Assembly (NCBI RefSeq): GCF_036365525.1 | Contig: NC_090404.1 | Location: 13,606,550-13,670,549, forward strand | DNA length: 64,000 bases | Source of the DNA: Heterodontus francisci | Taxonomy: Eukaryota | Direction: 5' to 3' | In this document: positions 1-64,000 of the stretch, piece by piece | How the letters are laid out: every line of letters starts with the position of its first letter | How positions within the stretch are numbered: the first letter of the stretch is position 1 | Notes under the pieces: model-generated | The model's input: the letters and a program-made list of their open reading frames with translations, nothing else | The model's database searches: none | Told to the model about the DNA's origin: nothing | Translations under genes and position numbers: made by a program

Positions 1-322
1 AGCAAGCTCCCACAAACAGCAACATGATAATGACCAGATAACCTGTTTTTGTGATCATGATTGAGAGATAAATATCGGCCAAGACACCAGGCAAAGCTCC
101 TTTTCTCTTCTTCAAAATAGTACCATGGGATCTTTTACATCCACTCAAAGAAGCAGACACGGCCTCAGTTTAACATCTCAACTGAAAAAAACAGCACCTC
201 AGCGCTCCCTCAGTACTGCACTACAGTGCCAGCCTTGACTTCTGTGCTCAACCCTGGGGTGGGTCTTGAACCTGTAAGCTTGTGATTCAGAGGTGAGAGT
301 GTTACCAACTGAGGCACAGCTG
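1..322 (-). mobile_element. tRNA-headed SINE (DeuSINE/SacSINE1-like)
   Basis: Body 'agcaagctcccacaaacagcaa...ccatgggatcttttac' ends in a reverse-complement tRNA-like head ('cttgaacc...gagagtgttaccaactgaggcac'). Related copies at about 9600-9990 and 44700-44900. Confidence 0.7.
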
Positions 323-1029
323 ACAGCTGCAGAAGGATGAAAAGGAACAGATTCTTTTCGGTTCCTCTGAGAAATGCTCTGTCACCTCAGATATTAGAAA
401 TCTCTGGAGTCCGCCTTGTCCTCATGGTCAACCCCCCTTTTGTGTATCAGCTCATAGTCAGTCACACGTGCCTCTGTCATGAGATTGCCACTCCTGTTTT
501 ATCACACAAATCCCTGTGCCACTCACCATAACACAGAAGCCTGCACACGGCCCAAAACATCATTGTTTCCCCGCACCTCGTCTCCCTGTTGCAATCGGGT
601 GTAAGAGTACTTCCTCAATGTAAGAGTACTTGCAGTAAAAACAGCCTCTGTTATTGATGCACTGGAGCAGGCCTCTGTGATTATTATTATACCAGGTCTG
701 CCCCGGGCTCTGCAGTCAGAACTCCCTTCACAAATCCAAGGGTAAAGAGATTTTTTTTTAGGTGTGGGCAACACGTCAAACCTGCAATGATGTTTTGGGA
801 ACCCCTGCCTCGCTGGATGGAGAAACTGTACTGAATTTCTCTGTCTGCCATTCCCCTTCCTCCTTCTGAGTCTAAGAAAATAGTGAGTTGAAGAACAGAA
901 AGACCTGCATTTATATTGCCACCAGCAGCAGCGGCCTAGATTATGTGGTCGAGTCTCTGGAGTGGGGCTTAAACACACAACCTTCAGATTCAGGGGTGAA
1001 AGGGTCACCAATTAGACAATGCTAACATC

Positions 1030-1700
1030 ATCTGTTCTCAGTTGCCATTACATTGAACAGTGCCTGTGTTATTACACTAACCCCATCTCATTCAGACTGC
1101 AGTGGCCCTTGACTCTGTTATTAGGTAAAGAATTTGCTATTATATCAATAGATTCTGACTCACGCTCACTATTATATGAGACCGGAACTTTGGTTTTGGT
1201 GGACTAGATACCGACTGTGTTATCATCACTCTGGATCTACTGATGTGCTCGGTAATACACTGCAGCTCGCCTCTGTTATTTCTGGATCAAACACTGACTT
1301 TGTTACACTCAAAGGAAGCCACCTCTTTGCTGTTGCACTCGGGTCCTGCCTCCACTCTTATTGTATTCGACCCTGTCTCTGTAATTGTTACACTTATACC
1401 CTGTCACTGTTATTATTCGAACAAACACCCGTCTGTTATTCCAATCCTAGTGTCCGCCTCCATTATTATTATTATCATAAACCTTGTCCCTATCAGTTTT
1501 CAATCAGAATCTGTTTCTGCTATTGTTAAAGTTGACCCTACTTCTGTTCGTGTTACACTGTGGCCACTTTATTGTACAAAGTTTTGTTTCAACTATTATT
1601 CCAGAAAGGCATGTTTCTTCTAGTTTGACCTTAGATCCGGTCTCCCTATTAGTATTGCACTTGCCCAGATCTCTGTTTTTATTACACGACATTAAACAAT
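1030..1700. repeat. Degenerate ~27-bp minisatellite (ctgttattacactagaccctgtct-like)
   Basis: Recurring 'gtctctgttatt..cact.gaccc' units. This is the reverse complement of the array at 3370-5750. Confidence 0.65.
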
Positions 1701-2631
1701 CTGCAATTACAGTTTGAATACAAAGAAATAAAATGCAGAAAAAATCCTGTGAAATACTTACATGTCTCCGTGGAACGACCTCGCGATCATTAAGGATCTA
1801 TTTTGTACGCACACACACTCATACACACTCGGATATAATAACACACTATGTGCTCTCATTTCAGTTTTTCCTATTGATGGAGATGAGAGAGGATATTAGG
1901 ACACTGCGGTGGCCCATCGCCCGGTAATGTGAGGTCACTGTTCCAAGCTGTTTGTAGCACAATCACAAGGTCTGGTGAAAACTAAATGAAAAATCCTGCA
2001 GGGACAAAAAAAACCCTTAACATTAAAAACCGAGCAATTGTCACAGTACAACACAAGTGTGAATAAGTAAACTTTAAGACAACAGAGTTTCTCACTAAGC
2101 AATGTGAAGTGCAGTACACTGTTGCTCAGCTTAAGTCCTGTCCCTCAACCCCAGTACATTTCTGGAAGATTGGTACAAGAGTCACCCCATCATCTGAACA
2201 CAAATATTACCACATAACCCCGGAACAATTAGCAATTACACACAGCTGCTGATCACTATTAACACGATTAAACTTATTCTTTCATACATAAAATGGTTAC
2301 ACCCTCCCACAATCACAGATATATGAGGTAGAAGTTGTTCTCAGGCAGTGGCACAGACAGGGCTGTAACGGAGTGACTGCCTGGTCGAGGCAGCACCTAA
2401 TATTGAATAGACTGTAATGAAACTGAATATCAGGGGTGGCTAAGAACGGGTGGACAATCCGATAGCGACCGTGTTGGGCTGTCGCTGGAGACCAGTTTCC
2501 AGTCCAACATCTTTATTCATAATAATATCTTTTCATCTCATGGAGACATGGCCTAGTTCAGTGATAACCTAGGCAGGTTCTAGTGTAATAGAAACTGAGA
2601 AAAGGTTGAGTGTAATATAAACAGAGACATG

Positions 2632-3364
2632 GGGCTGAATTCTACAGTCCCTGCAACGTCGTGAGTCGCGGCGGGGAGCTGTAAAAATGCCCCTGGGAAA
2701 CGGTCGCCAAGCACCCTGATGCCGGGAGTGTCCATCCAATATTGCTGGAGGCAGTGAGGCCTCATGGCGGCCCTCCCACTGCGCGGCGACGGACTGCCAT
2801 TTAAATATTTATATATATTAAAATCATTGAATTAATTATATTCACATTCCTGCCGTCTGTCCCGGTGCGATCTTCGTGCCGCTGGTGGGCACTCCCATCC
2901 GGGTAAACGAGGTGGAACAGATGTGGGGAGGTAGTTTCTCTGTGTGGGGTGCGGGGAGCGAAGTCAATGTAATATCATTGGTATAGAGGATGGTGGGAAG
3001 GGTTAGAGATTAAAGTTGATGTACTTTGGGGGAGGAAGGTCAGGTGGATAAGGTAAGTGTTTTTTGGGGGAGAGGGCAAGTAATTAATTCTATGGCTATT
3101 GGTTGGGGGTGGGGTAGTTGGCTAAAATATATGTTTATAATATTTTTAATTCAATGGCTCTTTAAAATTTTAAATTGAACGGTAGGGCTCGGAGTTCTTT
3201 AAAAATGGCGTCAGCAGCTGCGCACAGACAACTGACGCCATTGCTGGGGGCAGACAGCCCGCCCCCTCCATGTCAATGGCGGGAAGGCCCGCCCCGGCTA
3301 GTTAAATGAGCCGCCGCCGCACGGGCGGGCTGCTATTGTTCGGCGGGGTTATAAACTTGAGCCT
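2632..3364. mobile_element. Non-autonomous DNA transposon / MITE, GC-rich
   Basis: Imperfect terminal inverted repeats 'gggctgaattcta' and 'tataaacttgagcc' bound a GC-rich block that interrupts the minisatellite. Confidence 0.45.
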
Positions 3365-3369
3365 AACAA

Positions 3370-5750
3370 AGACATGGTCTAGTGTAGTACAAGCAGAGAC
3401 ATGGTGAAGTCCAATGATACTTGAGACAGGGTCGAGTGTAATATAAACAGACACAGGGTCTAGTTTAATATGAACAGAGTGTCCAGTGTTATATAAACAG
3501 ACACAGGGCCTAGTGCAGTAAGTACTGAGATAGGGTCTAGTGTAATATAATTAGATACAAGGCCTAGTGCGGTAAGTAGAGAGACAGAGTCTAGCGTCAT
3601 ATAAACAGAGACAGGGCAAATTCCGGTGATAACTGAGACATGGTCTAGTGTAATATAAACTGCGACAGGGTTTAGTGTTATATAAACAGACACAGGGTCT
3701 AGTTCAATATAAACAGAGACAGAGTCTAGTGTAAAAGAACAGAGACAGGGCCTAGTGCAGTAAGAACAGAGATAGGGTCTAGTGTAATGTAAACAGAGAC
3801 ATGGTGAAGTCCAGTGATAACTGACACAGGGTCTCGTGTAATATAAACTGAGGCAGGATCTAGGGGTCTAGTGTAATATAAACAGATACCGGGTCTAGGA
3901 TAACATAAACAGAGACAGGGCCTAGTTTAATATAAACAGAGCCAGGGCCAAATGTAATAATAACAGAAACAGGGTCTACATAAATATAAACAGAGATGGG
4001 GTCTAGTGTATTATAAACAGAGACAAGGCCTTGTTTAATATGATTACAAACAGGGTATCATATCACACAAACAGAGATGGCGTCTAGTGTAATATAAAGA
4101 GAGGCAGGGTCTACATTAATATAAACAGAGATGCTGTCTAGTGTAGTATAAACAGAGACAGGGTCCAGTGCAATATCAACAGAGAGAGAGAGAGAGAGAT
4201 CCTACTATAATATAACCACAATATTAATGAAGAGAGAGGGCTTAGTTAAATACCAACAGAGATATGTTCCAGTGCAATAGTAACAGGGACACGGTCCCAA
4301 GTAGTATAAACGGAGACATTGACTAGTTCAGCATTAATGGAGACTGGGTTTAGTGTAGTATAAACAGACACAGGGTTTGGTGCAGCTATTACTGAGACTT
4401 TGCCGAATTTAATATAACCAGAGTCATAGTCCTATGCAGTAACAGCTGAGACTGGGTCGAGTGCAGTAATAACTGAGAGAGGGACTGGTGCAAACTGATC
4501 AGAGATAGACTCTGATATAAACAGGAATAGGGTCTTGTGCAGCGCCTGTTTCATGTAATGTTTACAATCGGGCTTTCACTGACACCTCGTGGTTGTGTTT
4601 GACCATTGCTCCTATTGTGAAAATGTCGAGACAGGGCCCAGTGCACCAATTATTGATACAGGACCTACAGTAATATAAACCAACACTGGGCCTAGTCAGT
4701 AATAATTAAGGCAGGGTCTAGTGCAGTAAAATTGAGGTTGGGTCTCGTGTAGTAATAACTGACACGGTCTAGTGTAATTTAAGCAGATACACGATCTAGT
4801 GTAGTATGAAATGAGTCGAGTACAGTAATAATTGAGACAGATTCTTGTGTCATGTTAACAGGGACATCCTATAGTGCAGTCATAAGTGAGCCAGGTCTAG
4901 TATAAGAAAAACGGAGACAAGGTCCAGTGTAGTTTTAAACGACATTGTGTAATATAAACAGAGACACACCCTAGTGCAGTATTACTGATACAGGACCTCG
5001 ATTTCTATGAGCTGAGATATGGACAAATGCAGCAATAGGTAAGACAGGGTTACATGTAGTAGTAACAGAGAGATCGTTCAGTACAGTAATAACAGAGACG
5101 GGAAATTGTGTGATATAAACAGAAACGTGGTCGAGTGCAGCAATAACCTAAACAGGGTATTGTGTGGTACAAGCAGAAACATGGTCCAGTATATTACCAC
5201 CTGAGATTGGGCCAAATAAATGAGGCATGGACTGATTTTATATGATCAGAGTCAACGTTTGTTGCAATACAAATAGGACAATGACCTATGTGTAACATAA
5301 ACAGAGACGACATCTGATACAATATTGACTGAAGCAGGTTCTAGCTTAATATAAACTGAGACCGAGTCAAGTACAATATAAACAGAAACAAAAACAAGAA
5401 ATGCTGGATTCACTCAGCAGGTCTGGCAGCATCTGTGGAAAGAGAAGCAGAGTTAACGTTTCGGGTCAGTGACCCTTCTTCGGAAGTTCAGTTCCGAAGA
5501 AGGGTCACTGAACCGAAACGTTAACTCTGCTTCTCTTTCCACAGATGCTGCCAGACCTGCTGAGTGAATCCAGCATTTCTTGTTTTTGTTTCAGATTTCC
5601 AGCATCCGCAGTATTTTGCTTTTACAATATAAACAGAGACAGCCTCTACTGTAATGTAAACAGAGACAAGGTCTAGAGCAGTAATAACTGAGACAGGGCC
5701 GAGTGTAATGTAAACAGAGACAGGATCTGGAGCAGTAATAACTGAGGCAG
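3370..5750. repeat. ~27-bp minisatellite array (acagagacagggtctagtgtaatataa)n
   Basis: Many degenerate tandem copies are directly visible. Further patches at about 7750-7990 and 38690-39010. Confidence 0.85.
5385..5622. mobile_element. Penelope-like element 3' fragment with inverted copy (101-bp-arm palindrome)
   Basis: Arms 5385-5485 and 5492-5592 are near-perfect reverse complements. Flanked by the direct repeat tacaatataaacag (5372-5385, 5623-5636). Nearly identical to the 3' end of the insertion in CH3. Confidence 0.85.
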
Positions 5751-6609
5751 CGCCTGTTTCATGTAATGTAAATAATCGGGCTTTCACTGACACCTAGTGG
5801 TTTTGTTTGGCCATTGCTCCTGTTGCGAAAATGTCGATGTCAGTTACTGCTTCTGATATTAATACACCAAGAAACAACATGCATTGATGTACCAGCTCAT
5901 CACCTTCTCTACGAGGTCCCAAAATTTGTGGTGCAACTAATTCCAGATGAACGTGGCCGATTTGTGTGCAGAGACATCAATAATAGAGCAAAGTGGCTGA
6001 ACTCTGGTTAATGCATTTTCGTTGATCTTGGCTGAAGGAGTTGCGGCACTTCTGACAGAACCTGCCTGTCAAGGATTGGTCTTCACAGCCATCAGCAATG
6101 GTGCACCAAGAGATGACACCCCACCTAAATGGATCGTTTGCTGCAAGTCCATCATCTTTCGTAGATGGAAGGATATCAAACCATGGTTGAAGGGAGGATT
6201 GTTGACCCAGGCACAGTGTGGGGACCATGGGAGCTTTAATATCCACATCAACAGACAAGTGGAAGGGGGAGGGGAGAGATTATTGGTTCATGATATCACC
6301 GGAAAGACAGTGGGGACGAATTCCCCGATACCTTAAGTGCTAAGGAGCCTCCAGTGGATATTAAGCGGAAGCATTGATGTATCCCGTGTTTAGCGCAAGG
6401 TGCCATTTTGGTAAAGGAGTTGACGCTTGTGATAGGATCAGCCACCAGGAGGATCATTCAGCCACTGATTGTCACTGAAGTTGCCAGTTAGTGCTCATTA
6501 AAGAGGCTGCGCTCCATTTTGGTAACTAGCGCTTGACCGACCTTTTCTAAGCAGCAACTAGCTCATTGGGAATAAACAAGTCGCTGCAGAGGTTTACAGC
6601 GCTACTTTT

Positions 6610-6955
6610 GTTTATTCATTCATGGGATGTGGGCGTCACTGGCTCTGCCAGCATTTATTGCCCATCCCTAATTACCCTTGAGGAGGTGGTGGTGAGCTGC
6701 CTTCTTGAACCGCTGCAGTCCATGTGAGGTAGCTAAACCCACAGTGCTGTTAGGAAGGGAGTTCCAGGATTTTGACCCAGCGACAGTGAGGGAACGGCGA
6801 TATAGTTCCAAGTCAGGATGGTGTATGGCTTGGAGGGGAACTTGCAGGTGGTGATGTTCCCATGCATCTGCTGCTCTTGTCCTTCGAGGTGGTAGAGGTC
6901 GCGGGTTTGGAAGGTGCTGTCGAGTGAGCCTTGGTGCGTTGCTGCAGTGCATCTT
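6610..6955 (-). mobile_element. LINE 3' fragment (CR1/L2-like)
   Basis: ORF MHCSNAPRLTRQHLPNP...RFKKAAHHHLLKGN matches the 3' end of the LINE at 43922-44430. Confidence 0.8.
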
Positions 6956-8039
6956 GTTATATTATACCAGGCCGTGTCTCCGTTATTTTACGGCACCAGA
7001 CAATTTCACTGTTCTATGGATAGATGGATATGAATATAAATTAAAATGTATGTCTCTGTGTGGGGGTGCAATCATTGTTAGTTGGAAGCATACGTTTAAT
7101 CTTGTGAATAGCGATCAGCAGCTGTGTGCAATTTCTAATTTCCCCCGTATTATGTGGGTAATAGTTGTGTTGAAAACATGGAGTGAATCTTGTAACAATT
7201 TCCCAGGAATGAACTGGAATTGAGGGACAGGCCTAAAGGTGAGCAATCGTGAACTGCACTTTGCACTACTTAGTGAGAAACTGTTGTGTAAAAGTTTTCT
7301 AATTTACACTTGTGTTGTACTGTGATAATTTCTCACGGTTTCTTTTTCTTGTTAAGGATTGTTTTTTTTTTCCTGCAGGATTTTCTATTCAGCTTTCGTC
7401 TGACCCACAGACAGGGTCTGGGACCGTGACCACACAACACAGCCGTATGGGCTGCTGCAGGATCTTAAACTCCACTATTGCTCCGGCTCTCGGCTGCTAG
7501 ATTGGAATAACCTGAAACTAACCGAGTGTGCGCGCGCGCGCACACACACACACATATGTGTGTGTATGTGTATATGTGTGTATATATATAGTTTGTGTGT
7601 GTAGAAAGCACGTTATTATTAATATTTAAAAGTGGATTTGACAAGGATAGATTATCTTCGCAAGTTATGTTTTAGCATTTTATTTCCTGCTATTCAAAAT
7701 GTAATTTCATATTATTCAATACATCTGACTAAGGCTCTAAATTTATTGTGCAAGACGATTTCGCTGTTTATATTACACTATGTCACGTCTTTGACTGTAT
7801 TACACAAGACATCGTTTCAGTTATTACTGCACTCGACTACGGCTGTGTTTCTCTATTACACGAGATACTGTGTTATTTATTACTACATTGCACAATGTGT
7901 CAATTTTTATTGCATTAGATCCTGTCTCAGCTATTACTACACCGCGCCATGTATCTGATTATATTATCTCAGTTCTCATTACCCGACGACATAGAGCACT
8001 CCAGTAGAAAAATAATGATTATGATAAACTTCTACAAAG

Positions 8040-9280
8040 CACCAGTAGGCCTCAGCTGCAGTGTTGTGTCCAGTTGTGGAGACCACATTTTCAGAAGCAC
8101 ACCGAGGCCTTGGAGAGGGTTCAGAAAAGATTTTCTAAAATGGTACCAGGGATGAAAGATTTCAGTTACGTGGAGAAGCTGAGGTTACTCTACTGAGAGG
8201 AGAGAAGGTGAAAAGAAGATTTCATTGAGGGGTTCAAAATCATGAAGTGTTTTGATAGAATAAATAAACTGAAAATAGTTCCAGTGCCAGAAGGGTGGAT
8301 GACCAGAGAGCACAGATTCAAGGTAAATAGCAAAGTAACCAAAGGCTACATATAAATGACTTGGATCTTGGAATATGGAGTAGAATCTCAAAATTTGCAG
8401 ATGACCCCAACTTGTAGGTATGGCAAACAGTGAAGGTGATATTAACCGTCTACAACAGGATATGGATAGGCCAGAAAAGTGGGCAGATAAGTGGCAGATG
8501 GAATTTAAGGCTGACAAATGTGAGGTAATATATTTCGACAGAAGGAATAGGGAGAGGCAATATATAACTAAAGGCATAGTTTTAAAGTATGTGCAGGAAC
8601 AGAGGGACCAGGAGGTGCGTGTGCATCGATCTTTGACAGTGGCAGGACATATTGAGAGTGAGGTTAGTAAAGCATATGGGATCTTGGTCTTCATAGACAG
8701 GGGCATTGAGTACAAAAGCAGATAAGTTATGCTGAACGTTTATAAAGCTCGGGTTCGGCGCCCACTGGAGTATTGCATCCAGTTCTGGTCACCACTCTTT
8801 TGGAATGATATGCGGGCCCTTGAGAGAGATTTATCAGAATGGTTCCAGGTATGAAGAAATTTAGTTACAAGGTTAGGTCATTCTCCTTAGAAAAAGAAGT
8901 TTGAGGAGAGATTTAATAGAAATGTAAAAGATTATGATAGACTTAGGTAAGTTAGACAAGGAACAACTGTTCACATTAACGAATGGTACAAGGACTGGGT
9001 GACACAGATTGCAGGTTTTGGATATCAGATGCAGGGGAAGAATTTTGTTACACAGTGGGTGGCAATGACCTGGAGCTTGTTGCCCACAAGCGTGGTGCAA
9101 GCGGAGACAAGAAGTGACTACAAAAGGAAATTTGGTGGCCACTTGAAGGAAATAAACTTGCAGGGCTACGAGGATTGAGCAGGGGAGTGGGACTGACTGA
9201 AGCTCTGTGGAGAGCCGTCATGAATTCGATGGGTCGAATGGCCTCGTTCTGTGCCGTAAATGACTCCATAACTCTATGAC
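8040..9280 (+). mobile_element. CR1-like LINE, decayed RT 3' part
   Basis: LQQDMDR..KWADKWQMEF..KCEV and RGIEYKS motifs, interrupted by stops and frameshifts. Confidence 0.85.
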
Positions 9281-10172
9281 ACTAGGTGATATGAGGGAGA
9301 AGATAAATGACAGAGAGAATTGTTATGATCTAGAATGCACTGCCTGAAAGGGTCGTTGAAGCAGATTTAATAGTAATTTTTAGAAAGGAATTTAATGAAT
9401 ATTTCAAATGAATAAAAATTGCAGGGCTCTGAGGAAATAGCAGGGAGTAGTGGAATAATTAGATAGTTCTCTCAAAGAGCTGGTACAGTCCTGAAGGGCT
9501 GAATGGCCTCCTTCTCAGCTTTATCATTCCAGGAGTGTAAGATTTACTGGCTCAATCCAACACACCTTTTTTGTACACCTATTGTTATGAAACAAAATGC
9601 ACGAAAGAAAAAGTTGCATTTCTATAGAGACTTTCACGACCACAGGACGTCTCAAAGGCTTTGCAGCCAATGGACTACTTGTGAATTAAGAGCAGGCCAG
9701 CTGGCCCCGCCACAAATAGCAATGCGATAATAACCAGATACTCTGCGTCAGTGTGACGTGAATTGAGGAATAAACGTTGACCAGGATACTGGCAAGAACT
9801 CCCCCGAACTGGTTCGAAGTAATACCATGGGATCCTTGATACACGAACGAGCAGACTCCGCCTCGGTTTTATGTTCCATCAGAAAGACAGTATGTATTGC
9901 CGACTGTGCAGCACTCCATTAGAATGCCAATGTAATTTTTGCGCTTATGTCCGAGAAACTGGAGCCCGCAAACTCAGAGGAAAGAGTGCCAAACTTAGCC
10001 AAAACGAGCGGTCGAAAGTCGGTGCTAATTAAAATATAGACCAAGGATTAATAGGTAAATGGAACTCCAGGTATTTAGCAGTTCAACTTCCAATATAGAT
10101 ACAGTGTTAAAACAGACAGAGTCCGGGCCTCTCAGGTAGTCCCCCGTAATGTACGGTACGGCCGGTAGTACA

Positions 10173-10360
10173 GAAATAAAAACAAGAAATGCTGGAAGAA
10201 CTCAGCAGGTCTGGCAGCATCTGTGGAGAAAGAAGCAGAGTTAACGTTTCAGGTCAGTGACCCTTCATCAGAACTGGCAAAGGTTAGAAATGTAATAGGT
10301 TCTAAGCAAATAAAGTGGGGATGGAACAAGAGATAACAAAAGGCAAGATGTTGATAGGAC
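10173..10360 (-). mobile_element. Penelope-like 3' fragment with hammerhead-ribozyme core
   Basis: Minus strand 10275-10239 reads AGTT-CTGATGA-AGGGTCACTGACCT-GAAAC-GTT-AACT. Confidence 0.7.
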
Positions 10361-12709
10361 GGGTAGTACTGAGTATGGGCGTGACCTGGAATCCAACACC
10401 GGATCAGCTCTGCCAATCTGGAAACTACACTGCATCATTCAACCATTTAGTAGGTAACCCAGAACTGTAAAATTATCCAAAAGCTGTATGGACAAAGTCG
10501 GTCGTTTTCTGCATAAGAAACTTCAGTAGACTGTGAATCGTTAAAGAATTGGTGATCATTAACAGATTGAGAAACATCATTGGTGAGAGGATTGGGAATC
10601 ATTGGTACATCGAGAAACATCAATCGGTTGCAAGTTATCAATTGTTTGAGCAAGTTGGTGGTTGTGGATCTATCAATAGATTGGGAACTATCATTGGATT
10701 GAGAATCAACCTCTGTTTGGGAAACATGATCACGAACAAAAATTTTGAAAAAGATAATTTATTTTGAAGATGATACCTCCCGCTTGTATAAGAGTAAAAT
10801 AACCTATTGATCCGGAAATGTCTCCCCGCCTGTCTGTTTCTGTTAATTGGAACAGAGACAGTTTGCTACTCCTACTGGTGGGGTACCGAGCGGGAATGGG
10901 AACTATGCACAAACCAGATTAATAATCCTAGTTTATGGGAGGCAGCCTTTTTGCAAGGGGGAGGGGTCAATCAGGAATCCATCAACTCGGCGCCATTCCC
11001 CTATAAACACATCACCAATTATACCTCAATATTAATATTACATTCTTCAGCACTTTGGAAGGGTTTCAAGGTATAGATTCAGAGCAGGAATTTGTGGTGA
11101 AAAGTAATTACTGAATATTGACTTTCTAGCATTTTACTGGAGGCTTTACATGCATACAGCAGTTTTCCCCGAAACTAAACAAGTCTAACACCGAAGTGCA
11201 ACTGGATGAAAATCAGGATTCTGCATTAACCTCATGCCATAGAGCACAGGTCTGAGAATCATGTTCAAAATTGTGATTGAAATCACTATATTCAGCAACG
11301 TCACCGACTGAGCTCTGTCCGGCTGATACACCATGTCCACTCTAACCATATGTCTCCATCCTGCTCCTATTTCATCTGTTCTTATAGTTTTGATCTACAA
11401 GGGAATCAAGGATTATGGGGGGCCGGCAGGAAAGTGAAGCTAAGGCCACAATCAGCCCAGCATGGTTTTCTTAAAAGGTTCGAGGAGCCGAATGGCTTAC
11501 TCCTGCTCCTATTTCTTATGTTCTTATCACAACGACCCTGTACCATCAACCTGAGTAAATCTTACTGAAGTCATTAGCTGAACTCGTGAGCAATTAATTC
11601 AGTGCATGAATGTTCTGAATGGAGAGGCTCTGGGGAATGTGGTTAAAGGAGTTAAGGACATTTGAATTTGCGACCACAATGTGCAATACCTACAGGATAT
11701 ATTTCACTTTGGCAATGACTTACAATGAATGTATGGCGGTACAGAATCACAGAAACGTTGCAGTGCAGAAGGAGGCCATTCGGCCCATCGCGTCCGGACT
11801 GGATCTCCAAAAGAGCAACTCAGTTCCATTCTGCGCCTTCTCCCCGTAACCCTGAACATTCTGCCTTTTCATATAACTGTCTATTTCCCTTTTTACTGCT
11901 TCAATTGAACCTGCCTCCACCACGTTCTCAGGCAGCGCATTCCAGACCTTAACCACTCGCTGCGTGACATTTTTTTTCCTCATGTCGCTTTTGCTTCCCT
12001 TACCCATTACTTCAAATCTGTGCCCTCTCGTTCTCGTTCACATAGGTACACAATTGAAAAAATAAAATTGACTTCAGTGTTGTTGCTGGGTAGATTTGTT
12101 TCTGAATAGGCCTCATTGACAATGTTTTAAAGCAGGCTTGCAGACAAGCGGTCAGTCGTGAGGAAACAGATCTTTGATTTACTGCACAGAACTCCAGATG
12201 CTTCCTGTAAATGACATTCAGTACTCGAGCTTCCCCGACGACAGTCGGCTGGGTTGCTGCCACATACAGTGTGGGGGCAAAATAGCGTGAATATGAATGG
12301 ACAAAGATGGGATTTAACTATTTAAACATGAACTTATTCAGCAGCGCTCTTACAAAACAAACAAAAAAAAAATACAGCATCACATCTAAAGAATGATCTT
12401 CGGTAAAGTCAGTGATAAAATGGGGTCGCAAAATAATAAATTGACCCACGTGACAATTAAATATAATTCTAGGTAATTAAGACTATTTATTTCGTACTGC
12501 ATGAAGTTGTAGAGAGAGGTTTTAATGACCCGTGGACACCGTATTGAGAAAAGTGGGAATCACAAAGTAAATAAATACATAGGTGGGATTGCATTGAACC
12601 CGCTGCATTTCCTTGACTTTTCTCACAGAACTGTGAATCACATTCAAACTAAAGAATCCTTTATTAGTGCTAACAGCTGCGTACTGTACAGTTTAATTTA
12701 TGATGGTTT

Positions 12710-12950
12710 GGGCTGCATATTCAGCCCTCTCATAGACAGGATACCAATGGATAGAGAAATGCCCAGTTTGTGATCCGTTTCCACAGCAGATAAAGCGTTT
12801 GTTTTTGTGATATTCTGTAGCATAAACGTTAAGTCCTGATACATTGTGTTCCTGATACCAGTGTATGTTAAACTGTTTGTCGCTATTAAAGTTAGCTGCA
12901 ATGATCTGGGTGCCGAGGGTAGATTTGCCGATCACTGCATCGGTTCTGAT
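12710..12950 (-). pseudogene. Possible heavily decayed V-domain exon
   Basis: Fragments in different frames read ...HCS..., FNIHWYQ, SIGILSMRGL and EYAA, in V-domain order. No YYC and no RSS. Confidence 0.3.
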
Positions 12951-13080
12951 TCACTAACTTCTATTTTTCAAAAGCTGATATGAATTATATGTGTCACTCC
13001 TTAATGATCAGGCAAGCGGACTTCTATCAGGTAATTTTCAAAGGAATGGCTGCGGGTCACAGAGTCAGGAGCAGCTGGAG

Positions 13081-13111
<31 letters not shown>

Positions 13112-13650
13112 CATGTGTAATGTGAGGCGTTTTTATTCACTCTGGTCCTAAATCGTGTAACTGCAGCCATTCACACTGCAAATCGAAACACTAATGTACC
13201 GCAGTTAGTTGCATAAATTGAGCACAATTCAAATTAGTGGGCATCCTTCACTGGTATAGATTGAAGGGATAGATAACGGGAGATGGATTAACATACATTA
13301 GCAGTCACTTTATACTCTGGTGACGTAATTTCATCTTAGAGATTCACATGCCCTTATGAAGAGTTGAGGAAATAAAGAGATTTAATCACAGTCCACAATG
13401 CAATTATTATTCCGGAACATATTCTGAACTGCAATATCTCCATTTACTACCAAGCAACATATTGCATTGAAACTATATTGCCAACTAACTAACCCTGGAT
13501 ATAGATAAAATGCTCACATGCAATAATATCCCAGTGTAATGATATGACTCCATTCTGTTGATGATGTGGAAGATGGGACGTGGATCCAGTCACCGCCTCT
13601 ATCAGGGAATCAATAGGCGGCGCCTAATAACCTCGCCCCCTTCTGCCGGG

Positions 13651-13660
13651 TATTTAAATA
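13651..13660 (+). promoter_or_regulatory. TATA-like box of the IgM VH promoter
   Basis: tatttaaata about 90 nt upstream of the leader ATG. No perfect ATGCAAAT octamer seen nearby, consistent with shark IgH promoters. Confidence 0.5.
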
Positions 13661-13749
13661 CCGGTCACTGGGACCGCAATACAACAGTCCGGGAGCGGGT
13701 CTGCTCAGTGAGTTCTTGCCAGAACCATTTTCCCCGAATTGCCAGAAGG

Positions 13750-13795
13750 ATGAGGTCGGCGATTTCTCTCAGTCCGTTGCTGGTTTTCTTATCCC
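13750..13795 (+). CDS. IGHV: IgM VH leader exon (MRSAISLSPLLVFLS)
   Basis: 46-nt exon, ATG at 13750, phase-1 donor gtgagt at 13796. Confidence 0.93.
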
Positions 13796-13924
13796 GTGAG
13801 TAGTTTTTGCTAGCCTTGTCTCTCACTGTTACTGTCTCAGTGTTAGTCTCTCTCTGGAATGTTACAGAGTCAGGAATCATTTCACCAGGATTAATCCTCG
13901 GGGTTTTTGATATTTTTTTTACAG

Positions 13925-14249
13925 GTGTCCAGTCGGATATCGTGTTGACTCAGCCAGCGGCAGAGACCGGGAAACCCGGAGGCTCCCTGAGACTGACCTG
14001 TAAAACCAGCGGGTTCAATCTTGGCGGCGACTGGATGAACTGGGTCCGACAGGTTCCCGGGCAGGGGCTGGAGTGGCTGCTTGAGTACCTCAGTTCATCA
14101 AGTAATAACTACGCCCCAGGGGTTAAGGATCGATTTACTGCGTCCAAAGACACTTCAAACAACATCTTCGCTTTGGACATGAAGAACTTGAAGACCGAAG
14201 ACACCGCCATCTATTACTGTGCAAGGTACAGCAGTGTGTCCCGGGATGG
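13925..14249 (+). CDS. IGHV: IgM VH exon, germline-joined to D segments (VDD)
   Basis: Acceptor ttttacag. Translation [25 protein letters not shown]...WVRQ...[16 protein letters not shown]. No V-type 22/23-RSS after CAR; D-like sequence follows directly. Confidence 0.95.
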
Positions 14250-14277
14250 CACAGCAGTTACTGTCAATACAAAAAAA
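14250..14277 (+). other. 12-bp-spacer RSS (D-type 3' RSS)
   Basis: CACAGCA, then gttactgtcaat (12 nt), then ACAAAAAAA. Confidence 0.9.
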
Positions 14278-14603
14278 AACCCTCGGCACTAACTGATGAA
14301 TCGAGGTCAGTGCTCGTTTTACAATCCAACTGTATATACAGTGAAGCATTATTTGTGTCCAACATTGTCCACCTAGCACGGTTTATGATGGATATACTAA
14401 TAAATATTCATTCATCAGTTGATGATTTCAATAATTGCTGACATGTTACTGTGTGAAATATAAAACATCAGGGAAATTTATAAAGAGTAAAACGAATCAT
14501 TAACGCAGTTATAATTCTATGAAGAATCATGATGATTTTATCTTGGCTCTGGGGTGTGGATATTTAAAATAAAGATAGATTTCTCTCTATTCTGTGCAGA
14601 GCC

Positions 14604-14690
14604 AGTTATTGTGTGACCCAGCCCAGGGAATGTAACACTGTGACTGTCTTGACTACTGGGGACAAGGGACCATGGTGACGGTGACTGCAG
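14604..14690 (+). CDS. IGHJ: IgM JH segment with 23-RSS
   Basis: agttattgt (14604-14612), 23-nt spacer, cactgtg (14636-14642). Coding 14643-14690 reads CLDYWGQGTMVTVTA; donor gtaaga. Confidence 0.96.
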
Positions 14691-15346
14691 GTAAGAAACA
14701 GGCACTTATTCAGTAACTGATTTATTTGTGTTTTTATTTTATATTTCTGTTTATTTTAATGATACATTCGTTCACTGGAATGTGGATTCGGTAGATTCTG
14801 TATTGAGATTTGTTGCAATGTTTCATGTGATTCTGCTGCAAAGGGATGAAGGAATTTAATGGTTTCTTCACAATCGGTTCTGTTGAGGGATTCAGCTCCA
14901 GATTGATGTGATTTGGTATTTATTTGCTGATGAGACTGTGTGTCTGGGCTACTTTAAATATCTAACTGTTGTTCAACTTTTTGACGTTTCTACAATGTTT
15001 AATCTCGGTGACATCTAGTTGCTACAGGTTTTCTGATCTAATACAAACAATAAGTGTTTAAATATGTTTGAAATAAGATTATAGTTAGAAAGCTTCAGTG
15101 TTCGAAAATAGCCTTACGATATTTTGATCTATTTTTATTTGTGGCAATTAAATTGCCATCTATCAATCTACTGCTCACGAATGCTCATATGTAATACAAT
15201 AAATTTTGCTGTTAATAATAACTACATAAATAACAAATTTGCAGCTTTGGTCAGATATGCATCAATCTAACCTCACTTATTATAATGCAGTGGTATCAGC
15301 CAATATTAATGAAATATGCTATTGTATCAATATTAATTTATTAAAC

Positions 15347-15392
15347 ATGCTGTTTGGACTAACAGTTCTGCTGCCATTATTTTATATTTCTG
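15347..15392 (+). CDS. Putative orphan leader exon in the JH-CH1 intron (MLFGLTVLLPLFYIS)
   Basis: aacATG start, 15 hydrophobic codons plus 1 nt (46 nt, same length as the VH leader), consensus donor G|gtaagt. No V exon before CH1. Confidence 0.6.
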
Positions 15393-18349
15393 GTAAGTCA
15401 GACACAGGCGGGCTCGGTGGATTCTGCATTGAGTTTTTTTTGCAATGTTACATTTGATTCTGCTGAAAGTACTTGTAGAATTAAGCTGCTTCTCCATGAA
15501 ACGTACTGAAGCAGTACAGTGATGTATTTGGTGTTTATCTGCTGTGGAGAGTGTGTGTCTATGTCACTTCGAATAAGTAAAATTTGTGAAACTGGCGTTT
15601 CTGCATTGTTTAATCTCGGTGACATCGAGTGGCTTCAGGTTTTCTGATCGAATGGAAACATTCTACGTGTTTAAAGACAGAAAACTGGCAGGTTTCAGAA
15701 ATGAGGAAAATATTTATAGATATTTCAAGGCATTTTTTAAATTGAAGTGATAATTGCAGATTAAACTATTCAGCCATGGTTGTGACACTCATTCAGTACG
15801 TGAAATGCTACTGCAATTATAAACTGCACAATTAGCAAGTTTGCAAATTGGAGAGTAAAGTTAATGTAATTCAAACAATTATAATGCGAGAATACCTCCT
15901 CATACAAACCAAATATGCTTTAATATTAACATAGGTTCATTATTCATTAATCACCTTTCACAATTCTGGTATGTCGTGCGCACAAAATTTTATAGGCTGG
16001 AAACAATTTTTAATTATGCTTGAAATGATTTCAATAAGAGTGTACTTATTCCAGTGTTCTGTTCAGTTTGAGCGCTTTAAAATTAATTATTATGTCCCTG
16101 ATTAAAACAGATGAATGACAGCTTGTATTTACTTATAACTTAAATAGGAGTTGTAAATTGCAGTTTTTCAGTGCAATATATCTGTCTGGTTATTACATTT
16201 TTTGCGTGCAGCCCAAACCATGTTCTTCCTTCAATGTCAATAGTTGTTGGTTGCGAGATAATTATCACTAATCTAATATTAACCATTTTCCTGAGACAAG
16301 AAGTCGCTGGCAGTCAAATAATTGTTCATGTGATTTTATTTAAATTGAAGAAACTTGCAGACAGCGTAAGGCTAAAGACAAACGAATAACACGTTGACAT
16401 TCAAGCAAATTCATTTAATTTCAAATGGTTAATGTTAGTGTTGAATTCAATAACAGCATCCTTCTCTCATAGCTGTGCTGCACATAGGACAGAATAATAG
16501 ACAAAGAACAGATTATACCCGAGAGTTATGCTTGATTCTTATAAAATACTAAATTGATAGACAAAACCTCGGCTACATTTACTCATTAAATTTTAGTGTG
16601 GCAGATGATCTGAAAGAATTATTCTCGTTCATACAGCTTGTTCATATAGCTTGTTCATATATCTAGATACAGCTCTTGGTCTAAAGGGGTCAAAGGGTAT
16701 GGGGCGAAAGCCGGAAAAGGCTACTGAGTTGGATGATCAGCCATGATCATCATGAATGGCGGAGCACGCTCGAAGGGCCGAATGGCATATTCCTGCCCCT
16801 GTTTTCTATGTTTCTATGTTTCACTTTTACAATGATCGTTTTGGAGCTTCTTTCAATAAAAACACAATATATTTAACAGTTAATTTACATGGATTGTGTG
16901 AATTACGGGAGTAAAGTATAAACACATTGTGTGATTAAATAGTGGCAGCACAGTTCCTGATTGCAAACTGCTCGGATGTTTTTGACTTTTTTTCTTACAT
17001 AGTTAAGATTTATGACAACATTTAAACATGAGACTCCTGCTTTCACAAACAGGCGATGTTACAGCCCATGGCCAGTTAGTGAGATGTGATCCCGGCCAGG
17101 CTTGGAATTATTTAAAATATTCCACTCATAAATTCATCGTGTGAAATACTTGCTGAGAACAGACCGAGTTTATGATATGTCAATGCATTCAGATGCATGC
17201 GCAGTTCACAAGTTTGTAGATGGAAAGCAGGGAGGGAGTAGAAATTATTGTTCATTTTAAATTATTGAACTGTGATTTGATTTATGTAAAAGTAATATAT
17301 TTGTCTGAATGTTTTCATCTATTAATATGATGTTTACTATTAAATATTGATTAAGTGTCATAATAATATAATTAAAACACCATTATTTCACAAGGTGCCA
17401 GGAAGAAACAGGTCTTGAATTAATATCAACTATTTTTTAAAAATACAGTATAAAATCAGCTAACATGCATATTAACCTAGAATATAACAGTGCTAATTCA
17501 CTAAACATAAATGACCTCCCACAATTGAGTAACATAATTGCCAGGATTCTAATGAGTGCAAAATCTCACGGGTCGGGGAGAATTTTGAATTATGTCTAAA
17601 AATAATTTAAAGAACAATGTATTTTTTACTCAGCTGTTCTTAACTCGATAACGTGTCGCCGCAGATTTTAATGAATTAAGTTTGTGTATTGCTTCAATTA
17701 TTATTTTTATGGGTAAAATTTAATTGTGAAATTGTATCTAACCAGTGGGTTTGCAAGGTAAATATCTCCTGATTTGCTAAATTCTTACTCTGTTATTGAG
17801 TTCCTGTTACAGACATCAAATTACCCTGAATATGAATTGTTTTGATTTACTCATTTTAAGGTAAACTATATCTTACATGTTTTTAAGACTGCAGACAGAC
17901 AGGGAGAAACAGTTGGAAGTCGAAGGGAGTATTTGAAATGAATATAAATTCAATTGGAAGAGCTTACAGACTTGGAGTGGTCAGAATTTGACAATTGATA
18001 AATTAGAATCAAGCAGCTTCATTGAAATTGACAGATTGTGCAGATCTATCTGCTGAGAGCCCTATTGTTGCATCCTTTGTGCCTGTTCTGTTTCTGTGCA
18101 CTTGTTCACTGTATCGGGACTAGATATCCTCCCGGCTGGTTGGGGTAAACCTGGTTCGTTCTCCTGTATTTTAAGGAGTAAAATTTGATCCATTTATTTA
18201 AGAAACTTGTATCTGTGAGAAATGTGGAACTTTGACTTTAAGTTTGATGAGACGCCTCAGCGATGAGATCAGTATTCCAGTCTGTGACAATCAGAAATAA
18301 CAGTTCAGAGACATGAGAGACAGAATGTAAAAGGAGCTTTGGTCAGTTT

Positions 18350-18720
18350 GTAATCAGTAATGTACCTCCCTTGGGAGTGTTTGATTCGACGATGTAGAGG
18401 AAGCTTCACCGTATATTTAATCCATGCTGTAACTGTCCTGGGACCGTTTGATAAGGACAGTGTAGAGGGAGAAATTGCTCTGTATCTAAACCTGGATGTA
18501 TTTTATAGGACAGTGCACAGGTGTACCTGATCCAGAGTGACAGTGCAGTGCAGAGGAGGCTTTCCACGGAATAAAGCACTTACAATATCTGACCTTACAG
18601 CTCATGATAGCGCCGTACAGGGGGGACCTTTACTTTACAACTTAACTGTCCTGTATCTGACCCGAGAAGGATTTTCCCGCAGTGTTCAAGGAACCTTAAT
18701 CTGCATCTAACTCATAAGCT
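18350..18720. repeat. Degenerate ~60-70-bp repeat (gtagagggagctttactctgtatctaacc family)
   Basis: Same family in the opposite orientation at about 29880-29960 and 34240-34500. Confidence 0.55.
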
Positions 18721-19699
18721 GCGCGTTCTCGACCCAGATATATGAAAATAAATTGTTCCATTGCCCAGATAAAACAACGCATATTAATTGATTTTACCAT
18801 TCATTCAAGCCCAAGTTTTAATGAATTAATAATATTTAAACATGCTAATTATCAGATAATTATTAAATGAGATTGGCCTGATTTTTTTTAGCGCACTTTC
18901 AGAACAAACAGTTTCAGGAAGTGACTGTAACGTTCCAGAGAGCGGCGTTTGTTCTGATCTGATGGGAGGTTGGAAGTTCTTTTGACGATTTATATGGAGA
19001 CGGTCGAGACTCCCTCTCCCAATAACCATCATGATAATCTCATGTTTAAACCAGTATTTCGTTCAAGTATTTTCAATAGGTAACAGGCAGTGATAAACTC
19101 TGGTGAGATACATACATTGGATTTGGACTGGATCACAGCTGAGAACACAAAGCCACTGAAGTCAGCTTGTGTGAAACTTTTGAAGTGATACAGTTAGTCT
19201 GCAATCAATGTCAATCACAATAAGCTTTAAGTCTCTGACAGTATCTGATTGACTCATTTGTATTAAATCCTTCAGATCCTCTTATTTCAAAAATCATCTT
19301 TCATAATAACAATCAATAAAATATATGTCACAGAGATGTTCAGATTTATGAAGCTTTTCCTCCCATTACATTTTGAAGAACTAATTCTGCTGAGTCGGGT
19401 AGAATCATAGAATCTTCTCGCACGGAATGTGGCCATTCAGCCCGTCACGTCTGTGTTATCTCTCAAAGAGCTCTCCAATTTAATCCTACAAGCCAGCTTT
19501 TACGACATAATCATGCAAATCAGTCTCCTTCGAGGACATGCCCGGTTGCCTTGTGCATTCCGGATGCACTTGCAGAGAGCCTGCACGGACACGATGGGTC
19601 GAATAGCCTCCTTTTGTGCTGTAGCCATTCTACGGTTCTATGAAAACAGCCTCTGTCTGGAAAGAAACCTCTTTCCGCAGTCATCACCCGCCCCACGTT

Positions 19700-20600
19700 C
19701 CACTTTGTTTGCCAATTATTTATTTTGTTACTGACCCACTTGACAGAGGAAATAGTTTGCCCTTATCAGCTCTATCAAAACATCCCATAATTTTGAGCAT
19801 ACCTGTTCGATAACCGCCTAAGGAGAACAATTCGGCTGGTATAATCTCTCTACATAACTGAATCCCCTCATCCCTGACATCATCCTGGTAAACCGCCTCT
19901 GCACTCTCCCCAACATCCTTCCTAAAGTGTGGTGGCCAGAATTGTACAAAAATATTCCAGCCTAATCAGTGATTTGTAAGGCTTTAATATGACGTGTTTC
20001 TTTTTTGTTATCAATATTCCATTTTACAAGACCAAGTATTCCATTCGCTTCCTTACCTGCCTTCAAAACATTATGAGTATGCACCCCAGGTTCCATTACT
20101 TTTTACACCCTTCAAATAGTACCATTTAGATTACATTAACTTTCTATGTTCTTCCTCAAAAGTGCAGCACTTCGCACTTATCCGCGTTAGATTGCATCTG
20201 CTCTGTCCCTGAACATTTCACCAGTCTGTCTATGTCCTCCTGAACCCTGTTACTATCCTGCTCACTATTTGTTTTGTATCATCCTCGAACTTCGAAATTC
20301 TACTCCCCACACCCAATTCCACGTCATTGTACATAACAAAAAAGGCAATGACCCTATGACCGACCCAAGGGGGATCACAATCCTGAATTTTTTCCAGTCA
20401 GAAAAGCATTGGTTCACCGTTACTCTCTGCTTCCTATACATTATCAAGTCACCACTATGCCTTTAATCCATACGCTTCTATTTTCCGAATGTTCTCTTTT
20501 GTGGTATGTTATCCAATGCCAGTTGAAAGCCCAGATGTCCAACTTTTGCGCCACCAACATCGACAATCTTTTTTTACATCATATTGATGAGTGAGCTTTC
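19700..20600 (-). mobile_element. CR1-like LINE fragment
   Basis: RKQRVTVN...IPLGSVIG (GVPQGS-like), followed by decayed RT sequence. Confidence 0.7.
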
Positions 20601-22150
20601 AATATCTGACCAATAAGCCCCAGGTGTTTGAATTGTCCACACAACCAAGTTAGAGTTGACCATGTCAGCAATAACACTTCAGGAATTTTTGTCCTTCCTT
20701 GCATGGAACCTACTGTATACATCACTCGATGTATAATGTGTAAGTGATGTCAATATCAGATATTTAGAGAAGAAACCTATCCTGATGGTCACATTAAGGT
20801 CGGTTTAACCAGCAGCAAGAGGTGACTGTAACGACACAGTCAGCAACACCAGTTCTCACTGGTGAGAGGTGGGAAGACACTTTGGAAAATTAACTGGACC
20901 ATTTAAACAACATCGTTTCAAATGACCAATTTTAGGAATCGGGTTTAATTGAGTTGGAGGGAAAAGCAAACTCGGGAGAGATCCATTCAGGAGAACAAGA
21001 TAGAACACAAATCACAATCCTCAAGTACTGAGAAGGAAAGCGATAGCCTAGAATCAATGCAGATTCATCTAAAACTTTAATTCCAAAAGCTAGGTTGTGT
21101 AAAAATTCCGCTTTGAAATCTGGGTACTAAATGGTTCAGTCAATATTTTAAAGGAGACTTCAACCATTTATTGCAAAAGTCCTTTATTGTTATGGGGACA
21201 TAGAAGATTAAGATGAAGTCTGGTAGAGGTGTTTTGAATAATGAATGGTTTTATACTGAAATTCAGAAACCAATTTCCCCAAATCAGTGAGTTGGTCTGT
21301 CGAGAGCACTGATTTAAAATCAGCGTCAAAAGAATGAAGGAAGAGGGTATGGATCTACTTTTCTACACAGGGGGTTGTTAGGATCTGGGATTCTCCTAAC
21401 AGAAAGAGGAGTGTCGGCAGAATCCATAAGAACTAGATAAAATGGAACTTTTGAAAAGAAGATTAGGGATTGGAAGGTCAGCAGGATTACTGGAATGACC
21501 TTTCACAGGCCTGATGGACCGAATGGCCTCATTCTCTGCTATCAATTCTATTATTTTATAATCCTGGTTCACCAACGACCCAAAGAAGCTCAAATGCCAC
21601 TGTAGATTTTTATGGGAAATTAATGGAATTACTTTGCCTGGTATCAAGTTTCAAGCTTTAAGCTCATTTTATAAGCACCCATTGAGATGGCACTTTTTAA
21701 CAGTAGTCGCTATTTTTGGGGGGTAGGGGTGGAGGGGTGAGGGAACCCAGCAGTCAATTTACAGAGAGCAAATTTCCAAAAACTGCAATTAATAAGTGCC
21801 AAGTATTTTATTTATTGACAAAGTGCTGTTGGCTTCGAAATAACTACTGGCAGGAATAGCGGGAAATCCCTACTTCCAGTTTAATCCAATGAAAGGGACT
21901 TTATTGAGATGACGTCAAAAGGCTCTTTTGTAATGTGACAGATCCGGAAAGAGAGGTGTGTTCCTGACCAGGGGATCGACAGGCGATGATCATCGAATGA
22001 TGGAAGTGGTAGAAGCTCAAATGCGGATGAAGATTTTAATCGGAAAATATTGGAATCAGTTTCGAGCTAGTTTCAAATTCCGAGTTGTCTTGTAACTTAA
22101 TGAACGTGAATCACAGAGTCTAACCTGTTCAATCTGCCATTCTTTCCCAG

Positions 22151-22448
22151 CGACACCGTCTCCCCCCAACTCTTTACGGTCTTTGCTCCTGTGAACAACC
22201 CAACACAGACGGCTCCGTGGCCTACGGCTGTTTGGCGATGGACTACATCCCCGAAATCACCACCGTTTCCTGGTAGAAAGATAATGAGCCGATCACCACT
22301 GGATTGAAGACTTACCCGTCAGTGCTGCACAAGAAGGGAACCTACACCCAGAGCAGCCAGTTAACCATCACCGAGTCAGAGGTGGGAAGCAGCAAAATCT
22401 ACTGCGAGGTTCGACGTGGCGAGTCGGTCTGGAGCAAGGAAATGCCAG
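22151..22448 (+). pseudogene. IGHM: IgM CH1 exon, disrupted
   Basis: ATPSPP / [40 protein letters not shown]...[17 protein letters not shown]. +1 frameshift in a C6 run (22162-22167) and in-frame TAG at 22274-22276. Confidence 0.93.
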
Positions 22449-22659
22449 GTTGGTGTTGAGGAAACTGTGAAAAACAGAAAAGTTTTAATGATCTTGTATA
22501 GAGTTTTGGCTCTACCACATTTAGAGTACTGTGCACAGTTCTGATCCCTGGAAACTCCAGTTAGTGTCTGCTTGACAGCAAAGAACCTGTTAAAATGTAA
22601 GAACAGTTTGCTTTCGCTATTAATTTCTTCCAGAAATGTCTAACATGTTTTTCTTGAAG

Positions 22660-22977
22660 ATTGTAAAGGTGACATGGTCCATCCAACTGTTATCCTCACC
22701 CAGAGTTCCAGTGAAGAAATCACAAGCAGAAGATTTGCAACTGTCGTGTGTTCAATCATCGATTTCCAACCAGAGTCAATAACCGTGAGTTGGTTGAAGG
22801 ATGGACAACCCATGGATTCGGGCTTCGTCACCTCTCCCGCCTGTGAAGTGAACGGGAACTTCTCGGCAACCAGTCGGCTGACAGTCCCCGCCGGGGAATG
22901 GTTCACCAACACGGTCTATACCTGCCAGGTCTCCCATCAAGGGGTCACACAAAGCCAAAACATCACCGGATCTCAGG
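22660..22977 (+). CDS. IGHM: IgM CH2 exon, intact
   Basis: [20 protein letters not shown]...VVCSI...WLKDG...[20 protein letters not shown] with ag/gt borders. Confidence 0.95.
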
Positions 22978-24013
22978 GTAAGAGAAGCAAACGGAGGAAG
23001 CTCCGGATCATTCTGTGTTCCAATGATAATCCAATTCAATAATTTATTGGAATTAGTACAAAGCACAGAATAATTTTCTAATTCGCCATCATGTAGTTTT
23101 TATGCTTCATTCCGCTGTGAGTGCTGAGTTCGGATAGCTCACGGTTCAACATGTCATCACATCACCAGAGAATGGTTCCCTTTGCTTTGATGGCATACAG
23201 TGAGTGAGGTGGCTTTGATATCTGGTGTATCCTGAGTTGTCTGATCATATTCTACTATTTTTCCTATGTCTCTATGACAACCCTCTGGTCAGATGACCCT
23301 CTAACTCCAGACTGACACATGAGTTCTCACTCAGGACAGATATTAGCAAACTGCCTTATACCGTTACTGCAAAACATTCTCCACCTCAAAAAGATTCCTT
23401 GGAACTGCATTTTCCCGACCTTTCACCCCTCCTCCGATTGGTTCCTACATATTTTCATCTCCCCAAATATCGTAACAAGGCGCCAGAAACTTAACTTTGT
23501 TTTCTGCTGGGCTAAAAATTCAGAGTTTCATTTGACATTCGTTTTGAGCCAGTGTGAATTCTATGTATAGCTCGTGTCCTTGGGTGACAGAGCCATTATA
23601 TTCAGCGGAGATGTGATCTGGTGCAAGGATCGATAGACGGACGGAAATACGAACATACGAATTAGGAGCAGTAGTAGGCCACTCGGCCCCTCGAGCCTGC
23701 TCCGCCAGGGATTTCAGGAAGAAAGTTCTTTAGTGCGGAACATAATTTCTCCCGCAATTATTCGATTTTTTCGCCGGGGTACTTGCTTAAAAGCCCATTA
23801 CAGGCTTCTTTGGGTGCAAATACACAGTAACTGTTATCGGATCTCCAGGAAGCTTTTTCAGGCTGTTGTCCTTCCAATAAACGATATTATTTAAGCAACA
23901 GCTGGAGGTTGATGTCTCGAAGTTGATTTATTCTCCTAGAGACAGTGAAGGCTGAATATTGGTGTCTGATTCTGAAGATGAATCTTTGTTTGACTTTCAT
24001 TTCTGTTTTACAG

Positions 24014-25350
24014 TTCCTTGCTCCTGCAATGATTCAGTAATTAAACTACTGCCACCATCAATAGAACAGGTCTTACTGGACCTCCCTTCCCCTGTCAGCA
24101 TTCCGAAGGGATCGTTCCCTCCGCGACACCCTGGTCCACTCCTCCATTACCCCCACCACCTCGTCCCCGTCCCAGGGCACCTTCCCTTGCAATCGCAGGA
24201 GGTGTAATACCTGCCCATTTACCTCCTCTCTCCTCACTATCCCAGGCCCCAAACACTCCTTTCAGGTGAAGCAGCGATTTACTTGTACTTCTTTCAATGT
24301 AGTATACTGTATTCGCTGCTCACAGTGTGGTCTCCTCTACATTGGGGAGACCAAGCGCAGACTGGGTGACCGCTTTGCGGAACATCTCCGCTCAGTCCGC
24401 AAGCAGGACCCTGAGCTTCCGGTTGCTTGCCATTTCAACACTCCCCCCTGCTGTCATGCTCACATCTCTGTCCTGGGATTGCTGCAGTGTTCCAGTGAAC
24501 ATCAACGCAAGCTCGAGGAACAGCATCTCATCTACCGATTAGGCAGACTACAGCCTGCCGGACTGAACATTGAGTTCAATAATTTCAGAGCATGACAGCC
24601 CCCCACTTTACTTTCATTTTTAGTCATTTTTAGTTATTTTTTCTTCCTTTTTTTTTGCATTCCTTTTTACATTTTTTGCATTTATTTCATTTCATCTTAG
24701 TTTGTTCAGTTTGCTTACCCACTGTTTTTTTCAGGTTGTTTTTCTTCAGGTTTGCACTTGCTGCTGTTCAATATTCAGTGTATTCACACCTAATCTGTAC
24801 TAATGCTTTGTCTTTCAACACACCATTAACATATTGTTTGCCTTTGCTCCGTGACCTTTTGGTCAGCTATGTGGCCTGGTCCAATCTGCACCTTCTCCTT
24901 TGTTATCTCTTGCCCAACCCCCACCTCACTTGTTTATAATCTGTGACTTTTCTAATATTTGTCAGTTCCGAAGAAGGGTCACTGACCCGAAACGTTAACT
25001 CTGCTTCTCTTTCCACAGATGCTGCCAGACCTGCTGAGTGAATCCAGCATTTCTTGTTTTTGTTTCAGATTTCCAGCATCCGCAGTATTTTGCTTTTATC
25101 TTACTGGAGGCGACGGTGACCTTAACCTGCGTCGTGTCTAATGCTCCTTATGGAGTCAACGTGTCCTGGACCCAAGAAAAGAAGCCTTTGAAATCAGAGA
25201 TTGCCGTCCAACCCGGAGAGGATCCCGATAGTGTGATCAGCACCGTAAACATCTCGACACAATCCTGGCTGAGTGGGAATGAGTTCTACTGCGTGGTGAG
25301 CCATCAGGATCTGCCGACTCCTCTCAGAGAGTCCATCCACAAGGAAGAAG
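24014..25350 (+). pseudogene. IGHM: IgM CH3 exon split by an insertion (24014-24080 and 25109-25350)
   Basis: [22 protein letters not shown] / [21 protein letters not shown]...[22 protein letters not shown]. Removing the insert and one TSD copy restores the frame. Confidence 0.95.
24081..25098 (+). mobile_element. 5'-truncated Penelope-like retroelement (GIY-YIG endonuclease C-terminus)
   Basis: ORF 24266-24595 NVVYCIRCSQCGLLYIGETKRRLGDRFAEH...GLNIEF. 10-bp TSD tcttactgga at 24071-24080 and 25099-25108. Confidence 0.93.
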
Positions 25351-25834
25351 GTGAGCGGAGAGATTGAAGCAATACGTGAGAGGTTGTGTCCATTTCTGGT
25401 GTTTGTGCAAGGCCCAATTCGTCCTATTAAGTGGTTGAATGGATTAGTCCGATAATGTAATTGTAATTCACTAACGCACCTCTCTGGAACCATAGGTGAT
25501 GTATTTAAGGGGAAGCGAGATAAGTAGTTGAGGGAGAAAGGAATAGAAGGAGATGAAGTAAGGTGGGAGGAAGTTCGTGTGAAGCAGAAACACCAGCACA
25601 GGCTAGTTGGGCCGAATGGCCTGTTCCTGTGCTGTAAATTCGATGTAATTTTCCAGTCGAATTCTTTCCGTTCTCAGCAAGAAAGATTGCCCCCGCCTCT
25701 GCTCCGGGCTGGAAAACAGGACAGGCCCCAGAGGGGAAAAGAAAACCTTTAAACATTTCTCTCACATCCAGCCACCGGATTCATTGTCTCTGGAATTCTC
25801 CAGTTTATTGACATTTATTTTATTTTTTCTGCAG

Positions 25835-26226
25835 TTAAAGATCTGCGGGAACCGTCCGTGTCTATCCTCCTGCCCCCGGCAGAAGAAGTCTCCGCTCAGA
25901 GGTTCCTCTCCCTCACCTGCTTAGTGAGAGGTTTCTCCCCCCGAGAGATCTTCGTCAAGTGGACCGTCAATGACAAGTCGGTGAATTCCGGCAACTACAA
26001 GAACACCGAGGTGATGGCAGAGAACGACAATAGCTCCTACTTCATCTACAGCCTGTTATCCATTGCAGCGGAGGAGTGGGCCAGCGGCGCTTCTTACTCC
26101 TGTGTGGTGGGACATGAAGCGATCCCCTTGAAGATCATCAACAGAACAGTTAATAAATCCAGCGGTAAACCCAGTTTTGTGAACATTTCCCTTGCACTGT
26201 TGGACACTGTTAATTCATGTCAATGA
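25835..26226 (+). CDS. IGHM: IgM CH4 exon plus secretory tailpiece
   Basis: [15 protein letters not shown]...LTCLVRGF...[11 protein letters not shown]...[22 protein letters not shown]. Internal donor at 26165 for the membrane form. Confidence 0.96.
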
Positions 26227-26254
26227 GAATCTCTCGATTGCATTTCAATTCTTA

Positions 26255-26270
26255 AATAAAAACCAATAAA
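26255..26270 (+). terminator. Polyadenylation signals of the secretory form
   Basis: Two AATAAA hexamers (26255-26260, 26265-26270) just after the stop codon. Confidence 0.75.
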
Positions 26271-27339
26271 GACCTTTTCTTACAATCGCGATTTAAATAC
26301 ACAACGCTGAATTAAGTTTGCTTCCCACATTTGCTGAGGGTTGGTCTTTTCATCTAAAGCAGGATATTTGCAGTTCTCGGGTCTTGTAGAACCAGTGCTC
26401 CCAGCTCAGATACACCACAGGTTAGTGACGGAAGAAAGCAGATTCATTACAGGATTCCGTAGAGTAACTTCAGTCACGTTCCTGCCTCTGGGAGGAAATC
26501 TGCAATTTTCCCTTTTCGAACAAACAACTGCAACACATATAGATCTCGATGTTCCGGCTTCTCGTGTTATCCATCCCTTCAGAATTGGGGTCAGTTTGAA
26601 GTTGCAGCATCACACTCACTGGGAACTGAAATGAGGGTCACACACGAACACGAACTTTACCAAAAAGCCCCCCCCTTAGAAAGAGGGGAAAGGACAACTT
26701 ATTAACACACTGCAACTCCACTTCCTAAACAGAGACAGGGAAAGGGCAATTGTTAATCCATTGTAACTCCACTTCTCCAATAGAGAGTGGGCAAAGGCAG
26801 TTGTGAACCGACTGTACGTCCTCTCCCCAATTTCTTCAACAGGGAAAGGAGCAAGGACATTTGTTCACCCACTATACTCCCACTCCCCAGAGAGATTATA
26901 TGAACCATCAGTTGCCATCAGTACAAAGTCGGCTTCTAGCTCACTATGCAAAGGTTTTAAGCTTTCCGCATGGGAATAAAATTGTAAAATATATATTCAT
27001 GTAGCATAATATCTTTAAACCTTTCCCCGTTAATCTTATTCGAACACATTTCATTTTAATAGTCTAAATCTAACTGGTGATAGAATCCTCCTCTGTTTTT
27101 TTCACGCTTGTGTTCCTGATGTTTCTGAGGCCCATCAGTTTCTTTATCCATGTGTGTGTCAGTTTCTGAGGCCCATCAGTTGCATTACTGAATGCATTCA
27201 GCAGATGTCACATTGCAATTCGCACAGAATACATTTATACACAGAACGGTGAAGAATGTTTTCTACAATGCACACCGTCAAGGCCAGACCCGATTATTGG
27301 TTTTCTGTGGAACTTGAAAAGTGATAAAAATCCACAGGC

Positions 27340-28200
27340 ACACGAACGCAAACACACACATACACCTACATACACGAACAAACCTAATTGCTGATATAAA
27401 CGCTCCCATAGTCACACACACAAACATAAACATAAACATTCACTTTAGTACAGTCTCACGGACACAGAAACATAGACATAAAAGCACAGACTAGGATACA
27501 CCATTAACACACGTACATGGACGCTCATACTCGCACACTAACAAACTCACAAAGAAACACATCGATAAATAGACACATGAACATACTCACCCACACAAAT
27601 AAACATTAATATACTGACACACACATGGATAAAGAAACAGACACATAAACACATACATCAGCACACATGTACAAATAATCACACATTCACACACGCATTA
27701 ATTCATAAGTGTGAAGATTTACACATGAACACACATATTATCACACTAATGGGGGCATAAACACACATAAACAAACATGTTAACACACCCATATACACAC
27801 ATTGACACATAAGCAGGCATTAACTTACAGGGACACTTAAACACATCCACCAAAACAGAAACACAGATTGACAAATTCACACATAAACAAATATTAACAC
27901 GCTCATATACACACACATGGACAGGTAGGCACAACATACATACATACACACACACACGGACACACACATGCGGTCACTGGAATACACATATCAGTTCACA
28001 TTGACACATTAACACACATGAATATACATGGACACATACACACAGCTATCAACATATAAACAAGGACATTAATACACTCACACTTAGGTACATAAACGAA
28101 CAAATAAACACACCCATTAACACACACACGCACAGATGGATACACAAAAACAGAGTATTGCAAAGCAAGAAATACTCATACAAACATACACAAGCACTAA
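27340..28200. repeat. CA-rich low-complexity tract
   Basis: Degenerate (CA)n/(CATA)n between CH4 and TM1. Confidence 0.8.
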
Positions 28201-28798
28201 AGCGCACTAAGAAAAACGCCAGACTATAGAAGAGGGCAGAATTCAAATGTACTGTTGGAACAGCCACCATCTCCAACAATTTCCCTAATACATGTTGGAC
28301 CTGCAATCATAATGAAACAATGTTCTCACTTAGAAGCTGAGATAAATTAATGATTTATGACCACTTTCATCACAAATAAACAAACAAGATTGGAACTCAC
28401 TTCCGATCGCTTACCCAGCACAATTGACAATCTCCAAATAAGTAGCTATCTGAAGCTATCTTCAAAATAATTGTTATCGGTCAGTAAACCTCCCTCGATA
28501 TCTCACCATAATAATCTCTAATGATAGAACGAAATTGATCCAAAATAAAACAGCGCCTGACACTGAAAAAAAAACGGACATATTTTCCAACACGGCCTGG
28601 GCGAGGTTCATAAAGGAAGCACGGCTGTGGAGTTAGTAACAGAGATAGATTGCTGAATGTGATTAACAACAGTAGATATGTAGTGAAAATTGAATTCAAG
28701 CACAAAATGAAGGACGAGGACTGCGAATGCAAAATAGCAGTCTTATATACTGGATTAATAAACGATCTAAATATATTTCCTCCTCTACATCCCTGTAG

Positions 28799-28926
28799 AT
28801 TCCTCAGACCACATCTGGATTGAAGACAATGAGGAAGAGAGAAACAACACCTGGACAACCGCTTCCACATTCATCATCCTGTTCTTCCTGAGCATTTTCT
28901 ACAGTGCTGCTGTCACTCTGGTGAAG
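28799..28926 (+). CDS. IGHM: IgM TM1 exon
   Basis: DSSDHIWIEDNEEERNNTWTTASTFIILFFLSIFYSAAVTLVK, containing the conserved antigen-receptor TM motif; ag/gt borders. Confidence 0.93.
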
Positions 28927-29072
28927 GTGTGAATATTCAATCCACTCACACTTCAATCTGACTGAAGCTGTTTAACAAAACTCTAAAATTTTCATTGATT
29001 AAAAAAAAAACTCTGAGATGAATTTCCCGGAACACGAAATCTTTGCTTCATTCTTTTGACCCTCTTTTACAG

Positions 29073-29081
29073 ATCAGGTGA
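29073..29081 (+). CDS. IGHM: IgM TM2 exon (I-R-stop)
   Basis: Polypyrimidine tract cctcttttacag followed by ATC AGG TGA. Confidence 0.7.
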   Translation: MR

Positions 29082-30757
29082 TCGATTGAATTTGAGCCGC
29101 CCTGGATTTTCCTCATTTTTTTAACATCTCTGTATTACCAAACAAACTGTAAAAGAAAAATGCCGTCAGTTTATGGTTCTGAATCTGTAGCTGAGAAAAC
29201 CATAAACAATATTTCCGTTTTTCTGTTTGAAATGTATGAGATAATCTTGGCTATAATGTAAATGTATCTTCGAGTTTCATCGTTGTTTGAATTTCATGTG
29301 TAAATAAGTAACTATTCCTTATTCACAATTGTTTCCTTCCCTTTATGTTGAGCCCTGTTTTCTCTTCCTGGTCTGTTACAGTTTTACAGATAGCAGACCG
29401 CATGTGTTCTGTTCTCAATGTGACACACAGTTGTCGTATTCATTTTGGATTCTTTCTTTAAAACAAAAGTTCTCTGCAAAACGTTCCTTTTGCAATTGTT
29501 AATAAATCTTGAATAACGAATGCACGAACTTGGACTGCGATGAGTTATTTGCCCTAAGACCATCAACACTGCTTCATGTTTCCTGTTACACGTTTTCGCC
29601 CTTTCCTTACAGCTATTTTTCACCAGTTCAGCCTGGGTTGTTTTTGAACCCAAGGCCTTTTGGTGAAGGAGCTGCTGTGCCATCCGGAGTCCTATCAGAG
29701 TAAAGACACCTTTTTCCTCTGCGAAATTATGCCAATCCCCAGAGGTGGGATGACCGCACAGAGACCTAGAGCACCTTGCTGACTTCTCTGATCTAATGGT
29801 CTGTCACAGTCACATGTCAGGTTGTATTAAAGAGCAGCGCTCTGCTCCATCACAGCCTGATACAGTGTAGTATGTGGAAGAATACTGTCCCATCAAACAC
29901 TCCCAGGACAGGTACAGCACTGGGGTTAGATACAGAGTAAAGCTCCCTCTACACTGTCCCCATAAAAAAAAAGATTAGATATAACACAGACACATGGGGG
30001 AGCACACACTCTGGGAATGATTCCTCGAGACTGGTGCATATCTGACACAATATACCATCGAGCGTAAATGCTGGGAATTATTAGAAAAGCCTGGAGTCCG
30101 TCTGATACAACAGGCAGAACAAACCCAGGAATGATTCCCACAGACTGGGGCCTATCTAATGCACCGGAGAGGACAGCCTCTGGGAATGATTTCCAGGGCC
30201 TGAAGCCTATGTGACAAACATAGAGGCAGACTGCCTGGGTTGATTCCCAGAGCCTGGGGCCTATCTCACACAACAGAGAGCACAAACCATGGAAATGATA
30301 CGACGATACTGAGGCCTAGCTGATGAAGAGACACCATCTTTGTATTTTTTGTTATACGCACAACACACACTGCCCACCGGTTCGGTCCGACACACACACA
30401 CACACAAACACACACTGACTCATCACTTTTCTCTTCTGCATGTGCCGACTATTTGCCTCCACCTTTTCTGCTATGCCCTTTACTCTCGCCCCTCCATCAC
30501 ATGTTTCCCTGATAATCTTTGTTCCGCTCCATTCCCTATTATACCATCTCCCTGAACGCACAGAACATCACCCAAGATCCGCTCTCCCTGCTCCATTCCC
30601 TTTGATACCATCTCCGTGAACTTACAGAACATCGCCCCAGGAATCCGCCGGTGAGCTTCACACCTCCACTACCTAAGTTTCTCTCCCGTCCATATCGTCG
30701 GAGGTTTCTGTTCAGACCCGAGAATCTTCCGGTATTTTTCCTTCTAATGCTGAGTCG

Positions 30758-31088
30758 CTTAGCACCGCAGCCTCATAGCTCTAGCGACCCGGGTTCAATT
30801 CTGGGTACTGCCTGTGCGGAGTTTGCAAGTTCTCCCTGTGTCTGCGTGGGTTTACGCCGGGTGCTCCGGTTTCCTCCCACAGCCAAAGACCTGTAGGTTG
30901 ATAGGTAAATTGGCCATTATAAATTGCCCCTAGTGTAGGTAGGTGGTAGGAGAATGGTGCGGATGTGGTAGAGAATCTGGGGTTAATATAGGATTAGTAT
31001 AAATGGGTGGTTGTTGGTCGGCACAGACTCGGTGGGCCGAAGGGCCTGTTTCAGTGCTGTATCTCTAAATAAATAAATAAACAAATAG
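30758..31088 (+). mobile_element. HE1-like shark SINE
   Basis: ttagcaccgcagcctc...gacccgggttcaatt...gtgctgtatctct(aaat)n. Sister copies at 43588-43900 (+), 56870-57182 (-), 58480-58835 (+) and 59931-60275 (-). Confidence 0.8.
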
Positions 31089-31789
31089 ATTCAGGCGCGA
31101 GGTCTCCTGTGCTTGAATATCACACGAGGTTAAGGGAGGGCAGCATGAACGCCCCTTCTGAAGGGCTTGGCATGATATTTGGGAATAGGTGGCATTGATG
31201 TTTGAACTCAATCTCTATCCTCTCTTCTCCTTCACCACCATCATTCTTGGACGCCCGGCTCTCTAAGCTAGATTTATCTTTCGCCGCCATCACTGTGAAT
31301 CCAGGTCTCCATCCATTCCGCAGACTCGGGAAAACACGCTGCGTGCACTGTCCTTTAAGATGTAAGGACTGACCCCTTCGGCCACAGCCTTGAGACAGAA
31401 GTCACAGGGGCTGAGCGCAGGCTGCCGAGGGCCCGTGACCCCTGACCCTGAATCAACCAATTACGGATTTGTGACGTAAATAAAGCACCGTGGCGTCATC
31501 ACAGCTGGGCAAACGGGCGTCCGCCATTTTGTGTGACGTCACCCACTGCTAATGTTTGCTAGTTATTTAAAAGAACAACTCGATTCAAAGGAAAACGGAC
31601 TTCAGTTTGCAACAAAATAGCAACTTGATCTTAATTATCAAAGCGAAAGTTTGGTCCGCGCGAGTATACAAAGAGCTGTGCTACAGATAGGGGCCTTTCC
31701 CAGCCGCTGTGAATTCTGGGAACCACAGCCCTCCATGACCCAATCATTAAATGAGTCATTCTAAACTTCCGTCCAGCCGCTAGCTTCCC

Positions 31790-33420
31790 GTGTTGTTGAC
31801 CCCGACAGACTGAAAGTGAGGTACAAACCTGGTGAGGCTTCAACAGAGAACTGCATGCATGCTAAACAGCGGAAGCAGCATGCCATCGGCAGAGCTCAAC
31901 AACCCCACAACAAACGGATCCGAGCAAAGCTCTGCTGACTTGCCACATCAAGTCGTAAATGATGGTGAACAATTATAACCTGGGGAAGCCCAGCACATCA
32001 GTGCAAAAGACAAGACTGAAATCCTTACAGCCAGAAGTGCCGAGTGGATGATTTATCTTAGCCTCATCCTGAGGTCCCCAGCATCTCAGAAGACATTCTT
32101 CAGCTAATTTGATTCACTCCACGTGATATCAAGCAATGGATGAAGGTACTTGATGCAGCAAAGGCTATGCACCCTGACAACATCCCAACTGCAGTACTGA
32201 AGACTAATGCTCCAGAACTAGTTACGCCTCTAGCCAAGCTGTTCCAGTACAGCTACAACACTGGCATCTAGCCGGCAATGTGGAAAATTGCCCAGATATG
32301 TCCTGTCCACAAAAAAACCCCCACAAATTCAACCTGGCTAATTACTGCCCCATCAGTCTATACGCATCATCGGCAAAGTAATGGAAGATGTCATGACAAT
32401 GCTATCAAGCATCACTTACTCACCGATGGTCAGTTTGGGTTCTGCCAGGGCCACTCGGCTCCAGACCTCATTAGACCCTGGATCCAAACATGGACAGAGG
32501 GGGTGATTTCCACAGGTGAGGTGGCAGTGACATCAGAGCAGCACTTGAGTGTGGCATCAAAGTGCCGTAGTAAAACTGAAGTGAATGAGAATCAGGGGGA
32601 AAACTCCCACTGGTTGTAGTCATACCTAGCACAAAGGTATATGGCTGTACCTGTTAGTCCCAGGGCATCGCTGCAAGAGTTCCTCAAGGTGTGTCCTTGG
32701 CACAAACATCTTCAGCTGCTTCATCAATGATCTTCCCTCCATTATAATGCCAGAAGTGGGGGTGTGCACTGATGATGGCAGTGTTCAGTAGCATTCGCAA
32801 CTCCTCAGATACTAAAGTAGTCTTTGCCCACATGCAGCAAGACCTGGACAACATTCAAGCTTGGGCTGATAAGTGGCAAGTGACAGACAATGACCATCTT
32901 AAACAAGAGATAATGTAACCTTCTCCCTTTGACATTCAACGGCATTCCATTGCTGAATCCCCCACTATCAGCATTCTGGATGCTAACATTGACCAGAAAC
33001 TTAACTGGACTAGCCGTATAAATACAATGGCTACAAGAGCAGATCAGAGGGTAGGAATTCCGCAGCGAGTGATTCACCCCCTGACTTCCCAAAGCCTGCC
33101 CACCATCTACAGTGTGAAGGAATACTCTCCACTTGCCTGGATGAGGGCATCTCCAACAAAACTCAAGAAGCTCGACACCAACGAGAACAAAGCAGCCCGA
33201 TTGATTGGCATCCCATCCACCACCTTGAACATGTATTCCCTCCAGCGCCAATGCACAGTGGCAAAAGTGTGTCCCATCTACAAGATGCACTGCAGCAACT
33301 TGCCAAGGCTCCTTCGGCAGCACCACTGTCTCTTGGTCAAAATCCTGGAACTCCCTTCCTAAATATACTATGGATATACCCGCACCAGATGGCCTGTTCA
33401 AGAAACCAGTTCGCCATCTT
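31790..33420 (+). mobile_element. Decayed LINE (CR1/L2-like RT)
   Basis: WKIAQICPVHKK, QFGFCQGHSAPDL and IFSCFINDLPS fragments. Confidence 0.85.
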
Positions 33421-34154
33421 CTCCAGATGTTTGTCTGTTTATGTGTTATTAAGTACCATTTTGAATGGAAACAATTGTTATCATTCATCTTCGGACTATA
33501 CAGTGACATTGGATTAATGAAAAACAATTATTCCAACAGTTCACTATCTGAGTCAACAATGCGATACCACCTGTAATTTACTCTCGCTGTAAATAGACCG
33601 CCGTGTGCGGTGTTATCACACAGAAGTATTTCCTGTAATCTCCAGCTGTCACCTGTGAATCCAAGAAATTGACGACTCTGCAAGATTTCGCCAAAGATGA
33701 GGTGCCGGAGCGCCATCCAGTGGCATCAGGCGGTAAATGGAATCCTGTCTGTGAAACATTTGCAAGCTCAATTTATCAATGAAAATGCTGCATATCATAT
33801 TGAACTGTTATTATGCTAGAGTACTATAGTTGTCATTGTTTTATTTTTATGAATATTATAACTGCTAAACATTTTATTGTTTTGCTCTTACTACGGTTGC
33901 TATTTTGTATTATCTCTGAGATTTCATGTCTCAGCTTTCTGGTATGCCCAAGTCACTAACACATTGCATGCTCATTTTTGTACATTAGAGGGACTTCACG
34001 TTAATAATTCCTCAATTCACCTGACTAGATTTTTTATTTCGTAAGAATTGAAGTTTCCCGAATCATCAAATGCGAGATCAAGCAATAATCATCAACTCAA
34101 TGACACGAAAGTGATTAATACTTTGCTGTTGAAATTTAATTTGTATGTTGGATC

Positions 34155-34193
<39 letters not shown>

Positions 34194-34763
34194 ACACACA
34201 CAGATTATAGTACAAATATAAACTACCTGAGTTAAGAATAGAGCAAAGGTCCCCGTACACTGCCTAGTCACACACTCCCAGAGCAGGTACAGTATGGATT
34301 AGATATAAGAGTAAAGCTTCCTGTACACTGCCTCATCAAACACTCCCAGAGCAGTTACAGTATGGGTTAGTTACAGAGTAAAGCTCCCTCTACACTGTCC
34401 CAGCAAATTCTATGAGGGCAGGTACTTCACGGGTTAGATACAGAGTAAATTTCCCTCTACACTGTCCCATCAATCACTCCAGGGCAGATACAGCACAAGA
34501 TAATATCCAGAGAGACTCTGCCAGAATCGGGCAGGATTATGCGTGAAATGGAGAAAAATAAACGCTTTTACAAGTAAACAGTACATATTATTTTATTATC
34601 AGAAAAATAAGGATTCTGATGATGCAATTTACTCATTTAAATTGCCTTATTTCTGATCTTACTTGTATCGCACGAGCTTCTGTAACCTGTGAACTGCTTC
34701 TCTCCTCACGCCCCATGCTCAGTGTGTTATCGTACAGGCTCCTCATCTCTATGTTTCACCGTG

Positions 34764-35044
34764 CCTCACTGCACTGTAATACACAGCAGCGTCTGACAGC
34801 CGAGACGTGTTAACGGTGAGAGTGGTGGAGCCTTTCTCACTGTCCACAGATATTTTAAACCTTCCCTCAACTCTCTCATCTCTGAATGTGGAGACGAGAT
34901 ATTGGGGAGCTTGATTGGAGAACTGCCGGTACCAGAATATAAACTCATTTGTAGAGAAAGTAGCGTTGTGATGAAGTGAAATGGTTTGTCCTTCGGTTCC
35001 TTGATGCATCGACGTCTGGAATGTCTCCTGGTGACAAGGAACAG
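34764..35044 (-). pseudogene. TCR alpha/delta-type V exon, open frame but both canonical Cys lost
   Basis: ...GQTISLHHNAT...IFWYRQFSNQAPQYL...LSDAAVYYSAVR. 23-RSS: CACGGTG (34757-34763), 23 nt, ACGATAACA (34725-34733). No clear leader. Confidence 0.85.
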
Positions 35045-35704
35045 CTGTCAAAGCAAGAACAAAAAATTAACATAATGATCTGTACAAGGAGAATGAAATA
35101 CTAAAATAAAACAAAATACTGCAGATGCTGGATATCTGAAATAAAAGCAGAAAGTGACGGAAATACTCGGGTCAGGCAGCATCTGTGGAGAGAGAAGCAG
35201 AGTTAATATTTCAGGTCTGTGATCTTTCATCAGAATCTGTTCGGTTGAGAGGGAAAAATGGAGTAATCTACGCATTTCTCCATCTATCTACCTATCTGTC
35301 GGTCTATCCTTTGATATATCTATTTATTTATCTATGCATTCACCCATCTATATCTACCTCTCTATTTATATATATTAATTTATCTCACTTTCTCTTGTTC
35401 TATTTGTCTGTCTATCTCGGTGTGTGTGATGCAGTGTTCCATGTCCGTTCATGTACGTACTTTGCAAGTTGTGCAAGCAAACATAGAATATCTTAGTTAA
35501 CTCATTTCAATGCACTGTAGCTGTAGTAACAACTACAGGATGCTGCAAATTTATCCCGACGGAAGTTTAAACACGGGCAATTAACATTTCTGAATATCAC
35601 CGAAACTTTTAAAGGGCTTTATTTGGGGAAAGGTGAACGGTGCAGCGGAGCCACGGCAGCAAACAAGATATTGTGCAGCTGGATCCGCTCTTTGCCTCAC
35701 TGTG

Positions 35705-36132
35705 TCCCCCTGGCACAGTAATACAGTCCGGCGTCCAGGGCCGTGGTGTCATCTATAGAGATGGTGTTGGACTTCTTTACTCGGTCTAAGGACAGTGTGT
35801 AGCGTCCTTTAGCCTCAGTCCCCTGGTATATGGAGCCGATAAATGTCGGGGCCCCGGTCAACGTTTGTCTGTACCATGCTACGGTATCCTGAGAAGTAAT
35901 GGAGAGCCGGCAGTCCAGTTCAGCCCGTTCACCTTCCCGAGACACCACCTGCTCAGGGTCTGAGCTCTGATCCTCACACCGAACGGCTGTGAACAAAACA
36001 AAATCACTCAACAACCGCGAGATATTAAGAGTTTGATGAAACAAGGTGTCTGATCCGATAAATAAACTCACACAACATCAAGAGCACCAGAACTCCAACT
36101 GGAAGCAGGTTTTTGTGGAGGTTTCTGTTCAT
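35705..36132 (-). CDS. TCR alpha/delta-type V gene, apparently intact (leader 36072-36132, V exon 35705-35986)
   Basis: Leader MNRNLHKNLLPVGVLVLLML with donor gtgagt. V exon VRCEDQ...AELDC...WYRQ...DAGLYYCARG. RSS CACAGTG (35698-35704), 23 nt, ACAATATCT. Confidence 0.9.
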
Positions 36133-39100
36133 GATGGTGAAGATGGACAAAAGGCGGATCAATCAGGGTCTGATTTCCAGACTAGGACTTGCTGCCGAGT
36201 CCCAGGCTCTCAATGGTGAGGAGGGGGAGGAGAGGGGAGAGCTTTACATTCTCCTCGTACAGTGTGAGACTGATGGGCGACATTCACCAATCGGATAATA
36301 GGGGATGTCGTCACCTGACGTTATTCACTGTGACTCTCAGTGATTGGCTGTTTCTCAAACCTTTGACCTCTTGTACCGTCGCTGGGAGGGAATTTCTCTT
36401 GTCGCTGCATAAAGCAACAGGTTAGATTTTTCATGAAGATTTGATCTCTATTGTCTTTCAAATTCACAATGCCAGTATTGGTCTTAGAGCCATAAACTTT
36501 TACAGCACAAAGGGAGAGGCCATTCGGCCCACCACCCTTTTGCTGCCTTTGTGAATGAACTGTACACACATAGACCCAATCATCTGCCTGTTCACTGCAT
36601 CTTATGTTTTTTTAAAAAAATATTTTCACCTTTTCATACTTTTCTCCACTTGGTTCTTAAACCTGCCCACAGATTCTGTTTCTATCAATATTTCTTGTTG
36701 GGTCATCTCATCCACTAACAAACCTGCACTGAAAGATATAGCAATCTACTAAACTCTCCCTCTGTTCAATTACTGATGATCTGAAATGTTGCCCTCCAGT
36801 GATCCACTGAACGGCCAGTCGTGCTAACTGTGTTTGTCTTTCACCTTTTCCTCAACTTTCCTAATTATGAGCCCTGTCTGTCACACCACTTCTGTTCTGC
36901 TGATCAGATCCTCTGTTCTTTCAGTCTCCACTCAAAAAATATAGTTTCTCAACCGTGCTTCATCTTTTCAAATCTCTCCCGCTCCCTGTCCATGAATTTG
37001 GCATTTTTAAAAGACGGAATCGAAACCTGGATCAGATATTCGAACTGTGACCTCACCAATGATGTATACTAATTTATCATCGTTTCTGTATATTTAAAAA
37101 TCCCAGCTCCTCTTTATAAACTTTGGATTCTTTAACCCCTTCACAGCATCAAGAACTTGTTCCCCACTTTTTGCCTCTGAACACCGTTATTTGTCTACTT
37201 TACATTTAACATAGTTTTTTTATTCATTCGTGGGGTGTGGGAGTCACTGGCTAGCCCATCACTTGTTGCCCATCAGTACTAGGCTGTTTCAGAAGGCATT
37301 TTAAGAGTCATCCACATTGCTGTGGTTCTGGAGTCACATGTAGGTAAGGTCTAGTGAACCAGATGGGTTTTTACAACAATCGATAATGGTTTCATGGCCA
37401 CCATTAGACTAGCTTTTTGATTCCATGTTATTAACTGAATTTAAATGTCACCATCTGCGGCGATGGGATTCGAATCCATGTCCCCAGAGCATTAGCCTGG
37501 GCTCTGGATTACTAGTCCAGTGACAAAGAACAAAGAACAGTACAGCACAGGAACAGGCCATTCGGCCCTCCAAGCCTGCGCCGATCTGATGCCTGCCTAA
37601 ACTAACACGTTCTGCACTTCCGGGGCCCATATCCCTCTATTCTCTTCCTCTTCATATATTTGTCAAGATGTCTGTTAAACGTCGCTATCGAATCTGCTTC
37701 CACCACCTCCCCTGGCAGCAAGTTCCAGGCACTCACCACCCTCTGTGTAAAAAATATGTCTCGCACAGCCCCTCTGAACTTTGCCCCTCTCACCTTAAAC
37801 CTATGTCCCCTAGTAACTGACTCTTCCACCCAGGGAAAAGCTTCTGACTATCCACTCTATCCATGTCGTTCATTACCACTACGCCACCGCCTGCCTTTTA
37901 ACATAGTGTCCGTATGGTTTATGTGATCTCATTGCATAAAACAAAAAGAAACGGTAAGATTTGATTATACTTTATCGCCATTTTCCTTGTTGCATTTTTG
38001 ACAATGTCTGATTGTCCTCTTGGCCCGGTGCCTTCATGAATCTTCTTAATGGGGCAGGCGCGCCGCCTAATGGCGATTGCGGGTAAGTTTTGCCTATTGA
38101 ATTTGTCAAACTTGGTATTTAGTCCCTGAAGTATTTGTATTTTTGTCTACTTATTTTACTGTGAAGAGGATGTTTACTACTGAGAGAAATTAACCTAACA
38201 CGGAGTAAGTATTGCACTAACTTCCACTTTAATTTATTTGATTTGACGTCGCACTACGGAAAGGGATGAAATTCAATCAACACGGCATAAAATGTTGCAT
38301 TTTAAATTAGTTGCAGGAATATGGGCATCTCTGGCAAGACTGGTACTTATTAAGCAACCCTAGTTCTCCTGGTGACTCTCTGGAATTATGTAAGTGAGTT
38401 TTTAACAATATGACGCCACCGTATTTGATGTATCCCAGGGAAATCACGGCTGCCGAGTAACCTCAGCCACACTGGATTCATACAAATGTGTCTTCTTAAA
38501 GTTGCGACGCCATTAACCTTTCCTTAACCCCTTACGTTTTTGATGAAATGACACAAAATGATACTACAACAATTCTGATTGTTTTCTAAAGGGAGACTAA
38601 ACATGCTGAGGATGAAAATCCTGAACTCAATTATTGAAAACTGGTAGCTATTCTATTACACTTGGCCCAATTTCACTTTTACTGCACGGGAACGTGTCTC
38701 TGTTCATAATGCAGTAAACATGGTTGTTCTTTATATTACACTAGACCCTGCTCCAGTTATTACTGCACTAGACCATGTCGCTGCTTATTTTACACTAGGC
38801 CCTGTATCAGCTTCTGTTATAGTAGACCCTGTCTCAGTAACTTCTGCATTAAGTTTGCTTTTGTTATATTACACGAAGGAGTCTCCTTGTTATTACTAGA
38901 CCAAGTCATGCCTCTATTTATATTGTACTAGACCTTTTTTCTTTTACATCACTCTAGGCTCTATCTCAGTTATTAATTCATTAGACCATGCCTCTGTTTA
39001 TATTATGCCGAACATCATCAATAGCGGTGCAATGTGATGCAGAATTTAAAGATATAGAGACATATATCAACCTAACTGCAGGTCAGTGACTCTGAATTCC

Positions 39101-40599
39101 CCTGATATAGCACAGGCTAGTCATTCAAACCCCGCTCTGCCCATTCCAGAGCCACCCACCTACCATGGAACAGCTTTCTGAGTCTCAAACCACGTCCCCT
39201 AGGCGTGGAGGAGTCCAAGTGATCATGGTGTGATGCTTACGGGGATGGGGGGTGAGGGGTGGGGGGTGGCTTCTACTATGTCCCAGTGTTCCGAATGGTT
39301 CTTTCCCGGCCCAATCTGAGGTCTCTTCCAATAGGATCCGAGTCTGTATGTACACAATGTTTAAGATCTGAGCAATGCACCTTTGCAGTGACGCTCCAGA
39401 AGGTGGATCAGCTCAGTACCTCTCTATACTTAATTGTTAAAGATCGGAGCAATGTACCTTTGAAAGTAAGAGATGCCCCTCCTGATGGATCAACTCAGTG
39501 CCTGCCTGGTCTCAATGGTTTGAGATCTGAGATTTTTTACCTGTGCAGGTGAGTAAGGTGATCCACGGTGCGTCAGCTAAGTGCCTGTCTACTTTCAATG
39601 GTTAAATATATTATCAATGGAGATGTACAGCTGAGTGAGGGCCCGTCCATAGACCAGCCCTGTGCCCGTCTGTACACTTTGAGAGAGCTTCCCAAATGAA
39701 GAAGGTAGATAAAGGTGAAACTGAGTAAAACGATAGAGAGAAACCAACAGAGGGAGATAGATAAAGGTGAGTCTGAGCACAGTGAGTGATACAGAGAGAC
39801 AACAGCAGAGGGAGCTAGATAAAGGTGAGAGCAATAGAACAAAGTGGCTCAATTCCTGTTCATACATTTTTGTTGACCCTGATTGAAAGGAGAAATGTTG
39901 ACCAGGACACAGCGTGTGGCCATGGGAGCTCTAATGCCCAGATCAACAGACAAGGGTTTGGGGAGGATTTATTGGTTAAGATTTTCCCTGGAAGGATATC
40001 TGCTTTTCAGTATTGCACCGAGTGGAATTCTCCAAAGCCCTGAAAATCTTTCATTATCAAGCAATTATTCAATTCCCTTTCGAAAGTTACAATTAAATCT
40101 GCTTCCATCGCCCTTTCAGGTAATTCATTCCAGGTCATTGCATTAAAAATCTCCTCAACAGCCCCTTCTTCTTTTACCAGTTATCTTAAATCGGTGTGTT
40201 ATGGCTAGCGATACTCCTGCCAGCAGAAACAGCATCTCTCTATCAACACTAACACAACCCTACATAATTTTGAACAACGCTGTTCAATCTCCCTTTAAAC
40301 TTCATATAAAAATAAAATACTGCGGATGCTGGAAATCTGAAACGAAAACAGAAAATGTTGGAAATACTCAGCAGGTGAGGTCGCATCTGCTGTTCTGATG
40401 AAAGGTCACAGATCTGAAACCTTAACTCTGTTTTTATCTCCACAGTTGCTGCCAGTCCTGAGTATTTCCAGCACTTTCTGTTTCTGTGTCCCTTTGAACG
40501 TCTCTGCTCTAAAGAGAACAACCCCAGCTTCTCCAATCTCTCCACTTAACTGAAGTCCTTCATCTGTGGTCCAATTCTATTAAATCTTCTCTGCCCCCT

Positions 40600-43500
40600 C
40601 CCCAAAAACCTGCTTGACCTCACTCTCGCCAATCTGCCTGAAGCAGATGCAGCTGCCCATGACAGTATTGGTAGGAGTGACCACCGCACAGTCTTTGTGG
40701 AGACTAAGTCCCAGCTACACAGCGAGGATGTCGTCCATCGTGTTGTGTGGCACGATCACCATGCTAAATGCGAGAGATTCCGAACACATCCAGCAGCTCA
40801 AAACTGGACATCCATGAGGTGCTGTGGACCATCAGCAGCAGCAGAATTATATTCAACCATAATCTCTAATCTCGTGATCTGACATATCCCTAACTCTACC
40901 ATTACCACCAAGCCAGGGCAATAAACCTTGCTCAATGAAGAGTGCAGGAGAGCAAGCCATGAGCAGCGCCAGGCATATGTAAAATTGAGACTTCAACCTG
41001 GTGAAGATACAATACATGACTATGTGCATGCTGAACAGTGGAAGCAGCATGCGATGGACAGAACAAAGTGATCCCATACACAATAGATCCGATCAAAGCT
41101 CTACAGATGTGCCACATCCAGTTGTGAATAGTGGTGGACAATTAAACAACTAACAGGTGGAGGAGGCTCCACAAGCATCCCCACCTTCAGTGATGAGGGA
41201 GCCCTGGATGTCAGTGCAAAAATCAAAGCTGAAGCATTTGCAACCATCATCAACCAGAAGTGCCTCTTCCTAAGGTCCCCATCATCACAGATGCCGGTCC
41301 TCCACCAATTCGATTCACTCCACGTACTATCAAGAAACGACTCAAGGCTCTGGATAGAGCAAAGACTGTGGGCCCCGACAACATCCCGACAGTCGAACAG
41401 AAGAGTTGTGGTCTAGAATTAGCTGCGCCCCTAGGCAAGCTGTTCTAAGAACAGCTACAACACTGGCACCTACCCGATAATGTGGAAAATTGCCCAGGTA
41501 TGTCCTGTCACAAAAAATCAAGACAAAGTGTTTGGATCATCTAGTTTATGATTTATATTAATACGTTTCAAAGGTTACGTTTAGCTTTGCGGAAATTAAA
41601 TTTGTGAATGTAAGATAGTTGAAACTCTGGAAATTAGAGATTGCCAGACCACCCAAGGTATTTACACTTCAAAAGCATTCTCATGTGTACTTATAGAGTC
41701 AGAATTAGAGGGGTAAGAGCCATAAATCATCAGGTGGACTCGTTTAGTTGGGGAATTGGAGTGAGTAGGTGCTAATAGAATTGCCCTGTGTTCATAAACA
41801 ATGTGAATTGTTCATGTGAGTATTCCGAATCAAAAAGATGTTTCAGAGTTGAAGTTAATTAGCTTAAGTTTCTACCTTGGACATCCCAGCTGTATCACTT
41901 TGCTATGGAGATGGATGATACAGGGAGATGCCTTTTGTTCAGGTGCCTTATCTCTGTGATTGCTCACAGAAGGTTGGTTGGTGTTTGGAAGCAGCTAGAC
42001 CCAGTAGCAAAGGGCTATGAGGAGCCAAGGGTGCTCTCTGATTCGAAGTCACTACGCAAGGATGCGAGTGAGGCCCTTGCTCACTCCGGGGAAAACCAAA
42101 TTCGTGAGGTTGTTCAAGTAGAGCTGGAGGTCGCTTACTTGATGCAAAACAGAGAATCCCCAAGGAACGTCTCACTTCGGAAGATAGCTAGGAAACTAAG
42201 GAGAATCGAAGTAACTTCCTGAGAGCCGTGGTACGCTTCGGATTGGTGTCAGGAGAAGAGAATGATCACTCACGACCATGCAAAGTATAAGGTAACCCTT
42301 GAGTGGAAGTCAAAGTCAAACAGGGAATGTTCTGTTGAAATTTTGAGTTTAACGTATAATACTTCATGTTCTGTTGAGATTTTTGTGTTTTAAGTGATTA
42401 CAAAATATAGAGTTAACTTAGTAGTGCTTGATTTGTTCAGCACATGTACAGCAATTTTTCAAAAATTTAAAGTGTGAAATCTCGTGCTTCAGTTCTTTCA
42501 GTTAATAAGTGGTAATTCAAATTTCTTTAAAAAAGCTACTGGTCTCTAACGGGATAGTGACAAAATTTAATCCAGCTAACTACCACCCCACCAGTCTGCT
42601 CTCGAAAGGCGATGGAAGGTGTCGTCGACAGTACACAGTAATAAGAACGATGCTCAGTTTGGGTTTTGACAAAGTCTGTCGGCCCTTGACATTATTACAG
42701 CCTTTGTTCAAACTTGCACAAAAGAACTGAATTTAAGAGGTGAGGTGAGAGTGACTGCCCTTGACATCAAGGCAGCATTTGATGAGTATGGCATCAAGGA
42801 GCACTAGCCAAACTGAAGTCAATGGGAATCATGGGGAAAACTCTCCAATGGTTTGAGTCATACCTAGCACAAATAATGTGGTTGTGGTTGTTGGAGGTCA
42901 ATCATCTCAGCTCCAGGACATCACTGCAGGAGTTCCTCAGGGTAGTGTCCTAGGCCCAACCATCTTCAGCTGCTTCATCAATGACCTTCCTTCAATTATA
43001 AGGTCAGAAGTGAGGGTGTTCACTGATGATTGCACAATGTTCATCACCATTCGCGACTCTTCAGATACCGAAGCAGTCCGTGCCCTCATGCAGCAAGCCC
43101 TGGACAGCATTCAAGCTTGAGCTGATAAGTAGCAAATAAAATTGGCACCGCACAAGTGCAGTACAATACTGTCTCCAATAACATAGAATCTAACCACCTT
43201 CTCTTGAATTTCTATGGTTTTGCCCATCTGGTTCAATAATGTCCTTGATGGAAGGAAATCTGCCTTCCTTACCCGGTCTAGCCCACATGTGATTCCAGAC
43301 CCACGAAATGTGGTTGACTTTTAAATGCCCTCTGAAATGGCCTAGCAAGCCATTCAGTTCAAGGTCAACTAGGGATGGGCAATGAATGCTGGCCTAGCCA
43401 GCGACGTCCACATCCCACGAACGAATAAAAAAATACCATCGCTGAATCCCCCACCATCAACATCTTGGAGGTTACCATTAACCAGAAACTTAAATGGCAC

Positions 43501-44430
43501 AGCCGTTTAAATACTGTGAGTAGGTCAGAGGCTAGAAATTCTGAGGTGGGTAATTCACCCCCTGACTCCCCAAAGGCTGTCTACCAGGGGCGGCACAGTG
43601 GCGCAGTGGTTAGCACCGTAGCCTGACAGCTCCAGCGACCCGGGTTCAATTCTGGGTACTGCTGTGTGGAGTTTGCAAGTTCTACCTGTGTCTGCGTGGG
43701 TTTCCTCCCACAGCCAAAAAGACTTGCAGGTTGATAGATACCTAGTATAGGTAGGTGGTAGGGGAATATAGGGACAGGTGAGGATGTGGTAGGAATATGG
43801 GATTAGTGTAGGATTAGTATAAATGGGTGGTCAATGGTCGGCACAGACTCGGTGGCCCGAAGGGCCTGTTTCAGTGCTGTATCTCTAAATCTAAATCAAA
43901 AAAATCATACAAGTCAGGGGTGTGATGGAATACTCTCCACTTGACTGGCTGAGTCCAGCTCCAACTCTCAAGAAGCTTGAACCCATTCAGGCCAAAGCAG
44001 CCCACTTGATCGGCACACCATTCACGAACTTAAACATTCACACCCTCCACCACCGACGCACAGTGGGAGCGGTGTGTACCATTTACAAGATGCACTGCAG
44101 CAACTCAGCACGCCTCCTTCGACAGCACCCTCCAAACCCGTGAACTCGTCCACCTAGAAGGACAAGGGCAGCAGACGCATGGAAACACCACCACTTGCAA
44201 GTTCCCCTCCAAGTCACACACAGTCCGCACTTGGAACTATATCGCCGTTCCTTCAATGTCGCTCGGTCAAAATCCTGGAATTCCCTTACTAAAAGCACTG
44301 TGAATGTACAGACACCCGTTGAACTGCTGCGGTTCAAGAAAGCGGCTCACCACCATTTTCTCAGGGGCAATTCGGGATTAGCAACAGTGGCCCTGCCAGC
44401 GACGCCTAAATCCCATGAAAGAATAAAACA
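40600..44430 (+). mobile_element. Long decayed LINE (CR1/L2-like) with nested LTR and SINE insertions
   Basis: AGVPQGSVLGPTIFSCFINDLP..FTDD (42878-43120) and 3'-end ORFs at 43922-44430. Confidence 0.85.
41529..42562. mobile_element. Solo LTR (~1.03 kb) inserted in the LINE
   Basis: Begins TG and ends CA, flanked by aaag/aaat. The LINE sequence (...caagacaaa / ...aatccagctaactacc) resumes across it. Confidence 0.65.
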
Positions 44431-45272
44431 AGTCCCAACTGCAGAGTTCCCTCAATGTCCATTGACCTTCCGAGTGTTGCTTCAATCTGTCACTGCAATT
44501 GGAAACTCTGAATGTTACAGACCTGGAATTCGATCATTACTGAATGGAAACATCATTTTAAATACACACCATAGAAGAGGCAGAAGCAGGAAGCATTTGT
44601 TTAAATGACAGGAGAGTTTATTATTTGTGTATATTGTGTATATCTGCCTGGATATTGACAATATCACTGGACTGTCTCAGATTGTAACCTGACCCTCAGT
44701 TGCTGGACTGGGGGAAGCTGCCGGGTTTGAGGCTCCGTCCTTCAGATCAGACATTTAACTGAGGCCCCGCCAGCCCGTTCAGGGAGATGTTAAAGAATCC
44801 CCGGCACTATTGGAATAAGAGCAGTGAGGGGGGATTCTCCCGGTGTCCTGGGCCCACATTCCACCCTCAACAAACACCACCCAATAAAAACACATGGAGC
44901 GACCTCCCAGCTCATTACTGTGGGGGAAAGGAGGGCGGCAGCTTCTACTGACAGAAACCACGCCCCCCCAGCCCCACCCCCTGTACATCAGACTAATGTG
45001 GGAGGGGATTTCACATCGGCCTCACAAACCCAATGAAACGACAGGAAACTGCAGGTTCCCTCTTTAAACCTGTCGCTTATTCACACAACACACAGCCAGA
45101 GACCAGGGAACCGTGCGGCCCATCAATCATCTCCGGGACACTGTCCTCTGTAAATCAGCTCGACCCCCTGAAGTATTTCAGTCCAGCTCTGAGGTCCAGT
45201 CTCCCAGAGCAGTCCAGGGCTGCAGTCTCCAGTTCCCCGTCATATAAACCATCAGCTCCAGGCAGCAGAACG

Positions 45273-45755
45273 ATGGGAATACTCCTTGTTTTCACCCTGT
45301 GTGTCTGTTTACCCCGTGAGTACCGAACAAACAAACCGACATTGTGTGGATTTAATATAAAGCTGCCCGAGTCCATCCGAATTACAGCCACTGTCTCTGG
45401 TTTTAGCCTCGTTTTGTGTTTCGGCTCTGATGGCCCATTAAACTCTCTGTTTAATTTCCAGGCTCTTTCAGTCAGTCAGTGACACAGACCCCGGCAGATG
45501 TGAGCAGGAAGGAATGTCAGTCTCTCACCATCACCTGTGTTTACAATGGTGGTTATTGGGATTATACTTTCCTAAATGGACATTTCTTCAGACAAACCCA
45601 GACCGGGACAAAGCGGGAGCGGATCTCCGGTGGAGGGCGATTTGATGTGTCGGTGAATAAGGCAGAAAAGACATTTTCCCTGCAAATTGGTGACGTGAGA
45701 GTTGAAGACAGCGCCACCTATTACTGTAAAGCTGATTACGAATACTACTACAACA
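45273..45755 (+). CDS. NAR-TCR V gene (leader 45273-45315, V exon 45462-45755)
   Basis: Leader MGILLVFTLCVCLP. V exon QSVTQTPADVSRKECQSLTITC...HFFRQ...ERISGGGRF...EDSATYYCKADYEYYYN: IgNAR-like short FR2/CDR2, extra FR1 Cys, Phe in place of the conserved Trp. TATA at 45243. RSS CACAGTG (45756), 22 nt, ACAAAAACT. Confidence 0.92.
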
Positions 45756-46118
45756 CACAGTGATGGACCTCGGCTTCCCGCGGTACAAAAACTCTCACTG
45801 CAGATTATCACAGAAACAAATGAAAAAGCGGAGTTAATCTGCCGTTAACCCTCACAGTTCCGCCTCGCACCGTCTCCCCCACAGTCTAGTTTATAATGAG
45901 ATTGGATTATTGCCGTTAACATCTTGAGTTTTATAAATGCCGAGTGTGTGCGGATGGTGATGACATTCCCGGGATTGCTGTCAATGAATGGAGATTGGGA
46001 ATGACTGATCCCAGTTACAAACCCCTAACACCAGATGGGATCCTGTTCTAACTGCTGAAACCGGGAACCGTAGCCCTCAACGTTTCACTAATATCCCCAC
46101 ATCTCACCAAGTACCGGG

Positions 46119-46192
46119 GGATTTTGTGTTGACTTGAAACATTGTGATGACTTCTGGAAAAAGTCACAGTGGATGAGCCCTGAACAAATACA
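46119..46192 (+). other. NAR-TCR D segment with 12/12 RSSs (coding 46147-46164)
   Basis: ggattttgt, 12 nt, cattgtg; ATGACTTCTGGAAAAAGT; cacagtg, 12 nt, acaaataca. Confidence 0.92.
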
Positions 46193-46510
46193 TCTCTACA
46201 GTTAAAATATAATTTCCCCGGGGACGGATCCTGAATTGTAGGGTTGATGTTATTATCACTGTAGTGTGGTTTAATTTTATTGTAATTTCCTCCTTTCTAT
46301 TCTCTTTCACATATTTACCCATTTAGATGAAGCGCGCATCTTCAACCCGCGTTCCTGGGACATTTTCCAAAGAGCTCAGTCTCACAAAGGACAGTTTGAA
46401 CCAACAGGGACTGCGGAACATGGAATATTGCTTATTAATCTAAAATCCATGGAATAATTGGGCAGCGCTGACTATCTGGTGACGTGTGACCGACAGATTA
46501 AGATGTCGGT

Positions 46511-46602
46511 AGTTCTTGTACCGGGGTGACTGAGAACGGTGTCACTGTGTTACGAGACTAGATACGTGGATGGATCCGGGACGGTGGTGACTGTCACAGC
46601 CG
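46511..46602 (+). CDS. NAR-TCR J segment with 23-RSS (coding 46550-46602)
   Basis: agttcttgt, 23 nt, cactgtg. Translation YETRYVDGSGTVVTVTA (DGxG in place of W/FGxG); donor gtaagt. Confidence 0.92.
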
Positions 46603-47299
46603 GTAAGTGACTGCAAACCCCGCCATGTTATAAACTATCTCGGTGAATGTTCACCCTCAGTTTATTTTCGTGATCAATGTCACCTCAATGCCCTGAAATT
46701 AAACAGAGCAGTTTCCTAATGGAGCGTTTCCATTGCAGTTTTCGATTCAGAGCAGACTGTAAACCGAGAGTAGGGTCCAGGCTTGAGTCTGGAGAGATGA
46801 GGTGAGATCCCCACAGAGAAGGCAGCTTGTGGGGTGCTGACCCCATCTGGAACATCACCGGTTTAACGTGGACCTTGGAGAATCCCCAAAACATCCCAGA
46901 CTCTTTCTGACTCTGAGCCACAGTTGGTTTAAATGAGCGCAGATTGTGGACACTCCGGCCTCCGCTCCCGCTGTTCACTGTGACTGAGCACGCTCTGTCT
47001 GTCCCTGTGCGCACGGGAGAGGGTGACAGAGCTTCCTCTGGGGCAGGATATTCCATTCCGAGCCGGGCAGTGTGAATCAGGTACTGGGAGAGTGAATCTA
47101 ACACTACAGCGGTCACTCCGATACCTGCAGCCGCCTATCAGATAGCTGCTGTTAGTCAGGGGACACATTATAATCCCAATGCTAATTTATTAAATTTGAA
47201 AAGATAAGTCAAGGCTGTAGAGCAGAATTCCGATTTGTGTAAAATCCAGTAGTTTGAGACAGGAAGTGACAGATAGTTTAATAATGGAAATAGGGGCGA

Positions 47300-49310
47300 G
47301 AGACGAAGGCTAAATCAGGGGAAAATAGTAAAACGTTAAAATTAAAGGCGCTATATATAACAATGCACGGAACATTCGTAACAAGACAGGTGAATTAATG
47401 GCACAAATATAGATTAATCTATTTGAGCTAGTAACCATTAACGAGATATGGTTACAGGCTGACCAAAGCTGGAAACTAAATATACAGGGATACTTGACTT
47501 TTGGAAAAGCAGGGCCAAATGAAAAAAAAGGAAACGGGGTATGCCTGACAATAAATGATGAGCTAAAGGCACTGGTGACAAATGATGTTAGACCAAACAT
47601 TCAGGATCTAAAATCAGTGTGATGAAGCTACGAAATTTCAAAGTGCAGAAAGGAGCATTTAAAAGCAACCATAGTGTTAGGCAGAGTATAAATCAGCAAG
47701 TTAGAGGAGCATGTAACATGGCGAATGTAAAAATCATGGGGGACTGTAATCTTTATAGAGAGTGGACAAACCAAATTGACAAAAATAGATTGGAGGACGA
47801 GTTTCTGGAATACATTCAAGCCATTCTAGAACAATATGTCGAGGAAACTAACTACGGGATAGATTGTTCTAGATCTAGTGTTTTGTATGGAGACTGTACA
47901 AATTCATAAAGTTAAAGGAAAGGATCCTCTGGCGAAGAGTGATCATAACATGATAGATGTCATATTCAATTTCAGAATAAAGTGGTTAAGCCTGAAACTA
48001 GGACCTTAAATTTGAACAAGGCCAATTAATGAGGGATGAGGTGCCTGCAGGCTGAGTTAGAGTGCGAGATTAGATTAAGATATATAATGGTCGATAAGCA
48101 ATGGCAAAAATTTTAATAAATTATTCCGAATTCCACTGGTAAAGTGGTATAGCCATGGAAAAGCCAATGAAGTTAAGGATAGTATAAGATTAAGATAAGA
48201 AGCTTATAATGTTGCCAGAGTAGCATGCCTGAGGATTGGGAGGGTTTTACAAATCAGCAAAGGATGACCAAAAGAGTAAAGAGGGAGAAAATAGAATATG
48301 AGAGTAAACTAGCAAGAAAATTTTAAAAAAAAGTTTGTAGCAGATTTTACAATCATGCTGAAAGGAATAAGAATAGTGGAAATAAACGTGGGCCCTTGGA
48401 AGCAAAGACAAGAGAAATTATAATTGGGAACGAGGAAATGGCAGACATTTTAAACAGATACCTAGTGTCTGCCTTTACTGTAGAGGTCACGAAGAACATA
48501 ATGGAAATTATGGCGAATCAGGGCTGTAAGATACTGGAAAATTAATGGGAATAAATGCTCAGAAATCCCCTCAAACCGATTGCCCAGGCCTAGGGTTCTA
48601 AAAGATGTATCTGGAGAGATAGTGGAATGATTAGTTTGATCTCAGAATTCTCTAGATTCCAGAACGGTACCCGTGAATTGGAAAGTAGAAAATGTAATCC
48701 CGTGGTTCAAGAAAGGAAGCAGAGAGAAAACAGAGCCAGCTAGCATCAGTCATGCAGAAAATATTAGAACATATTATTAGGGTAATGGTAATAGTGCAAT
48801 TGGAAAATCGTAATTTGATTAGGCAGAATCAACATGCATTTGTGAAAGAGAAATCTATTCGAGATTGTTGAGGTTTCACTCGAAGGGTAGGTACAAGGGA
48901 ACCAGTGGATGCAGTATATTTGGAATTCCAGAAGACATTCGATAACGTGTCACACAGCAGGTTGTTACACAGGATGAGGGCTCGTGGGATTTGGAGTAAT
49001 ATTTTAGCATAGATTTAGGATTTGTTGAGTGACAGGAAATAGAGAGTAGGAGTAAAAAGGCAATTTTTGGGATGACAGTGTGCAACTAGAGGCGTGACAC
49101 AAGGATCTATGTTTGGGCCTTAGCTATTTCCAATCTATATCAGATGAGGGGACCGAATGCAACACATCCAAATTCGCTAACAGCAAAAAGATGAGAGGTA
49201 AAGTAAGTTGTGAGGAGGATGCAAAGGCTCTACAAAGGGATATAGATAGGTTAAGTGAATGGGCAAGAAAGTGGCAGATTAAGGATAATGAGGGAAAGTG
49301 TGAAATTAAT
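47300..49310 (+). mobile_element. Decayed CR1-like LINE (endonuclease to RT)
   Basis: YNNARNIRNK-type endonuclease start; LQRDIDRLSEWARKWQ. Confidence 0.8.
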
Positions 49311-49319
49311 ACACATGTA

Positions 49320-50500
49320 GGATTACATAGGAAATACGGCAGAGAAACAGGCCATTTGACCCAACCAGTCCATGCTGGCCTTTATGCTACTATCTCTCTT
49401 CATCTATACCTATAATCGTGACACTCTATTCCCTTCTCCCTTATTGCGTGTCGAGCTTCCTCTTAAATGCATCTATATCATTCGTTTCAACCTCTCCCTG
49501 TGGTGGCGAGATTCACTTTCTCACTACTCTCTGAGTAAAGGAGTTTCTTCTAAATTCCCTATTGCATTTCTTGGTGACCAACTTATATTCTTCCACACAA
49601 GTGGAAATAATCTCCCTGCATCCACTTTATCAAACCCTTCCATAATTTCAAAGACTTCCATTAGGTTACCCTTCAGACTTCTTTTATCAAGAGAAAAGAG
49701 ACTCAGCCTAATCATCCTTTCCTGATATGTACACCCCCACATTGCTGGTATCATCCTTGTTAATCTTCTCCATACCCTCCCCATTGCCTTCATATACTTT
49801 TTGTATAATATAGCGATCAGAACTGTACACAGTACTCTAAGTGGGTCGTGCCAAGGTTTAGCATAACTTCCCTACTTTATAATTTTATCCCTTCAGAAAT
49901 AAAGCTTAGGGCTTGGTTTGCATTTTTGGTCTTGCTAACCTGTGATGCAACATTTAGTGATTGGTTTATTGGTACTCGGAGATCCTTTTGTCCTCTACCC
50001 AACCTGGACTCACATTTCCAAGCGATAAGTGATTTCCCTATTCTTGCTACCAAAGTGTAATACCTAACATCTATTTGTGCTGAACTTTATTTGCCAATTA
50101 TTTTCCCATTCTGCAAGTGAATTAGTATTCTCCTGTAATATGTTGCAGTCCACCTCAGAACCGAATATACCCCACCCCACCCCACACACACCCCGCCGTA
50201 CATAATTTGGGGTCAAATGTTGAAATTGTGCTTTTGATACCAAAGTCCAATCGTTAATATAACCTGAGAACAGCAGTGACAGCAGTGATCCCAGAACTGA
50301 CTTGTAGAATGCCACTTCTCACTTTCTGCCATTGTCTGAATAAATCATTCCCACGATCTGCTTTCCGTCTCGAAGTCAGCTACCAATTTATTCTGCCACT
50401 AGTTCCTTGACTCCGCATTCTCTTCCCATATTTTTTAGTCCATTATGGGATACCTTATCGAAGACCTTTTCAAAACCTGGATAAATTGCATCTACTGCAT
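49320..50500 (-). mobile_element. CR1-like LINE 3' fragments
   Basis: RRLTRMIP...YQER..RLSLFSL; LAEWENNWQIKF. Confidence 0.75.
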
Positions 50501-52597
50501 TGCTATTTTTACTCTCTCTCCCCCCCTCTCTGTTACCTCCTCATAGGAAAAATGGGAAACTGAATATTTTCAAAAGGTGAGAGAATAGCAAATATTGTTA
50601 TTTAGAAGGATTTGGTGTAACTTGTACAGGAATCACGATCACAGAACGTTGACATGCAGGTACAGCAAGCAATTAGGAAGGGAATTAGTATGTTAGCCTT
50701 TATTGCAAGATCCTTGGAGTATAAGAGTGTGGAAGTCTTGCAGCAATTCTCCAGAGCTTTGTTGAGTCCGAACCTAGTGTAGTAATTGACTGAACATCCA
50801 GAGCCCTCTAGGTTAGACAAGTCCAATGATTCACAACTGTCTGAGTGAAGAAATGTTTCCTGACCACAATCCGAAATGAGTCACTGCTTATCTTCGGACT
50901 TTGACTCTTAGTTCTAGCCTCTCCACATCGGCCATGTGGCCGACTATTGATCATCTCTCATGGTCTTAATAACACCTCAAAACAATTCAGGAGAAACTTC
51001 ATCCCTCGGGCCAGGCGGGAGTTTGGAGTCACCGATCTCAGGACTGTTCAAACTGCAATCCGACGCCGGGAAGTGAGCTTTACTGGAGGGACGGGTTACG
51101 ATTAGACTCCTGACTCTTTCTCTACTTTGTATTTCTAATACCCCTGAGAAAATTCATCAACAGCAATCCACACCTATCTGGAAAGATTGAACAACCTGAG
51201 CCTCTTACCTCTGGAACACAGAAGTCAACGAGGAGACCTGGTGGACAAAATTAAAATGCTAAAGTTGATCGAAAGGGCACAGGTGGAGAAAATGTTTTCA
51301 ATTGTCAGTGAGTTCAGAACAAAGAGCCATAAATATAGTCATTGACCGAACAAGTAAAGACATTAGGAAAAATGTATTTACACAGAGAGAAGTCAGAACG
51401 TGGAACTCGCGGCTACAGGAAGTAGTTTGAGAATATGGCATTGATGCACTTTAGGTGAGGCTTGAAAATAAAGGGGGGAGAAAGGAATCGAGGGACAAAG
51501 AGGTCGGGACGGGAAGGGGTTATTAAAATGGGAGGTCGCGCCTTTGGAGTATAAAATCCGGCATAGACAAGGTGGGCCGAATGGCCTATTCCCGTTTTGC
51601 AGATTCAGGATGATATTAAACTTGGAGAAACTCCGATTTGCGAACAGGGTCGATACTGAGCCAATGGGCTGTGGGAATTGAAATTGTCAGTCAGCCGGAA
51701 GAGCAGGTTCTCAGTAAGTAACAGTAAAACCACTGCGGAAACTGCACAAACTGAACCCAACTGACAACTGAGAGACTTTGGGACAAGTTCCCATGATAGC
51801 AACAAGCGCAACTAGTACAAAATGTGCGACCCAGATGTAGAAATAAAATAAAAATACCCGTATAAATCCAACATTAAAGTGAAACTGAATAAAACGGGCC
51901 CCGTACTGGGGGAAAAAAAACAGAGAGCTTGAGGCAGACCGGAGCTCCCTTGAACTGTGGAACTGTAGTGAAACTCCGATACTCTAATCAAAGATGTTAA
52001 GCGTTACTTCGCTCAATCGCTCTCATGTATCTCACTGCTTTTTGTTGCATCTTGCTGTGCGCAGATAAACATAACACAACCGTGCTACCCTCGGTCAAAC
52101 ATTTCTTTTTGGAGGTTGATTGTCTCCATGAGGAGAGTAAACTTTTAAATTGTTTCCACTGTTTGTCTATCACTAAGAAAAATAGAAGCAGAAATTTAAG
52201 AGTAAGTATAGAATGATACAACACGGAACGAAATAATTCAGCCTATCTTGTCTGTGAAAGAGCTATTCAATTAGTGCCACTCGCCCTGGTCTTCTCCACA
52301 GCCCTAACAATTCCTCCTTCTCCAGTATCTATCCAATTCCCCGTTGAAAGCTGTTATTGAATCTGCTTCCACCGCCTTTTCAGGCTGTGCATTCTGGAGC
52401 ATAAAACCTCGCTGTGTTTAATTAATTTCTTTGCAGCTCCTAATTGGTTCTTTTGCCAATTAAAATGCACAAAGTTCGAACGGGCTTCAAATGAAGAACA
52501 GCATTACCGCGGAAGGGAGAGCTATGATTGTGAATGACAAGTATATCGGGGTAAACAACAACTAAAGACATAATAATATGACATTTTTATCCTGCAG

Positions 52598-52904
52598 ATT
52601 CCAGTTTGCTGGTGTCCCAGAGTACGCCTCCACAAACCTCAGCTGCCGGTGACACCGTTACTTTAAGTTGTGAATATTCAGGTTTCTGTCAGTACACAGA
52701 ACACTGGTACCGTCAGTCCCCAGGGCAGGCTCTGAAATATCTGATTCAGAGACACACATCAGAAGAGAATAAGGAAAACGCTGTCGGGGGACGAATTTCT
52801 GATTCTATCGATCCTGTCGAGAAAATCAGCCGGTTAAACATTGCCAAACTAAAACTGAGGCACTCCGCTGTGTATTACTGTGCACTGAGTCGGCGTGGAG
52901 CTAG
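52598..52904 (+). CDS. TRDV: Leaderless NAR-TCR-supporting TCR V-delta exon
   Basis: Phase-1 acceptor cctgcag. Translation DSSLLVSQ...VTLSCEYSGFCQYTEHWYRQ...HSAVYYCALSRRGA, with an extra CDR1 Cys. No leader exon seen; in phase with the NAR-TCR J donor. Confidence 0.92.
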
Positions 52905-53062
52905 CACAGTGATACAGAACACGGAGAGAGCTGTACAAAAACCTGAACATGGTGAGGATTACAGACACACAGTGACACAGAGTACGGAGAGAGCTGTACA
53001 AAAACCTGAACATGGTGGGGATTACAGACACACAGTGATACAGAGCACGGAGAGAGCTGTAC
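52905..53062 (+). repeat. Three tandem 23-RSS units, 63-bp period
   Basis: CACAGTG at 52905, 52968 and 53031. ACAAAAACC at 52935 and 52998. The third nonamer is replaced by LINE sequence. Confidence 0.95.
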
Positions 53063-56000
53063 TTATCCTGAGACTGTGCCCCCTGATTCCTCAACCAACT
53101 AACCTATCCAGCTCCTTCAGAATCTTGTATATTTCAATGAGATTGCCTCTCATTCTTCTAAACTCCAGAGAATATAAGCCTAATTTACTCAACCTCTCAT
53201 CATAGGTCAAACCACTCATCCCAGGGGCCAATCCAGTGAATCTTTGCTGTACCGCCTCCAATGCAAATATCTCGTTCCTTAAATGTGGAGAACAAACTGC
53301 ACACAGTACTCTAGATGTGGTCTCACCAAAACCTTGTACAGTTGTAGCAAGACCTCGCTATCCCTGTACTCCAATCCCCTTGCAATAAAGGCCAACATGC
53401 CATTTGTCTTTCTAATCTCTTGCTGCACGTGCTTGCCACCTTTTTTGCGCCTTGTACAAGCACACCTAAGACTCTTTGAACATCAACACTTGCAAGTTTC
53501 ACACCTTTTGAAAATATTCTGCTCTTCTATTCTTACGACCAAAGTGAACAACTTCACACTTCCCTACATTATACTCTATCTGCCATCTTGTTGCCCACTC
53601 AGTTAACCTGTTTATATCTCTTTGTAGCCTCTCCCCACCCTCCCCACAGCCTACCTTTCCACCTACCTTTGTATCATCAGCAAACGTAAATATATTACTC
53701 TCTGCTTGTCCATCTAAGTCATTGATATAGATTGCAAAGAGCTGAGGCCCCAGCACTGATCCTTGTGGTACTCCACTATTCAACTTGCCTGCCAACATGA
53801 AAATGCCCTGTTTATGCCCACGTTTTGCTTCCTGTCCATTAACCAATCCTTTATCCATGCTAATATATTACTCCCAGCTCCACGAGCCCTTACCTTGGCT
53901 AGTAACCGTTTGTGTGGCACCTTATCGAATGCCTTCTGGAAATCCAGGTGCACTGTATTTAATGGTGCCCCTTTATCTACCCTACTCGTCACATCCTCAA
54001 AAAACTCTAATAAACAAGTCAAACAGGATTTTTCCATTAACATACCGTTTGCGTTTGCTCCATGACCTTCTGGCCAGTTATTCTCTGTGACCCTGTCCTA
54101 TCAACAGCTTTTTTGTTATCTCTTGCCTAACTCCCGCTTTACTTGCTTAAAACGTTTTGCATTTCTGATATTTGTCAGTTCTGATGCAGGGTCACTGACC
54201 TGAAACGTTAACTCTGCTGCTCTCTCCACAGATGCTGCCAGACATGCTGAGTATTTCCAGCATTTCTTGTTTTTATTTCCCATTAGTAAAACCATGTTGA
54301 CTTGTTCGAAACATAGTGTGCTTTTCTAAGTGAAATTTTAAGACTGCCTTTATAATAATTATAGCAATTTCCCAACGACTGAATTGTGGCTAACGGGCCT
54401 GTAGTTCACTGTTTTCTCTTTCCCACCTTTCTTGAAAAGCAGTGTAACATTTGCCAACTTCCAATCTGATGGGACAGTTCCCAAATCTAAGGAATTTTAG
54501 AAACTCATAGCTAGCACATCCAATATCTCTTCAGCTATCGCTTTTAGAACCCTAGGGTATAGGCCATCAGCTCAGATTTTGTCAGATTTTAGGCTCTTAC
54601 GTTTCTACAATACATTTTCTCTGCTGATATTTATTTCCTTAATTTCCTCACTCTTTTTAGACCCTTGGTTACCGTCTATTTCTGGTATGGAACTTGTGTC
54701 TTCTACTTTGAAGACAGACACAAAATATTTGTTCAATGCCTTTGCCATTTCCTCATGCCCCATGATAATCTCTCCTGTCTCTGTTTCTAAGAGGCGAACG
54801 TTTACTTTAGCTTCCTCTTCATATTCCTATGAAAGGTCTTACAATCTATTTTGTACTACTGGCTAGTTTACTCATATTCTTTTTTCCCCTTTATATCAAT
54901 TTTTGGTGGCCCCTTTCTGCTTTTTAAAACAACCCAAAACCTTAGACTTGCTACTCATTTTTTGCAACATTGTAAGCTTCTTCTTTTAATCTAATAGCCA
55001 CGGATGGGTCTTTCATAGAGTCGTACAGCATCGAAACAGGCCCTTCGGCCCACCGCGTCCATGCCGACTATAATGCCTATCTATACTAATCCCACCTGCC
55101 TGCATTAATTCCATATCCCTCTATGCCTTGCTCATTCTTGCTGACTTTTTGTTTTTCACTTGAACGCATTTTTGTTGAACATTTTGAATTATATCTTTAA
55201 ATGTTTCCTGTTCATTTACCGCCATACCTTTTATTCTATTTTCCTATTTACCTTAGCCGGGTCTCCCCTAATACCTACGTAGTTGGCTTTGTTTAAGATT
55301 CTTGTTTGTGATTGGAGTATGTCGCTTTGAAACTTAACATGGAATTCAATAGTATTATGATCACTATTTCCCAGTGCATCTTTTACTATGACATTACTAA
55401 TGAACCCTGCTTCATTAGACGATACGAGATGGAAGATAGCTTTATATCTAGTCGGTTCCACAAGGTATTGCGTCAAGAAGCTGTCCCAAAAAAAATTCTA
55501 CAATCTCATCTTCAAGAGCATTCTTGGCAATTACATTGACCCAGTCTATATGAAAAGTAAAGTCCTCCAGAATTATTATATAGCCTTTGCGACAAACTCC
55601 AATAATTTATTGCTTGATTCTCTGTCTAACGGTATAACTACTGATAGTCACCCTATAAACTACGCCCACCAGCGTTTTCTGAATCTTGCTATCCCCAATT
55701 TCAACCCATGCTGATTTTGCTTCATGATCTTCTGAGGCCAGATCCTTTCTCACTAATGTCTTTCTGTCATCATTGACTTCTCCTCCTTTGCCATCTGCCT
55801 GTCTTTCCAATATCTTTTCTGGACTATTTAATTCCCAATCTTAATGACCACGTAACCATATCCCTATCATGGCGATTAGATCTAAATCATTTACCTCTAT
55901 TCGTACCACTAGTTCATCTTTCTTATTGCAGATGCTTCACGCATTCAGATAAAGAACCTTTAATTTCATTATTACTTCTACTCCCTGTAATGACCTTATT

Positions 56001-56505
56001 CGCTGATATACAATTTTTGGTAAAATCTCTGCCCCTTCCTGTCCCATTCTGCTTTTCTTTACCCACAACTCTATACTGTTCCGATGTCTCAACCTTTCTC
56101 TTTCGATTTCTAAGTCTGCCCTCACCCGAACCATTCCGCACCACTATTAGTTCACAACCTCTAGCCTTATCCGCTGGTGCACTCTTAAGTTTGTTCGCTC
56201 TGTCCCTTCCTGACACACTCTGATTGTCATTGCCCTTATTGCTATCTTGCCTTCTCCTCTCTCTCTTAAAATTATCACATCTTCCCACACTTGATCCGTC
56301 GTCCACACTATTTACTTTAAAGCCCTCTCTACCACCCGAGTTATACGACTCACCAGAACACTGATCCCAGCACGGTTCAAAGGAAGACGTCCCAACAGTA
56401 CAGCTCCCACGTACTGGTGCCAGTGCCCCATGAATCAAATCCCATTTCTCCTGCACCAATCTTTGAGCCACGTTTTTCAATCGTTGATCTTATTTACCCT
56501 GTACC
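53063..56505 (-). mobile_element. CR1-like LINE (ORF1 end, endonuclease, RT) with a nested Penelope fragment at about 54040-54280
   Basis: LKVLYLNA, LGNSDHN, LDFQKAFDKVPH and GVPQGSVLGPQLF..FADDTK motifs. Confidence 0.9.
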
Positions 56506-56578
56506 AATTTGCTCGTGTCTGTTATCCCCACCATGTTCAGACTTTTCTACAGCTCTCTCCGTTCTCTATACCACTGTG

Positions 56579-56843
56579 CTCCACGCCCACTCAGTGCGCA
56601 GTAATACACAGCGGAGTCGCTCAGTTTTAGTTTAGAAATATTTAACTGGCTGATTCTCTCGGCAGGATCGATAGAAGCAGAAAGTGTGTCTCTGAATCAG
56701 GTATTTCAGAGCCTGCCCTGGGGATTGACGGTACCAATGTACTCTGTACTGACAGAACCCTGAATATTCGTAGCTTAAAGTAACAGTATCACCGGCAGCA
56801 GAGGTTTGTAGAGGCGGATTCTGGGACACCAGGGAACAGGAAT
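56579..56843 (-). pseudogene. TRDV: Inverted supporting V-delta pseudogene
   Basis: Paralog of 52598-52904 with Cys23 changed to Tyr (LSYEYSGFCQY) and a ~38-nt frameshifting deletion after QRHT. RSS CACAGTG (56572-56578), 23 nt, AGAAAAGTC (degenerate). Confidence 0.92.
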
Positions 56844-58074
56844 CTGTAGGATGAAAATGCGATTTTCATTTTTTTAAATTTAGAGATACGGCACTGAAAC
56901 AGGCCCTTCGGCCCACCCAGACTGTGCCGACCAACAACCACCCATTTATACTAACCCTACAGTAATCCCATATTCCCTATCACCTCCTTACACTAGGGGC
57001 AATTTACAATGGCCAATTTACCTATCACCTGCAAGTCTTTTGGATGTGGGAGGAAACCGGAGCACCCGACAAAAACCCCCGCAGACACAGGGAGAACTTG
57101 CAAACTCCGCACAGGCAGTACCCAGAATCGAACCCGGGTCCCTGGAGCTGTGAGGCTAACCACTGCGCCACTGTGCCGCCCACAAGATATTATGTCTTTA
57201 GTTGTTGTTTCCCCGGATAAACTTGTCAATCGGAGCATTTTCTGCCTTTTAAGGTATTGTTGTTCTTCCGATGAAAACTGTTCCAGCTTTATTATTTTTT
57301 TTGGGAAAAGAACCAGCTCGGAGCTGTGGAGAAATAATTTATACAGCGAGATGTTATAATCCAGAATTCACTGTCTGAAAAAGTGGTGGACGAAGATTCA
57401 ATAATAGCTTTCAACAGGAAATTGGATAGATACTGGAGAAGGAAGAATTGGCTGTGGGGAAAGAGCAGGGGTGGGACTAACTGAACAGATCTACCAAAGA
57501 GCCGACAGAAGTAAGATGGACCGAATGTTTTCATTCTGTGTTGCATGATTCCTCAATTTCTATTAAATATAGGTTTCTGTTTTTCATGATGGAATTCGTA
57601 CGGTAGAAACATTTTAATAGTCTCTTCCTCACGGAGACAATCACCTTCCAACAATGTTTGAGCAAGCGTAACCCAGTTGCATTATGTTTAACTGAGCACA
57701 GTAAGCTGTAACAGAAAGCAATGAGATACCTGACAACGATTGAGTCAAGTGGCGCTTAACATCTGTGTATTGCTGATCAGAATTTATCTGCAGTTTCATC
57801 CTTGCAGGGAGCTCCTGTCTGCCTCAAGCTCTATTTGTTTATTTTCCCCAATAAGGGACCTATTTTGTTCCATCTCACTTTAATCTCTGATTTATATGGG
57901 TACTTCATTTTATTTCTACATCTGGGTCGTTCATTTTGTGCTATATTTGGATTTTGCTCCACCATGAGAATTTGTGATGAAGTCTCTCAGTTGTCGATTG
58001 GGTTCAGTCTGTACAGTTTCCACAGTGGTTTTATTGTTACTCACTGGAAACCTGCACTTCCGGCTCTCTGACGG

Positions 58075-59498
58075 GGTCACAGATTTATAGAAAGACATGT
58101 CCAGACGGTCAAAAGAACACTAGTGAAATTCCAAGAGTCGAAGGAAGACCCAAACCTGGCCTTATTGTCACTTCAATCCGCACGTCTCAAGGCTGACATG
58201 AAATCACCTGTTAAATGAAAGAAAATACAAGACAACTCTGCCAAGCAAAATACATCCTCCAAGTGACTAGGAGGAAGTGAGACAACAGCTCACTGAAGCA
58301 CAGGTAAGAGGAGCGTAAAACTTCAATAAGCATACTAAATCCCTACCCAAGCTGTTGAAAACACAAACTGTACAATGTACAGAATCCAATCATGAAAACC
58401 TGGAGCCCAGCAAAAGTTGTTGGTGAAATTAAGACTCCAAGGTCATATATCATCGAGACCAAAACCGGTAACCAAATGAATGGGCAAAACAGTGGTGCAG
58501 TGCTAGCACTGCAGCCTCACAGCTCCAGTGACCCGGGTTAGGTTCTGGGTACTGCATGTGCAGAGTTTGCAAGTTCTCCCTGTGACTGTGTGGGTTTCCT
58601 CCGGGTGCTCCGGTTTCCTCCCACATGCCAAAGACTTGCGGGCTGATAGGTAAATTGGCCATTGTAAAAATTGCCCCAAGTGTAGGTAGGTGGTAGGAGA
58701 ATTGAGGGAAGATAGGCATGTGAAAGGGAAAATAGGATTAATGTACGATTAGTATAAATGGGTGGTTGATGATCAGCGCTTACTCGGTGGGCCGAAGGGC
58801 CTGTTTCAGTGTTGTATCTCTCTATGACTCTATAATTCATATTCGACCTAGACCTGAGCTGGAACAATAGAAAAGACCATCAGCAACACCGGAAACATCA
58901 CTATCCAGCGAGACAACATTAACAACATCACCAGCAAGTGACACGACATCACCTGTACAGCGTGCCAACTCACCACTGAGAGCAACAAATGCCAAATCTA
59001 CAAGATGGAGGCACAACATCTTACCACATAAGCGATAACGTGAATAATTTAAAAAAATATATAAGCTATGAAAGATAGACCCTAACGAGGGTCTTTAATA
59101 GATTATTTCCACAAGTCGGATGATAATCTTCTTAATTTATATTGACAGTTATATTGATATAGGGGTATTATGTTTTAAAGAAAGAGGGATGTTATATTTG
59201 TTATACATTGTTATACTATCTGTAAAGTGTTACAAATTAATTAGTTATTATGTGTAAGTCTTCCAGTGGAGGGGAGGGGGCGGGGGTTGGGGGGGGGGGG
59301 GTGGTGGGGGTGTTGGTGGGTACCACATTCACAGCTGCACTGGGGAGTCTTGTTATATGTTACACAACAATCTGTTGAATCCGGTTCTATAGCAGAGAGC
59401 TTGGTGCTGTAATAAACAAGATTGACTTCAGCCTTCCAAGTTTAAAGTGTGATTCTTTCCAACACCTGGGAACCAGAAAACAACATAAAGACGTAACA
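58075..59498 (+). mobile_element. Gypsy-type LTR retrotransposon 3' remnant
   Basis: Integrase-like ERHVQTVKRTLVK...DPNLALL...KSP from about 58090. Polypurine tract aaagaaagaggga, then LTR TGTTA...TAACA (59190-59498) with an internal AATAAA. Confidence 0.75.
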
Positions 59499-59714
59499 AA
59501 ATCACAAACTAATTAATTCTGCAAGTGGAATTTGCCTGTTCTTGTTGAGTGCCGTGTTTGTTGTGTGCCCGTTTAAGAATCTCCCCTGTGACCCTCACGT
59601 TGGAGGCTTAATTATTGTTTCTGTTTATGGGTGTGAGAGCGCCCTCTGGTGAACACTAACTGGAACTCTCAGTGTGGGTTTCTGCCCAGCATCCGCTCTA
59701 TCTTTGCAGCAGTG

Positions 59715-59930
59715 AGGGGTTCATGGCACAGAAATACACTACGGTGTCGGAGATCAGGGGATTGCTCATAGTAGTCTCCGTGATCTTGGTCGTTTTACTA
59801 AACGTAGAAGAGCAGCGGTCATCTCAGTAGGGTTTCTGGTTTACTATCCCTGCATAGAGATAAAACACATATTGTGGAATATGTGCAGGATGCTGATTGC
59901 ACCAGAACAAAGAAGGGTCAAAATAACTGT
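59715..59930 (-). pseudogene. TCR V pseudogene (3' two-thirds)
   Basis: DPSLFWCNQHPAHIPQYVFY...PY*DDR...ISDTVVYFCAMN, with an in-frame stop. Degenerate RSS CACTGCT, 22 nt, GCAGAAACC. 5' part cut by a SINE. Confidence 0.75.
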
Positions 59931-60486
59931 TTATTTATTTTTGGCGATACAGCACTGAAACAGGCCCTTCGAGTCTGTGCCGACCATCAACCACCCATTT
60001 ATACTAATCCTACACTAATTCCATATTCCTACCACATCCCCACCTGTCCCTATATTTCCCTACTGCCTACCTATACTAGGGGCAATTTATATAATGACCA
60101 ATTTACCTATCAACCTGCAAGTCTTTGGCATGTGGGAGGAAACCGGAGCACCCGGAGAAAACCCACACAGACACAGGGAGAACTTGCAAACTCCACACAG
60201 GCAGTACCCAGAATTGAACCCAGGTCGCTCGAGCTATGAAGCTGCGGTGCTAACCACTGTGCCACTCTGCTGCCCTGACTTGTCTGGTTTCCCTTTGAAA
60301 GCAGCTAAGCCATTTCCTTTTCACATCTACCCTGTCCAACCCATTCATAATTTTAAAGACCTCTATCACATCACCTCTAAGTCTTCCCTTTTCTAAAGAA
60401 AAAAAGCCCCACCCTGTTCAATTCTTTCCCGATAGCTGTAATCTCTCAGTATACAAAAGCATCACTGTCATAGAATGGCTCCAGGA

Positions 60487-60810
60487 AGAGGCCTGCTAGC
60501 CGACCCAAACCCAACAGGACCCGATGACATGCGTCGGGTTCGGGTCGGGCCGGACACACACGGTAAGTATTGAAATTAAACTTATTGGAGCTGGGAGTTC
60601 GGGACGAAACCGAGTCTGCGCAGTGAGCGAGTGACGTCACTATGACATCATCGTACATGCGTTGCAGCTTTGTGGATCTTCCCAGTCGGAAGGTAAGTGA
60701 AGGGAGAGTCGAGTTAAGCTCGGAGCAAAATCGGAGGGACTCGGGCCAGGTCGGGCTTGGGTCCGCTGTCATTCGGTCGGGTTCTTTTTTGCCAACCTGA
60801 GCAGGCCTCT
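60487..60810. mobile_element. MITE with 11-bp terminal inverted repeats
   Basis: agaggcctgct ... agcaggcctct, with internal (cgggt)/(acccg) subterminal repeats. Confidence 0.6.
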
Positions 60811-60969
60811 AGTGCCAGCACAGAAAAAGGCCATCCTATCTGTGCTGGCTCCCTGAAGGAGCAATTCACCTCGTGCCACTCCTCCACCTTCTCCCCGTAG
60901 CCCTGCATATTCCTCCTTTTCAGATAATAAACCAACTCCCTCTTGAATGCTTCAATTGAACCAGCCTGG

Positions 60970-62020
60970 GCCTTTTATCCTTTCTTACACTTGATAATTT
61001 CAGTTCTCATACCTTTGGTTACTCTCACGGACAAGTCCCAGCTCCCCATATCCTCCATAGTGCCTCTCCCCGACCCGGGCTCCAGGGACGGTATCGATAA
61101 CGTGCCCAGGATCACCAAACACAAAACCCAGTCTGTTCATCACCTTCAGCCACTGGACCCAGTGTGTGTCCCACAGCATCTCTCTCACCCTCGATGTGTG
61201 ACCAGAGCATCACGCCAGCAAACCTGGTTTAAATTTAAACCCACTCAGGAAATATATTTAACAGGAGTCTGCAGGCCGACGAGACCCCGCCAAGCCGCCA
61301 GTGTGCTGCTGCACTGCTCCGCATCCTACCCGGGAGGGAAAATAACTGAATCTTTGCCCCAGTGCAACCCCTGCTGCTCTGAAATGTGGGTGCAGACCAA
61401 TGAGCCCCACATCCCCGCTCATGTCCGCTGCAACCGTGCAGAAAGGAGATGTGCAAAGAGATGGTCCCCGCATGGAGGTGTTTATCAAGGTGCATTTTAG
61501 TGCGGCATTACTTTCCTCTTCAAACGACATTGCGGGAGCCGAGTGTTCCACTGCGTCTTGGTGGCGTCATTTAAATATAAAATAACAATAATAGACATCA
61601 ACATATCATAGTCGTCATCATCAGCATCATCATTTTGCCAACAATGCCATCTGGGTTACAGCAGTGGTGGCATAATGGATTTTTACAGGGAAGGAAATGC
61701 TTACTGAGAAGTGATATAATGATGAGGAGAGGTGTGAGATGGTTCCGCAGGATGCTCCACGCGTCTGTAACTCTGCAGTCCTGGAGATGCTCTGTCGGAG
61801 CCGGCATACAGATCCCAGCCCGATTGCACTACTGATCCAACTAATGCCCAACAGGGAACAGCGGCAGCAATCTCTCCAAAAACACAAGGCATGGTGGGTC
61901 AGAGCGACAGCAGCTAAAGGAACTTGTCGGAAGGGGGTATTGCAGTTTGTTTTGTCACACGTAGCATCCACCTGTAAGGAATTGCAGAGCTGTCTTTACT
62001 TTCTCTCACCATGAACCCTT
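60970..62020. mobile_element. Possible decayed Harbinger-like transposon (Myb/SANT-like remnant)
   Basis: Minus-strand THWVQWLKVMNRL resembles the RTWxQCxKxxNDL motif of Harbinger Myb proteins. Similar relic at about 5850-6550. Confidence 0.3.
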
Positions 62021-62552
62021 CCTTCGTGCTTTGGCAGAATACACCTCAAGGAGACAAATCCAAGAGGATTGACTAGCTACGCACGTGCGAATGTTTTAAC
62101 AAACACTGTATCTCAGTGCCTGACAGCAATGCATCTAGGCGGATATCCGACAGAACCGAATTATTGAAGTAGACCTCGGGGGCACGGGTCCGACACATCA
62201 AGTGCAATTAGATAAACCAATATCATCTTTACACACAAAAAGTGATGAATGTGTGCAGTACGTTTCATGTCGGAACAAAACGGAGAATTGTTTTAGGAAG
62301 GGTTTTGGGCCACAGTGTGGGTGGGTGTTAGGATCTTCCAAAATGGCCGGGAAAATAAGGGCCGAATGGCCTCCCTCATTCCGAATGACCTTGTGAAGCG
62401 GAGCAAAGGCAGAGTTGGCCGTTCGCTCAATAAGAAGACAGTGCTAACCAGAAAAATAGCGTGGGCGGCCGGTGCGAACTGGGAGGGAGTGCGAGCTGGT
62501 GTCGGTGAGAAACACTGAGGGTGGGAGGTCCGGTGTGAGCTCAGAGACAGTG

Positions 62553-62560
62553 TGACGTCA
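62553..62560. promoter_or_regulatory. CRE palindrome upstream of a TCR V gene
   Basis: TGACGTCA about 230 nt upstream of the V ORF. CRE-like motifs are typical of TCR V promoters. Confidence 0.45.
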
Positions 62561-62841
62561 GAGATAGCGTGAGGTGGTGTCAGTGAGAAAAAGGGAGTGT
62601 GGGCAGTCCTGTGTCGGTAAACTTCCAGACTCAGATTGTTTCCTCAGTTTGACAGGAAGAACCCCCTGTGTTGGACCTGAAACGGGAGTTTAGCTCCTTG
62701 TTAATTCTCCCGCATATAATATTCGTGTCCTGGTTCTTAGTTGACTGCTGTGCCTAATATCTTCAGACCTTGGTGAATCGGATCTGATAATGTTCTGGAT
62801 TTACAGAGTTGTCTTGCTGTTTTACACTCTGATTTGTACAG

Positions 62842-63124
62842 ATGTGACTGGTGAAGATGGGGTGGTGCAGCTCCCTCGGCTGGTGGTTGTGAATGAAGTG
62901 GGAATGGTATCCATGAACTGCTCTGCTACCGCTGCATTTAGCATCTTGCGCTGGTACAGACAGTACCCCAATCAGAGTCCCCAGCATCTGGTGATGGCCA
63001 CACGCGGGACTGATGAACAAGGGAGGATCACTGCTTCAATCGAGGGAGGCAATAAGCTCAGCACCCTGACTGTGAGAATGGCGCAAGTGACAGACACCGC
63101 CACCTATCTCTGTGCAATGACAGC
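62842..63124 (+). CDS. TCR alpha/delta-type V exon
   Basis: DVTGEDGVVQ...VSMNCS...WYRQYPNQSPQHL...TDTATYLCAMT. RSS CACAGTG (63125), 23 nt, ACAGAAACC (63155-63163). Confidence 0.9.
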
Positions 63125-64000
63125 CACAGTGTCACAAACAGATGGAGAGTCCGTACAGAAACCTGCACCGCGGGAGACAGCCGCTTTACTGTATTTGTAG
63201 TAACTGCATTGCGAGCTGCCCGGTAAATATAATCGGGAGTGCGGGGTGATGGCGGTCTGTAGAGAGAATGAGATCAAAAAGTAAATAGAAAAAAGAGAGA
63301 ATGGTAAAGAAATTGAGAAGCAAAAAGAATTTGAAACACAAACAAAGAAAGCACGAAAGGAAGAATGAGAGCGAGAAAGAGAAAACACTTTAATTCGTGC
63401 AGAAGACAGAAAAGTAGGAAAACAATGAAAGACAAATAAATGAAAGTGGGAAAGAACGAGCGTGAAACACAAAGCTAAAATATTACAGTTAAGATAAAGC
63501 CAGAAAGAGATTCAGAAATAACGTAAAATGTACTTTCCTCCAATCTCATTCATTCTCGGTTCCTCTTATCACACAGTTGTATTGTTTGAAACACGTTTCC
63601 CTGTAAAAGGCAGCTTAAAACTGTCCAAAAGCTGAACTCAGTTTGCTTTGCCCATTATCCTGAAAGTGCAAAGTTCTCAGAGTCACCGCCAGAGAGCGCC
63701 CTGGTCACATGTTTCTCGCTGCTGTCAGCTGGAAATTAGAGACAAACATTGCGGTATCACACCTGAGACAGCATCGCCCACAGCTTCCGTTTCCTATTCT
63801 CGCTCTGACCCGCCTTTCCTGCCCTTTGTTACTGGAGAAATTGCTGCCGCTGGTCCCTGTTTGGCATTAGTTGGATCATCAGTGCAGTTGGGTGGGGACC
63901 TATATTTCTGCTGCCGCAGAGGATTTCCAGGACTGCAAGATTACAAACTCACTGAGCACCATGCGGAACCGTCTCACGCCGCTCCTCATCATTATATCAC

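Follow-up and report, generated by a model that had tools for sequence, protein, structure and literature searches.

A pre-joined IgM gene upstream of a NAR-TCR cassette

We asked whether a pre-joined IgM VDD gene of Heterodontus francisci could rearrange to a neighbouring NAR-TCR cassette and so provide the N-terminal V of a two-V TCR-delta, as an earlier sequence-only reading of the locus had proposed. The window (here the whole stretch of 64,000 nucleotides that was analysed) carries on its forward strand an IgM VH leader exon (13750-13795) and a VH exon with pre-joined D1/D2 (13925-14249). The V is fused to D sequence, has no V 23-RSS and ends in a D2-type 12-RSS (14250-14277, forward strand; CACAGCA, a 12-bp spacer and ACAAAAAAA) that faces the JH 23-RSS ~400 bp away. 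Its frame is open through YYCAR and a further 24 bases (junction, 14226-14249), after which the RSS heptamer follows. The JH (14643-14690, forward strand) has a WGQG motif and a GT donor. The VH is 82% identical to the closest named VH, Heterodontus francisci HV01, and matches the Pfam V-set family; in contig alignments, D-like letters were seen repeatedly in V-to-JH junction inserts.

C-mu1 to C-mu4, the secretory tail and the transmembrane exons are all present on the forward strand, with three C-mu lesions. C-mu1 (22151-22448, 298 bp) contains a +1 frameshift near 22162, the extra base of which is missing from 97-100% of the aligned contig depth, and a TAG at 22274. A 1,028-bp repeat (24081-25108) interrupts C-mu3 (24014-25350), and its insertion left a target-site duplication of 10 bp. 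C-mu2 (22660-22977) is open, as is C-mu4 with the secretory tail (25835-26226), which is followed by AATAAA at 26255 and 26265; the exons TM1 (28799-28926) and TM2 (29073-29081) are followed by AATAAA at 29501. The three lesions make the cluster a pseudogene for IgM, and C-mu is indeed dead, as had been claimed. The VH, the leader splice sites, the JH and the 12-RSS are nevertheless intact, which runs counter to reading the whole cluster as a pseudogene, as this is the pattern expected if the V was kept for TCR use. At the lesion density of C-mu, the probability of finding zero lesions in 419 bp is 0.42-0.56, and the open frame of the V therefore does not speak for selection.

We consider it likely, with a probability of roughly 0.75, that the pre-joined VDD and the triply broken C-mu belong to a decaying pseudogene, a shark IgM minilocus that lies upstream of the NAR-TCR cassette. 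Its 12-RSS, if it is cut at all, would then join the JH of the same cluster, and no protein would result. The VDD join would be a germline event made by RAG in germ cells, an action that has been described for shark VD-J clusters. It is very unlikely that the VDD is not germline at all and that the assembly captured a somatic VDD-J intermediate of lymphoid DNA. VDD-J is among the most frequent stalled intermediates in thymocytes, where IgH is open to RAG according to the available part of the published account, and the assembly is the one source of the 24-bp junction; against this, none of the neighbouring NAR-TCR and TCR V segments has rearranged, and the catshark gene model P0043 has the same layout of VH, short junction and 12-RSS. 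Assemblies normally report the majority allele, which also counts against a somatic VDD, and clusters that are partly joined in the germline are well documented in the accessible shark literature.

Possible recombination partners of the VDD

The leader, V, D and J of the NAR-TCR cassette lie on the forward strand at 45273-46602. A leader (45273-45315) and a V with an FR1 Cys (45462-45755) are followed by an RSS with a 22-bp spacer (45756-45793), a D (46147-46164) that is flanked by 12-RSSs on both sides (46119-46192), and a J (46550-46602) with DGSG instead of WGQG and a GT donor. The order and signals of the cassette (V-23, 12-D-12, 23-J) are IgH-style, and its V, D and J appear healthy, with one departure at conserved columns. 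As the sequence-only reading held, the VDD 12-RSS at 14250 faces the NAR-TCR J 23-RSS (46511-46549, reverse strand, 0+2 mismatches) in the orientation of a 32,300-bp deletional join. The VDD signal has 2+2 mismatches to the consensus, a grade that 12-RSS-like sites can also reach by chance (mean 1.61 per shuffled window). Its position, together with the same heptamer-plus-spacer read through behind the VH in P0043, nevertheless shows that it is the real D2 3' signal. In contrast, 23-RSSs of 0+2 grade are not due to chance, as there are 6 in the window versus a mean of 0.07 in 100 shuffles.

The JH 23-RSS (14604-14642, reverse strand, 0+2 mismatches) equals that of the NAR-TCR J in grade, yet at 393 bp from the VDD heptamer it is 82 times closer to the VDD, and we would expect it to outcompete the distant signal. 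Weaker facing 23-RSSs stand at two inverted TCR-type V genes, 20.5 and 21.5 kb from the VDD. One (34764-35046, reverse strand, weak 23-RSS at 34763) has lost its second Cys (YYS), and the other (35705-36132, reverse strand, 23-RSS at 35704 with 0+3 mismatches) is open and has a leader. Three facing 23-RSSs are thus nearer to the VDD than that of the NAR-TCR J, while its J-type partners within the window are exactly two, at 0.4 and 32 kb. A motif scan of the window found no D-delta, J-delta or C-delta; a conventional TCR alpha/delta-type V is present at 62842-63163 (forward strand, 23-RSS at 63125). TCR-delta D and J segments normally carry 5' 12-RSSs. If this holds for shark D-delta and J-delta, it is a fair point that the NAR-TCR J is the sole productive TCR exit for this VDD; in the platypus, the accessible text of PMC3457774 gives D-delta a 5' 12-RSS. 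The route is not special to a pre-joined gene, because the 5' 12-RSS of the NAR-TCR D at 46146 is equally compatible with the 23-RSS of any unjoined upstream VH. Compatibility under the 12/23 rule is no evidence of use, and the fit to the NAR-TCR J may follow incidentally from the IgH-style signals of NAR-TCR cassettes.

How far such joins reach in sharks has been described for the nurse shark, whose IgH miniloci recombine almost solely internally in the available text (1 of 58 thymic VDD-J clones was interlocus; PMC2435157). Rearrangement is confined to the minilocus according to an abstract, and nurse-shark thymocyte IgH is partly rearranged while Ig transcripts were not detected, as far as the accessible account goes. 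The Malecek assay, in its available description, used JH primers and is therefore blind to NAR-J joins. Thymocyte VDD-J intermediates would moreover supply a free 12-RSS in the right cell, which also counts against the pseudogene reading, as do the open frame of the untrimmed NAR-J join, the healthy look of the cassette's V, D and J and the frequency of VH-to-TCR-delta chimeras in sharks. We regard it as unlikely that the VDD-to-NAR-J deletion occurs as an occasional thymocyte by-product of open chromatin and yields an unselected chain, a sticky unpaired VH that lacks the linking Cys on a damaged-looking supporting V. The 12/23 fit, the deletional orientation, the accessibility of thymocyte IgH and the rare but known interlocus joins in the published excerpts are all consistent with it; the three nearer 23-RSSs would compete, and shark Ig joins are described as cluster-confined in the available parts of PMC5192425 and PMC4279169.

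The predicted chain and its parts

Next to the recombination signals stand the reading frames. An untrimmed VDD/NAR-J join, spliced to the leaderless supporting V-delta (52598-52904, forward strand), is open throughout, in agreement with the claim that this product splices in phase at 52598. A splice from the JH to 52598 had also been called in phase; the phase is correct, but it is the common norm here because the boundaries of the JH, the NAR-TCR J, the C exons and the supporting V are all of phase 1, and the VDD/JH join itself needs a one-base adjustment. That the VDD joins the JH and the transcript then splices the JH directly to the supporting V is extremely improbable: phase-compatible as it is, the splice would be a 38-kb jump over four C exons, two TM exons, three AATAAA sites and the splice sites of the NAR-TCR leader, V and J, and the loose ends listed behind the JH run on into C-mu1.

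The supporting V is open and has a CDR1 Cys, and it looks damaged from its sequence, with a one-residue gap and six departures at columns that are ≥90% conserved, compared to a median of 2 among 38 relatives, a set of mostly gene models in which the function of the members is not established. It has His at a motif site where 38 of 38 relatives have Asp, and a Val-to-Glu substitution immediately before the core Trp; as many or more departures occur in 4 of the 38. Two perfect 23-RSSs follow in tandem, at 52905 and 52968, and then a degenerate third copy (together 52905-53006, forward strand). A neighbouring inverted supporting-V pseudogene (56579-56843, reverse strand) has a 38-bp deletion and is already frameshifted. 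Both the VH and the supporting V may be drifting.

The VH has the two canonical cysteines only, so the absence of an FR1 Cys was correctly noted; this Cys is found in 36 of 38 related NAR-TCR proteins. Use as a single domain requires change at the FR2 residues that face the light chain, according to the available text of PMC3149040, and the VH shows no adaptation to light-chain-free use: it has no extra Cys and an ordinary FR2 that resembles those of light-chain-paired shark IgM VHs. In its leader, Pro replaces the Leu that is present in 11 of 11 shark leaders inspected and in spliced contigs. The CDR1/CDR2 pattern DWM/LLEY is common to two other shark VHs, P0039 and P0135, and therefore reflects an old lineage, not decay. 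The nurse-shark G2C pseudogene is a chimera donor. We dropped a link between it and the present gene, as the G2 primer, in the available text of PMC2435157, encodes a P0141-like leader start and not the DWM/LLEY type.

Could capping a three-domain TCR-delta (VH/NAR-J, then the supporting V-delta and C-delta) be the true purpose of the VDD, in a shark counterpart of mammalian TCR-mu? An intact VDD beside a dead C-mu and an in-frame untrimmed join are in its favour, and TCR-mu shows that a supporting V can work with a VH-related cap (PMC3457774, accessible text). With the missing FR1 Cys, the unmodified light-chain face, the leader Pro and a damaged-looking supporting V, we nevertheless hold this to be highly improbable. 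The same low probability applies to the more specific proposal that germline pre-joining and the loss of C-mu made the VH a dedicated NAR-TCR cap, with the 32-kb deletion giving a semi-invariant VH/NAR-J domain on the supporting V-delta, which would be the shark equivalent of TCR-mu and a living snapshot of the origin of such receptors. The 12/23 logic and the frames of the proposed route to a VH-capped TCR-delta are thus correct, whereas the inference of its use is weak, because a 23-RSS of the same grade lies 82 times nearer, IgH joins in sharks keep to their minilocus, the VH lacks single-domain adaptation and the supporting V looks damaged.

Contigs and public proteins

Matches to 13700-14720 came from 16 sequencing runs of 7 studies, none of them recorded as RNA, and the contigs of four runs (X1, X2, X6 and X7; one sample) were aligned to 13600-23000. 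Two short intron contigs had 0 and 1 differences, while most others listed differed by several percent, and the sample may come from another species than the window. Behind the JH, the loose end listed was C-mu1 at 98-99% agreement (contigs of 3 of the 4 runs, one sample). No joint starting inside the VDD junction (14226-14249) was seen among the 15 of 148 listed, from contigs that drop rare variants and cover this site thinly, and no match to the NAR-TCR J or the supporting V among the 24 of 504 loose ends listed, which are subject to the same loss of rare variants.

Among longer proteins, a search with the VH gave 16 matches from 29 candidates. In none of the eight proteins inspected did a NAR-TCR J follow the VH, as they run from the VH into a JH-type segment and C-mu-like sequence. 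The 38 public supporting-V proteins, which being mostly gene models are weak evidence, include none with an IgM-type VH cap, and this too argues against a purposeful cap; a NAR-type V comes first in 37 of them, and in the chimaera model P0002 the supporting V is preceded by a TCR-type V and two NAR-type Vs. A PDB search returned generic antibody chains and nothing informative. We found no published report of a VH joined to a NAR-TCR J in the literature searched, which covers the primary papers incompletely.

Comparison with known systems

Most likely, the cluster is another partly joined IgM pseudo-cluster of the Ig/TCR-delta complex already known from sharks. Because the window offers the VDD exactly two J-type partners, the locus can serve as a clean natural experiment on whether RAG joins in sharks ever pass from a minilocus to a TCR cassette nearby. 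If the distant join were real and under selection, it would add a further shark form of TCR-delta, in which an antibody VH is the unpaired cap as a parallel to TCR-mu, and would show a one-step route to three-domain TCRs. The literature already contains IgH clusters next to TCR-delta, clusters that are partly joined and chimeras of VH with TCR-delta, and a VH-capped two-V TCR is known as well, in the form of mammalian TCR-mu. Deiss 2019 reportedly describes an IgH minilocus that sits inside the TCR-delta locus of the nurse shark.

With the partly germline-joined shark IgM miniloci, as the available parts of PMC4279169, PMC5192425 and PMC2193156 describe them, the cluster shares the VH-D fusion, a single 12-RSS ~400 bp from a JH with a 23-RSS, and four C-mu and TM exons. 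It differs from them in its three C-mu lesions and in its position: a NAR-TCR leader follows 16 kb downstream, and TCR-type V genes lie in between. For germline-joined H genes of the horn shark, expression was reported as undetectable in the accessible text of PMC2193156. The cassette in turn shares with NAR-TCR, the doubly rearranging TCR-delta of cartilaginous fish, the leader, NAR-type V, D, J and a supporting V that lacks a leader and has a 23-RSS of its own, and is ~60-80% identical to shark NAR-TCR relatives; it departs from them in the damaging-looking substitutions of the supporting V and the duplicated RSS, and the proposed product would replace the NAR V by an IgM VH.

Shark chimeras of IgM/IgW V with TCR-delta, and TAILV, share with this locus an IgH V that lies near TCR alpha/delta segments and could be recruited into a TCR (PMC12227049, PMC5931798 and PMC3457774, in their available parts). 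According to the accessible text of PMC12227049, sharks commonly form VH-to-TCR-delta chimeras, and proximity favours them. The published chimeras join an IgH V to TCR-delta D-J-C and have one V domain. The present gene has no free 23-RSS on a V or V-D1 and retains the 12-RSS only, and is thus not of the shark chimera-donor type; if 5' 12-RSSs are what D-delta and J-delta carry, the VDD, having lost its 23-RSS, is barred from that route. The TCR-mu of marsupials and monotremes resembles the proposed product in being a three-domain chain whose N-terminal V is VH-related and sits on a supporting V, as far as the available text of PMC3457774 goes. In contrast to the proposed product, TCR-mu has a dedicated locus and both of its V domains are VH-related, and it is convergent with NAR-TCR, not orthologous to it.

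Results

The window belongs to an antigen receptor complex of a cartilaginous fish. Three units occupy its forward strand: an IgM minilocus from VH to the TM exons (13750-29081), the NAR-TCR cassette at 45273-53006 and, at 62842-63163, a conventional TCR-type V. The minus strand holds two short inverted TCR-type V genes between the IgM cluster and the NAR-TCR (34764-36132; at 34.8 and 35.7 kb), one open with a leader and an RSS and the other without the second Cys, and a broken supporting-V copy (56.6-56.8 kb). A motif scan of the 64-kb window found no D-delta, J-delta or C-delta. Among named VHs the nearest is one of Heterodontus francisci (82%), and relatives of the supporting V were found in sharks, a ray and a chimaera. 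An inverted duplication (51686-52968 versus 58072-56515, blocks of 75-79% identity) covers the supporting V and ~0.9 kb of upstream intron; the inverted copy has a 38-bp exon deletion and a repeat inserted immediately upstream. Near the window start, an inverted repeat of ~350 bp (1969-2311 versus 7405-7057, 78% identity) flanks a tandem-repeat-rich region at ~3.4-5.8 kb, and an isolated minus-strand 12-RSS-like site (1192-1219, 1+1 mismatches), with no Ig motif detected around it, may be a relic or have arisen by chance.

The VH exon (13925-14249) stays open past YYCAR and 24 further bases (14226-14249), up to CACAGCA-12-ACAAAAAAA at 14250. This 12-RSS has four mismatches to the consensus, a weak match of which shuffles yield 1.61 per window. 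Judged from sequence, the gene is a VDD ending in a D2-type signal, since the catshark gene model P0043 reads through the same heptamer and spacer behind a VH, and short D-like words of the 24-bp junction reappear in V-to-JH junction inserts in contigs of related IgM transcripts.

The likeliest state of this gene, with a probability of about three in four, is that of a decaying pre-joined IgM pseudogene, joining locally or not at all. C-mu is dead, as the sequence-only reading had held: C-mu1 carries one surplus base, which makes the exon 298 bp long, as well as a TAG, and C-mu3 is split by a 1,028-bp insert that shows a target-site duplication. The extra base is absent from 97-100% of contig depth across the four runs, and at 13958 the VH disagrees with at least 99.6% of aligned contig depth. 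Against decay count the intact VDD, 12-RSS and splice sites, and also the CDR1 DWM and CDR2-flanking LLEY that the VH has in common with two other shark VHs, P0039 and P0135 (a bamboo-shark VH and a further IgM), a pattern that suggests an old VH lineage or subfamily. An open V beside a C-mu with three lesions is no evidence of selection, because 419 bp would go unhit at the C-mu lesion density with a chance of 0.42-0.56. The start of the JH intron is duplicated and diverged (14788-15062 versus 15414-15675, 73%), with a GTAAG donor-like site at ~15390, just before the second copy; this may be what is left of a second JH.

Which 23-RSS could the VDD join? Six minus-strand 22/23-RSS-like sites face it. 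The JH 23-RSS lies 393 bp away (0+2 mismatches), the weaker RSSs of the inverted Vs 20,514 and 21,455 bp away, and the NAR-TCR J 23-RSS (46549-46511, 0+2 mismatches) 32,300 bp away; two further sites lie beyond. The scan agrees with the earlier proposal that the NAR-TCR J signal faces the VDD in deletional orientation, and an occasional, unselected join to this far J is conceivable, if unlikely. In nurse shark, IgH miniloci rearrange almost entirely internally, with 1 of 58 thymic VDD-J clones being interlocus (PMC2435157). That assay used JH primers and is hence blind to NAR-J joins; passages of that study describe thymocyte IgH loci as extensively but partly rearranged, often to VDD-J, with Ig transcripts undetectable. 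Such rearrangement cuts both ways: it leaves a free 12-RSS in T-cell precursors, yet in every IgM cluster. Pre-joining confers no special access to the NAR-TCR on the VDD gene, because the free 12-RSS is general to IgM clusters and the NAR-TCR D would accept an unjoined VH just as well.

An untrimmed join of the VDD to the NAR-TCR J (46550-46602) would keep an unbroken reading frame from the VH ATG through the whole supporting V (52598-52904), which agrees with the phase proposed for a splice to 52598 and is a point for a functional VH-capped two-V TCR-delta. We consider such a receptor very improbable, given that the VH FR2 is of ordinary type (as across the 18 shark VHs compared), that the leader has Pro in place of the Leu seen in 11/11 shark leaders and in the spliced contigs, that the supporting V itself looks damaged, and that 0/38 public supporting-V proteins, most of them gene models from genomes and not repertoire sequences, carry an IgM-type VH cap. 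The N-terminal V of NAR-TCR is thought to be unpaired (passages in PMC6795676 and PMC3457774), and unpaired V domains are said to require an altered hydrophobic FR2 face (a passage in PMC3149040). The supporting V has a one-residue gap and differs from its relatives at six columns with conservation of at least 90%; among these departures are Asp-to-His in the DxAxYYC motif, where relatives have Asp in 38/38, and Val-to-Glu directly ahead of the core Trp. Relatives show a median of two departures (six or more in 4/38), and the NAR V one. The sequence-only reading was also right that the VH lacks an FR1 Cys, its only Cys being at positions 25 and 98 once the exon is translated. The FR1 Cys occurs in 36/38 related NAR-TCR proteins and the supporting-V CDR1 Cys likewise in 36/38; Criscitiello reportedly proposed in 2006 that the two pair. 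The supporting-V 23-RSS is tandemly duplicated in ~63-bp units (52905-53070), the first two perfect and the third degenerate, and its second copy would, if used, add non-coding bases. In the NAR-TCR V (45462-45755), as in most of its shark relatives, Phe takes the place of the canonical core Trp (GHFFRQ); the RSS of this V has a 22-bp spacer.

Direct splicing from JH to 52598 had also been suggested. The phase is correct because all these exons have phase-1 boundaries. The splice would have to skip the four C exons and both TM exons, run past three AATAAA sites and ignore the splice sites of the NAR-TCR. Among the loose ends listed, JH continues into C-mu1 in three of the four runs, in contigs mostly from paralogous clusters.

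Discussion

The anatomy of the locus belongs to kinds already known. Partly joined IgM clusters (passages in PMC4279169, PMC5192425 and PMC2193156), linkage of IgH clusters to TCR alpha/delta across intervening TCR-type Vs (in part of PMC12227049) and chimeras of IgH V with TCR-delta (in parts of PMC5931798 and PMC3457774) have been published, and NAR-TCR is a known system in print; NAR-TCR as well as Ig-TCR linkage is confirmed in a chimaera (a passage in PMC3964593). Shark VH-to-TCR-delta chimeras, described in a passage of PMC12227049 as common and attributed to proximity, count against decay. In the literature searched, with incomplete coverage of key papers, none of the papers described a VH joining a NAR-TCR J. 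In the basking shark gene model P0001, a NAR V, a supporting V and downstream VH-like domains precede a TCR constant region, so that in a second shark, too, VH-like segments lie interspersed with NAR-TCR cassettes. In mammalian TCR-mu a VH-related domain caps the supporting V (passages in PMC3457774 and PMC2275272), and the proposed receptor would work alike, but its VH, with an ordinary FR2 and no extra Cys, shows no adaptation to life without a light chain.
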